From positions 124,001 through 188,000 of the forward strand of contig RSEE01000094.1 of assembly GCA_003971905.1 (NCBI GenBank): 64,000 nucleotides of DNA. Direction: 5' to 3'. A program made the position numbers and the translations under genes. This DNA comes from Moniliella sp. 'wahieum' (taxonomy: Eukaryota). Within the stretch, counting starts at the first letter, position 1. Each line of letters opens with the position of its first letter. Below, piece after piece: positions 1-64,000 of this stretch. Below the pieces are notes generated by a model, which saw only the letters and a program-made list of their open reading frames with translations, was not told the DNA's origin and ran no database searches.

Positions 1-1269
1 CTCAGCTCCCGGTATGCATATGCAGCATGCATGATGCATGCGTCATGCATCAGCTACCCCCTACAGGGAGCGCCACGGGACAGCGCCTGGTCGGACAGCG
101 CACGTTGCACACAGCACGCAGCGCCAGTGTCCGGCGGGGGCACAGTACGCCCACGCTGCTGTCACGCGTCACGTGCCATGTCCAGGCAGGCGCTGGGCAG
201 GCGCCTGCAGCAGCTTCCTCCTCACACTGCCGCGCAGCTGATTTTTGCGCGCCGTAATAATCGTGCAGGCGCAAGCCTGTGCAAGCCTGCAAAATTTACC
301 TTGGCAGCGCTAAGGCTTAGCGTACGGTAACCACATCCATCAGCCCATCAGATCTCCGATCTCTCTCAGATGCCATCTCCGCCCCAACCCCATGCAATAT
401 GCACGCGGCAAGAAGATTGGCCGACCCCAATGGGCACACACTGCCCCCCGCTGCTGCCGCACTCACCGCCTCCGCGTACTCAGCCCGAGTCCCCAGGCAC
501 CCAAGTCCTCCCAAGCCCCACCCGCACGTCATGCGCATGCCATGATAGTCATTAGTCACACGTCACACTGACTTGGTCGTTACGTGATTCCCATCCCAAT
601 GAGCGCCTCTCTCCGCTCCCCAGCATCGTAATTCCAGCAAAGCTAAAAGCCAGCGAGTAATTACGTAAGACTGGTCCCATCCCTTCAACCCTACCTCCGC
701 TGGCCCTGCCCCTTCCCAAAGCACTCTATTTCTTTGCCTTTGCCAAAAGCGCAACCAGTTTGGCGATTCACCGCGGCGGGCTACGAGCCAACCGGCCGGG
801 CCCCATCGGCGTTCTCACACCTACCCCAACTCAGACCGCCAATGAAGCTGGGCAGCAGACACTCTGGTGCCGCCCCCCACTTGTCTCCGGGGACGATTGT
901 AGTGCGAATCATGTGGTGTGGACAGAGGTGAGATCGATGAGCGCGCTCATCTTTTGAGGGTTTTTAACTCTGAACCATCTCTAACGAGATTTTATCGATA
1001 TTCAATCCTCAACTAGTTCTTTCCAGTGGCCAAACATGTTGGTGGTCTTGATGGCATAGTGGTGTCATTTGGGCATCCGGACCAGCGGATACAGGATGGA
1101 CTTTGGTTGTGTGCTATAGATGACTGTCATTTTGCCCGCTAAAAGGCGATGGATACTACTATCAACCACCCCGGCCTGGTACAATAATTTGATTGCCAAA
1201 ACAACAGATTCCCAAACGGTTCCTCACCCAGAGACCAGATGTCCACCAAGACAGCACACGCTTTGCAGG

Positions 1270-2530
1270 TTACCGATACGAGGATGCCATGGCAACACCC
1301 TTGCGCGCCAGGTCAACGAAGCTTGCATTGGTCGATTGGCGGACTCCCAGCTCAATCTCGCGAAAGATCATGCCGCACACGACAGCGAGCATGGTGTCGC
1401 AATGCGGGGCCACTGTGTTCCATCAGAAGATATTTGTGCGATTAGTGCGATCCAACTGGGCGGAAACCAACACGTACCCGTCATATCATAATCATGGCCA
1501 AATAGCTTGGTGAAGTCCGCAAATACTTTTCCATCACTCGACGTGATGCTCCACCCTCTCCAAATCGTCAGCTTAGCCAACAAGTTCACCACCGGACCTT
1601 GTACTTCCGGTCTCTCCTTGTCATCACTGATGCTACTGCTGGATGCGGTACGAGTGGTTGCCCGAGCGAAGACGGAGGACACGGATACCAAATCATCAGA
1701 GACAGCGCGTAGGATCCCGGTTGTTTCGCTCGACTTAGCCGCTTCCTCCTCCTGCCTCGCATCAGACGAGGCAAACGAATTGCGCGCCTTGATAGCAAGA
1801 CGAAGAGGAAAGCCCAACACGCCCTCAATTGTCACCACAGCCTCGCCCGTATCGGGATCAAAGGCGGCCCAAAACCCACGACGGCTGATGGAATAGCGTT
1901 TGCACTCCAGTAAGAGTTTCCCCTCCCTGTCGTACAACATTCGAGTTCGTGACCAGGCCCGTCCACGAGCCCAACGAAACTCAATCTGCTTCGATTTGGA
2001 ATCCTGCCAGACAAAAGGGATCAGCTCCCTCTCGCGAACTCAAATCTCGTCCCGAACCAGAAAGGAAATAGAACGTACAAACGCAACCACTTGAAGATTC
2101 AGACCTGGGTCTGGGCCAATCCGGAGCACGACAGGTAAGTCGTGATTGGCATAGTAAGGGTGTACCCCCATCCCTCTCCCAGCTACAGCCGGAAGAGACA
2201 TGTCTTCCGTCGGGGAAGTACTGGGAATTGGAGCCTTCTGGTCAGGGCTTGGGTCGGAGGCAAGAGCCAAGGCGCTGTCAGGAAGCGCACCGAAACCATC
2301 TTCGTCCTCGGTCGTGTCTCGGTCGGTCGGTTGGCAGGGTTGTCGTAGGGAGGTAGGTCAGCTGCAGAGCCGTAGACCGGCAGCACAGGACTTCCTGTAA
2401 GGCCCTCCTGTATCTCGCGCGCCTTGGCCTTGTTGTCTTGTGCTTCGGGCAAAATCATTGTCGGTGGAGGGATGGCAGAAGGAGGATAAGAACCGAACCG
2501 CATCGCCTCGGCGCGCATCGCAGCCAACAT
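1270..2530 (-). CDS. LURP-one-related (Tubby C-terminal-like/scramblase fold) protein; frameshifted, intron 1413-1477
   Basis: The ORF LYDREGKLLLECKRYSISRRGFWAAFDPDTGEAVVTIEG resembles the LOR family. Removing the intron GTACGT..CTAAT..CAG (1477-1413) gives YDMTVAPHCDTMLAVVCGMIF, which resembles the LOR C-terminal 'Y.vtV.PgvD' motif. Stop TAA is at 1270-1272. The start is uncertain. Confidence 0.6.
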
Positions 2531-3107
2531 GTACGTGGAGTAAATTAAAACTGCTGGAGATTGGTACTTGAAATGTTCAATGAATTGTCGTTCTCGGTCC
2601 GAGATCGGACCTCTCCTCAGGACTATCATAGTGACTAGTGACTCCTCTCCACAGATGTGGACCATCGCAGCTCACGAGCTGATAGCGCCATATATACAAC
2701 TAGTGGATGGAAGAAATACTTCCTGTGTGTGCAAACCCGTGAAAGGGACCCAGGCAATGAGAGGGAGATTAGGCATCAAACGCGTCCAATAAGGGAAACA
2801 AAAGACAAAAAAAGTAGTGCGGACGAAGAGAAAAACGTGGATGATATGTATACAGAGAAGGACAGATGACGGGGTGTGTGTGGACAATGGATGATGGTGA
2901 GATCGTAATAGAGGGGAGGTGGCGTGTTAGCGCAGACCGAGATGTAGATGAAGAGCCATGAGAACGAAAATGGGGGGAACAGCTGTTCATATAAGGGACG
3001 AGAAATGTATATGACAACACACAGTAAGCCGCGCGAATGATGTGCCCGAACGTTCGATAAACGAAAGGGGATGATACTGGGATGAGATCAGTACAACAGT
3101 CACAAGA

Positions 3108-4404
3108 TCAGATCCAACCGAGGTCTTGCCGGACTTGAGCTAGTTCGAGAATGTGCCGCCCTTCCTTGTACCGCTGTTGCTGGTCTTTAGCATAGATGTA
3201 AGTCCAGCCCAGCCGGTCCCCGCACAAGAAACATTGTGTGTCCGCGACCACATGCGCTCCCGTGGCAAGCGTGCGCTTGTTCTGGCCCCGGGTAGCATTG
3301 ATAATCGAGTTCATCAGGTAGGCCGATGATCCGACTCCTTGGAATCGCGTGGAAATCAACTCATCCGTCAAGCTCACCGGGATCCCGCATGAGCCGCATC
3401 GCCATACCGACTCCCCGACGGGGTACACATCTACTATGCTCCGTAACGATGGCCAATCGGGCGTCAAGCAATGTACCAGCACAATGTATTTGGATGTTGC
3501 GGCTGTCCTTTTGTCGTAGTATCGTACGCCTGTTGACGATCTTTGCGAATAAAGAAACGGAGGCCCGAGGCATCCCAAGTTTGGCTGAACACCGGTTGAA
3601 ACGAAGAGCCTGGCAGAGACCAATCTCGGCCAGGTGTCTGCATCTGTCCCCGCAGGGCTGATTCTACTGCAGCACATGCCCAGTTGAGGGCAACCAATAC
3701 GGATCTTGGTACGTTGTGCATGAGGCCAGTCTGGTTAAGATGGCTGTGCGCACCCGCTTTTGCTGCCCCCTTGTCCTCTCGAAGAGGTTACGTTCTCAGT
3801 GTTGGTCCTGGGCGAGAGTTTGGTATCGCGTTTTTGGATAGACAAAGCGTCGGGCGACGCTGAGCCTGCAGGATCGGGTGCGAAAGGACAGGACGGAGGG
3901 AGCTGGTGGAAGGGAGCGGGGGTTTGAGGGCCGAGACAAAGATGAATAGGGCGGGGATCGAGGGAGGGTTGTGATGAAGTTGCGCACATATCGCTCCTCC
4001 CTTCATGTGCGCTCCTTCCTCCAGCATCGATATCAGATGTGAAGTTGTTCTCAACAAATGTACCAGTGGGCGGGCTGGGTGCGGACCCAGCCAACTTTCC
4101 CGGTCGTGTCTGGGTGGAGTAGGTGGAGAAATGGAAGAGGATATGGTCGGGTGCGGCGCGGAGGACATCCTGGCCAGCCGGGATAAGGCCGGGTGTAGTT
4201 AGGGTGATGACGCAACATGGGACGCTTGTCAACAGACTGGCTTGGTAGGTTCGATCGAGGGGATGGTTCAGCTACATCGTTGGGCTGGGACTCCGACTTG
4301 GTAGTGGGTATATGGCGAAGGGGGGAGGAAGATGTGGCGGTGAGGGTAAGGGGGCGGGCAACATATGCGAATGTGGTGGGAAGGGGTGGGGATTGGGCAA
4401 ACAA
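3108..4404 (-). CDS. Yippee/Moh1 (YPEL) zinc-binding protein; conserved domain at ~3108-3440, N-terminal extent uncertain
   Basis: WRCGSCGIPVSLTDELISTRFQG..AYLMNSIIN..RTLATGAHVVADTQCFLCGDRLGWTYIYAKDQQQRYKEGRHILE matches the Yippee signature (two CxxC, GWxY, KEG). The upstream P/S-rich ORF fragments are only tentatively attached. Confidence 0.85.
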
Positions 4405-5081
4405 TTCAATGCGAATTAAAGGGGAACTGGGTGGTCAGGATGGAGTGGCCGAAGACACTGCGAACTGAGACGGCGCGTGCGCAGCTTTGAGGGAGTGGTC
4501 TCGGGGGTGTACTCAATAATGTGTAGAACATGAAGAAGAAAAGAAGGGATAAAGCGGGAGTGCAAATATATGTGGGTGGGCTGCCAGTGTCAGGCAGGGG
4601 GAGATTGAGAGAAGATTGCTCTAAGACCGGAGGAACCCAAGGAGTGATGATGAACCTCTGGTGATATCAAGAGCAATGCAATCGCGATGGTGGTGGTTAC
4701 GGTCTAAGTCTTTTGCCACACCTAGAGGAGACAGGGGTTCAAACAGGCCTGAGTATACACGTGGAGGCTTCGGAGGTCAAATAAGGGGGAAAGGGTGATA
4801 AATAAGGCGCAACAGTGGCCTATGTACGGGACCGCGGGTCCCAATAATTGCTACTTCTTAGGGAACTCTCAGTCGGTATTACGTTTCCGCGCACAGGGAA
4901 GGAGGCCATCTCTTTGCCATACCTCAATCCCTCCTTTCTCTCAACGTTGTTACCATTGGATTGGTTCTACAAGAATGCTCACGCGCTCAGCACGCAGCCT
5001 TTATCATGCACACGCAACGCTGATTCGTGTGACCCATCACAAGAAAACGCATAGAGGAAGAAACAAAAAACACCGAGATTT

Positions 5082-7317
5082 TCATAGTTTGGATCCGTCT
5101 CCCCGGATGACTTCACCACTGCGCATTTCCCCATCCCGAAGCATGGGAAGGATATGAGCCGTCCAGGAGGGGCCACATGGAGCCCTGTGTCGGGAAGGGA
5201 GTAGATGTACTCGCCCAAGTGCTCCAAGCTGAGAGGAAGGGGGCAAAGGATGGTTGATCGGGTTGGCCTCGGCTTCAGCCATCAAACTTTCGTACACCCG
5301 ACCGTCTTGGCGTCCAAGCGATGAGCCCAACTCCCAGTCCGTCCACCCAAACGCATCTGTCAAACCAATCACCTGGGGGGTCAGGTCCGTGACCAGCTGG
5401 CGCACCGCCACCTCCAGACTAGCAACACTTTCAGGGGACAAGGTGCCGCCGCCCCTAGAGCAAGGGAACGACCAGCCCGGCTGGGAAGGATCAACGGCGT
5501 CAAGTCACGCTGGAGACAGACGAGCGCATGGAGCATGACCATCCAGTCCATCCACACGGCTTGCTTGGTCCCAACCGTTGAGACTGTGAAGCAACGGCCT
5601 CAGAAACCAAGTGTTCACGACCAATTCCGCATGCGAGCGAGCTAGTTCGACGGCATCCCAGGACAAATCGACTGGGTGCGCCCCAGAGCCAGCTCGGCGG
5701 AAAAGTCGGCCACCCTGCGGGCCGCACGGAGCTCGAGGCGGCGGTATACACATGGGGCTGGTACCAGTCTTGCGCTGTTGATGGGGAGGAGCTCCATGGA
5801 ACCGCATGCGGGTCCTGGATCGCACGTAAAAAGTTCATTAGGCTGGAGACCTTTTCCTGCGGGTGCTTGGTCAGTTGCGAGAGCACCTTGATTGCCCGCG
5901 AGCCATTGCTGGGCCAAAACAAAGTTGTCCCCTTCGTACGTCACGCTCGGGAGATTGATTGATAGGGAAAATGGGGAAAACCCCGAGTAGACGGAAAAGC
6001 CATGGCCACCGAGCGCTTGGCGTGCCTCTTCGATCCCATCGATCACCTGTTGGTGCAGTAGGCCTTGAGACTACTGGAGGCAACATGCACGTCCGCCAGG
6101 AGACCTGTATTCCCTTGGTCCAGTTGCAGAGCCATATCATCATACAAGTCATGCATACGCTTGCCAGCGAAAATGTACGCATAACTCTTCGCCAACAGAG
6201 GCACCACGCGGCGTTGAACAGAGGGATAGGTGAGCACACTTTGTTCGGGTGCAGAGGCGTCGGCGCTCGCGTTGCGGAATTGCCGTCGGACAGAAAGGTA
6301 CCGTAAAGCAATGGTGGTGGCCTTGGCCAAGGCCCACCCATGTCCTTCGATCATTTGGCTACGGATGAAGATCATACTCCCGTAGCTCAACTTATCTGAC
6401 GGCGGGCGAACGTACTTGCCATCAGGCGTGATATGAGCATGTTTCGCCAACATGTTGGACCGGGGCACCTTCACGTGGGTGAACCGAACCCATCCTGAAG
6501 AAAGAGAGTTAGCAACTGTTGGGTCTAGGACGGGGGGAACATGTGTGCCAACTGCCGTGTTCGACAGAAGCAAATAGCGCGTCCTACAAAAACGTACCGT
6601 TATCAGTTCCAGCAAACCCTCCGTATACCTTGGGCCAATATCGCCCGCCCGAATACCAGGAAGTAGATCCCCGTCTTCACATTGCGGAGGGGCACAAAGA
6701 AAAGGTGCGGTCCATAGTGGGTCCCGTTGCTCCACAGCTGGGCTTGAATAGCCATGGGTAGCGGTCAGGCCGGCCCCTCTGCCCACCACTTGGTGCTGGT
6801 GAGGGGTGGACAATGAATGTCAAATGAGTCGTGGCCGCATCGAACGTAGCTGTCGTCTCGAGAGCTTGGACGTTTGGTCCCGTGCCCCAGCTCAGTTTGA
6901 AGATAGCACCCCAAGATTTGGTGTGCGATGGCCTTGGCGGCCCATCGGTCGATTTGCTCGGGGCTGCCCTGACTCATGATTACCGGAACAAGGCGACCCA
7001 GTGGAGCGAGAGAGGGGAGACGAGGTCCAGGGCGTTCATCGCCTCAACGAGTTGGTACACGTCCCACTCGTGCGTGTCGCACAGGGATACCAGACGGTGG
7101 CAGCCGAGGTGGGTGAGGGCCATGACTTGGTCGCGGGAGAGATGGGGCATGCGCTTTTTCCAGCTGCCAAAGACTGGGTCGGCCTCCAAGACGGAGAGAA
7201 CGTGCTTGCGGCCCTCGAGACTGACCCGCCCATCGCGGATCACGGCCTCAATCTTTTCCGGGTCGAATGCAGTCGCCGCGCGCATGTCCGCCATGTCCTG
7301 CCCAGTGCGGGCGGCAT
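5082..7317 (-). CDS. Peroxisomal acyl-CoA oxidase (multiple frameshifts), C-terminal PTS1 SKL
   Basis: Motifs spread over several frames: GCYLQTELGHGT, STKWW, GDIGP, VRFTHVKVPRSNML, KLSYGSMIFIR, TIALRYLSVRRQF, ARQALGGHG, PSVTYEGDNFVL, IGLTDAFGWTDWELGSSLGRQDGRVYE. The protein ends GDGSKL-stop (TCC AAA CTA TGA). Confidence 0.95.
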
Positions 7318-7900
7318 GAGGCCCGAGAGGCACTTGAAGTGAAATGCAGGGGTGCTGGATGGCGCCAGGGGCGCGTTGTTGGCGCTGAGGGACGCATGGC
7401 GCGAGGACAGAGTGTAGTGTTGCGAGATGTTTAGCGGGGTAGAGTGAGAGGATGTGGTGGAGGGGGAGGGGAGACTGGGTTGGGTTGGGTATCCCAGCTC
7501 CAATCTCCGACCTCCAGACGAAGCCGACGTCCGGCTTATTTGGGATCACCGATCATTGATCTCTGACTTTCAGGCATGTTGGGTGGACCCCCCTGCCCAC
7601 CATCAGAAACGCTGGGGGTGCACGGTCGGTCATCCGTTACTAGGTTACTCGAAGGGACTAACTACCCACCCGGCGAGAAGCCGCCCGGTGTGGGGCAAAT
7701 GTCAATGTCAAAGCGCACACAGGGGGGATCCTATCACGCGATCACGCATCGTGCATCGGTCCGTCATCGACCAGAGCATCCATCATGCATCATTCATCAT
7801 GCATCATCCACCCCGCACTCTCTCCCCACCGGAACACCAGTCCCCCTAAACGCCGCAATCAGCTGCCCAGTTTCCCTTCTGCCCCCACCACCATCCCACC
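7318..7900. promoter_or_regulatory. Bidirectional promoter between acyl-CoA oxidase and SCP2-thiolase
   Basis: 583 bp separate the divergent ATGs (7317 minus, 7901 plus). The region contains an AAGCCG-N5-CGGCTT inverted repeat (7521-7537) and an ATGCAT-c-ATTCAT-c-ATGCAT array (7785-7804). Confidence 0.6.
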
Positions 7901-9534
7901 ATGCCGACCTCAGGAAAAGTGTACAGTGCGTTATCTGCTTTCGCTTCCTCCTTTTCCACTCGCCGCTCTGGCACATGGCTCTCTGCTGATATCCGCGTCT
8001 TGTGATGCACCTTTCTCCCCCAGTCGTCGGCGTAGGCATGACCAAGTTCGACAAACCGAGGGGGCTGCGGGACTACCCCGAGCTGGGCCTCGAGGCGGCA
8101 GTCAAGGCACTGAAGGATGCCGAGCTGACCTATGACGATATCCAGTCCGCCGCGGTTGGCTATTGCTGTGTGTATGCCCTCCGTTGTCTGATGCTCTCCT
8201 GCAGCATCCCAGCCAACCTGTGCAACGTGCTGACCCCCAACGGATGCGGTAGATGGCGACTCGACCTGTGGCCAACGGGTGTTGTATCAGTTGGGATGCA
8301 CTGGCATCCCCGTGGTCAATGTCAACAACAACTGTTCCACTGGATCAACCGCCTTTGCCATGGCCGTCAACAGTGTACTGGCCGGTCAAGCCGAATGCGC
8401 CTTGGCCCTGGCTTTGAAAAGATGGCATCGGGCTCACTGGGTTCCGCATGGCATGATCGTTGCTCTCCGCTCGAAGGCACCTTGACCCAGTTGGGGGAGA
8501 TTGAGGAGGAAAAAGAGTACGACGGAAGACCATGGCCCCTTTGCCGCACGCATTTTTGGCGCGGCCGGGCTCGAGTACTGTGAGCAGCATGGAGCAACGT
8601 GGGAGCATATTGCTCAGATTGCAGCCAAAAATCATTGCACAGCACTAAGAATCCATATGCCCAGTTCCGCCAGAAATGTCGGCGAAAGACGTTCTGGGAT
8701 CGCGCAAGGTGACGCGCGAGCTGACATTGCCCATGTGCAGTCCTACGTCGGACGGAGGCGCGGCGGGCGGTGGGTTTCTGAGAAGTTTGTCAAGGAGCAC
8801 CATCTGGAAGATCGGGCGATCGAAGTGGCTGGATTGGGCATTGCGACCGACTCGGTGCATCTTTACGCCGATCGCAGCCGGATCGAGTTGGCTGGTGCTG
8901 ACATGACCCGTCGGGCTGCTCAGCTCGCTTATGACCAGGCTGGCATCACGCCCGAACAGGTTCAAGTCATTGAGCTGCACGACTGCTTTGCGCCGAACGA
9001 ATTGATCACTTATGAGCCACTCGGTTGTGTGGCCCGGGCCAGGCACACAAGTTGGTAGCGCGGTGACAACACCTTTGGAGGGTACGCCTTCTCCCCCTGT
9101 TTGCCTTCAATGTTGAGTCAACAACAGCCCTCTTACCTAGTCTCTGACCATCCCTCTTGTATTGTAGCAAATGGACCATCAACCCTCGGGCGGATTGGAA
9201 AGCAAAGGACACCCTCTAGGTGCAACGGGCCTAGGGATGATTTTTACCTTACCCTTCAACTGCGTGGCGAGGCGGGGCAGCTCCAAGTCCCGAATGTCGA
9301 GCACGCACTGTCGCACAACCTTGGTCTAGGAGGCTGCTGCATTGTTCCATCTTGCGTCGGCCGAGCTTCTACCGCGCCACTCCATCCTCCTCCATGAGCC
9401 AGCGGTTCGGGTATGCGATCGCGGACGAGTGCCGCACCATTACCCAGGCCGATTTTGACCAGGTCAAGTCCCACCGTCACTTTACGGACTATGTACCGCC
9501 TTCGCTCCCTGAGCCTGTGGCCTCCAAACTCTAG
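7901..9534 (+). CDS. SCP2-type (SCPx-like, 'non-specific lipid-transfer protein') 3-ketoacyl-CoA thiolase without SCP2 domain, PTS1 SKL; introns 7926-8023, 8168-8252, 9082-9167
   Basis: Spliced motifs: MPTSGKVY/IVGVGMTKF, GYC/YGDSTCGQR, NVNNNCSTG (catalytic Cys), CSPTSDG, IELHDCF, G/GKWTINP, KGHPLGATG, SHNLGLGG. The protein ends PVASKL-stop. Confidence 0.93.
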
Positions 9535-9744
9535 CCAGAGATAGCTGCGCCGATCCCTCCTATCACGAGATGAATCCAGACGCCTCCGTGCACCCTTTGA
9601 CCATATATGCTGGATAGAGCCGCCATAAGAGCGGTTGGCATAAGTAGCAGTAAACAGTGACCTTGTGACCATCCCCAAGTTTAAAGATGCAGTGAGCAAG
9701 CCGCAGAAGAGGGAGCATGGGTATGGTGAAAGCAGCAAAGGGTA

Positions 9745-10500
9745 CTAGCAGTGGATAATTAGAGGTAGACTCCCAAGGGGAATGTCAGGATGATGATTAG
9801 CCCGAATAGAGTTGGACTGCGTCACTCGTGTACCGTTCGACCACCGCACAAAAGGACGGTCGGCATCTTGAGCAACGAGAACAGCGTAGTGTTCCAAGAC
9901 AAAAGCACTAGTGATTGGCGGAGGCGCCAGATCTTCGCACTCGGGGCGCATCTGGTCTCTGATCCCAGCATCTCCAGTTGGAGGAACCGGTGGCGAAAGC
10001 ACATGGTCGACACAGTGGGAACGCGTGTACTTCAGAGGCAGGACTACTCGGCCAAAGGGGACCGTGGTTGACTCGAGCTCCTTGCGCATGGCGCTCGTCA
10101 AGGCCGTAGGGCGATACCAGTTATGGGCCTCAGACAATACACACTGCCCGCATGCCAGTCGGACGTGACGATAGTGTAGAGCTCATCTTTGGACGCCTTG
10201 AGGAGAATCCGTGCTTGGGCTTCCAAGTCGGAGGGAGGGGGGTGCAGAGACGATGGGCGGCGACGCGTTGGGCTGCAGCCCGTGCAGGCCATCCACGAGG
10301 GAAAGCAGCTGCAGACGTCGTCTTGATCCGTGCCATAGCGGATGTGCATGTTTCCTCCAGGACGGCGGTGGCAGAGTTGCGGGTGCGAAGCTCAGCACTG
10401 AAAGCGGCGATGGCCGCCTTTGTTACCGCGGGTGCTGGCTCGCAGAGGGCGGGGGGCATGGGCAGTTGGGAGCAAGGTAGTGTGTCGGGCAGGCTCATCC
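9745..10500 (-). CDS. Hypothetical protein (frameshifted, unidentified)
   Basis: Overlapping same-strand ORFs (10130-10807, 10098-10349, 9745-10137) give globular-looking sequence. No family recognised. Confidence 0.35.
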
Positions 10501-10887
10501 GTTGCCGTGTCCAGGGAAGAAACCCACGCAAGAAGGAACGGGGGCGGGGGCGCACGAAAAGAGAGGCGTGGAGGGGTGGGGCAGCCCCTTGATGACTGCG
10601 GAGCGGGAAGGAGGGCCGCGGTTGAATTTTGGGCGACCGGCCGCAAGAAGGTGTTAGATCGTAGATCTGGGAATTTGCAGGCCGCTGCTCAATCAAATTA
10701 ATCAGGGGGGCTTGGAGTTTGAAGCTTGAACGTTGAAACCGGGGCCTGCTTGAAATGTTCATCGCCATATCAGCCACCCACCACGTCGGCGCTGAGGGCG
10801 GGCGCAATGCTCACGGGCCGCCTCGTCCGCAGCGCTCCCGCCGCAACCTCTTCCCGCCGCCACCTTCCCCCTCGTTGCGCAGTGGCA

Positions 10888-12698
10888 TGGATCCAGCGGT
10901 GGTGCGTCCCTGGCTGCGCTCGGTCGTCGTCCCTTATGCGCTTGGGACCGTGTCTTTGCCCAGGTCGATGCCGTTCTGCAGCAGCAGCGCGGCCTGCGTG
11001 TCGCGACCGATGTCTACACCTCCGACGATGGCCGCTCCGCCCTCCTCATCCGCCTCGCAGGCACGCTGCCCGTCACCTTCCGTGGCTCGCAGTACAACAT
11101 CCCCATCGTCATCTGGGTTCCCCATGCGTACCCGCGCGAGCCGCCCCTGATCTATGTCGAACCTACGCGCGGCATGGCCGTGCGCCCAGGACACCCCTTT
11201 GTCCAGCTCGACGGCCGCGTTGGGTCCGGCACGGCATGGAAGGCCCAGGCTCCTACTTGCCCGGTGGGAACGCAAGTGGGAAGCATCCAATTTGGTTGAC
11301 TTGCTGGCCGACTTGCAAGAATGTTTTGGTGCTGACCCTCCGGTGTATGCCGAGCCGGCTGCCGCGCCAGTTGCTGCGTCCGCTACAACGTCCCTTCCCC
11401 TGCACCTACGCCCACACTCGCCCACACACAGCCCCGCCGATCCTTCCGGCTCAGTCGCAGATCCAAGCTCCGGCTCCGCCTTTGGCCCCGACTCCAGCTC
11501 CGGCTCCGACTCCGGCCCCGACACAGGGCCCGCCTCGTCCACCCCCAATCCCCGGGCAGCAGCCTTTGCATGCCCCGATCGTTTCAGCCTCCTCCGCCAA
11601 TCTGGCTGGCAGCGGGAGCGCTCCCGTCCCGCCTCCCAAACCCCCCGGCGCTGCACCCATTGCTGTTGATATGACGGGGGGCAGCAATGGAAACGGGTAT
11701 AGATCAAGTCCCTTGCCCGCCACACCCTCCCCTCTCCGCCCTCCCTCACGACAAGCGACGACATATGCCGGCTACGTCCCCCCTGGCTACCCGCTGCCCC
11801 AACCTTATCCTGGGCAGGCCCTTCTGCTGGATGGACACCGCCGCCGCTCCAGTCCAACAACATTTCTGAATCGATGCGGCCTCAGGATCGTCCTGGATTA
11901 CCGCATGGTGCCTCGCTAGCTCATGCTAGACCTACGTCGCTACCTCCACCCGCGCTCCCGCCCCCGCCTCCGTCCGAGGGCCCAGCCCCAGCTGCACCAT
12001 TTCTCTTCCCCTCCCCTCCCTCCCCTTCCCGCTGGTGTGGTCCTCCCCCCGCGCCATTGGCCCCACGTGATCTGATGGACGAGGAGGACCAGCCTGAGGT
12101 GCCCAAACCAGCGCCTGTGCGGCCACCTAACCCCGAGCTGCTGAGGTTGCATGAACAGCTGCATGCCCGGGTGGCCGATCGGGTGAACACCATTTTGGCT
12201 CGTTGGACGAGGAAGCGCGAGGCCTGATGGCCTTGAGCGACGATCTAGATCGCGGCCAGCTGGCCATCGCGGACGAATCTCGTCGGCTGGAGGCGGTGCG
12301 AGACGTGTGTCGTGCGCATGCGGAGCGCATGACCGCTCACAACGAGTTTGCCGCTCGCACCTTGGAGACAGTGCAAACCAAGATTGTGGAACGGCTGGAA
12401 GGCCCCGATGCGGGTGACGACTGGATCATGGCAACCAGCATTCCGGATCAGCAGTACGTTTTTTTCCTTGCTGATGCCGTTCATGTTGGATACTAACGCT
12501 TTGTAACCCTGGAGGTTGATTGACTTGGTCGCCGAGAGCAACGCGATTGAGGACACGATGTACCAGCTTTCACGTGCGTTCAATGCGGAGACAATCACAT
12601 TGGATCACTTCCTCAAGAACGTCCGCATGCTCGCTCGAGATCAGTTCCTCAAACGCGCGTTGGCAATGCGGATTGCAAAGGAAGTGCGAAGTTCGTGA
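10888..12698 (+). CDS. VPS23: ESCRT-I subunit Vps23/TSG101 (UEV domain, Pro-rich linker, coiled coil, Vps23 core); intron 12454-12514
   Basis: N-terminus MDPAVVRPWLR, then VYTSDDGRSALLIRLAGTLPVTFRGSQYNIPIVIWVPHAYPREPPLIYVEPT (UEV domain). The C-terminal QLIDLVAESNAIEDTMYQLSRAFNAETITLDHFLKNVRMLARDQFLKRAL is the steadiness box. Confidence 0.93.
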
Positions 12699-14195
12699 GA
12701 GTACAAGCCCAGAGTAGGTGAGCCTCAAGCAACCATCTCAGGGCTCAGGAGCCGGCGGGGCGGGGGGTCTTTCCCTTCCACTCCCTCGTTCCGACCTACT
12801 ACTTCACGGATCCAAGGCGAAATATGAAGGATACACTTTGTTCACCGGGTATCGTATAGATGGCCCCATAGCGAAGGAACGGGTGCGATTGAGGCAACAA
12901 ATTCGATTGGGCGATGCCTCCACCATGTCACTGGGTTCGGCAAACAGGGCCCCGGAGGGTTTGAGGGCGGCACCCACTTATCCTCTTGGGGATAGAATGC
13001 AGTGACCCCGGTCTCGTACAATGTTTATTGGCTACAGTGGGGGTTGGTACCGTTGATCCCAAGCCCGACGAGGGACCAAGGAAGTTGAGGGTACTATAGG
13101 ACGAATGGAATGCACGTCGATGTTCCGAAGGGCATCACCATCAGGATGGTTCTCTGATTACTTTTCTGGAATTGGGGTAGGTACTAGGCTAGTAGGAAAT
13201 ACAAAGCTGATAAAACAAGGGAGTGGGAGGTGGCATGCACCACCCTGGCTCAAGCTCTTTGTCAAATGCAAGTACGTCCAAACGATTTCATCCGCCTCAT
13301 CAAGTTGGCGGGCCGTCTCTAAGAGAGTCAGCCCTACCTGGTACAAGAGCAAGAGTCTCGCATAGATGGGCCAATGCGATGACAGAGAGCCAATAGACCC
13401 AATTCAGATCTATATAGATGTTGTGCCCGCTCTCTCTCTGTTGCACTTGAGACCCACGGCTTGTGCGTCACTCGTCAGTAAGTAGCCTTCCGAAGCACAT
13501 AACCGCCGGTGTCTTGCGTCCGGTGTGCAATGCCACATTCGCATCCACATCTGCATCCATCCTCCCCTCACCGCCATCGAGAAAGATCTGGTGGTATCGT
13601 GGAACTCTTCATCATTGAGGCAGTCCTATAGGGAACCATCCGATGAAAATGTGACTTTGACGGTGACGGTATATATTGTACCTCTTTGCCACAGCCCCCA
13701 CTCGACTCTTCTTGGAGGTAAACGAACGAGGGAGGCACATCAAGAAGCTACGTCCATCGTATAGTCATTGTCGGAAGCGAGACAACAAACGTTCCACAAT
13801 TACCCGGAGGCGGTGTGGAAACGGGCAAACGAGAAGCAGACGTAAACACATTAACATAGGTGTCAGGGGCCCATATATACACTCTCCCAGCGACACACCA
13901 ACCACAGGGGCTGCACACGATAGAGAAGAGGGACCGCAAGAGGCCATAACACACCCGCTCATTTTCATGGCCCTGATAGATAACGAATGTCACAGGCACA
14001 ATGGACCGCCGACAGGAAGGTACAGATGATGGGGAAGCCAAGGCCAGGGGGAGGGGGGGGGGGGCAGGATCAGGGGTTCGACAGGATGCGGAGGGTGATA
14101 GATGGTGACAAGTACAAAACGAGAGCGAAAGGGAGGAAACGGAGAAGAGAGGAGGTTGTGCTGTCCGAATAAAGTACATGCTCGACCTGACGCTC

Positions 14196-15636
14196 CTATT
14201 CGTTTCTCTTCTCGTTCCCCCTGGACCCGGGGACCCAACTCTCAGTCTTCTCAAGCGTCGTCACAAGCACATTCAGAAGCCCTCGGCCGGCGGGACCGAG
14301 CAACCCCCAAGGCTGGTGTTGCGTAGCAGGATCCTCAACGTGGTTGCGGAGGTGGCCATGGGGCGTATTTTGGTTGTGCCGAGCCCGCCGCGTTTCCGAA
14401 GCACGTTGGCGTGCGCGTTGCCGGGCTTTAGCTTGCTTGCTTCGTGCCTTCTCGTCCGGTCCAGAGCAATCCAAATCCATTCTCCATTCCACGCGGGGTT
14501 GGAGGTCCATCCTCGTCCGAAGACGCCTCCTCGTCATCCGCATCTTCCTCGCTTGCCCTTGAGGACCCCGATCGTTGCTCGGTCGACGGCAGGTGAGTAC
14601 CGCCCTCTTGGGCCTCATCAGCCGGGGCTCGTCGCGCATGGCCATCGCCGCATCGATCGCTATGGGAATGCCCAATGTGATCCGGGCCAACTGAAGCGTC
14701 AAGCGCAAGCGGCCGAAAAACGTCAAAGTAGACAGTTGACGGAGGGAACACTGACTTCATACAACCGAATCAGCTCAAAGCGAATGATAGACATGTACTT
14801 TTGGCCCGACAAGACCACCTCACGCAGCCGCTGGCACAAGCCCTCCACTTGGTCCACTGTGTCTTGGCCCAAATCCCAGCCGGGCGTGTCATTAAGCATG
14901 AAGCAGGACCCGGATCATCTCAAAGTCGCCGTCCATGAATTCGTTGAGAATACTGTGCAGCACTCCATTTAGCGTTTCGTCGTGCAACCCATTTGCCTCT
15001 GCCGGGTCCGCCCCATTCATTGACCCGTTGTCCGCAGCTGTGTTGGTTCGGTTGGTCAGGTCGTACAGGTGGCGCGACGAGGGGTTCGACAAGGTTTCAT
15101 ACGCCCACGATATGCGCTGGAAGGCCATCGTGCTCGGCGGGTAGTCAGGAAACTTGCTGAAGAAAGAAATTAGGTCAGTCGCGGAGAGGCTCAAAACGAC
15201 GTCGACTTTCTCGTCTCCGCCTTGTTTTCATCACGACAACACTCACTCGGGATGACAGATGCGGCTGCGTAGGTGAAAGCCTCGGCGGATTTCCTCCAGA
15301 GTGGCAGTCCGTTCAACATTGAGGAGCTTGTACAAGTCTTCCTCGGTCAGTAGAGCGTCAATGATGGCCGCCTTGGCCGCACGGTCGTCCGAGGCTAGGG
15401 ATGGTGGGCTGGTTGGGATCCCATTGGCACCAAAGAGATTCCCTGTCCCTCGTCCGAGGAGAGCACGGCGGAAGGAGGCGTGGGTGGGATGTGATTGTTG
15501 GGTGACGAGGATGGTGAGGGCAGTTCAACCTGCTCGCGCAATTGGGTGGGCCCGCGCGATACAGAAGGGAGATCGGAAGGGCGAGGGCCGTGTTCGCCAT
15601 GACCGCAGGCCCATCTTCGGACTTGGACTCGGACAT
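14196..15636 (-). CDS. DnaJ-domain protein; intron 15157-15246 splits the HPD motif
   Basis: DLYKLLNVERTATLEEIRRGFHLRSRICHP-D-KFPDYPPSTMAFQRISWAYETLSNPSSRHLYD, with a GTGAGT donor and CAG acceptor. Both ends are approximate. Confidence 0.88.
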
Positions 15637-17499
15637 GAGAACAGATGCAGGCCCCACCTCGGTTCAGACTCTGGGGGACGGTACCGGTCTTGGGGCCCGT
15701 TCGAAACGCTAGAAAGCTAGGTGTGAGTAGAAAGCCGCCGTGGAGCCACGGAAACGAATGTGGTACGAACCAAGATCATACAGCGAAGACGACGCTAGCG
15801 GCATGCCGCCGAGGGGGACGGCCGGACGAGCGGGCGGGGTCGGGCGCGGGGACTGAGACGGGGAGGAAGCCAAGGGGTGGTGGGGCGGAGCGGAAAGAGA
15901 GCGTGCTGGCGTGCGGCACCTGTGCGGGGAGGGGGTGCGAAGGGCAGACCCTGTGGGCCGTGCACGGTGTTGGTTAGCGCTGGAAGGGAGAAGCGTGAGG
16001 CGAGTAATCTAGTAATCGCTTGGAGGGCAAGCAAGCGGTTTGCTGAGGCTGAGTACTGAGCACGCGTCGTGCTGCGTACTGGTGAGTGTGCGTCCGGAGG
16101 CTGCTATCACATGTCCTGGCCCTTTGCGGTGCCCGTCTAGCAGCCTGTCGACGGGGAGCCCGAGGCCGGAGGGCTCGGTGAGTGCGGGAAGCTTGAAGCG
16201 GGAAGCCTCGCCTGCTGCCAGCCCTATTTTTGGTACCTGCGTCGCCGTTCAGTTGAATACGCTCAACGTGCTCAGATAGTATATGAAACCACCCACGCAC
16301 AGCAGCCCCCTCCCCACCTGCCTGCCCTCTCCTAGAAACGCTAAGCCATCGTCGTAGCACACTGCCCTCGATCTGCCTTCCCCGTCTGAACATCTGACTT
16401 TTGTCAGTACTCCGTTGAGTATCAGCGAGTACTCATAACTCGGAACCTTGTCCTCAGAGAGTTGGCCACCGCATACATATTGCCTCCACGCCTCTCGTTT
16501 GCCACCCGGTGGGGCCATCGTCCTTCTCCCCTCTCCCCACACATCCACCTTGTGCGACGACGATAGCTGCTGCACACTCCGGCATATCCATTGCTCCTGC
16601 CCCGCACAACATGCCCCTTAGGCCTCATGGCCTCATACAATAGACCGCTGCCTCCGGTTTCAGCTCCGTCCGCCTCACGCCCCGCCTCGGTCCCGGACCG
16701 AAGAGCAGGACAACTCGATGACGGCGGGCGGCGGCGGCTTGCCGCCGGCGGGAAGCCCACAGATGCGCGCTTGAGTCGCTGCATACTGCATCTGCCGCAC
16801 TTTGTGTGCCTCGGCCTATGAAGCAGAAACGGACTGGGCGCAGAAGATGACAAAGGGCAAAGTGGATTCACGCGGGGGGTGGGGAGGGGGGGCATCGTCA
16901 GCGCATGGGGTCTTTCAAGAACCAGGACAAGGTTGCTACGTTGTCCCACCTGAGGTTGCCCCATCAAGGCACTGATTGCTCTGTCGAATGATGCACGTGC
17001 CCACGTTTTCTATTGGGGGTTACGTGCATTACATGTTAGCGACGACGTTAGCGTTAGGCGGTGGGGGCGATTCGGTGTGCTTGCCGAGGCAAGATATCAG
17101 CAACGCATCCATGTCATCGTCCGCTTCATCGATGAGATCCTCCATCATCCGATCCTCAAAATACTCTTTAAGTTGTCAACGTGCAGCTCAACTTCGACAT
17201 GAAGATGAGGCGATGATAGTTGCATGAACGATATGGATTCGGACCGTCTATGAGTATGCACACCCAGGTCCACCAGATTGCTTACGGCGTACACACGCCA
17301 ATGGATTGTTCTGTGGCAGATGCGTGAGAGAGGGAGGAATGAGTCTAGGAAAGAAAGACAGGGCGTATCTCTGGTACAGAGAAAGGAAGGGAAGGGAAGG
17401 GATGGGATGGGATGATCGATGAGATGAGATGATCACGAAACCAAACCAAGCATGTCGAATCGGATCAGGTCAATCAGGAGAAGGAAGCGCTTGTAAAGG

Positions 17500-19355
17500 A
17501 GAGGGGGGGTGGGAATCATTAATCATTATCAGCCAGGTGGCCTGCCATCCCATTGTGCCGCCAAGGCAGAGGCAGGCGGCCATGCCGTTGTCGAAACAGG
17601 CTAAGTAGGTCCTCCCGCAACAGGCGCTGGCAGGGCAAGCGGGATGGACGAGGCGGAAGCCAGAGAGTAGCAGCGGTCGCAGACGCAGTCGTAGTCGTAG
17701 TAGGAGACGAGGGTCGGAAGAGAAGCTTGACAGCAGGAGCGACACGCATCACGCGAGCGGAACTGGTGTTGGCCGCCACATAACTCAGTGGTTGGAAGAG
17801 CCAGATCTATTGCCACAGGGGTCAGTTTGGCATTCCAAGCACCGAAGGAGGGCAAGACGTACCTTGGCCTCAGGCCCACTGGTGCCATCTGGGGAAGTAC
17901 CATCGTCAATGAGTTGGACGCGACGCTCGGCGCCTAGGTCGCATGTAGCTGCCAACAGAGCTGCCATGCGGGAGGCAAACGTAGTGGTCACTGCGATACC
18001 TTCACGGGTTCCGGGGACGGAGTAAGAGAAATGTAAGCCCGGCCAAGGTAGCAACGCGCTTCATCGTCCTGTCCTGCGTCTGGTGCGCCTTGTTGTTCAG
18101 CCCGGCCCAGAAAGGCATGACATGCCGCACAGTGTAACAGTGCACCCTGCAGAGAGAGACGAGATCAGCCAATCGTTTCTTCACGACAATGAGAAGGGAA
18201 TGTGTCCAGTGGTAGTGACCCGTGACATGAGACGGGAAGATAAGAGGAAACCCTCCATCTTCGCCCCACGCCCCGCCCACTGACCTAGAGGCGGTAGGTG
18301 TATTCCACTGGCAGAAAGTCTCAACGGCTTGGCGGGCAAAAGCCCCCGGCCATTCAGCCCACTGGATTCTTGGACCACTGTATCGCCCGACCGCGCTGGG
18401 AAGGAGGTGCGGGCAGGCTTCTTATGGGTCCGAGCAGGAGAGGGGGAGAAGAAAAACGTACCTTGGAGCCGGGGAGCCAGCGTACCGAGCCAGGTCGCAA
18501 GTCGGCCACTTTGGGTACCAACCAAAACTCTGACGCAAACACCGTCGTCGAATGGGGCGTGTTCGTCGTAGCATGCACCCCGTCTCGATCGGGATAGAGA
18601 ACTTGCTTGCCTCGCTGGACAGTGCGGTTGATCAATTGATCTTCATGGCACATCCATGCGTCTACCAATTCTTCCCATCCAGCAGGGGAGAGGAAGCAGG
18701 CGCCTGCCTTCCTCGTGCGGCAAGAGTAACGGCGCCTCGCACTTTCCACAGAGGCAATCGGTCAATCGCTTAGGCAGCTCCGCTAGACCCATCATGTCGC
18801 CTTCGTGGGCCTCGGGTGCAGCCCGGCCAGCAGAGGAGTACACGCGATCTTGGCCTGCAAGGGCTCGGCCGCTGTACCTTTGCCACTGAGCGGAATGGAA
18901 AAAGGCTCAGTCTGTCTCACGTGCAGGTCAGTGTGAGCAGGAGGCTGGATAAGGATCGTTTCCTCCTTCTCGGCACCAGCACCAGCACCTGGTGCCAAGA
19001 AAGAAACACAGATCTCAATCGGGCCTTGGGATCCGCCAGCAATACGAGCGGTGGCAGTCAGGGGAGTAGGTCCACCTTCCTGGGCCCAGAGGAGCACAAG
19101 GAGCGTGTGAAGTGGACCTGCCACTCAACGTACACCTCGAACGCAGCAACAGAAGTAAGTGCCGCCTCGGGGATGTGTGGGAGATGTGACGGGAGAAGAA
19201 GAGGAGGCAACATGCCCAGTCAGGGAGGGCGGCTGTTGCGCAGAGCCCAAGGTAGTCGATGGTAAGGCACCTTCCAAGGCGCCAGCTGAGGCCTCAGTGA
19301 CAGACCCAACAGCGGCTGGGCTACACGCTGATGATGCAACCTCCGAGGTATGCAT
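17500..19355 (-). CDS. UBE3D/Ipa1-like HECT_2 (E2-binding ubiquitin ligase) family protein
   Basis: CLCGKCEAPLL followed by LLPLP..GWEELVDAWMCHED matches the family 'LPS..W.E..D.W.CH' motif. N-terminal EVYVEW, later Cys pairs and a C-terminal LP...GW..W segment also fit. Frameshifted. Confidence 0.72.
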
Positions 19356-19398
19356 CGAAAGCTGTGAGGCACGAGCCAGAGGCAGTCGCGACGCCGCA

Positions 19399-20740
19399 TT
19401 AACCGGTGGCGGGAGTGGGAATTGAACCGCGAGGCCAGCTTGCTCGCCTTGCGCTTGGACTGGAAATCCATGGTTGATGGGGCCTGGGAGTGGGAAAGGC
19501 TGGCTTGGCGTTTATGCGGGAATGAAAGGGTAATGGCTCGGGCCAAGTGAAGTTTGCCGTGACGCAACCGGTTCCGTGAGCCGGAGGGCTCAGTATTCCA
19601 CGACGCAGGCACAACGCGGGAATCGAGAGGATCCGACCGCTTGCCCGTGCCCCGCAGTCGGTCAACCAAGGTGCTCGCCTCGCGGAGAGCAGGGGGGATC
19701 TCACGGTGGGAGACGCGGGTTGGATTCGGCCGCCTGTTGACGGCGCTGAGTTGGGAGAGGTATGAAATTTAGGCGGAGAAGCACGTTGCTGGTCCAAGTT
19801 GCGGCCGAATCGCTCGAGACAGTCGAAAAGATGGAGGGTATCTTGGTCTTCCGCCAAGGACAGTTGTGGTGGCGCAGTACGTGGGGCACGGGCCGGGCTG
19901 GTAGTCCGCTCTCCTTTGGCAAGCATTGGCTCGGGGTATGATTGGGTGCGAAGATGGCGAGGAGAGGGCAGGTGGGTGAGCACGTTGGCCTTCAAGACGG
20001 TTGGACGAAGCGGCTTGCAGCTGAGTGAGGAGCTGGTCCAGCTGCTGGTCCATCCAAGGCTGGCCGGCTCCAGGGGAGACTGCGGTCGCATGGGCAGACT
20101 TGCTGGAGGAGCGACGAAAGCGGGTGACCATCCCGTTGATCGGTGGACGCAGTCGGATGCGAGTTGGGGGCAGACTCGAATGCCGTCTGGGCATCTCTCC
20201 TGGGGGGGCAAGGCGCGCTGGTTGTCCATGCGTGCGCGCGTGGCGACAATGCGCTCGATTGCTGCGTCGAGCGCGCGGTCATCCCGCTCCTCCAGCGAGG
20301 AGACGCGACAGGCGATCGATGGAAGAGGGTCGGACATGCGATGGATGCAGGCCAAGTAGTAACAGAATGATGGTGATCGTCCTCAAAGCCATCGTCGTCC
20401 AGAGCAGAATCCAGGTCGGACACAGAGGCAAGAGAGGCGGACTTGGTGGGACGACGCCAACGTGGGGTGGAAAGCGGTGTGCTTGAGAGCGGACTGGATG
20501 TCCGCATCGGACGCAGCATCGGCAGCTGTGTCGAGGGGAGGCAGAGGGAGAGGATGGTCGTCTGGGTCGGACAGCGTGTCGCTGGACGGGTGCAGCGCAT
20601 ACTCGATCCAGGCGGTTGTCAGAGGTTGGGGCGGGGGCGGGAGGGAGGAACCTCGAGGTCGGAGCTGGCGAGACGGCGAGCAAGCGCAAGCGCTTCCCCG
20701 CCGCTGCGGGCAGGCGGCTGGACGGTCTGCGTGGCCATGA
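19399..20740 (-). CDS. Hypothetical Ser/Pro-rich protein
   Basis: A 318-aa ORF plus upstream overlapping ORFs, including an acidic DLDSALDDDGFEDD patch. No domain recognised. Confidence 0.45.
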
Positions 20741-22267
20741 GCGACCGTGGATGGTCAGCGACTAGGGGCTGCCCGCGGTCGACTGGATGGCGGAGGCGGA
20801 GCGGTGGCAGCCACAGCGGAGCAGCAAGCCAGAAAACCCACAAAAGAAGCGCGCGAGCCAGTTGAAATGCTCTGTATCTCCGTGCTTGGAGCCATGGCAG
20901 GAGGGCAGTGTGGCGTCATGCACCACACATCATGCATCATGGCTGCCACACCCTCCACATTTTAACTTTCAAGTGACGTGTGATCACCCATCATCTATCA
21001 TCTGCATCAGCTGCCTGTTGTGCGCCCAGCCAGACCCAGCCACCAGCCGACGTCACCGATTCTGCTGATCGGCCTCCGCAACCTGCGTGATTGCCGTGCA
21101 AATGGTGGGCACGGACGCGCACCATGCCGGGGGGTCCATATTGCGAAAGTCCCCAGACCGACGCAGAGGAAGTTGTTCCCTCGGACGAGATGCGGCCGAT
21201 GCGGCCCGGATGGAGCTCGACTCGAACCGGGACTCAGACGGAGGATAAGTGAACGGTTGGAGGTGCCTCTCCCCTCTCGGCGCTTACTACGGAAAAGGCC
21301 TCATTAATCATTCCTCCCGAAGGGGGCAACCTCTGGCAGCTGCGCCTTGACCAGCTACAAGATGAGTACGCCTAAGTGAACCTGGCGGGGAGATGAACAA
21401 AGTCCAAAAAGTGGACCGTGGATCGCAGGACCAAGAACTAAGAAGAGATACAGGAGTGCGGCACTCTTCTTCCTCTACCCCGATGTCCCACACACACGAT
21501 CTGCCTTCGTGTCGAACCCCCCCCCCCCCCGAGGAACATCCGTCGTAATGGATAATCAGGCCCACTTCTTTGTCCCGAGCGCATTCCTGCAGGAAGTGCG
21601 CAGAAGGCCGACAGCGTACTACTATGGCGTCCCTTTGTAACCCCCTTCCTTCTTTCGTCTCCGAGTCCTTGGTTTACGTTACGGATGCGTTGCCCAGGGC
21701 GCAACTGGTGACCCTTGCGCTCCCTGAGTCTAGTTACGTATCCGCCGTCGGGTCGGGGGTGAGAAAGTAACCGGACAAAGGAGAAATGATTACTGGTTGC
21801 TTTACAGGACGAAGATGAAGTTGCCAAGCGCTCGCAACTCTCAATTCTCAACCGTGACGCATGGCGGGAGATGACTTGACTCTATCAGCGTCACTTAGCA
21901 GGACCACCCTATGATGGGAACCAGTCCAACAACCAACCAAGAGGGGGGGGGACAGCTGTTGGGCCCGTGGGACCGGCATTGGTATAAATTTGTTCTGGAG
22001 CTTGAGGTGATCGAGTGCGGAGGAGGCCAGAGGGCCAACGGTGAAATGCTGAACCGAGAGAAGAATGCGAGGAGGAAACAGGGAAGGGTGTATGCCAGTA
22101 ATAATAAGTAACAGCCTGGATCGAGGCGGAAGAGGAGAGGAAAGGCAAGTCGAAAGCGTAAGTGGAAGTGGAAGTGGAAGCGTAAGCGCACATCACATGG
22201 TATATGGTGCGCCCCTTGAGAGTCGGATCATGGATCATCGACACGGTAAAAAAACACGTTGTCGTGT

Positions 22268-23825
22268 CTAGGGGAAACTGTCCTGGAGCTGGGCCTGGAG
22301 TTGGACCTGGCTTGCAGCTGGGTCTGGGTGTTGAGGTGGGCTAGGAACGCCACCTGGACCTGGTCTTGAGGCTGAGCTTGGGCGAGGGTAAAGGCCTGCG
22401 CGTACATCTGCGCCTGGGCTGGGTGCGGGCCTGGGCCTGAGAGCGCAGCGCTTCAAAGTGCAACCGCAGCTGGGACTGCAACGTAGCTTGCATGTGGACC
22501 AAGTCAAGGGCATACGAGTGCACGTGGGCGGACGCCAGCATCTCCGGTTAGTATGCAAGGTCTGTTGGGCCGCAGTGACAATGTCCAGAAATCCCCTCAG
22601 CAACTTACCCTTCCAAGGAGGCGGCGAATGGGACGAGGGAGCAGCGCGAGGGAATTGCGGCGCGCCCTCAGGTGGCATGTAGCTGAACTGACAGCTCGGC
22701 ACCACGTTCGGCACGGCAGAATGCGACCCAACCTCCGTGGTGGCCAGTGGGGCGAACGGTGAGGTGGGCGGGGTGGGCAAGGCGTAGGTCATGAGCGGGG
22801 CAGTAGAGGGGAGGGGCGAGGCTTGGCTCTCCTGCTGATCCGTGACCGGTTGCATGGCTGCGATCGGGGCGGGGCAGGACCTAGCTCGTTCTGCACCGTA
22901 GCGTTATGGGGAGGGAACGAGCGAGGCGAATCATACGGTTGATCTCGCGCGTTCGAAACTCGAGCAACGTCTTGGCCCGTGCTCTAAACTGGGTCAACTC
23001 GTGTGGGCGGACGAGAATGGAGTAGCCAAGCCCCCGCCAGAAGGCCAGTTCCATTTGCGTCACTGCCAATGGCGATGGCAGTTGGGACAGAGAGGCCCAG
23101 GTCTTGGCGGTATACGTGTGGTCTTCCAGCAGCTTGTTGGCCAAGATCAGCGGATACCGAGGCCCGGTACTCGACGCCCACCACGTCGGCTGTCATGTGG
23201 GGCTGACGGCATTTGAAGCGGTACAACAGTACTCTGTCGACAGCACAAAGGCATACATCAACAGTCAGTAGACGATCGAAGCCAACCTCAGTTATAATCA
23301 AGGGACAGCAACGTACAATGCCGTATATAGCGTCTCTGTCGTCACACGAAACGAACGAAAGAGGTCACGAGTGCAAGTCACGAAGGCCGGACTGGGTTGG
23401 AAGCGGCCAGGACCCCGCGCACATTCGCGGGTTGGGCTGCGATTGCGGCCGACATGGGCTCGGTGGCGAGGAGAGGTGGGGAGGGCCCATGCGTGAGGGA
23501 GAGGAAGGCGGCATGTGACTCGGCAGAGGGGCAGGTGGGTAGGAGTGGGGGTGAACCAGAGCAAGCAGACCATCTGGCAGAACCACTGGGCGAGCTGGGT
23601 GGAGGACTGGGGGGGACGGGTGGGGCGAAAACGCTTGCATGGTGGTTCGAGTCCGCGCGGCCATTGGGAAAAGGGCCGGGGGCTGCAGGTGGGCTGCAGG
23701 TGGGGCTGCTGTGGTAGCGGCCGTGACGGAAAGGATGGCGGGAGGCGAGTCGAGGGCAGGGCGTGTGCGGCGGCGCAGGAGGGGAAGAGCGCGGCTGGGG
23801 CGCCGGACCCGGCGGGGGCGGACAT
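22268..23825 (-). CDS. Pcl/Pho80/Clg1-type cyclin; intron 23234-23316
   Basis: LAQWFCQMVCLLWF..PAFV..TETLYTAL/VLLYRFK..EYRASVSA(L)ILANKLLEDHTYTAKTWASLS..VTQMELAFWRGLGYSI is a cyclin box of the Pho80/Clg1 type. Confidence 0.85.
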
Positions 23826-25163
23826 GAGAGAAGGGGAAGGAGAGGTGGTGGGGAGCGGCAAGGGAGAAGACGAAGTGGTATATTATACCTGCTAGTCAGG
23901 ATGTCGCAGTCGGCGCCCAGTGGGCAACATGCCCAGTGCCGCGTGCCGAGTGCGTCGCGCCTAGTGGCTATGGCGCCAGCGGGGAGGCAGCGCAGCGTGG
24001 CACTGGGCTTGTGCGTGTCGGGCGCAGACAGGCTGCTGTGGTGCGGGGGCTGGGCGAGCGGTGAGGTCTTAGATGCGCACCGTCGATGTGAGATCCCAGA
24101 TCTCAGATCCGATCTGGCACCAGCGGAGCGCAAGCGCACCGCCGCACGGGGGCGCAAGGCGCGCCAGGCGCCCGCTTGGCTGTGGAGGGCGGCCCGCGGC
24201 GTGCTGCTCCTCGCCTCGGCTGGCCGAGTGACGCATTCAGGCCGGGGGCGCGGAGGCCGGGCGCGCGCTGCGCCAGCGGAGCGACGGGGAGCAGGCGGGG
24301 CAAGCACACGCAGTCCGCAAGCATCCACCCACGATCGCTGCTGGCCCGCGTAGCCACGAGCGTACCCGACCCACAATTCTCTCAGGCGCTACGCGCTACG
24401 CGTTAATCACCGCGCAGTTCGCTTTGCCCCAGGACAGCCTCCCAACAAGCGCGTGTGCATGTGAGATCATCGCTGCTATCACGCATGCTGCGTGTTCGTG
24501 CGGCGTGGTGCATCTTGCATGGGGCAGGACACGGGCGTTCCCGCTGCCTCCGTGCGGCGCCCCCTTGCCCATCGCGCATGCCTGCTAGGCACCGCGCAGG
24601 GCAGCAGGGGGGCAGTGTGGGGAGAAGCGCTGGTGGCCACCGTGACTCGGGAGTGCCTAGGGGAGTGCCTAGTGGCTGCCGCCGCAGCCGGCGCAGGGAC
24701 GCATCGCTGGGCCACTCGGCGCGTCTCCCTGCTACTCCGCCCCCGCCAGCGCCCCCGGCAGCACACCATTGTGCATGCAACCGCCCGCATCGTTTGCGCC
24801 GCCTCCACGCGAGACGCCGGTCGGCCGCCGTGTGACAGTCGCATGGGGCGTGTGAGTACTGAGTAAGTACTTATCGATTATCGCTTCTCGCTGCTAGGCT
24901 AGCGCTCACCCATCCCCCGTTCTCCGCCTCTCTGCAGAGCGCATGCGCTGCGCTCCCAACCTGCACGCTCCCACCCGCAAGCTTTCGCCAGCGACATGCG
25001 GCTCCCTGCCCCTCCAGCCTGGATTCGATGCGCTCGCTAATCGATAACTCATCGTTCTGCGTAGCTGTGCACAAGAAGCTTGAAGCGACAGCCACCATTG
25101 TGCGCACGAGGCTGTACATATCGTAGCCGCAACGGGGCGTGGTGCATACTGAGTACTGAGTCC

Positions 25164-25188
25164 GCAGTTACTAGTTACTAGTTACTGC
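25164..25188. repeat. 7-bp palindromic array GCAGT-t-ACTAGT-t-ACTAGT-t-ACTGC
   Basis: Read directly from the sequence. Confidence 0.9.
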
Positions 25189-27040
25189 GCATCTCTCCAC
25201 TGATTAAATTAATGAACGTGAGCGTGTGAGCACACGGCACAGGAGCTAATGCGCTGCCGCGCTGACGACGCCTGGAAGCTACGCAGGCAAACGAGGAGCA
25301 AACCGCTTCCGTGAGGCCTGAGGCGTCGCTGCATAGGCACCATTGTATGATGCATGATGCATGATGCGCAGCAAAGCGCGCAGACGCCGCACAGAGCGCA
25401 CAAACAAACCCGCACAGGACAACAAGCGCAAATAGCGTTGGGCCCCCAACTACATAGCCACCCTACCCCCAGCTACTTGGCTGCCACTCCCAACTGGGCT
25501 CTCGGAACCTCCCTGGTGGAGGAGACAAAATCCAAGATGCTTGCTGATACAGCAGGACACATCAGGCCATGGCGCAAGACTCGGCTACTCTTCCAGAACG
25601 GCTGAATTCAACTGGCGCGCAAGCTAATAAACGAGAGCGACGGACCGTTCCTCCCACACAGCCTCGGGCGCCTGGCTGAGGCGCTGAGGCCCCTCTCTGA
25701 GATCCGAAAATCTGAGATTTGAGGATCTGAGGTCTCACGCTGCTTCAGCCGCATTGCGCTGTAGCGAAATGCTCTGGCTGAGTATCAAGTGTACTTCTCA
25801 CACGCTGAAGAGCATTCTGTTGCCCGCTGATCTGTTGGCGATGGGCGGCGCATCGTGCAACACTTGGAAGGAACTGTTGGGTGAAAACCCCCGCGCAATA
25901 GGATAGAAACTTTCTGTCGAAGCCATGCATCATGGGGCCTGGGGGGATTTGTTTATCATGGGTGTGGCTGAACCGGCGTAGCAGGGCGCAGTGCGTATAG
26001 CGACTAGCACCCGCGGCTTCCACGGCGCCCTCAGCATCTCGATCTTGAAGCTTCAAGCGTATCATTCGATCATGGCCAATAGCATGGCGGGGAAAACGCA
26101 TCCAACGATACGTGGATCCATCGCTTCGAGCTTCGCTGGAAGCTGGACGTCCAACGTGTTCCAACAAACGGAGAAGAGCCGGGTGGACCGGGGTGGTCGA
26201 GGGGGAATGGGTTTTCATTCGAAGTTCGAATTGGAACTTTGGCTCCAAGGCCACGCCACCCCACGCTGCGCCACCAACGTCCAACCGAGAGGCGGGGAAC
26301 CGAGCTTAATGAGCAACTGGCTCCCCCAAGCCTGTGCACACCCACAGCAAAAGACGGGGTTCGAATGATAAATGAATTAATGAGCCAAGAGAGTCCAGCC
26401 ATTGAACGATGTGGGTTGCACGTTTGGCGGGCTATACACACGCAATTCCAAGCGGGTAAAACATGTGCGCCCCGTTGCATCTATGCACGGGTGCGAGGGG
26501 CGCAAGGCAGCACCGAAAAGGAATGCGTACTGAATACGGGGTGGTCGGAACTTATTTCCGGTTCCCCGTCCGCGCCACAGCGTCATTCTCATTGTGGCAG
26601 AGACCAAGTAACCCGAAATACGCCGCGCCAAGCTGCGTTGGTCAGCTTTGCATGCCCCCAGGGAGTAACTAGTAATTCCTGGTCGATTATCGAGATCATC
26701 CTTTCAAGCTGCAGCAGGTTCAGTCCGGGGACGTTGTACACACCAGCGCCATGCCTAGCATGGCGACCTGGCCACCTGGCCTCACTAACCTCTTAACATC
26801 ATCTGAACCAGAGGTCTCGTACAGTGTCTTGCTGTGTTGCGAGACGAAAGGCTTGGAGCCAGTGTCCTCGTGTGGTAAATATGTCCCACCTCCGTTACCG
26901 CACAAGGGCAGCGTCAAGCGTTTCTCGACTGCACGCACGGCGCCAGTGGAGCTTGGTTGCCTTGGATCTCAGAGACCTTTTAGGGCAATTTTACGCTTGG
27001 CTATACAATCGGTTACCGCATCAACTCAGTACGCAGCTGG

Positions 27041-27082
27041 AGTCACTAGTCACTAGTCACTAGTCACTAGTCACCGGTCACC
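27041..27082. repeat. 7-bp tandem array (ACTAGTC)4 + ACCGGTC
   Basis: ACTAGT at 27045, 27052, 27059 and 27066, then ACCGGT at 27073. Confidence 0.95.
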
Positions 27083-28312
27083 AGCGAGCCACTGGCATCA
27101 CCGGCCACGTGACGTCAAGCTTGACAGTGCATGGCCTGAGCCTCAGGCCCCAGGCAAGGCTGTACCGGTCACCGGCCTCACTGCCTGACCGCCAGGCTGG
27201 CTGTGGCTATCAAACGCGACCTCCATTGTCCCCGGCAGAGAGGTCGATGGATTAAGCAAAACCCACACCTGGGAGCCAGCTGGAGATCGAGGCAGCCGCA
27301 CCCACACCAGCCGAGCCCATGGATACAGCCCTACCCTTTGTCTCCTGCGTTGCATATTGACCGGTTGACCATTGGATTGAAGTACGTTGAACGTGCCGGT
27401 CAGCCGATCATCTTGATCGCTCAGGCGCTCAGGCAAGGTCGCTCGCTATCCTCTCTCGACCCTACCTGCCTCTACAGGCATTGTTTGGACCACGTGCCGA
27501 TCAAGCGCTGGTTGATGCAAGCGCTCAGCGCTCCTAACCGCGTTGCCCGCACAGCTTGCCACCCCCCTCCCCTGCCCACCAATGAATCTTGAATCGTGCA
27601 GCTTGGAGCGAGAACAGCGAGAAGCGAGAGATGTGCGAAGCGAAACCCGACCTCCGCAGCGAACTGCACACACCAAGCAAGGCAGAGCAGCAGGGCGCGC
27701 AGCTTTGGCCAGCCAGTCACGCTGAGCGCTCAGGCGCCCAGGCGCCTCAGTGGACCCAGTGCCTGCCTCGTAGAGGACCGGGACCTCTCACGCGCGCATG
27801 CATCATGAAGGCTTCGTCGTGTCCAACATGCAGCTTCTCCCAACCCGTCTCCGAGCGGCGCGAGTAAAGCAAGTAACAAGTAGCCGGCCAAGGTACTCAC
27901 AGTACCTCCTGCCAGGCCATGGGCCTGTGCGGGGAAGACGGGATGGGGTAACTGATCGTATCTATAGGCTTTCGAAGACGGCCTGGAAGGAGCGGCGGTC
28001 TTAAGAGATTGTCCGCCCCCCTACTGATGTTGCCCCCGATACCAACGGGTTCGGGCCTACACTTGTTCTTCCTAAACCAGGCCTAGCCAACAAAAGGAAT
28101 GGGTACTAAGAGCCCGTAACCCAACTGCCCGCCCTGAGGCCTCACCTCAGGCTCAGGCCTGACCGTCATGAGCCGCGCCTCGATCCATCATCGGACTGTG
28201 GGCGCCATCGTTTTTGTTCTTTTTGTGCATGGGTTGCGATCCGAAAAAAGAGAGATGCATGAGAATCCGGCGTGAGGCTCAAGGCTCGAGGCTCAGCTGA
28301 GCGCCCAGGGCG

Positions 28313-31300
28313 TCAGGTGAGCCGCGAGACGAGGTAACCCATCAAGGCTTGTTGTTCGTCCGACGAGACGCGGAGCAAGATTTCGACCAGCTGGCGCCGG
28401 ACCGTGTCCGAGTGACGTTCGGCGAGCCGAGCGAGCGCAGCGGCGTCCAAGCGCCACAGAATCGCCTCCTCGGCAGCGGTGACCGTCGCGTTGCGCGGTT
28501 GACGCGACAGAAACGTCATCTCGCCCGCCACTGTGCCGGGCATCATGCTCTCGTCCATCTGGAAGCCCTCTTGGGCAAACGAAAAGACCGCCTTGAGCAC
28601 CCCGCGCTCAATCACATACAGCCCATCTGGCTCGTCCCCGGGCTGCCACAGCTGCGCCCCGGCGCGTAACGAGATGCGCGTAAAGTACGGCGCAATCGTA
28701 CTGAAAAACGAAACTGGAAGCGAAGCGTCAGCATAGCCCCGGAACGTGGTCAAGAGTAACTGGTACGGCCCTTCGGTGGATTTGCCACCAGAGCGACTTA
28801 GCGACAGGCGCCGCTCCGCACCGGGCGGAACCGACTCGGACGTCTTGCTGTCCGACGAGAGAGGCAGATGGGGGAGGTGGTGAGGATGGTGCTGAATGGC
28901 AGTGCGAGCGGCCTCGTGGAGCAAACGGTTGCGTGGCGAGGTGGCCAGCGAGTCCTCCCCCCATCCAGGTAGGCGGACTTTGGAGGGAATGGCTTGGGCC
29001 GGGGATGGAGGCGCACTGAGGATCGAGTGCCGCCCCGTCGTCGTCCCACCACGGCCCGCTGCGCCTGCTTGGTACACTTGCAGCAAGTACTCGTTCTCGG
29101 TCCATTCCAGAGCCGAGTTGAGGTTGGCAAACACCTCGACCCGGCATTCCTGTTCGGCCCACATGCCCACACTTTGCAGCGCCACACCCACCTCACTGGC
29201 CGGCGCAACGCCACAGAAAATCACCACCACCTCTTTGGCTTCGAGCAAGCGCTGGATCCGCGTAAATGCCTCGGCGGCCGAAAAGTCGACGCCGGTCACG
29301 AGGGAGAACTGCAAGCAAGGCAAAGGGAAAAGAGGTCAGACACCGTACACACTGCATCGCAAAAGCGAGTGCGTACTCACATCCACAATCAGGAACCGGA
29401 TCGGGTTCTGGTCCCAGGCCGCAATGTCCAGCGCGCGACGGATCAACTGTTCCACTCCATTGATCGTGCCAAGAAGAGGAAGCCTTGGAGTTTAAGAATC
29501 TGGGTCTGGGAGCCTACCACATCAAGGAACCGGCGCTGGGTCATGTGTCTGCGCACGGTGGAATGGGCAATGGAACCGTCAAACACGGCTCGTACCGTTG
29601 ACCGACGCGAATTTGTACGACAAAGAAGCAGCACGCCAGGATGATGCGCCACCAGCCCATCCACAAAGTCGCGCAGGGTCATGACAAAGATGATGACCAA
29701 GATGGTCAGGTACTCGCTCCAGCTCACCCTTCCCACCGTGTCCCACAGCGCTCCTTGACCAGGTCGATCCCAAGGACAAAGATCAAGGCGGCAACGACCA
29801 TGATGGGCAAATAGCCAATCGTCGAAGGCCCGGCAAGAAGAATGATAAACGTGGCCCCGGCCAACATGAACCCACTCAGCCGACTGCCGCCACCGACACG
29901 GTAAAACAACAGACTGTTAACGTAGGTAATGTAGTTGGGCGGAGAGAAGAGGGCGCCAGCGGCCAAGTTGCTGATTCCATGGCCGATCAACTCGCGGTCC
30001 GTGTCAATATTGTCCTCTCCCGTGCTGATAGCAAGAGCGGGGATGTTGAGGGGCACGTGGAGGATGCCAAAGAAGGTCAACGCCGCTTGGGTGGGCAAGG
30101 TGGCAGCAAGCGCCTTGAGGCTAGTTTTGCGCAAGTCAATGAATTGGTAAAAACGGTAAAAGGGCGCATCGGCAGCGGGACCAATGTCAAACACCCACTG
30201 GGCGGCTTTGAGGCTCTCCATCGAGTACCCCAACCCGACGATCGTGACAAAGTAAAAGACGACGGGGATGGTGAAGAAATAGATGGGGAAGATGAGCGGA
30301 CCATCAAACTTGTGGGTAATCACCCTCAGCAAGATGGCCAGACCTAATGGGATGGTCCACAGCGCCACAACATGACTCGACTGGAAAAAGAAACGAAGGG
30401 TCTCCAGGTTCCATTGGAACCCATGCTCGCTCTTGAGCTGGCCAGCCACCTCAAAGCCCGTCACCATCAAAAACACACCCACTCCACCAATCGCGCCGAC
30501 AAGCAAATGCCGTGGGATGAACTGAAGCAGCTTGCTCGTGTGCAGCCAGCCCAGAAGCAAAAACGCAATCCCAATGAACGTACTCGACAGCGCAAAGGCC
30601 ACAATCACTGTACTGATCACAGCGGCATCGTCGTTGCCCACCTCCTTCATGATGGTTTTGCTCATGATCGAGAAAGGGATCACCTCAATCATCATCGAAC
30701 CGTTGCCGCCGCCAAACGCCGAGCCGCCAGCCGAGTAGACCAGCTGAGACGCAATGCACGTGATGAAAAACATCGACACGCCGTCGCCGCCAAAACTGCT
30801 AAAGAGCGGATACGAGGTGGGGAAGGTGATCATACCGTAACTCACTCCGTCCAGGACGTTCATCAAGACCCCGAGAAGTACGGCGGGAAGGAGGTGAACC
30901 GGCTCGGCTGCCGCATGGCGCACGTCGGTCCAGGTCAGCTTCCGAGCCGAGGCAAAAGCCTTGTCAAGAGTGAACCGCGTAGAGTCCGCCCCGGCCGGGG
31001 CAGGACTAGGTGCGCCGTGGTGCAATGGTGGTACCCGTTCCTCCGTATGACAAGGCGTAGAGTAAGAAGTCTGTTCATGCGCCTCTCCTGTCCGCGTCGC
31101 TCGGCGGGTCGGGCGACAATTGGAACGCTCATACCCGACTCCAACGTGGCCGACTCGTCATTGGTCAAGAGATGGAAGCCACTGCTGGCCACTTCCAGCT
31201 CCTCTTGGGCTTGTGCTAGCGCGCCCGTTCCCAGCGCATGGGAATTGATGCCGGATGAATTGGCATGCGCAGCATGGAGCGAAGCAAGTGATGCACGCAC

Positions 31301-32121
31301 GCGGCTCGTAGACACGCGCGCTGCCAAGCGAGGATCAAAGGCCGACTTGGACCGGCGAGGATCAGGGCCGGCCAGATCGTTCGTAGCCCCGTACGAGGGC
31401 ATACGTGCATGCACCGGGTGGGCCGACTGGCTGCGCGGCCCCATTTCCCCGCACCAGTCCCAGCAAAGTGCTCGGATGCATCAGGGGGGCAGCATCGGCG
31501 CTGGAGGAGAGCTCGGCCGGCATGCTCTGTTGTTGGGCCTGGTGCACAAGGCGGAGAGACGGTACTGGACTGATCGCCTGGGGCGGCGGGGGCACTGCAT
31601 GGGACGAGTGAGAGAGGTGTGAGAGAAGGGTAGTCATCATCATCGTACGCTTCCTCGCTTGGCGCCTCGTCCTCGGCCTCCTCCTCCTCAAACGGCAGGC
31701 CGGCCAGCTGGCAGACTGGTGAGGATGATGAAGCTGTCCTCGGCCGTGTACGAGGCAGCAGGTGGCAGCTGGGCGAGTGGGCACGGCGGAAGCCAACTGC
31801 TGTCGCCGCCAAGGGAGAAGCCCGAGTAGCCGGCGCCGGGCGCAGCCATGGCCACGGCATTGCGCGGCAGCGCCTCGGCGGCCTCGACGTTGGGCGCGGG
31901 GCGGCGGGCAGCGCTGGGGGTGCGGGGGCGGGCGCGAAGCGGTAGGAACGCCCCTCGAGCTGCTCCGGGCGGAGGGGAGGCGTGGCGCGCGCTCCGGGGG
32001 ACGCCATGGGTGTGGTGCCAGCGGCTGCGGCTGCCGGGAGAGAAGGCGGCGCTTGGAAGAATGCGTTGGTGGTGGGGGGGCGGCTGGGCAGCGCACAGAC
32101 AAATTCAGCAGGCGTGCTCAT
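28313..32121 (-). CDS. SulP/SLC26 transporter with STAS and cyclic-nucleotide-binding domains (yeast Vsb1/Ygr125w-like); intron 29309-29380
   Basis: PAVLLGVLMNVLDGVSYGMITFP, GGNGSMMIEVIPF, ALTFFGILHVPLNIPAL, DRELIGHGISN, NYITYVNSLLFYRVGG. STAS: KLQGFLF..IVD/FSLVTGVDFSAAEAF. cNMP: DGLYVIERGVL..PGTVAGEMTFLSRQPRNATV. Confidence 0.92.
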
Positions 32122-32578
32122 GCGTCGTGTACCGGTGAGCTGGCCATTGCGCGTGCTGTCCGCCTGCTGTGCGCTGCGGTGCCTGGCAGCGGAGATGGCT
32201 GGGTTCGTCACACCACCGCCATCACACATCACGTGCCCCTCGCAGGCAGCCGCCACTGCTCCTGCGCCTGCTGTTGCCATCTGCCCTTTTTCAGGCAGAC
32301 GATTACCCATTCGTCACTTGTCGCATCCCAGATCTCCCAGCACCGGTGGTTACCGAATTATCGATTGCTCAATTACGATCGATCCATTGCCCGCAAATCA
32401 TCTTGCTGGAGTGAGTACGTGAGTAGTGACTAGGGAGCACTGCAACCGCGAGCGTCGTGCTCTTGTGCGCGCACATGCCCATGTCTTGCCACAGCTGCAT
32501 CCCGCCTGGCCGGCCCTGTTGGGCGCTCGCTCCTCCAGCCTCCACTTGCGCCTGCGCCTCCAACGACCCGCCGCGGCC

Positions 32579-33995
32579 CTAGTCGCGTTCGCGGCTCAGC
32601 TGGAGCCAGCGGTTGTCGGGCCACCAGCTGCGCCCGGCGCTCAGGTCGGGCAGGACCGCTCCGTCGCTCGTGATGGTCTCCTGGTCGTCTACGCGCAGAT
32701 CCCAAGGCAACGTGCGCGGGTACACCCCCTGCAGCCCCAGTCCGTCCGCTGGGCACCAGTCCAGCAGCCCAGCGATCCCGGGCGCCGAGGTCATATGGCG
32801 GGAAGACGCGTGCGCGGTTCCTTGCTTGCCGTTTGGCCTGGGCGGGTGCGCACGCCAGTCATGCAGGATCAGTTAGTGCGTCGGAAACATACAGAGGTGG
32901 CACAAGCGTCGTCAGGGTAGGTAGCCAAACGTACCGATAACACTCCATGGCAGCCATACATGTCCTTGTCAAACAGCGCCAGCTCATTCTCCATCTCGTG
33001 GCGGTACTGCTCGGTCATGTCGCTTGCCTTGTCTTCAAAGCCAACAAAGGTGAAGCGGGGGCGGGAACCCACCATGCCCTTGGTGGGCCAGCGCACGGCC
33101 TTGGTGTGCAACTTTTCGAACCGCTCCCTGTGCAGCTCGTCTTCCACCACAGTGATTCGTTGCGGGTAGTGATTCGTCTTTTCGCGGAACCGCGCGATGG
33201 AGTAGACCAAATTTTCGTACGTGTCCAGCGCGTAGATCTCGGTTGTTATCCGTAACAGGTCCAACTCCGTCTCATTCCCCGCCGTTACACCCGTCGAGGG
33301 GGCTTGGGCACTGCTCTTGGTAGACGATTGTCCCGCCCCAGTGTGATCCGCCCCCGCCTCTTTACCATGGGTTGCGCCCCCAGGCAGGACGGGAAGCTTC
33401 AGGGGGCTGAGAAGCGCGAGTTGCAGGTAGCTCTCTGCCTCGGTGGCTGGGGAGTGGGGGCGAGTTTGCCCGCCGGAAAAGATGAGGAGTGAGTTGGGAT
33501 CTTCGTTGGCAAGCTCGATTCCCCGTTCAATCTGCTTCCAATACCTTTCCACCGCGCCGCCCTTTTGGTAGTCCTCCAAGACCCAGTTGGCATCCACAGA
33601 TCGGCCCTCAAACGATCTCCCAATCCAGATGGCCTGCCCGACCACAACAATCAGATGGTCCAAGTTCTCGGTCCCGGTGCTGGCGCAGGCGCCAGCGCCT
33701 TGACCGACTCGGGTAGATCGGAAACCTCGGTTGGAGGGGGCGAGGGGCGGGGTGATCGATAAGAAGTCCAATGGCGGAAATTGAGGAAGAGAGAGCCAAT
33801 GCCAAAAGTGATAAGGACGAGGATGCCCAAATTGGTCACCCGGCTGCGGGCCGCCAGGCGGCCACGCCACCCAGTCTCCTCGGGAGCGTGCAGCACCGAC
33901 GAATAGCGGGACTGGCGGGAGCGAAAGATGCCGGGGGCGTTCTTGCGCGACAGAAAAGAGGTGCGGGCACTGCTCCCTTCAGGCCGGTGCGACAT
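32579..33995 (-). CDS. DUF218/YdcF-like protein (yeast Yor238w-like) with N-terminal membrane anchor; intron 32838-32934
   Basis: A hydrophobic segment LGILVLITFGIGSLFLN, then LDHLIVVVGQAIW, LLIFSGGQTR..TEAESY, TEIYALDTYENLVYSIARFRE..YPQRITVV..RFEKLH..AVRWP, and DMYGCHGVLS/AKRQARN. Confidence 0.8.
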
Positions 33996-34969
33996 GGCGA
34001 GGGGGAGAGCGCAGAGGTAGGCCAGCGCCACGTCAGAAGACAAGCGGTGGTGGGGACGAGGCCAAATGGGGTGGCCTTGTCGCTCCCGCCTGGGCTCCAC
34101 ACGAGGAAGTGATGCTTACGTGATGGGGGGCTGCATTCCGCACCGGGCGGGTGGGCAGCTAATACTGCCCAGCGATCGACAATCCATCGGCTGGAAGCGT
34201 GACGCGTGAAGCGTGACCAGCGTGAACAATAGCAGGCGACGGCCAAACCCGAGCCGCCTCTGCGCTGTCTCTCCGCTGGCATTGTCCTGGGGCCACACCT
34301 GTCGAGGATGGGCATGCCTACTGAGGACTGACTCCACTACTCGGGACTCATGTAGTACTCATCCCTCGTCGCGGCCCAACGAGACGCGGGGAAACTCACC
34401 CATTTTGGCCGACACGCCGAGCAGCAGACCAACAGCAGCCGCCGTGTGGCAAATCCCTCTGCCTTCAGTATTCGAGAGTGTGTATATTTCGGCGTTCGCA
34501 TATCCACCCCCAGCAGACAAGAGCAGGTCTCTAGCCCTAACCCTTGCACCCTCATGACCCTCGCATGGAGACGCACGCTCGCACATTTCTACTGATTACT
34601 CTCGCGATCCCGTATATAATGACTGAGAGCTGGTGTCCTGAACGTCCTCCAGGGTGATGCAATGGCGCTAGTGGTGGTGGCGGTTGGGGATCGAAGAAGC
34701 CAGCCAACGACACCCTTACAGGGACATCAAAGAGTCCACCGACCACCGGGTCTGGCTGCGGGGGGACAAGGAAAACACACACGTAAAGTGAATGGAAACG
34801 AACATCGAAGCTCTCCTACTAGGCCTGACGGGGGGGCGATGGCCCCTGGTCGATAACCCCCCTCCCAGTCTTGTGCTCACAGGCCACCAAGCGTACTAAC
34901 CATGGGGCCTCGACCCTGCAGAGCACAGTGGCACCCGCACCTCGTTGGGAGGGACAGAGACGCCCTCTT

Positions 34970-36160
34970 CCCTCCCTATGTTGTGGTGCCAGAGTGACGC
35001 GCGGCGCGCAGCGGACGACGCTGTCGCCGAATGTGGTGCCACGCCCTCGGAGAGTACACTAGGTATCCAAGCGCAACGCCTTGACGAGCATGCAAACCAA
35101 ACATTCTCTCTGCGATGACCGTCGGAGACAACGACGTGCGTGGTATGCCCCAGGAACCAGACGCAACCGAGGAGGAAGCGTCCAGGTTGGTCGCTTCGCG
35201 TGCCGAAGACGATGGGAGCAGCGTGATGGGCAATGACGTGCGGCCGTTTCCAGGGGCCGAATACCGCAGCGAAGGCGACGACACGCCGCTCGCCCACTGG
35301 AAGAAGCAGTTCTATTAGACCGCCCCCCCCGTCTCCTCAACAAGCGCTTCCTCGACGAACGGGATACCGGCAAACCTGCGACGATGGTATGTTTGCCTGG
35401 GATCCTTCATTGGCTATCTGACGAACGTCAACAATGCCTACAGACCTGGGCCCGCTTTCGCGATCGAGGTGTGGTGTGCTCCGGATGCGTCGATTACCGT
35501 CAATACCCATCTGTAGTCTCGCGTGCGGGACGCGCTACGGCGTACGGGGACCGGACGCTGCTGCGCATTCCTCCTGGCCTTGACCAGAGGAGATCTAAGA
35601 CGAAGAATTTCTCTTTCGGTTCACGATGGTCTGACCTCCCCCTTGAACGCTATTCGGTTTGATCTATCGTATTGAGTGCGCCTCCTCTTCCACCATGCCT
35701 AGGAACACTGCTAATCTCCCAAGGCCTAACCCCTCCAGTACTGCAATCCAGTTCCCCATCCGACACTGTCGGGCAAGACCATCTTCACACTGGACGACTA
35801 TACCTTTTCGAGACCTGGAAGAAATCGCCCCTGAGCAACGATCTTCAGCCTCATCACAGACAGCTTGGGACGAACACGTTCATCTCATCGATGCTGCCCA
35901 TGCTACCCAACTTCTCTTTGTGCCACATTTGTCATGTCTTTAGTTGGCATGCTGCATGAGTGCTGGCTGGTTGTGCTTACCACTGCTCTCATCCTATTCC
36001 GGTTGCATCCTCCCCCTTGAGCAGGCACACGATTGCCTTTATCTACAACCTGACTGCCGTGTTATACGCCACAGGTCCCGACGGAACGGCAAGGGAGAAT
36101 ACGAGTGGATGTGAGGAGGTGAGTGGGAGCCAGGTAGGCATGTTGTACAACAGAAACTAG
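34970..36160 (+). CDS. Possible hypothetical protein (fragmented)
   Basis: A chain of short same-strand ORFs (35115, 35384, 35659, 35960). No family recognised. Confidence 0.25.
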
Positions 36161-36254
36161 GGGAAGGGGGCCTATCGACCATCCCCTGTAGCATCGGCAC
36201 AAGCAAGGTCCGCTCGGTGGATATAAGATGGGGGAGCTGCCAGTGGCGCTAGAC

Positions 36255-36927
36255 CTAGACCTCTTGTGCCTCCCATGGTTTCAACCGTTTGGGAAACGGC
36301 AGCCGTCGGTGGTTCTGGGTTGATCTTTCATCCCCAACCTACGTCAGCGACTCCAGACCCAGAGAGAAGCAAAACGAACTGGGGGGGAGGGGGTGGGGGG
36401 GGGGGACCTACCTGCAGCGGAATCTCCCGAATGCCTGGAATCATATCTGTCCGTCCTGTGCTGATCAACTCGACGATGGCGTCAAAGGAGGTGGATAGCG
36501 CTCGCCTTCGGGCGCACCGTTCTGGTACGGCGGCTGTGCGTGTGGTTCTTGTTCCTGGGCCGGAGACGGTGCCTCAGCCACGGGGCCGACGGTTGGGCCG
36601 ACTTCCAGGCGAGATAGTCCTCGTACGAAAAGGGCTTGGCGACTCTGGAGAGGTGTGCGAGGGTGTCAGTGAGCCCCTCTACAAGCACCCTCGGAGAGGC
36701 ATACACACTTGCTCGAGAAGTAGAAACGCCTTGGCGCGGTCGACGGTGGCAGCAAGCTCCTGCTCGCTCGCGCCCTGCGCTCGCTGGGCATCCACAATGC
36801 CAGCAATGCCGCGCTGGAACTCGGCGTCGGCGGACCAGTCGTGGGCGTCAAAGTGGGTGAAGACAGCATCCATGTCGACGCGGACGACAGGGACGGCGGG
36901 ATCGGACGCAGCAGGAGCAGCAGCCAT
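36255..36927 (-). CDS. PEX39: PEX39-like (C6orf226/Yjr012c, DUF5572/KPWE) peroxin; intron with donor at 36411
   Basis: FTHFDAHDWSADAEFQRGI..RAKAFYFS, FSYEDYLAWK, SFDAIVELISTG..IPGIREIP, and C-terminal RLKPWEAQEV-stop (RLKPWE at 36270-36287). Confidence 0.8.
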
Positions 36928-37475
36928 GGTGGAGGTGCGGGGGGAGGCGATACGGGGAGACGCAGTGCTGGTGCTGGGCTGGCGTCGTAGCCAGACGCTA
37001 AATGCGCTCAGGCGGAGCCGACGTCGGGTGGGGCCGGCGAGCGCCTGCGATGCATGATCCGTCATCGGTGGCGCAGGGGGCAGCTGCCGGCTGCGGCAAC
37101 CCAAGCGCAGTGACTAGTGAGCGCCTAGTGAGCTAGTCATGCATCATGCATCACATGTCACAGCACATGCGGGGGTGGTGACGCGGTGACGTAAGACGGC
37201 ATGCATTGCACCGAGCCCGAGCAGGTGTCCTCTATCTGGGCTGTCCGATGGAGGCAGATGCGCCAGACGGCAGCGCCACGCAGGTGCTTGTCTTCCACGC
37301 GCCGTCCTGCCGACAAGGCATCCACGCCAGGCAGGCGCCAGCCCAACGCAGCCGAGAGCAGCCCAGCGGCAGCCGCTCGCTCGTCGTTGCTGGTCGCTGC
37401 TGCCTCGCCTGTGTCTTGCACGCCACGCGGGGTCGCCCGCCTCTGCTTGCTGCCCACCCACACTTCCCCTCGCCC

Positions 37476-38832
37476 ATGGCCCACCGCGCGCCCACCATGC
37501 GCGCCGCCACCCGCTCCGCCGCCCAGGCACCTGTCTCGGGCGCCCAGTCGGGCGCTCCCGACACTGGCCAGCACCGTTGGCAGCGCGCCCCTCCCTCCGC
37601 CGCCCCTGCACCAGCTCCGGCTCCAGCTCCTGCCCCCGCGGTCACGGCCATGGCCGATGCCAGTCCCGCCAGGCAGGACACGATGAGTGTCCTCCTCGCC
37701 ACGGCGGGGTACGACCAGTACGTGCGGACAGGTGCAGTCGCCTTGCTTGTGCCTACTAATCCCAGGTTGTTTCTCTCTTTTTCTCAGCACCATCCGGTTC
37801 TGGGAAGCGTGGAGCGGCCTGTGTTCGCGCACGGTGGCCTATGGCGACTCGGCGGTCAACGTTGGCCATCAGTCCCAACAAGCACTGGCTTGCGGCCGGG
37901 GGGTACAAAAAGATCCGCGTCTACGACTGTGCCATCTCTGCCCCACCCGCTTCATCGACGGCCGTGGTGAATCTGAATGCGAATGCGAATGCGGCGCGTT
38001 CGACCGGTGACGCGCCCGTGCTTGAAATCCCTGCCACCGACGACGGCAACGTGATGGCGCTGCTGTGGCAGATGGACGCTCGTTGGCTCGCCAGTGGCTC
38101 GGACGATGGCACGGTCAAGATCTGGGACATTCGCATGCCCAGCCTCAAACCTACCCGCTTCTACACCCCCCCGACGGTGGCGTGAACGACTTGGCGATCA
38201 ACCCCAACCAAGGCGAGATTGTAGCGTGCGACCAAGCTGGCATGATCAAAATTTGGGATTTGGCCAACAACCATTGCACCCACATTTCGCCTGTCGACCA
38301 GGGCGTTCGGATTCCCATCCGTTCCGTCTCGGTCGCGCTCGATGGCTCGTTTCTCTGGCGGGCGACGAGAGGGGAAGTGTATACGTGTGGGAGCTAAGCC
38401 AATCCCAGCCCAGCGCTTCAGCGGACGCATCAGACTTGCCACCAACTACCGTACAACCGCAACCGCAACCGCAACTGCACCCGCAAGATGAGTTTCAGCT
38501 GCAACCCGCTAGCCAGTTCCGTGCCCATGCCGAACGCGAGTTTTGACCAAGTGCCGGATCAGTCCCGATTCCCACTGGCTCGCCACCACCTCGTCCGACA
38601 AGACGATCAAGATTTGGAAACGGGGGCCGAACTTTGAGTTTTGGCCGGACAAGGTGCTGGTGGGCCATCAACGATGGGTATGGGACGCGGCCTTTAGCGC
38701 CGACTCGGCCTACTTGGTCAGCGCGAGTTCCGACAATACCGCCCGCCTGTGGGAATTGGCTCGGGCGTCACAGTTCGCCAGTATACGGCGCATCGGGCGC
38801 TGGTGGCCGTCTCGCTCAACGATCATCGTTGA
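37476..38832 (+). CDS. LST8: TOR complex subunit Lst8 (WD40); intron 37718-37787
   Basis: [110 protein letters not shown], and ..LNDHR-stop. The canonical start is at 37683, with in-frame upstream ATGs at 37650 and 37476. Confidence 0.95.
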
Positions 38833-38837
38833 TTCTA

Positions 38838-38857
38838 ACTAGTTACTAGTTACTAGG
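38838..38857. repeat. (ACTAGTT)n array just downstream of the LST8 stop
   Basis: ACTAGT-t-ACTAGT-t-ACTAGG. Confidence 0.85.
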
Positions 38858-39325
38858 CACTGCTGTTCCGGAGGTTCATTCCCCCTGGACCCACCCACGG
38901 CCCATCTTCCTCTGATTCTTCCCTCTCGCCCATGTCCTCGCCTATTGAGGACGACGAATGTCACGACCTCGCATACCCTGTACGAAACGTGTGCGCTCAG
39001 GGGGCTTCCATAGCTGGTGCAAGTGTCAAGGTGCCATCATATTGGATAGATACATCACCACATGGTGATCCCCATGGGCCCATACCAGCTGGGCCGGCCG
39101 GCAAACCCGATGAGAACTGCACCACTCCAGAGGACAGAAACTCCTACACACCATGGATGGGATATAAGACAGAATGGCATAAGAGCAGGGGAGGGAGAAG
39201 GGAAGGGAAGGGAATGGGAATCCAGTAATCGAGAATCAAAGACTACCCCTGGAACGAGCGAATGGAATGGTACGGGAGAAATGCATCATACAAAGAGAGG
39301 AACGATGCAACACTGTGCGGGGTGT

Positions 39326-42263
39326 CTATGATGTCATGACAGGTTCCAGGTTCGAGAGGTTAAGAGGGGTATCAGGGAGGGAGAAGGGAAGGAATGGGTA
39401 CATGGGTGAGTAAGGGTATGCAGGCATCTTGAAGCTTGATGCAACAGGCGGAACGAGGTCTTGCGTCCGGCGCGGGCTGACCACGAGAACGGCGCAGGCC
39501 CAACGAGACGAGTTGGGTGTATAAACCGGGCAACGGCGGTGCCAAGCCCCCATTGGGATAACTTTGAGAGGAGAGCTGGCAAGGGGAAGAGGATGTTCAA
39601 CATAGCCGAGCGAGCTCGTGCAGGGATTTTCACGGTGGTGGGCAGGGGTGAAGGAGGGAATCAATAGACAGAGGCAAGTGACCCGAGTGCGGTTCGGGCC
39701 AGCAATGGCCACGGAGTGGTTCACTTCCTAGTGGACACGGGAGTGACCTTGGATGGTGTCTGTGTGGGCTGACCTTGGTCTGAGAGGACCGGCCAGGGCC
39801 AGGTGAGGCGATCCTCCGATCGACGGATCAAATGGGAAGGAAGGCCGAGGAGTGAATCGCGAACGCAGCCGCGACCGCTTCGTACTGACTGAGGGCGCCA
39901 AACTCTCAGGACGAGGAACAGAATGAATGGTGGAATCGTTGGAGGTAGATGTGCCCAAGTTGGTGTGTGTAAAGACGGATTATGTTGTTGCTCTCCTCCT
40001 CCGATTCCAGGCCTGACGGAACACGAGGTGGGCGTTGAAGAGAGAAGCCAACCGTCTCCGTGTCTGACGTGAGACGCGCGGGAGAGAAGAGGAGTAGGCG
40101 CATGGCTTGTGCCACTCGAACAGGGGGGAGAAGAAAGCGTCGTGCTCATCGGTGTCGAGCAGACGCTGGCCGAGGGGAAATGAGAGAAAGTGTCCAAGTC
40201 GTTAGTGGAACGGTGCCAATGGGAGGAGTGAGAGGTGGTTCTGGCTCTTTCCTTTTGCAGGGAACGTTGATCGCCCTCCGTTTTAGGGCGCCGCTTCATA
40301 TCATCATGCTCTTCATCGGGATCACCATGGCTTTGGTAACTTCCGGCTGATGAATACGGTGCATAGGACGAGGAACAAGTTCCGTGGGGGTCATCTTCTG
40401 CCACCGACGACTGCGATGACCGTGGGAATTGGCCGATACCAGGCAGGTGAAGATAGCTGGGGCAAAGGAGGGTTGAAAGAATGACTCGCGTCAGATTCCT
40501 CCGTGTCAAAGGGTGAACCTAACACGGCGTCAGACACCGGCAAAGTGGTCTGTGCGGTTGGACTCGACCATCCGGATGGTTGAAGATTGGGGGTTGGAGT
40601 GGGCGTCTTGGCCTCAATGTGCGAGGAGGAACTCGCGGCCTGGTTGCGCTCGGCATCCATCCTCTCATCCGAGTCAGAGCAAATAGACAAATCCGTTAAC
40701 CGCATTGAATCGGTCCAGTGAGAAGCACGGGGATCGTCATCCTCTTCGGTTGTCCAGGAGCATTCAGACAAAGAATGGTGATGGGCAGTGGATCCCGAGA
40801 CTACATCCTCCTCGGAACAGCCGGGGCCGGAGACGTGCATGGATGTGTCCGGTGGATCTCTTGCGAGAGGAGAGACGGATGGCGTGAGGGATCCGCATTT
40901 TTGCCCCGAACCCATTGGGGTGTGCGCCCATTCACCCAGTCCTGTGCCCGATAGACGGATGCTCAGGCGGGGGGGAGCGTATCCGTCCGGTGCATGCAGG
41001 TGCACGGCTGAATGCGGCTCCGGGGCGTGCTCGCTGGCTGCGTACTCAACCTCTTCACTTGCAGCATCCTCCTGGGAGCTGCTCGGGTCAAAGGCGAGCC
41101 CCAGGCCTTGGAGGTCAACACTGTTGGTTTGTTCGAGCATGGCGCATTCTCGCCTTGCATCCGCACCCCCAGACCACATGCCTGACGAAGGGGAGTCCTT
41201 CAAGTGCTTGTCCCCAATTGGGGTGGCCAAATTGTCTGATAGAGGCACACATGAATGCATTAGCATACACAATCGTAACCGGATATAGGATCTAGAGACG
41301 CACCTTCATCAATGCAAGCAGCACCTAGTGTAGTGCAAATGCTTGAAATGGCTCCCGCACCAGGCTCGGGGAAGTCGGGTTCGCCCAGACATCCAGCGGG
41401 GTGGACGTATAGGCCCACGGCGTGAAGGGTGTTGTTGCAGAGGGCAATCAATCGGGTCCACTTGCAGCATACTGTCCCGTTCCCCTCGGCAAGCAAACGA
41501 CAAAGGCGAAGAAGGTAGGCTTCCCGTCTCCGTCGACGGATCGCGCCGCACTTTATTTTCACCCTCCCGCGTCTGGTTGGACCGGCCAAACAGTTCGTTG
41601 AGGAGGGTGGCAGAGCGAAAGCGAACACTCCCACTGTCTTTGTTGGCCTCCATCGAACCACCGTGAAGGTCAACTGGGCGTTTCGCCGCGTGAGAGTAAG
41701 TACTCGCTGATCTAGGCTTGGGCGTAGGACGAGCGGCGGCGGGAGTGCCGGAAGTGGAAGGAGAAAGAAGCACCAACGAGGCCAATGCTCGCAGAGAGTT
41801 GGGTGTCTTAGGGGCTTGGCGTTTGAGCCCGGGCGCGGATCGTCTGTGGTGGGAGCGGGTGGGCGAGGGGAATGCAGTCTTGGCTGACTGCATGTCGTCC
41901 TCGAACTCAGGGCCCGGTCGGAGACCGTTGGGGGCCTGGAAAAGCAGTGGGGTCAAAGTACAGTGGTGCGGCCAACGGCTCCTCTGTCGAAGGGGTGATG
42001 ACGGCTGAGGACGAAGCGGTTGACCCCGGAGACGAAGGAAGGGGGCTGCATGCTGCTCAGCTTGGCGGATGGAAGCGTCAGAAGGACCTGGCGCCGTTTT
42101 TTGCGGGACGAGATGGCGGGCGATGGAGCTGAGAGTGAGCTGAGGAGGGCGGCGACGCAGGCGGGGAGGCGCTGGACTGAAGAGGGGTGGTGTCGCGGGC
42201 GCTGATGGTCATGCCGAGCGGAGGCGAAAGGGCAGGCGGGTGGGTCGGGGGGGCTGCGCCATG
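39326..42263 (-). CDS. Large hypothetical Ser/Pro-rich protein (frameshifted)
   Basis: A tiling chain of minus-strand ORFs (41953-42333, 41309-41956, 40391-41272, 39721-40509) with intrinsically disordered composition. No domain recognised. Confidence 0.5.
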
Positions 42264-44915
42264 GTGGGCCGAGGGAGAGGGGCGAGCTGGCGGAGGGGCA
42301 GCAGTCGAGAGCAAAAAAGGGAGGGCGAGACAAGGGGAGCGGCGGTCTGGAAGGGTGGGAATGCGGTGGTGGCAGACAGAGGCGGTGGGTTAGCTAGGTG
42401 GCCGCGCGAAAAACATCGCAACACTAACCGAGGAGCTGACAGGCGAAGGACGTGCACGGAGTACTGGCGTGTGGCTTCCCCAGTGTTGTATAAATTTTCT
42501 GGCTCGGGTGCGCTTTCGCGGTAGGCTTAGCGCTTAGGCTCAGGCGCAGCCCTCGTGCTGAGCCCAGACGCGTGACGCGTGATGGTGCTGACGCACTGAA
42601 CGTACTGATGCACTGATGCCCCCAGGGCGGCTTACCTATCGAGAGCCAGCTCGGTTGATCTCTGTAGGCTCGTAGGCTCAGTTGAGCGCTTAGTGGGAGC
42701 AACAGAGCACGGAGTTGTGTGTACCAATCCACATCGCGGTCCCCTCGATCGGCTTTCTCAGGATCGTGTCGGGCCCCAGCCGAGCGCAGGCGTGCGCAGG
42801 CGCACACCGGGCCACACGAGGCCACAGACGACCCATGTGTTGATCGCTGCCACTCACCGGTCATATTCATCCGTCCATCATCGATCCCATGTCTTCCTCG
42901 TACCAAGAGAGATGCCGATACCCTTTGCCCAACGCCCATCACCCTTTTCAACCGACAGGGCACTGCCCTGCACCAGACAGCCGCTCGTGAGTCGCTACTT
43001 GGCGCTTGGCCCTCCTGCGTATGGCTGGCGCCGTGGGATGGCAAATGGAGGCCCCTGGAAAGCCTGACACCTGCGGGAGGTGGTGCATGGTGAAGTCTGA
43101 GCCTCAGATCCAGAGGCCTGAGGCGGCGGCAAAAAAAGGCATGGCAGACATGGTCTGCGAACACAACATCGACATACACAGCAACTACCGTAAACCGGTT
43201 ACCATACCGGTACCTAGTAACTGGTCACTAGCACTACCGTCCACAGCCACTTGAAACCTGTGGGAGGCAGCCTGGACAAGCCTGGACTTGGACAGCTGTC
43301 TGTATGAGCGCCGGCCTGAGCCGTCTATGGCTTGACGGCCTGACGCGTGACGGATGATCGATGACGGAGCTGGATTTTGAGTCTCACAAAGTATCGTGTG
43401 CACCTGCATGTGGCTGCGCAGCAGGCGCCAGCTCGTCCTTTTCATGTCCCACCCGGGGGACAGGCCGCCACACCTTTCGTACCTGACGTGGACGCGATGT
43501 GTGTTTTGGAATCCGGGGTTCTCGCTCCCACCCGAGAAGGGTTTGGCGTTTGTGGAGGGCGAGCAAAGCACCTCGTTTCCAGGGGACAGGGGCAGCCGCT
43601 GGCAGCTCAGGGGCAGTCTTGCCTGCCCACACATGTGTCAATGTCAACCGGCAACCCGCTCCCCGGGTTCACCGGCACCGGACAGCCCAGCAACCCCGAA
43701 GCTCGGAAGCCAGACCCTTGCCCCACGCCCCCAATATGAGTTCAACAGTTTAACGTTCAATATTCAATGTCAACTCCATACTCAAACATCGGTACTCGAC
43801 GTCCAGCCTTTCAACCCTTCCAGCTGGCGGCGAGATGCTGCTGACGCGATGGGGTACGTACAGCCACCACCGTCGCTTCTACTGCGACAGACAAGGGGTA
43901 TCCGGATGATTTGCTACATCGGTCGTCTTTCAAATTTCATAGTCACTTGTCTAGTCACTAGGTCACTCGACACTAGTCCCTAGCTGCTGCAACCGAGAAC
44001 CGGTAACCAGTAACTGGGTAACTAGCAACCTACCTCCAAGCGAAGTCATCACTAGAGTCCCTCCAAGCTCCAACCTGCTCCAACCACCATGCGTGTGGCT
44101 TAGGTCCAGTTCCTGTTTTTCAAATTGACAGCCTCAACGTACGTACGCTAAACGCCAAACGTCCAACACTGTGGCGTAAGGTGGCTGACGCACGGCTGGC
44201 AGGAAATTTGTACCGAACCAAAGCCCAACAGTGTCTAGTCCACCCACACACTATTAGTGGCTAATGGGTAACCAGTAACTAGTAATGGCCAGCCCACACA
44301 CACCACCTAAACATGTCAATCCACCATCTGCGTCATCGCATCGTCACATGTTCTGGCCTACGATCCTACGACGAGATGACAATTGTTTTTGACGTTTCTT
44401 CTACCAGCCGCAGTACAGAAGACAGGAATAGCTAGTGCTCGAGAGTGCTTTTGCATTTTACTGACAGCTCCTGATCTACCGGTTACCCCCGTCGGTTACG
44501 CGCGCCTCACAACATCAACGTTCAACCAACGTCGATCATCATCGAAAGGAGTGTCTAGCCAGCATTCCAGGATCATACGGCAAGAGTGGATGGGTGTGCA
44601 ACGAATGCATGAAGTTTTATCATCAGCTTAGTTGAAAAGCGTACAAATACAGGTGAATGCGACGGATATATGAGGCACTAAAAGAGGTGGGGGAGGGGAG
44701 GGGAGGGCGGGGGGGGGGCGTAGCAGAGGACCATGGTACCGGTAACCCGGTAGTTTGGTAGAGTCATGGATAGCTTGTGCAGACAGGGGGCAGGCCCAGT
44801 GTTGAAAGAGCGGGGGGGGGGTCCAGTGTTGAAAGGACAGGCAAGGGACACGACTAAGGAGCAGAAACCGAGGCGTCCGACCAAAGGCCTTCAAACCCGA
44901 GCAGGTAGGAACCGT

Positions 44916-46231
44916 TTAGTAGCGGTAGTGGTCCGCCTTGTAAGGCCCGTCAACGTCCAGGTCGAGGTACTTGGCCTGGGCGTCGGTGAGCTTGGTGAGC
45001 TGCACACGCAGCTTGGAAAGGTGCGCCAGGGCAACTTCCTCATCGAGCTTCTTGGGAAGCATGTACACCTCGCCCGCCTTGTACTTGCCGTCAGTGTTGT
45101 TCTTCCACAGCTCAATCTGAGCCAGGGTCTGGTTGCAGAACGAGGCGCTCATGATGAACGAAGGGTGGCCCGTCGCGCAGCCAAGGTTGACCAGACGACC
45201 CTCGGCCAGGAGAATGACATGGCGGCCCGACTTCATCTCGAACCGGTCCACCTGGGGCTTGATGTTGACAACTCCCTTGGCGTTGGCCTTGAGCCAGGCC
45301 ACGTCAATCTCCACGTCAAAGTGACCAATGTTGCAGACAATCGCGTCGTCACGCATCGCCTCAAAGTGACGGCCGACGATAATGTCCCGGTTGCCCGTGT
45401 GGTGGTAACAAAGATGTCGGCGTACGACGCGACATTGTCCATCAGGTCGACCTGGTAACCAGCCATGGCAGCCTGGAGGGCGTTGATGGGGTCAATCTCG
45501 GTAACAATCACACGGCAGCCGTAGCCACGCAGCGACTCGGCGCAGCCCTTGCCCACGTCACCAAAGCCAGCGACAACGGCCGTCTTGCCGCCGAGCATGA
45601 CGTCAGTGGCGCGCTTGATGCCATCCACCAGCGACTCACGGCACCCATAGTAGTTGTCAAACTTGGACTTGGTCACCGAGTCGTTCACATTGATGGCAGG
45701 CAGCTTGAGCTCACCCTTGCGCGAGGCAATGTAGAGGTGGTGAACACCCGTCGTGGTCTCCTCCGAGAGACCCTTAATGTCCTTGAGGAGCTCGGGGTGC
45801 TCGTTGTGCACCTTCCAGGTGAGGTCACCACCATCGTCAAGGATCATGTTGAGGGGCTTGCCCGAGGGGAAAACATCGTTCTTGAGCGTCTGCTCAATGC
45901 ACCAGTTGTACTCCTCCTCCGTTTCGCCCTTCCAGGCGAAGACAGGGATGCCAGCAGCAGCAATCGCAGCCGCAGCGTGGTCCTGGGTAGAGAAGATGTT
46001 GCAGGACGACCAGGCAACTTCAGCACCAAGAGCGACCAGCGTCTCGATCAGGACGGCAGTCTGGATGGTCATGTGGAGGCAGCCAGCCACGCGCGCACCC
46101 TTGAGGGGCTGGCTCGGGCCGTACTTCTCGCGGAGCTGCATCAGGCCAGGCATCTCGCCCTCAGCGATGGTGATCTCCTTGCGCCCGAAGGCGGCAAGGG
46201 AGATGTCGGCGACCTTGAAGTTGGTGGACAT
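44916..46231 (-). CDS. SAH1: S-adenosylhomocysteine hydrolase
   Basis: [117 protein letters not shown]. One 2-nt indel lies at ~45398. Confidence 0.99.
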
Positions 46232-46712
46232 GGCTGTGGTGGGAGGGAGGGAAAGGCAGAGGAGGAATGGGGTGCGTGGTGGGGAGACGAGAGTGCCCGC
46301 GCACGGGACGGGCGGAATATATACGGGGCCTGTTGGCCGGGGCCATGGCGGTTTCGGCGGGAAGAAAAATTGACTAACCGACTGCGGCCACAGGGGCAGT
46401 CTGCTGTGGGTTCCGGGGGGTGGGAGCGTGACAGCGCCCAAGCCGCGCGCTGCCCGTGCACCGTGCACACTGACCCTATGCGCCGCAACCTCCACGTGCA
46501 CACTCGCCCTTTTGGCGTTGAAATTTGAACGGCGATTGTTGAATCTTGCAGATTCTTAGGGGCCATCTTACCTCAGGGCTCAGCAGCACCTGCACCTCCT
46601 TTGGTAACATTTCAGTCCATCCTCCCGCCATGGACGCTTGGACATCTCGCGCCCCCCCCCTCAGTATGCAATCGCCAGCCCACCGACAGGCCTCCGCCAG
46701 TCATCCCTCCCG

Positions 46713-47297
46713 ATGGCCTCCACGTCCACCTGCGAGCTGGCCACCGTCCCCCAATTTGACTGTGTCCTAGTGGGTGCTCGGCCTGTAGTTTCCGACGGAA
46801 AAGAGGCGCTACGAGGCGACCGTATTGTGTGCCGCCCCATCGAACGCATCTTCCACCGCTGCCTCAACCAGCCCGCCGTCGAGGTTACGCATTTGGTCCA
46901 CTTTGATGCTGCTGGCCAGCCCCATCTTCCCCCGATGCCGCTCCCTAGCAGTATGTTCTACCCTTGCGGCGACATCTTTCTCGCTATACGTCCTGACCTA
47001 TCACTTCACATGGAGGATGGCAATGAACACAAAAGAAGGAATGCGATCGTAACAACAGTGCCCCAAGATTCGCTCGCTTGGACGAAGACGACCGGGTACC
47101 CCCATATTATGAGTCAGGGTCTTATCGTCTACATGGATCGCGGGTCTCTCTTCCCCCCGCCCTATGCTGTTAAGGCTTGGCGACGTCTCGGACTTCCCGG
47201 GCAAAGTGCTTTCCATGTCAGCCCAGCGGGACTAAGCCGGCTGATGGACGTCATGTCCGGCCGCTCTCCCTGCCTTCAGTGTTGTGGGAAGAGATGA
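46713..47297 (+). CDS. Som1-like mitochondrial inner-membrane peptidase subunit (C-terminal extent uncertain)
   Basis: TCELATVPQFDC...IVCRPIERIFHRCLNQPAVEVT fits the Som1 pattern C..l.QyeC...i.C.P..R.F.rC...vE.T. The sequence beyond ~46950 may not belong to this gene. Confidence 0.55.
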   Translation: MASTSTCELATVPQFDCVLVGARPVVSDGKEALRGDRIVCRPIERIFHRCLNQPAVEVTHLVHFDAAGQPHLPPMPLPSSMFYPCGDIFLAIRPDLSLHMEDGNEHKRRNAIVTTVPQDSLAWTKTTGYPHIMSQGLIVYMDRGSLFPPPYAVKAWRRLGLPGQSAFHVSPAGLSRLMDVMSGRSPCLQCCGKR

Positions 47298-48321
47298 TGC
47301 CGCGGCTGCTTTACCAGACAGAGTTCATCTCTTTAGTTTTGACAAGAGCGCGTTCAGATCTCAGACCTGAAATGGGCATGAAGCTCAGTGGGAGGAGAGT
47401 AAGCACTGACGCTCTCCGGTATGGGTGCTTTGGCGGCAAATGTCCCGGTGACGCGAGGATGAACTGATCTGTATATAGCCTTAGTGGTCTCCGATTCGTC
47501 GCTGCCTGATGAGGCGCGCCCTGCACGGCTTCTCGCTCGATGTCCGAACCACATATGAGATCGCATTAATTTGAGCAGGAACGTGAAGCTTGAAGCTTGA
47601 CAGCTTGATCCCTGACCGCGGTGATGGGGCAAGAGAATCACCTTCTCATACACTCGCACGCAGCCAACTGCATCGCTACACTCTGCTTACTCTTGCTGAA
47701 TGGCAAGGCGTTGCAGGTGACCTCGACAGAATGGGGGCAGGCGTTTCTCGTTCGGTCGAAATGCCGCGAGGTGGGAAGTGGAGGACGTGCTGGGGAACAG
47801 TACTGCACACCACAGACAAGGAAAGGAGGCGCTGGTGTCGAAAGAGGCGGGTGGGCTAGAGCATCAGGCTGGCTCGGTAGGCCATCAAGCTTCAAGGCTT
47901 GAAAAGGGCCTGTGGAGGTCCAGCGCAGGGGCTGGCCCGAGCAGCTGGGTGTGGCGATGACGCCGTGTGGGATGGACTGATGGATGGATGGCGCAGGCGA
48001 GCTGCCTCAGGCCGCGGATGCGACCCAAATTAATAAGCCCTACTTTGTGGGGAGGGGTTTCGAACCCTAGCAGACCCTAGCGCTCGCAGCCGTTACGTCA
48101 CCGTTGCTGGCGCCGTGCAGGGGGTGAGCGTGGCCGCTGGGCTCCTGTGCGGGTTCGCTGGGCCGACGCACCAGGGATGCGGGCCGGGGACCGGTGACCG
48201 GTCACGGTGACCAGTGACCCAGGAGAGCCCGGGCAGTCCGCCGATGTCGGGCGGACGCCGCAGCGCAGGCCGTCAGGCAGGCTGCCATCGTTGTTGGGCT
48301 GCGCCGCCACCGCCCCCCAGC

Positions 48322-49892
48322 ATGCCCACCCACGTCGCCAGCAGCACGTGGCATCCCGACGACGGCTTATCCACCCGCCTGGCCTACGCCACCCTCGACG
48401 ACCCACCCCCACCCCACCCCCGCCCAGCAGCGTACGTTGCCCCCAGCCGCCGCCGCTCGCGCCCCCGCGCCCGTCGATGCCGACGACAGCCACTCGCTCC
48501 ACTCGCTCCTTCTCGATCCTGCCCCACCCGGCCAGCCAGCGCCTTCTGCTTCCCATCCCCCTGCCCCTCCGATCCGTCTCTCCAGCCCGAGCCCTTGAGC
48601 ATTGCTGATGCCCTCAAGCACCCGTTGCATACCCCCTTGGTCGGCCCCGATGCCCGGCCATCGACGCTGGACGATGCGTACGACGATGGGTATGGGTACG
48701 GGTATGGGTATGGCTCTGGATACGGGTACGGATATGGCGGCGCATACGATGCGTACGACGGCAACGTCTACGTGGGCAAGTATGGGCCGCTGCCGCCGGG
48801 CATCCTACCCAACAGTCGCCGAGCTCGGGCCATTGCCGATCACGATGACGCGAAAGCATGGTGTCCGACTTGGACGTGGATACCCTTCGGCTCGACGGCG
48901 CATCGACCCGCTCCCGGTCCAGTCGGTGGAGCTTCGCTGCCACTTCGGCCGCGCCCAGCGGGGGCAGCGGTGGATCGGGCTCGGGCGGAGCTGGCATGAG
49001 CGTTCCTGTCGAAGGCGTTGGCAAGGCGCTGGGTCTCGCTCGGGAGGCCCGGTGCCGACAGGCCGCCAACAGGCCGCACCCAGCATCGCAACCGACTCCC
49101 AGTCGCTTTATACGGCCATGAGCCACATCTCTGCTTCCACCTCGGGAACTGGGCGGTCACGAGCCACGCGGGCGTCCAAATTGGCTGGGTCCAACTTGGC
49201 TACCACGCCCGAGGAGCCGGCCAAGACGGGGCCGGCTCTGGCCGAGGAGTACCTGAGCAAAGGAATTACGTACCATGAACAAGGCGACATGACCCGCTCT
49301 GCTTTACTTTGAACGCAGCGCCAAGATTGAGGGCGGGTGCGTGGTGGGTATGTGCATGTGGGGACTCACCTTGCGCGAAGGTTGGGGCGCCCGCAAGGAT
49401 CCCAAACGTGGATTTGAATGGATTCAAATGGCCGCTGCGCGGGCCGGGGAGTTGTCGAATCGGGCCGGAACGGGTGGGGCGGAGCTCAAAGCGATACGCG
49501 TATGTGATCTGGTCTCGTTCCCTTGCGTTGATTGCTGACCTGGTTGGTGCAGTCGGAGCTCAAGCTAGCTGTGTACGAGCTTGGCAAGTGCCACTGCTAT
49601 GGATGGGGCACCAAGAAGGACCCCAAAAGCTTTGGGCTACTTTGAGCTGGCTGCTCGATTGGGCGATGTGGACGCCCAAGCCGAGGCAGGTGCCTTGTAC
49701 TATGCTGGCAAGGGCTGCAAGAAAGATCTCAAAAAGGCGGCGATGTACTATCGCATGGCGGAGAAGCAAGGGTACGACACGGTCGGCCTTTCGTGGATCT
49801 GGAAGGAAAAGTATAATGAGCAGGTCCATCGCCCGCCTGCCACCCTGACCTCCTTTTTTCCTGTCTCGAGCGACTTGTGCTTGCCCTGGTGA
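48322..49892 (+). CDS. Sel1-repeat protein, Dsf2/Nif1-like; intron 49500-49552
   Basis: EEYLSKGITYHEQG..GMCMWGLTLREGWG..ELKLAVYELGKC..GWG..ALGYFELAARLGDVDAQAEAG..GKGCKKDLKKAAMYYRMAEKQGYDTVGLSWIWKEKY. Confidence 0.85.
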
Positions 49893-50479
49893 GTGCCACC
49901 ATTTTGTATTCCAAGCAGCTCTCTCTACGTTCCGGCCCAGAGCCTGAATGCAATGCTGCTGCGCCCTTGCCTGTGTTTCCAGCGCCCTATGGGCCCATCA
50001 TGCGCGGGACTCTCCGTTCTTTTCTTCCACTGCTTCCTCCTCGTGCGGTGACACAGCCCACTCCTCCTTTCTCCTCTGTCTTATCATTCGCAGGTCCCTC
50101 GGCCTATCTTCGGATCAGGTACATGTGTCCCTGGCCGCGGATGGTTGATCGTTGGGTTCCCCCATCCATATGTACCCATCCCACAATGTTGCGCGTCCTT
50201 CATTCCGCTTTCGCATCGCACCTACATCGACCCCAAATCCCCATATTCGAATACTGTTCCTTCCAGCTGAAGCTTCCAGCTCTCTCTCAATGATCGGGGT
50301 TTGTATTGATACAGCTTTTATAGCCACAGTGCCGGGTCGCACGCCGCGTAAGTTATAGAAAACGTAGGCACTTTTGTACATCAGGTACTGCCACAGGCCA
50401 CTTGTGTCCACCAACCTTTCTCCCGATGCACACCCAGTACAGGAATGTCGATGATTCCATGAGGGGGGTGGGGCCAATG

Positions 50480-50506
50480 AAGCTTGAAGCTTGAAGCTTG
50501 AAGCTT
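50480..50506. repeat. (AAGCTTG)4 tandem array
   Basis: AAGCTT at 50480, 50487, 50494 and 50501. Confidence 0.95.
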
Positions 50507-52025
50507 GAGGCAGCAAAGGGAAGTTGTCGCGCAAGTGTGTATCTGCAGTCTCACCTGGGTCGCGTACCTATGCCGCGTCCGGGTCATCCCAAGGGGATTG
50601 GGGGAGAGCGTGGTTGGGTCCACACGCTTAGGTATGCACGTTACCCACATTTTAGGAAGCTCTTCCGGGTATGTAATACGCGGTGGGCACTCGTGTGCAC
50701 GTCCCCTCTCCTTCGATCGCAGTGACTAGTGGTCCGGAATCGTGACACGCTCTGTCGGTTGTTGTGACGGTGGGGGCGAAATGTGGGGCCTGTGCCGCAA
50801 AAAGTGTAGTAGGTGAGAAAGCAGGACGAAGACGACGAGGCTAACACGTGGATACGACGTGTCGTGATGCTGACGAGTCATCTAATAGTCACCTTTCCTG
50901 CTGGTTGGATTTGATAAAAGCGGTGCTTGAGAGCTTGAAGCTTCCAAAGCTCCAAGGTCCATAAGGGGGAGCGCGTTAGACGTTAGATCTTAGATCTTAG
51001 ATGCGTTTAATTTGCTCACGATGCCTAGTCGGTAATCGGCAACGGTAATCGATGATCGATGACCGATGATGTCGATGATCGGATCGCCCCTTGCGTCGAT
51101 CCACCGGCAAAATAGGCAAAACAACGCACTCCCGAGAGAGCGGGAAGCGGGTAAGATCGATCTGAGATCTGCGATCGGCCGGTGAGATCGAGATGGGGTA
51201 TGGATTGCTCCCGGGGCGGCATCCGACACGCATCGCGAGCCGAAGGGTCTGCCCAGGGGGCCGAGTTGCGGTGGCGGTGTTGTGACAGACTGTGACTAGG
51301 GACTGGGGCGGATTGCGGTGCGGACGGGTGCTTGGGCGGGTGGCTGGCACCGGCAGCTCCTGTGCGCCCACTCGCCACTAGATACCGACGGCCAGTACCG
51401 CCACCCAGCACCTAGCAGCTGCTGCCCAGCGAGTAGTAACGAAGAGCATGTGGCGACGAAAGCTAGTAGTGACTTGGCGATTGGCGTGCACGGGGCGAGC
51501 GGGGAGCGCGTACCGGTTGCGGTGCGCTGCGTTGCCACGCAGCAGTGGCCCAGCGGCGCCGCTGGCGCATGTCGGCTTACGTAGGCAGCGTTGGGTTGGG
51601 GACGTGGATTGAATATTGACTCGGCGGGATGGCTAGATGGCTGGGCTGCGAGGTGAAATTGAAAGTGCAAGACGGTGGCGCAAAGCCCGCGAAAAAAGGC
51701 ATTGCAAGCGCGGTGCTGGGCTGCACCTCTCGCTCGGTCGTTCGCCGGGCCATTGCTCCTTACGGGGCTCTTTCCTTTCTCTTCTCTTCGTCCCTTCTTG
51801 TCCTTCTCTTCATCTCCGTCTCTTCGTCCCCTTTTCGTCCCTCCTTCTTTTCCCTCCCCTTCTCGTCCCGCCCGCCTCGCTGCCAGGATGCTGTGCGTAC
51901 TCCCCCCCGCCCCGCTGCCTGTCTGCTGACCCGTCTTGCCTTCAGGCGCTCCGCAGCAGCGACGCGTCCTCGCCCGCCGCCACGACAGCACCACCCTCCC
52001 CTCCCCCTTCTCCTCCCACGCCGAC

Positions 52026-55000
52026 ATGCCCCGGCTGCGACGACCCTCCCGCCGCTGCCACCACCGCCGACGCCCACCCGCCCCTCCTCCCCAACGCCTC
52101 CCCCGCCATGCTGCTCTCCCCCACCCGATGCGCCCCCAGAGCCCACATGAATGCTTCCCCACCAGCCCCCTTGCCGCCCGCCATCGTCTGCCAGCTCCCG
52201 CCACTTCACACCGTGCTTCCCCCGGAAGAGTACGTGTGCTGTCTCTGCTGCGCGAGCGCGTGCGCGTTCGCCTGTGTCGCCTGTGTTCCTCGTCATGCTG
52301 ACTAGCCCGCTTCCCAGAGTGGCCTCCGACGCGCTCCATCCCGCGCTGCCGCCGCTGGTACGGTGACCAATCTAAAACGTGGCTGCCTCCTCCCGCTCTA
52401 CCCCACCCTCGGAGGCCAACTCTATGCCATTTCACGCGAGTACGGTCTGCCATCAATTGGGGCCTCAGTGTGTATCTTGTCGACGACGGCTTTGGCTCTC
52501 TAGGGCCCTGCATCGGTGACAGTGCATGGCGCTCCATCTGGGCACCCTACTTTACCGATCCCACCCACCCTTACTCGGGCCAGAGCGCGTCCTACTCTTC
52601 TGCCTCGTTGCCGCCCGCTCTGCTCATCCACTGCCTGGGACTTGACTCTGACCCCAGCATCGCCGTGCCCCTTCCCCGTTTGCCCATTGTCGGGCGTATT
52701 GAATGGGCGGTTGAACTATGCGGGCACCCTGGTGGCCCAACTGGATTGCCGAAGCGCGCGAAGCGCGGCGGCTGCACTCGACCCCAACCTCCTTGGACTT
52801 GGCGCTCTCCAATGGCGAGACTCTCCTTTGCCCTATACCTCCTCCCATATCCGCGCACGCCGTCGCCGCTTCTGATCGTTTCTGCCGGCTGGTCCGGCCC
52901 AAAACCCTTGACACTGAGCACACCTGATATGCCCACTCGGCCTCCGCTTCCGTCAATGCCCGCCCGGATCGAGGCTCGCCGATACAGCGGAAGCGAGAGA
53001 GGACTGTCTCACCGCGCCTGGGAATGACACCTTCCCGGACCCGGCACCTAGCTCGTACGCGGAGACGCACGCCGGTCCTTGCCAGATGCAGCTGCATGCC
53101 CTGGCACGAACTGCGTCCTGGCCGGATTCCTCTCCACTCTCCACGACAGGTTCTAGACACGTCCACCCCACTCTCCGGCCGTCCCCTCGGACCCGTCTCC
53201 GTCCCTCTTCCGCTCGTCCCCTTCCCGAACCAGAAGCACTGCCAGCTTGCCCCACCGGACTGCACCCGCCTCTTCTATGCCGGTTGTCGAGCAGGGCCGG
53301 TCTGCCGCCGTCTCTGTCAGCTCAGCACCATGTCGGAGCCCTGACCAGCTCGCCACCCATCCGAGCTCTGCGGTAGCACTTCGGATCGGGAATGGTACTC
53401 ACAGCCCGAGACTGGAGTCCCATCCTCTTCACTTGCCTCAGACTCGCGTGTGAAGCGTTGGTCCTTGCCCCAAAGGAACCAGTTGTCCCGTCTTCTCCGC
53501 CAAAGGTACACCCCCAAGAAGTGGAGAGCGTTGCCGAGCCGTCGCCCAGCAAGAACGAGGTGGCATCGAGTCCGCGGTCGAGTCAAGAGAACGACGTGCC
53601 CTCCCTTCGAACAGTACCGTTCCTCGATTGCCCGGACACACGAGACATCCCAAGCGGAGAGCCAGTCTTGTCGAAGAGCACGAGATCATTCCATCGAGGC
53701 GCTCTAGCACCTTTGTCGTCTCCACCGACCCGGAACCCGCCGAGCCGTCTGACGGACCTTCGTACGTTCCTCTCGACGATTCGGAGGAGCGGGGCCTACA
53801 ACCAGTCCTGTCCCTACGCCCGCCACGAGACCCCACTGCACCCTCGCGGTCTCTTCCCCCACCACCGCCACAGTCGTCGCTTGAGGCATGCAGGAGTTGG
53901 GCTGGACGAGGACGAGTGGGCGGGGTTGGCCCTGGCCCAGCCCATTTCTGGGACTCAGATACCTGGCGCGGACAGCCAAGGCCGGGCACGGCGCCGCACG
54001 ATGGATCAAGTCTGCTCACTCAACTGCCGAACGAGGACCGTCATTCGTTGGCTTTAGCCTTGGCTCCTTTGGGTCGGCAGTTTGGACGTTGACCCCCCTC
54101 CTGGGTTGGGCCAGTGGCAGAGCGCGTAACGCATGCTAGACCCTCTACCTACGGATGAGGAGGGCACCTTGCCTCCGATTGACGATGTCGGCGATGTCTT
54201 GTCACTCTGGGTCGATTCTGCCCAGACCAAAGGCAAGACCTCCCTTCTTTCTCCCTTGCATCTGGCGGCGCCCCAGTTTGAGTCGACGCTGCATCAGGAT
54301 GATCCTGGGGAACCCCACTTCGTTGACCAGTCGGTCCTGGGCAAGAAGGAGACTACTGAGACCAAGCTGGTGACCGAATCCTGCTCCCCCCACCCATCAC
54401 CTTTCCCAGCCCGCACCCAGCTGAGCCCGTACCTGCCGAGGCAGTGGAGGCCAACGGGGCGTCCGAGCTGGGGACAGGTGCACTGTGGTTGATGCCCCGA
54501 TGCCTTTGGATCCTACTTCCGCTGCACCTCTATTTCAGAGAAGACGGCCGAAGAGGAGGAGCCAGAGAGATGCCCAACTCGTGGAGCGAATGGACTTTGC
54601 AACCGTCCCAGTCTGTGACCGAGGTGGACCAAGCCACTAAGCCAGAAATTCTGAACCGCCCGATCACCATTGAACCTACCAGTGCCCTTCCGTCGTTTGC
54701 TACGCAGACAGGGGTTGCACCGTCTGCTACATCCCACCTTCTCGGATCTGGCAACGAAGTAGGAGTCCCGGCTCCCATTGAGTCCGAATCTGCGGCGCAC
54801 CGTATGTCTTCTTCTGTGGTTCGCAGCGAGTCAATCACCACGGATCTGAGTAGTAGTGGCAGGGGACCCCTTGAGCACGATTGAGAAGGCACTGCAACTC
54901 CTCGCCCCGCCGTGTGGACAGGGACGTTCCTCCCACCTTCGCCCAAACAGATTTGGCGGCTCTGATGGGCTCGAGCAGCTCACACCAGATCTCGTCAAGT

Positions 55001-58000
55001 GCCTTGGACCGACCCACTCCCATGCGCAAGACGTCTCTGGGCCCCGAACGCACTTCGACTTCCTTTTCGGACATTATGTCTCACCCCCCGAGCTCGCTCT
55101 GTTGCCGGCCCAAGCGTTTCGTTCTCGACGTCCTTCCCTCTGCGCTCCACTGAACGCACCTCTTCGTCCGCCTTGGCCGCTTCTACCTCTTCGCCTACGA
55201 TGCGTCGTTGGGGTCTTCTCCCCGCACAGCTAGCCCAGCTAGTCCAGCCCGAGAGAGCCTACCCGTCGGATTCGGAGCAGGTCGGGGAGGAAGGTCTGGC
55301 AAGTTCCCAGCGAAGCCAACCAATGCTTCTTGGCCAATCACCCCAGGCGCGCTCAAGCACCCAACTTACCATGCCCCTTTCGACCCCCCAACCTCTCTCA
55401 TTCGCGATACGTTTCGCTGGAAGTGCCAATCTCTCATGCTGCCACGGACACGGAGGATGACTTCCACTCGGCCCGGGGGTCTCTGGACCATTCGGTTCGG
55501 AGCCAATTGTCCCCGGCGCCTCACTCGCCGCCATTGGGCCACCCGAGCCTCCAGAACGAGGAGTTGGTGCGTAGCCTGTCCTGGACCAGGGTCACTCCGC
55601 CACCCCTTCTACCCCTGCGGCCCGGGACTGGATCAAACCCGGTTGGAGCGCCCCACAAGCTCTCATTCGGACCGAGGTCCCATTCGCGATGCCAGCCAAT
55701 TGGATCCAACGCAAACCCCGACCCAAGTGCCCGAATCGATCACCTCCATTGCGTTGCCAGGTCATGCTCGCCCGTTGCCATGCGATGATTTGGACCCTGA
55801 CCTTCTCAACGGATGGCGTGCATGTGCCCGCTCTGTCCTGGGAACCGATGTCAGACCAGGAGACGGATGCTGACAATGGCGACGTGACCAATGCCACAAC
55901 CCTTCCTCCCTCGTCCTTTGAGCACAGCGTCAAGATGGATGATACCGACTTCAATCCGTCCCAGCCCATTCCGTCGCTCTTCTCTCACCCTAATGAACCG
56001 GTCTTTGAGGACAAGGAAGAAACAACTCCCCTTGCCCGGGTAGCTAAGGATCAACCTCCCGTGAATGGCAAGCAAGAGGCCACCTCATGTGCTCCCTTGG
56101 TTACCTTTCCGGCTCCGGAGTCCCAGAGTTGGTCGGGGATGCAGGGTTCAGAACGACAGGATGCGTTTGATTCCCAGACCGACTCGGGCTGCAACCCTTC
56201 CCCCCCCCTGAGGTGCAAGACCCTTCGATCAAGCCCCCTTCCTTGGGGGATGGGCCGCCCCCCATCCTCATTTCTCAACCACCTCGGCCAGCTCCGACAC
56301 GGGTAAGACTGGACCGAACCCGGTCACCCACCTCTCCTCTCGGTTCTCCGCCAGCTCTTCCGAAGAATCGTATGGGCCATTCCGGGCTACGCGGGCGGCG
56401 CATCCGGGTTGGGTTGAGGATATGTCGTCCCCCCCACTTTTGGTCAGTACCCGCCACAACGAGCCAGCCAGCCGTCTGGATCGATTGCGGCGCTGCTGTC
56501 CAACTACCAGCGCATGTCTGCTCGCCCTCACCCCCCCTCGAACCGGCTGGGCAACTTTCTGGAGGACGATCCCGACCCGTTCCGTCCCTCGGGCCCGGTC
56601 GTAGCCCAGAGCAGCGTGGCGAATCAAGAATCGGGGGTGATGCCCCTCTTTTCTGGCGCACCTGGCTTCCCTCCCATCCTGCCGTACACGTCCAATTCCG
56701 CTCGCCGTACTCCCTACCGAGCTCAGCTATGGTCCCAACGGGGATGTACCAGCCAGGCTACTTGGTTGGCCGGACCGAGCCAATGACGGCGACCCCTCTG
56801 ATTGCGCAGAGCATTGAGGAAGTGGACGAACCGGCACTCTCGGCCCCGTCGTCGAGCTATTCACTTGTATCCGACGCGACTAAGGAGGGTGAGGAGGCGC
56901 ACCGGACGCACACAGTTCTTCGCAGGACTGTACCCGTCCTCATCTACAGTGGAGGTTAACCTCGAGTCGTCCCCGTCGAGTGGCCTGCTTCATGACGAGG
57001 AACCACTCAGGTTGCCTGCCACCTCAGTCCCGCAAGCTGGTCAACGGACGCACGAGGCAACGGTCGAACAACCCAATCACAGTTTGCACCCGCTCTCTCC
57101 TGTCGCGCCGGATCCAGAACAGAGAGAGTCGTCCTCACCCAGCAGCTGGGGAGCGAGTCGAGCCAAGTGCCCCCCCCCCTGTCCAATGACCGTCCGAGCT
57201 TGGAGGACGAGACAGCCACGGAGCCAGTTGGTGAGCGGCGCAGTTCACGCCCCGGCTCCTGGAGCGACTCGCTCGACACTTCAGGCATGCCTTCGATGCA
57301 GGCCTTGCTAGACGGTACCATCGCCGATCTGAGCCGTGGCAACACGCCCATCGCGCCCCAAGATGGATATCGTTCCGTTGAAGCGCGGGAGAGGGAGACC
57401 AAAGGGGAAAGGCTTTCTGGGGCACACTCGTTGGCGGAAACGAATGCGGCTGTGGGGGCGCGCTCCTCGCTCGAACCGGCGACGGGGGGGACAGAGGCTC
57501 GGCATCGCAACTGAATCGGTGGATACGTCATTGACTCCAACACATGCCTACCCGCGCTGGCGCCACAAGCGTCTTCGATGGATCGTCGGCTGCCCGAAGA
57601 GATCGAATCCATGTTGCCGGAAGCTCCTCAGTCTCTGTCGCCGCTCAGGAGTAAAGGGTGGGAAGGTGCCAACGAGGCCAATGACATTATTCGTCGCGGC
57701 AGCACTGCCAGCCAATGGCACCGTTCTCCTTGCACCACCTACCGCCAATCCGTCCTGACTGGCTACTCTTCCCGCCTTGGTGACGAGAGTCGGACGACGA
57801 GCCGCGCGTGGAGCCAAGACGGTTCGGAGTTTCTCTACTCGGAACGGAGTGAGCGCGCCCGATCCACCTTCTCCCAACGCGATTCCTCTGTGCCCAGCTG
57901 GCCAGGCATTGAGATTGAACCGGCCCAGTCCAGTCCCGAGGACCGAGCTGAGCTCGCGTATCTGGGGCCTGCTTCTACCCATACTCGATCCGCTCGCCCT

Positions 58001-59151
58001 CCCCCGTATCGGCGGGCCCCCAGCCGATATTGGGGTTGGGACTTGGCTTGACGCTGGGTCAACCGTCGGCTCGGTCCAACCGGCCCCCACCACTGCGGCT
58101 ACGCAAGGGGGGGAGTGTATCGCCTGCTACCCAGACGGCTCCGTTGCCAGTGAGAGAAGGCGACCAGACATTTGAGATCACTCCCTTTAGTACCTTGTCC
58201 CTTCACAGCGACGACGACATTGAGTGTCGTCTAGACGATATGCTGTCGCTCACGGAAGACTTGCGGATGGCCAGCACGACATTTCCGTTTCTTCCCCCCC
58301 GTTTGACGGGGCTCAGAGGCCATCCTCGCCTGCTCGGACCACGGCGTTACCTTGCTCGGTATCCAACACGACGGTCACACCCTCTGCCTCTACCCACACC
58401 ATCTTGCCCCTGCGGTCCTACGCCCCGCAAGGCAACGGGCCCGAATCTGCCAAGATGACCCCCGTCTCCTCGTCGCAAAGCCAATCCCACCCGCCCCTGT
58501 CGGACTCGGGAACGGAGCAGGAGTTGGACGCCATTTCTCGCTCAGGGCATGAAGCCCCGCTGGGGAAAGATGCACCTTTGCCACCCTCGCCGCTACCTCC
58601 CTGGGAGATCTCGTCGTTTACCCCCCCCCCTCCCGGGTGGGTTCCTCCGCCGCCCCCACCTGGCTGGCAGGCGGGGATGCGCTCCCGCCCCTCCTCCTGG
58701 CTGGCCTCCGCTCGGTCCTACCCCGTTCGAGTCGCTTTCCACTTCGCCTGCCACGCCTGGCTCGACAGGGAGCGCGCCCAGCCCATCGCAAACCACGACG
58801 GAGGGTGCACGGCCCATCCTTTGCCCTCGCCCGGCCGTCAGTCAAGGTCCGTTGGGAGAAGGGCGATCGAGTGGGTCAAAGTCGCTACGAGGCCCGACGG
58901 GCAAAGTGCACTCGCCTTCGCGCGCTCGCCGCGTGTTAGCGGCCGCCATCCCGATCCGACTCAGTTCGTCCAGCTCTTCGGTGGCTAGTCCTCCTGCTTC
59001 TCGCTTCAGCGACGTGCCCCCCACCCCTCACTCGGCCTTGCCCACCAGTCCCCATTTGCGCAACACCCAAACGTTGGTTCATCGCCTGGCTAATGTCACT
59101 GCTTCCCCCGACGCCCGTCCTCCCTTTGCTCCACTTGGAACGAACGCCTAA
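52026..59151 (+). CDS. Very large (~2,200+ aa if stitched) Ser/Pro-rich protein with a small globular N-terminal segment
   Basis: A continuous chain of plus-strand ORFs spans 7 kb. The N-terminal ordered block reads RGCLLPLYPTLGGQLYAISREYGLPSIG..SVYLVDDG..GPCIGDSAWRSIW..LPIVGRIEW, and the chain ends LGTNA-stop. It could be more than one gene. Confidence 0.55.
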
Positions 59152-59386
59152 GTTTTGCGCTTGCGCAGTGCCCAAATCCTTCTCTCCACCCGCACCCATG
59201 TACTCCTCTCTTTGTTTCTATCGCACTTTGTCTCTACCGATCCGAAACCGTCCCTGTAGTGCCAAGTAGGACAGCGCTGCAACGCGACGTGCAGAGAGAA
59301 TCAAGACTTGTAGAGCATGGCGCCAAGGGACATCACTAGCACTCTAGACTTCAAGTGGAACCTGAGGCTTGACGCTGCACCAATTA

Positions 59387-60747
59387 TGGATCACCTTGTC
59401 GATCATGTGTTTTCTCCGCTCCATAGATCAACTGTTGGTCGAGGCGGTGATTCAAGGGTCACTTGATCCTCCCGCTCATCTCGCCTGTGGCATCGCCCAC
59501 GCCACCTTCTGCACCACCTTCTCCCCAACTGTCTGAACAGATCCCCCCTCGTCCTACCGTCCGGGTCAACTCTGCCGTCGCCTGCGTTTAACAAACCCAC
59601 TCTCTGGTCCCTCTTCTCCTTTCCACTGTCCGACTCTGCCACTGCCCGCCCACCCACTCCTCATTCCCCACTCTCCCCCTTTCCTTTCAGGCAACCGTGT
59701 CATCTTGGCGATCAGAGCGGCAGCCGACCAAGGCGCGACCTTCTTGCGGGTGGTATGCAGCACGTTCTTCCTATGTCGAGAGTGGGAAGGAACGGACTGA
59801 TGCATGGTGGCTGGCGAAAGGAGGGCAGGGCTTCGTCCCCGAGCTGGTCAAGTCGACGTAGGAGGAACAGGTGCCTGCAGTCCGACTGTATCGTCAATGA
59901 GAAGGTATACGAGTATGCACTTGAGACTGCCAGGGGCGGCACGTTGGTCTGGATGCTGGTGTGCTGGCGTGCCGGTTCATGGCAGGACCTTGCTTCCTGT
60001 GGTCTGGGGATCCTGCCAGGACCACAACAAAGGCAAAGAAGAAGATGTGACTCTTCCCCCCGTCTCATTCGCCGCGCATCGAGGTGGACCGACGTCTGTT
60101 GGTGAGTGCCTCACTGCCCCCTACTGAGGACCCGACCATATACCGGACGTGGTCATTGCGGGTACGTGCCTTGTGCTTGGCGCTTGGCGCTTGGCGCTTG
60201 GCGCTTGCGCTTGCGTTTACGTTTGCTTCCCGTCCATCTTCTTCATATTAATCATCTCCCTTTGCCATGCCTAGCCGATGCGATCGTCATCAGGGACAAG
60301 GAAATCCATGAGAAGCCGTTGGACCGGAACGATGCACTACGGAGGATATGCTGATGGACTTGAACGATGGGTCGTATGAGGGGGTGACGGGAATGCGGTT
60401 GTCAACCCCATCCCTGTCAGTCCTGAATTCCATGTCAAGTACGTTAGGAGCTTCAAGGTTGGATGGTCGAGGGAGCTTGCTTTGCTACTTACAGACAACG
60501 AACGAACCCATTCACATGAGCATGGCCGAAAAGGCCAAATTCACCTTTGCTTGCGACCCGTCGGAGCACCTGTTGGCCTATGCCACCTCGGGAAGGAATG
60601 GACAAGGCGGCGCCTTCTCCTCCAAATCCCTGGTGCGCTCTTCATTTCGACCCTCGAGGGCAACTATAGTAACGTGGTGGGATTTCCTTCCATGCCTTCT
60701 TCCGCTTCCTTCACGACTTGTTGGAGAACGATAAGATTGAGCTCTAG
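59387..60747 (+). CDS. Maf-family nucleotide pyrophosphatase (Yor111w/ASMTL-N-like), heavily disrupted, possible pseudogene; intron 60102-60274
   Basis: Across frames: LPSPAFNK, NRVILA..SGS..RRDLL, GFVPELVKST*EE, VYEYALETA, ADAIVIRDKEIHEKP..LMDLN..GVTG, LEGNYSNVVGFP, HAFFRFLHDLLENDKIEL-stop. The start is uncertain. Confidence 0.78.
60175..60215. repeat. (GCTTGGC)4 heptamer repeat inside the Maf intron
   Basis: gcttggcgcttggcgcttggcgcttggcgcttgcgcttgcg. Confidence 0.9.
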
Positions 60748-60907
60748 GATTTCAGTCTCCCCTACGGGCTCGTTCGTTCTCCTAGTCGCTTGGTGCTATG
60801 CTGTCACCTCCTCATGGCTACCCCCCACTTCTTGAATCTCTATCATGCATCCCACGAACGGAACGACCGTGTGCTTCGCAAAAGAGCAGTCCTGGTGACC
60901 GACAGGC

Positions 60908-61791
60908 TTACCGGAACGGATTCGCCGCCGCTGGAGGCGGAGCCGGCTTCGAGTCGAAGTCGAATCGCCTTGACTGAGACGGGCCTTGTTCTGCTTGCTC
61001 TGCCCCGGCACGGGGGGAAGCGCCCGAACGAGTATCAATGGTCCGTAGCGACGCAAGAATGTTTGGCACAGGCAAGTCTTCTTGGGTCCGGATGGCAACT
61101 CGTTCCTTGGCGAATTCGCGCTCGGCCACCGACTTGGCAAAGTGTCCACCCATCTCTTTGGCCTCAACCAGGGCGAACCGGGTAGCCGTCTCGTGTTCGG
61201 CGCGCAAAGCATAGTACGCACCCAGTTGGCGCTGGTACGCCTCGAGGAGCGACATGTTGCCCTGCTCATGCAGGGCCAGCACGGCTTGAATTAGACTGGG
61301 AACAAGAGCAGACTGGTCAGTAGCCCGTTGAGCAGTGTGCGCCGCATTCGCAGCCCAGATCAACGCACTCTTCCACATTCGGGTTGCGGCCATAGTCACG
61401 CAAGTTGGCGCCTTTGCGGCGCGTGTCGTACTGGGCGGCGACCTGCTCGTCGGGCTCGACGAGCGTTTGGGGCCGGGCGGCTTCCCAAGGATGGTCCTTG
61501 TAGAACTGCGTACGCACCCGGTCGGCCAGGTAGCGGATGGTAGGAAGGTTGTACATGTGGTTCCTGTGCAGCTTGCGCTCGATGCCATCGGTCTTGAGGC
61601 CCTGCTCGAGGCGGCGGGTGTACTCGAGGTGGGCGGCGGTCTTGCGGGCGCGGTTGTAGGGCGGAGGCAAGGGCGGGTTCTCGAGCGTCGCGCGCGCCAG
61701 CTCGGCTCCTCCTTGACGTACCCGCCGCGCATCAGGCGCGAGACAAAGACGGGCACCTGGCCGCAATGTTGCGGCTTCCGTTGGCCGGCAT
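60908..61791 (-). CDS. RSM25: Mitochondrial small ribosomal subunit protein mS23; intron 61296-61368
   Basis: VSRLMRGG..P.W...ENPP..PTIRYLADRVRTQFYKDHPWEAARPQTLVE..GRNPNVED/LIQ..EAYQ..YYALRAEHE..AKEMGGHF. Confidence 0.85.
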
Positions 61792-62853
61792 GGGGGGAGC
61801 AGATGCGGGGCTGCGGGAGGAGGTTAGGCGGGGGGACACACTTCACTATTACTTCTGCCGAGAGCCAGAACAGCACCAGCGGACCTTCGCACCAGCCAGC
61901 CAGCAGCCCGTTCCGCCGCTCGGCTCGCCGGTCCATTCCGCCTCTGATGGCAAATGTTCACTTTCCCAGGTTAATCGAACAGCCAGGCAGGTCAGCCCAT
62001 GCGCCTTGGTAGCATCCAGCCCACGCCATCTATGCCTTCCCCAACGAAAGCAGACCGTCGGTTGACTTGCGCGTACGCACCCATTGCATGGCCGGTGTCC
62101 CCAGCCTCGAAGATGCAACCGCCAGTGCAGAAGGCAAACACCTTGTCCAGCTGGCGCAACACACCTTCCTTGCGGCGCGGCGATGCTTCAGTGCTCTCGC
62201 CACACCGCGCCCAGCGGCCGAGACGGCCTCATTAATCATTGCGCTCTCGGTGGTGTCGAGGGGAACAGATACGGCGTGTGGCTTTGTCCCCATGCCCTGC
62301 ATTCTCTCCTGCAGTGTGCCCTCACTAGTCACTGGCCCTGTACCTAGTCCGGCCTCCGATGTAGATGCCCAAGTCTGGCTCTAACCCATCACCTTCTCAG
62401 AGATGAGTCTCATCCTTCTGCCCGTCTGGCTCCCTAGGCCAACATGCGTGGGCTGGAAGCGCGGGCGTGGCTGAAGCAGCTGAGCCTCCGCCCCAAAGGC
62501 GCGAGTGTTGGGGTTGGGGCCGGGGGGCCTGAATATTGAATGAAGCTCAAACCCCAGAAGGGCCGACTTGCACGGGGGGGGCGAGCGCGCGAACCGCTGA
62601 CGGGCAGCGGTGACCGGTGAGGCTGGAGGGAGGCCGGCCTGAGACCCAGTGCCATCGTCGTGAAATGTCCCAGTTGGGTACCGCTGGGCTGGATAGTTAG
62701 AGTGGGGTCTTGGGTCTGCGGGCCCAGTGACTATGCCGGTCGTCTGTCCGCAAGCCAGTGACTTGCTCGGGGAGCGCCAGCACGCCCCCGCCTCTGCCCA
62801 GGAACCCCCTTCTCACCACCGCCAGTCCATCTTCACCGCCGCCTCCAGGCACC

Positions 62854-64000
62854 ATGGCCTCCACCGCGTCGCCACGCCTCGACTCGTCTTCCAGAGCTTC
62901 TGACGAATCCGCAGCCGTGGCCGTCGCTAGCGTCCGCACGCCGTCCCCAATCCCTCATCACCGCCCGCCCGTCAGCCCGTCCAGGCCGTGGCATCGCTGC
63001 CTCGACTGTGCGGCCCTCCCAATCTCTTCCGCCTCCCCATCCCGTACAGTACGCAAGAGCCTGATGGGGACGGTGAGCCATTGAGCACTGTACTTGCCAC
63101 CCGTGTGGTGCATTTCTTGGCGTCTTTGTCGCCTGGAGGTTCCCCAGCACATGGACTCACTTATTGCATACCTTTCCTCTTGGGGTGGCACCGACAAGGC
63201 CCTGATGATGTCCCAGTACGGGGCGCGCCTTCTGGTTGCCCTTTCTGCCATCCAGCATCGGGCACGAGCGTGGGTCTTTGCTGGATCGTCATCCTATCTT
63301 CCCTATGGCGGATCTTCCACTGCTCGTCGTTTTGCTGCCCTGAGCGATGCGTGTGCCGATGCCCGTACGCTTTTCCGCGTGTGGAGTGTTCTGCCAATAA
63401 TTCGCTGGGTTCGTTTCTCTTCTTTGCGGTGACCGGTGACCACTCTCTAACATACGTTCCGTTCCAGATGATCCAAATCGAGCACATCCAGCCACGAACA
63501 AGACTGCTATCCAACGTCGAGCGCCTGCAAGGCTGGTCGCTCCTCTTTTGCCTCCCGCTTGAGTTTCTTGCTTACTTGGGAGCCCATTCGATCGTGCCCA
63601 TGGGCCGCGCAGTACATCGCCGTCTCGCGCTTCTCTCGGCCCGTTTTTGGGTGGCATACCTTGTGCTACAATGCCTACTGATGGAGGAGAACCGACTTTG
63701 TCGGCTGCAAGCGCGGGCCTTGGAACGAACACGTGGGCATCCCATACCGCTCCCTTCCCTTTCCCGTCGGTCCAGTAGTGCTGGCGCGTCCCAGGTACCG
63801 CTCTCCAAAGCCACACCTTACACCTCGCATGGTCGCGTGGAGACCAAGCCACCACGGTTGCATGGCTCGGCCAAGAAAGCGGCCCAGCGGGCAGCTCTTC
63901 GACCGGAGATGTTTGAAGAGTATGAGAATGATCCCAAGGCGGCCGAGCGGGCGGTGACAAGGGCGCTGTGGGACGAGCTGGACGACAAGAAGCATGACAT
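62854..64000 (+). CDS. PEX11: Peroxisomal membrane protein of the PEX11 family (truncated by window end); intron 63409-63467
   Basis: YLSSWGGTDKALMMSQYGARLL..LSDACADARTLFRVWSVLPIIRW/MIQIE..VERLQGWSLLFCLPLEFLAYLG. Confidence 0.78.

Follow-up and report, generated by a model that had tools for sequence, protein, structure and literature searches.

The window, by which we mean the whole 64-kb stretch of DNA analysed, is interspersed with copies of a short element that consists of a T-N-A triplet, a 4-bp palindromic filler and a second T-N-A triplet, with an identical N on both sides. Matches to this basic element number 62 and fall into 48 runs, whereas 1.6 would be expected under Markov-1 and Markov-3 models and up to 5.1 under Markov-5; the control frames A-N-T, C-N-G and G-N-C gave 2 (1.4 expected), 12 (6.6) and 5 (7.8) matches, respectively. 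Coding-like segments make up 44% of the window but hold only six of the 48 runs, and the elements avoid coding-like DNA. An assembly or base-calling artefact, an explanation that we find hardly credible, would ignore coding status, and decayed copies and CpG-to-TpA derivatives, which also speak against it, are present among the elements.

Exact period-7 arrays of at least two copies number 30, and 19 of them repeat a palindromic hexamer with one additional nucleotide; 18 belong to the A....T class, and a single GTGCAC+C array (46454..46468) is the sole one outside it. In 100 simulations each, Markov-3 and Markov-5 nulls yielded 3.7-5.0 period-7 arrays, of which 0.4-0.6 were dyad-symmetric (maximum 3), and the enrichment of palindromic arrays that the first-pass annotation had proposed to check against a Markov null was borne out (19 versus ~0.5 expected). 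The same count gave no symmetric excess at periods 5, 8 and 9, while period 6 has 13 symmetric arrays versus 2.4 expected, though their share of all arrays at that period (13/60 versus ~15% expected) is near the null. A..T palindromic hexamers are paired at a spacing of 7 in 17 identical and six different pairs, with 0-2 pairs at each other spacing from 1 to 13, and the remaining flanking classes at spacing 7 contribute one (T..A), none (C..G) and 1+2 (G..C) pairs; the comparison of spacers and flanking bases thus places the enrichment only at spacing 7 and only in A..T. All 40 hexamer positions given in the first-pass annotation carry the hexamer named there (the ranges 27045-27071 and 50480-50506 were each expanded to four positions for this check). 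The arrays are confirmed as real, but the picture was incomplete and understated, as the period-7 arrays are only the most visible part of a wider element class, most instances of which are single 10-12-nt elements absent from that list.

The element usually takes the form of a sharply delimited 12-mer, TNAxy·y'x'·TNAxy, in which the two copies of a 5-nt direct repeat are linked by a 2-nt joint complementary, in inverted order, to the repeat end beside it. Counting both strands, there are 69 such 12-mers where 0.2-0.9 would be expected, with 17 copies sharply bounded on both sides, and the density of this stereotyped product is ~1 per kb. The 5-nt repeat and its 2-nt inverted joint in themselves render the hexamer A-x-y-y'-x'-T palindromic and fix the period at 7. 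The repeated T-N-A is constant, as had been claimed for the geometry, but the hexamer is not, and the wording (A-N4-T-N)n is better replaced by T-N-A-x-y-y'-x'-T-N-A-x-y. The fillers draw on 15 of the 16 possible palindromic tetramers, and in every element the filler is an inverted copy of the adjoining repeat end, which suggests that the palindromy arises from the way the elements are made and is not something that a protein reads.

In an unbiased period-7 run analysis, A..T-symmetric units peak at five matched positions (26 versus 0.8 expected), followed by six (13 versus 0.3) and seven (four), and 50 of the 68 elements with at least four matched positions hold fewer than two full copies. 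Runs at the five-position peak begin at the T of T-N-A (nine) or 2 nt earlier (eight), two classes that are mirror images of the same 12-mer. At least two extra nucleotides are found on at least one side in 34 of the 40 single elements, the commonest extensions being one-sided, (0,2) and (2,0) with eight cases each. Exact T-N-A ends on both sides occur in the arrays at 47584-47600 and 50478-50508 and in four single elements, and for arrays and singles that end in this manner a 3 + 4 description fits better than 5 + 2. Six or seven elements in the odd-palindrome phase form exact 14-mers or extend beyond that length. Runs with one to five fillers number 40, 5, 1, 1 and 1, respectively, a fall-off that fits single events.

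The longest array, TCA-(CTAG-TCA)x4-CCGG-TCA (27043..27080; strands are given here and below only where an element is oriented), has five fillers, and is followed in size by the four-filler run TGA-(AGCT-TGA)x4 (50478..50508), located 191 nt downstream of a plus-strand gene, and by the three fillers of TCA-TGCA-TCA-TGCA-TCA-CATG-TCA (37137..37160, plus strand), between divergent genes. The doubles comprise TGA-AGCT-TGA-ACGT-TGA (10720..10736), with two different fillers and likewise between divergent genes, TTA-CTAG-TTA-CTAG-TTA (25168..25184), which includes an exact (AGTTACT)x3 at 25166-25186 and lies in a perfect 27-nt hairpin (25163-25189), TGA-TGCA-TGA-TGCA-TGA (25348..25364; exact array 25347-25367), TGA-AGCT-TGA-AGCT-TGA (47584..47600) and TTA-GATC-TTA-GATC-TTA (50983..50999). 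Both T-N-A ends are sharp in the 47584..47600 and 50478..50508 runs.

Plus-strand 12-mers are TCATT-AA-TCATT (21301..21312 and 62229..62240), TGACG-CG-TGACG (43341..43352) and TGAAT-AT-TGAAT (62530..62541), each with GGCC just before, TCAAG-CT-TCAAG (47885..47896; GGCCA just before), TCACT-AG-TCACT (62322..62333; followed by GGCC), TCAAC-GT-TCAAC (44515..44526) and TCAGA-TC-TCAGA (47354..47365). On the minus strand are TCATC-GA-TCATC (element 17413..17422, 12-mer 17411-17422; and 43353..43364, abutting the 43341..43352 copy), TTACT-AG-TTACT (26666..26675, 12-mer 26664-26675; and 44274..44285, with TGGCCA alongside), TCACT-AG-TCACT (37111..37120, 12-mer 37109-37120), TCAAG-CT-TCAAG (39430..39439, 12-mer 39428-39439), TGAAA-TT-TGAAA (43928..43939) and TCAAT-AT-TCAAT (51608..51619).

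TCA-TGCA-TCA is found as a single element at 43..52, 7783..7792, 7797..7806 (14 nt past the previous one) and 20930..20939, where CATCATG x2 forms an exact 14-mer (20928-20941). Further singles are TCA-CGCG-TCA (162..171), TGA-GTAC-TGA (16050..16059), TGA-GGCC-TGA (25312..25321, plus strand), TTA-GCGC-TTA (42527..42536), TCA-ATAT-TCA (43757..43766), which adjoins an in-phase AACGTT, TGA-AATT-TGA (46519..46528), upstream of the adenosylhomocysteinase gene, and the sharp 10-mers TTA-CATG-TTA (17029..17038), TAA-TCGA-TAA (25038..25047) and TCA-CCGG-TCA (42854..42863). Extensions of 3 nt are found to the right of TGA-GTAC-TGA (24853..24862) and TTA-TCGA-TTA (24871..24880), both on the plus strand and the latter followed by degenerate period-7 copies, and to the left of TGA-CGCG-TGA (34200..34209), upstream of a minus-strand gene, and TGA-CCGG-TGA (62611..62620), both on the minus strand. 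Singles inside exact arrays are TGA-CTAG-TGA (2632..2641 in 2629-2643), TCA-TTAA-TCA (17516..17525 in 17514-17528) and TGA-GTAC-TGA (25150..25159 in 25147-25161). Exact arrays likewise include TTA-CTAG-TTA (38843..38852 in 38838-38856), TGA-CGCG-TGA (42573..42582 in 42567-42582), 178 nt upstream of a minus-strand gene, and TGA-CCGG-TGA (63430..63439 in 63427-63441), while TGA-TCGA-TGA (51053..51062) lies inside the array 51048-51062, with degenerate copies up to 51081. In the exact AGCGCTC x2 array (27520..27533) the left T-N-A is incomplete. The element at 2632..2641 is flanked by two minus-strand coding-like segments and is likely situated in an intron.

A minor variant is the perfect 10-bp palindrome T-N-A-xyy'x'-T-N'-A, with complementary N, as in TCATCGATGA (17126..17135; T-N-A class) and at nine further starts (19287, 24864, 26046, 27115, 27723, 28135, 28153, 38836 and 48195). 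These ten T-N-A palindromes (1.75 expected) form the sole strongly enriched palindrome class. Where the two N are unequal they are complementary in ten cases and otherwise in five, the opposite of what random substitution would produce. T-N-A pentamers repeated with zero filler (+5) number only seven, and those with a one-base filler two or three. Outside the palindromic hexamers, (GCTTGGC)x4.7 at 60175..60207 fits TTGGC + GC + TTGGC; its joint GC is its own complement.

Many elements are located 50-300 nt from gene starts or between divergent genes, which, together with the invariant T-N-A, would suit functional cis-elements, either half-site arrays for an oligomeric protein or modules of stop codons in all three frames. 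For the latter, one strand of T-N-A reads as the stop codon TGA or TAA, repetition at 7 nt shifts it from frame to frame, and a stop every 7 nt is provided by the A..T class alone. In a compact genome, however, nearly all non-coding DNA is near genes, so element position says little. Beyond T-N-A the word is not conserved, the majority of elements are single, and the predominance of identical neighbours (17 versus six different) suggests that units were duplicated, not that a word was selected. Unbiased births followed by selection would also predict hundreds of neutral non-palindromic 7-bp duplications, of which only ~6 above expectation are seen. We accordingly consider a cis-regulatory role highly unlikely, and the proposal of binding arrays for one protein fares poorly with 15 of 16 tetramers in use and 40 of 48 runs single. 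The suggestion of hairpin or cruciform elements holds only for foldability as a property: every array folds into a T-N-A triloop closed by a 5-bp stem (-3 to -9 kcal/mol), and four of eight arrays fold no better than shuffles.

Little probability attaches to ordinary microsatellites, in which 7-bp units grow by slippage via single-strand hairpins. Arrays that run from 2 to 4.9 copies and end in partial units, degenerate period-7 copies beside several arrays, and a uniform spacer base in 104 of 131 ACTAGT arrays of other contigs are consistent with slippage, which probably lengthens arrays after seeding. The commonest form, however, is a 12-nt run with five matched positions, fewer than two copies and sharp, phase-specific ends, and on this evidence the contention that ordinary slippage is insufficient stands. 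Enrichment is confined to A..T (18:1:0:0), period-7 runs that are not palindromic stay close to background, and even-period, perfectly palindromic units show no enrichment despite being expected to fold better. In viral contigs, (ACTAGTN)x3 has 28 loci versus more than 163 for a non-palindromic control, with 54 for the period-6 and nine for the period-8 form, which indicates no general preference. The pattern is neither plain slippage nor a conserved binding word.

Among the earlier suggestions, a fold-back or template-switch type of mutation peculiar to the lineage, of which the elements would be footprints, fits best with the 5-nt direct repeat, the 2-nt inverted copy and the 10-bp palindrome variant. 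We propose that a T-N-A-x-y sequence originally present once would have gained 7 nt net at each scar: a staggered break would give a 5-bp target duplication and a covalently closed hairpin end, opened 2 nt off its tip, would supply two P-type nucleotides. Opening farther from the tip may yield the 10-bp palindromes with complementary N. The break could run through a hairpin end at, for example, transposon excision, and the agent may be a transposon family preferring T-N-A targets or an endogenous nuclease. Target duplication combined with P-nucleotide chemistry is typical of hairpin-forming cut-and-paste transposons (hAT, Transib, MULE) and of V(D)J recombination. Ac/Ds excision in Candida albicans offers a precedent: duplicated targets with palindromic P-nucleotide insertions arise there via hairpin resolution, and 53 of 128 events fall into two footprints (PMC5873905).

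Several observations count against the insertion scar. Neither a transposon nor a terminal inverted repeat element nor any larger repeat family occurs in the 64-kb window, ~1 scar per kb would require a very active agent, and end-joining footprints are usually varied, whereas here a single product dominates. The scarcity of the +5 and one-base-filler forms, the elements that fit 3 + 4 better than 5 + 2 and the exact 14-mers of the odd-palindrome phase also weigh on this side. T-N-A lies at one end of the 5-nt repeat, while a symmetric transposase should yield a symmetric target. As of a 2005 account, Transib was the sole eukaryotic DNA-transposon superfamily with 5-bp duplications and was found among fungi only in soybean rust, and its targets (CASTG, CAWTG and CGGCG) are symmetric and GC-rich (PMC1131882). 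A description of such a T-N-A 7-base scar was not found in the literature searched.

A replication or repair insertion would dispense with the transposon, consistent with the lack of one in the window. A displaced 5-nt 5' flap, T-N-A-x-y, would template two bases. After religation these 7 nt would lie outside the helix as a mini-hairpin (stem y'x', loop T-N-A, stem xy) and become a fixed +7 when the DNA is next replicated. The inserted y'x'-TNA-xy is exactly a 2-bp stem and a 3-nt loop, so that one structure accounts for 7 = 2+3+2, the palindromy and the loop-specific T-N-A; the T-N-A triloop of all folded arrays and a weak strand asymmetry (pyrimidine N in 22 oriented elements, purine N in nine; p = 0.03) also favour it. 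We know of no precedent for ligation at the stem-loop junction or for a T-N-A rule. Template switching in yeast flap-processing and RNase H2 mutants has been reported (PMC5677150, PMC3820800). A general replication error should, however, be widespread among DNAs, but in 577 kb of other contigs only 11 of 241 period-7 arrays are palindromic, i.e. no preference, and the 10-mer density is 0.086 per kb versus 0.75 per kb in the window. The related +5 and +9 hairpins are absent (1-bp stem, six cases; 3-bp stem, none; T-N-A repeats). We regard this route as rather unlikely, at perhaps one chance in four.

The insertion scar restores its T-N-A-x-y target, such that another event or replication slippage could add a further 7 nt. 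Repetition would build up runs of one repeated unit and, now and then, place in phase neighbouring units that share the spacer base but differ in palindrome, and the palindromic arrays could well, although we stop short of calling it probable, be sites of several scar events. Selection against 7-bp frameshifts would keep exons scar-free. We tentatively suggest, with somewhat less than even confidence, that the 7-base 'grammar' in the non-coding DNA of this smut-related fungus is a mutational insertion scar beside T-N-A, and not a code.

The first-pass annotation had described many non-coding regions of the window as harboring short arrays of palindromic A....T hexamers, repeated every 7 bp with one spacer base between them. 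The stated hexamer is present at 40/40 of the positions cited, and the arrays are real: in 19 of the 30 exact period-7 arrays with at least two copies, the repeat unit is a palindromic hexamer with a single extra base, and 18/19 of these palindromic-unit arrays fall into the A....T class. Simulated sequences (100 Markov-3 and 100 Markov-5 simulations) yield 3.7 to 5.0 arrays, with 0.4 to 0.6 symmetric arrays (maximum: 3), compared to the 30 and 19 observed. Palindromic hexamers of the A..T class show an excess of pairs at a spacing of 7 only (17 identical and 6 different pairs; other spacings from 1 to 13: 0 to 2 pairs), and at this spacing hexamers flanked by T..A (1 pair), C..G (0) or G..C (3) are not enriched. 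There is no excess of symmetric arrays at periods 5, 8 and 9, and the symmetric share at period 6 is close to the null. The arrays are located in the gaps between coding-like segments, and no larger repeat family could be identified around them in the window.

Nearly every array is bounded by the triplet T-N-A, and therefore a 10-mer element, comprising T-N-A, a 4-bp palindrome (the filler) and a second T-N-A with the same N, was counted. In the window this element has 62 matches in 48 runs, a run being a chain of one or more elements, while 1.6 (Markov-1 and Markov-3) or 5.1 (Markov-5) matches are expected. Counts for the other symmetric triplets in the same arrangement match or approach expectation (A-N-T: 2 observed, 1.4 expected; G-N-C: 5 and 7.8; C-N-G: 12 and 6.6). 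The mild enrichment of C-N-G, which is also observed among 10-bp palindromes (14 against 6.4 expected), may reflect either base composition or a second target that is less strongly used. Forty of the runs are single elements, five are double, and one run each contains three, four and five fillers, such that the arrays originally noticed are the tail of this run-size distribution.

All maximal period-7 runs were furthermore classed by their number of matched positions, with no assumption of T-N-A. This analysis recovers 68 A..T-symmetric runs with at least four matched positions, where approximately 4.5 are expected. Runs with 4, 5, 6, 7 and 8 matched positions number 11, 26, 13, 4 and 5, respectively (expected: 3.2, 0.8, 0.3, 0.1 and 0.1), with nine beyond. 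Period-7 runs that lack this symmetry hardly exceed background. The mode, at five matched positions, corresponds to a run of 12 nt, or fewer than two copies. Of the 26 runs with five matches, 17 start at the T of T-N-A (n = 9) or 2 nt earlier (n = 8), and these two phases are mirror images between the strands. Similarly, 34/40 single elements carry at least 2 nt of extra repeat on at least one side, and the commonest extensions are one-sided, with 2 nt to the right (0,2; n = 8) or to the left (2,0; n = 8). The one-sided extension and the 12-nt mode together define the canonical element as T-N-A-x-y | y'-x' | T-N-A-x-y, a 5-nt direct repeat at a distance of 7 nt. The two strands together yield 69 matches (0.2 to 0.9 expected), with 17 copies sharp-ended on both sides, and in every canonical element the two joining bases (y'-x') are the reverse complement of the pair that closes the left copy of the repeat. 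The structure is thus a short, sharp-ended direct repeat, the copies of which are linked by an inverted copy of the neighboring repeat end.

In the sharp-ended 12-mers that could be oriented (n = 17), the T is preceded by G, G/C, C and C/A, in this order, and in 16/17 a G or C follows the element. Repeats of 5 nt with a 2-nt inverted filler and lacking T-N-A reach only two to three times their expectation, and these include the (GCTTGGC)x4.7 array at positions 60175-60207. This is the longest period-7 array without a palindromic hexamer, and fits the form TTGGC + GC + TTGGC, in which GC is its own complement.

These features bear on an origin as ordinary slippage microsatellites. Slippage requires at least two full copies, which only a minority, the 19 arrays, attain, whereas 50/68 A..T-symmetric runs have fewer than seven matched positions. 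It would show no phase dependence, but 17/26 5-match runs start in the two mirror-image phases, and its boundaries should be free, while 17 of the 12-mers end sharply on both sides. Plain hairpin-assisted slippage likewise does not explain the pattern, as no enrichment is seen for even-period units that are perfect palindromes. Generic 13-bp inverted repeats were also rejected as a reading; their non-tandem copies, with a spacer of 1 nt, number 32 (18.7 expected), an enrichment no greater than that for spacers of 0, 2 or 3 nt. The annotation had alternatively proposed hairpin or cruciform elements. The arrays fold into hairpins of modest stability (-3 to -9 kcal/mol), in which the stem has 5 bp and T-N-A forms the triloop, and 4/8 fold no better than their shuffles. 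At positions 25163-25189, (AGTTACT)x3 and three complementary bases on each side form a perfect 27-nt hairpin (-8.4 kcal/mol), and 0/200 shuffles fold as well.

The fillers encompass 15/16 palindromic tetramers, of which CTAG (12), AGCT (9), TGCA (8) and TCGA (5) are the most frequent, while TATA is absent. This range, with no shared word beyond T-N-A, argues against arrays of sites for one sequence-specific protein, which had been put forward as a further explanation. The derivation of the fillers from transposon ends can similarly be discounted, since 15 different fillers would demand many families. The central base of the triplet is G in 22, C in 17, T in six and A in three of the 48 runs, and in orientable elements it is more often a pyrimidine (22) than a purine (9), a weak asymmetry (p = 0.03). 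Where the two N bases differ, 15 such 10-mers occur against 3.9 expected, and in 10/15 the two bases are complementary, giving perfect 10-bp palindromes. The T-N-A class is the sole class of 10-bp palindromes to be strongly enriched (10 against 1.75 expected). A flanking GGCC or GGCCA is found at a distance of up to 6 nt in 8/48 runs, with approximately two expected by simple arithmetic, namely at the elements at 21301, 43341, 44276, 47885, 50478, 62229, 62322 and 62530.

Coding-like segments make up 44% of the window in a rough, self-trained codon-usage map and contain only 6/48 runs; simple arithmetic gives approximately 21 if placement were blind to coding. The bin at 24001-28000 contains 9/48 runs, and 13 runs lie in the stretch between 40 and 48 kb. 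A stretch of 3.4 kb that overlaps the former bin (23900-27300) is nearly without coding signal and contains several degenerate period-7 tracts, for example at 24091-24110, 24386-24402 and 24870-24892. Other repeats in the window, as delineated with Tandem Repeats Finder, include G-rich runs of 25 nt (36381-36405) and approximately 30 nt (44689-44718; GGGGA-based), and a CT-rich tract of 100 nt with a periodicity of 14/28 nt (51769-51873). A GCTCCG-type hexamer repeat is located at 11466-11532, where the same program reports period 6 (11467-11520) and period 30 (11466-11522), and a related copy is found 26 kb away at 37602-37636. Both are probably low-complexity coding repeats, as they lie inside coding-like segments of the rough map.

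The window has a G + C content of approximately 60% and is nuclear DNA bearing eukaryotic genes. Pfam family matches identify an adenosylhomocysteinase (45233-46555, minus strand), a sulfate permease with a cyclic-nucleotide-binding part (28313-31157, minus strand), an acyl-CoA oxidase fragment and the mitochondrial ribosomal protein S25. The adenosylhomocysteinase shares 83 to 86% identity with homologues of Malassezia, Jaminaea, Tilletiaria, Sympodiomycopsis and Tilletia, while its best matches (97 to 99% identity) are proteins on short public contigs. These identities place the source among the basidiomycetes, in the smut-yeast group Ustilaginomycotina. Of the 125 open frames in the window with 150 amino acids or more, 21 were covered by the Pfam scan; 7/21 have a family match, with no transposase among these seven. 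No tRNA genes were found in the window.

Comparable arrays were sought elsewhere using the pattern (ACTAGTN)x3. In 2.9 million viral contigs it matches 28 loci, while the period-6 and period-8 forms match 54 and nine, respectively, and a non-palindromic control of the same composition matches more than 163. A metagenome scan yielded at least 122 loci. When seven loci with at least two other palindromic arrays (L004, L005, L009, L025, L060, L063 and L121, with L005 derived from the same contig as L004) are left out, 11/241 other period-7 arrays in the remaining 577 kb of the listed metagenome loci have palindromic units, a proportion no higher than chance. In four array-rich contigs, L004, L025, L063 and L060, a palindromic hexamer plus 1 nt makes up 26/35, 7/11, 29/58 and 63/96 of the period-7 arrays, respectively. 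These contigs have 37 to 50% G + C, comprise all flank classes, and show the pattern at odd periods only, with almost no perfectly palindromic units at periods 6 and 8. Long true arrays dominate and the 12-mer peak is absent, and we therefore treat these arrays as a separate phenomenon. Their open frames have no Pfam match; L004 may be eukaryotic, on a weak protein-atlas lead to eukaryotes or ascomycetes.

The canonical 12-mer is suggestive of an insertion scar. Each element would represent a +7 insertion at a former lone T-N-A-x-y, in which the fill-in of a staggered break would give rise to the 5-bp duplication, and a closed-hairpin end, opened 2 nt off its tip, would contribute the two P-type nucleotides. 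Opening 5 nt off the tip would instead generate the perfect palindromes with complementary N. Such a scar would regenerate its own target, so that a second event or slippage could add another identical 7 nt, which would account for the identical units and uniform spacers of the arrays. The recreated target would also explain six pairs of in-phase neighbors that have different palindromes but the same spacer base, although two of these, ACCGGT/ACTAGT and AACGTT/AATATT, can also be derived by CpG-to-TpA changes on both strands. Two other break geometries were rejected. A cut with a 7-bp stagger, placed symmetrically on the odd palindrome y'x'TNAxy, accommodates 5/13 two-copy arrays, their phase being checked by hand, where approximately 3.9 would fit by chance, and its (2,2) form is found in just 1/40 singles. 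By reasoning alone, topoisomerase II-type cleavage at A|NNNN|T would leave a 4-nt overhang, the fill-in of which adds 4 rather than 7 nt.

The excision of a hairpin-forming cut-and-paste transposon leaves the same kind of product. As in excision footprints, a direct duplication of the target is retained (T-N-A-x-y; 69 against 0.2 to 0.9 expected) and the junction is an inverted copy of the flank, a longer inverted variant also being present (10 against 1.75). However, neither a transposon nor a dispersed repeat family was found in the 64-kb window, and terminal inverted repeats that are paired within 20 to 4000 bp and have T-N-A-x-y or T-N-A as their flanks are absent there. Furthermore, T-N-A occupies an end of the repeat and not its center, the product is unusually uniform, and two arrays and four singles stop exactly at T-N-A, where a 3 + 4 division fits better than 5 + 2. 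A version that dispenses with the transposon is also conceivable, whereby a 5-nt flap would serve as template for two bases and be rejoined by ligation as a mini-hairpin of 7 nt, the loop of which is T-N-A. This would account economically for the numbers, but leaves the absence of the signature from other genomes unexplained, and we know of no precedent for such a ligated flap.

With regard to known systems, PIF/Harbinger elements duplicate the 3-bp target TWA. The triplet is here also directly repeated on each side, and the elements that stop exactly at T-N-A resemble this product; N is, however, G or C in 39/48 runs, and the repeat extends to at least 5 nt in 34/40 singles. In V(D)J coding joints, P nucleotides derive from a hairpin opened off its tip. 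The 2-nt palindromic addition is alike, but V(D)J joining is a somatic process of the vertebrate immune system, whereas the scars considered here are in the germline of a fungus. MULE target duplications are approximately 9 bp long, and MULE, Transib and hAT footprints, the latter including those of Ac/Ds in yeasts and plants, share with the present elements a target duplicated on both sides of an inverted P-nucleotide junction. The hAT duplication is 8 bp in length, compared to 5 nt with T-N-A at one end here. For Ac/Ds in Candida albicans, where the term P nucleotides is in use, every footprint is described as a short deletion or a palindromic P-nucleotide insertion formed via hairpin resolution, and two footprints make up 53/128 events, such that, as here, few products can dominate (PMC5873905). 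MULE transposition is reported to be similar to that of hAT and Transib (PMC5499845). In contrast to hAT- and MULE-type footprints, essentially one product is observed here, at approximately one per kb, with no element within the window.

Transib, which stands for RAG-type transposition, shares the repeat length of five: as of 2005 it was described as the sole eukaryotic DNA-transposon superfamily to make 5-bp target duplications, and hairpins are expected on its flanking DNA (PMC1131882). The targets given in that account are, however, symmetric and GC-rich (CASTG, CAWTG and CGGCG), as opposed to T-N-A-x-y, with free x and y and an off-center T-N-A, and the only fungal Transib transposase that it names is from soybean rust (PMC1131882), both of which count against the transposon version. 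The "palindromic microsatellites" of Fusarium mitochondria, as described in PMC7218506, have an (A)n-(T)n structure and no relation to the present elements. Full-text searches of the literature returned no account of palindromic scars with T-N-A flanks, or of arrays in which the unit is a palindromic hexamer with one added base. We infer that the pattern belongs with known excision-type or hairpin-type insertion footprints, left by a putative agent.

A bolder proposal, which we regard as possible but rather unlikely, is that the scars stem from a new DNA-breaking activity of this lineage, which cuts at T-N-A with a 5-nt stagger, closes one end into a hairpin and continuously writes 7-nt mini-hairpins into promoters, UTRs and introns, thereby seeding heptamer microsatellites. 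The enzyme could be a transposase or a nuclease, either new or domesticated. Its scars would constitute a new insertion signature of the germline that follows a defined sequence rule, and its past activity would be legible from them. Under the scar reading, the strongly enriched "palindromic hexamers" of this DNA also call for caution with motif finders, as by-products of mutation and not binding sites. If the elements are scars, approximately one per kb of non-coding DNA would record one precise transaction, a 5-bp duplication with two inverted bases at T-N-A, and provide a sequence rule for hunting the responsible transposase, nuclease or repair defect. Short palindromic tandem repeats would then be born without slippage, and the promoters and introns of this fungus would receive a steady supply of 7-bp indels and hairpin-prone DNA.
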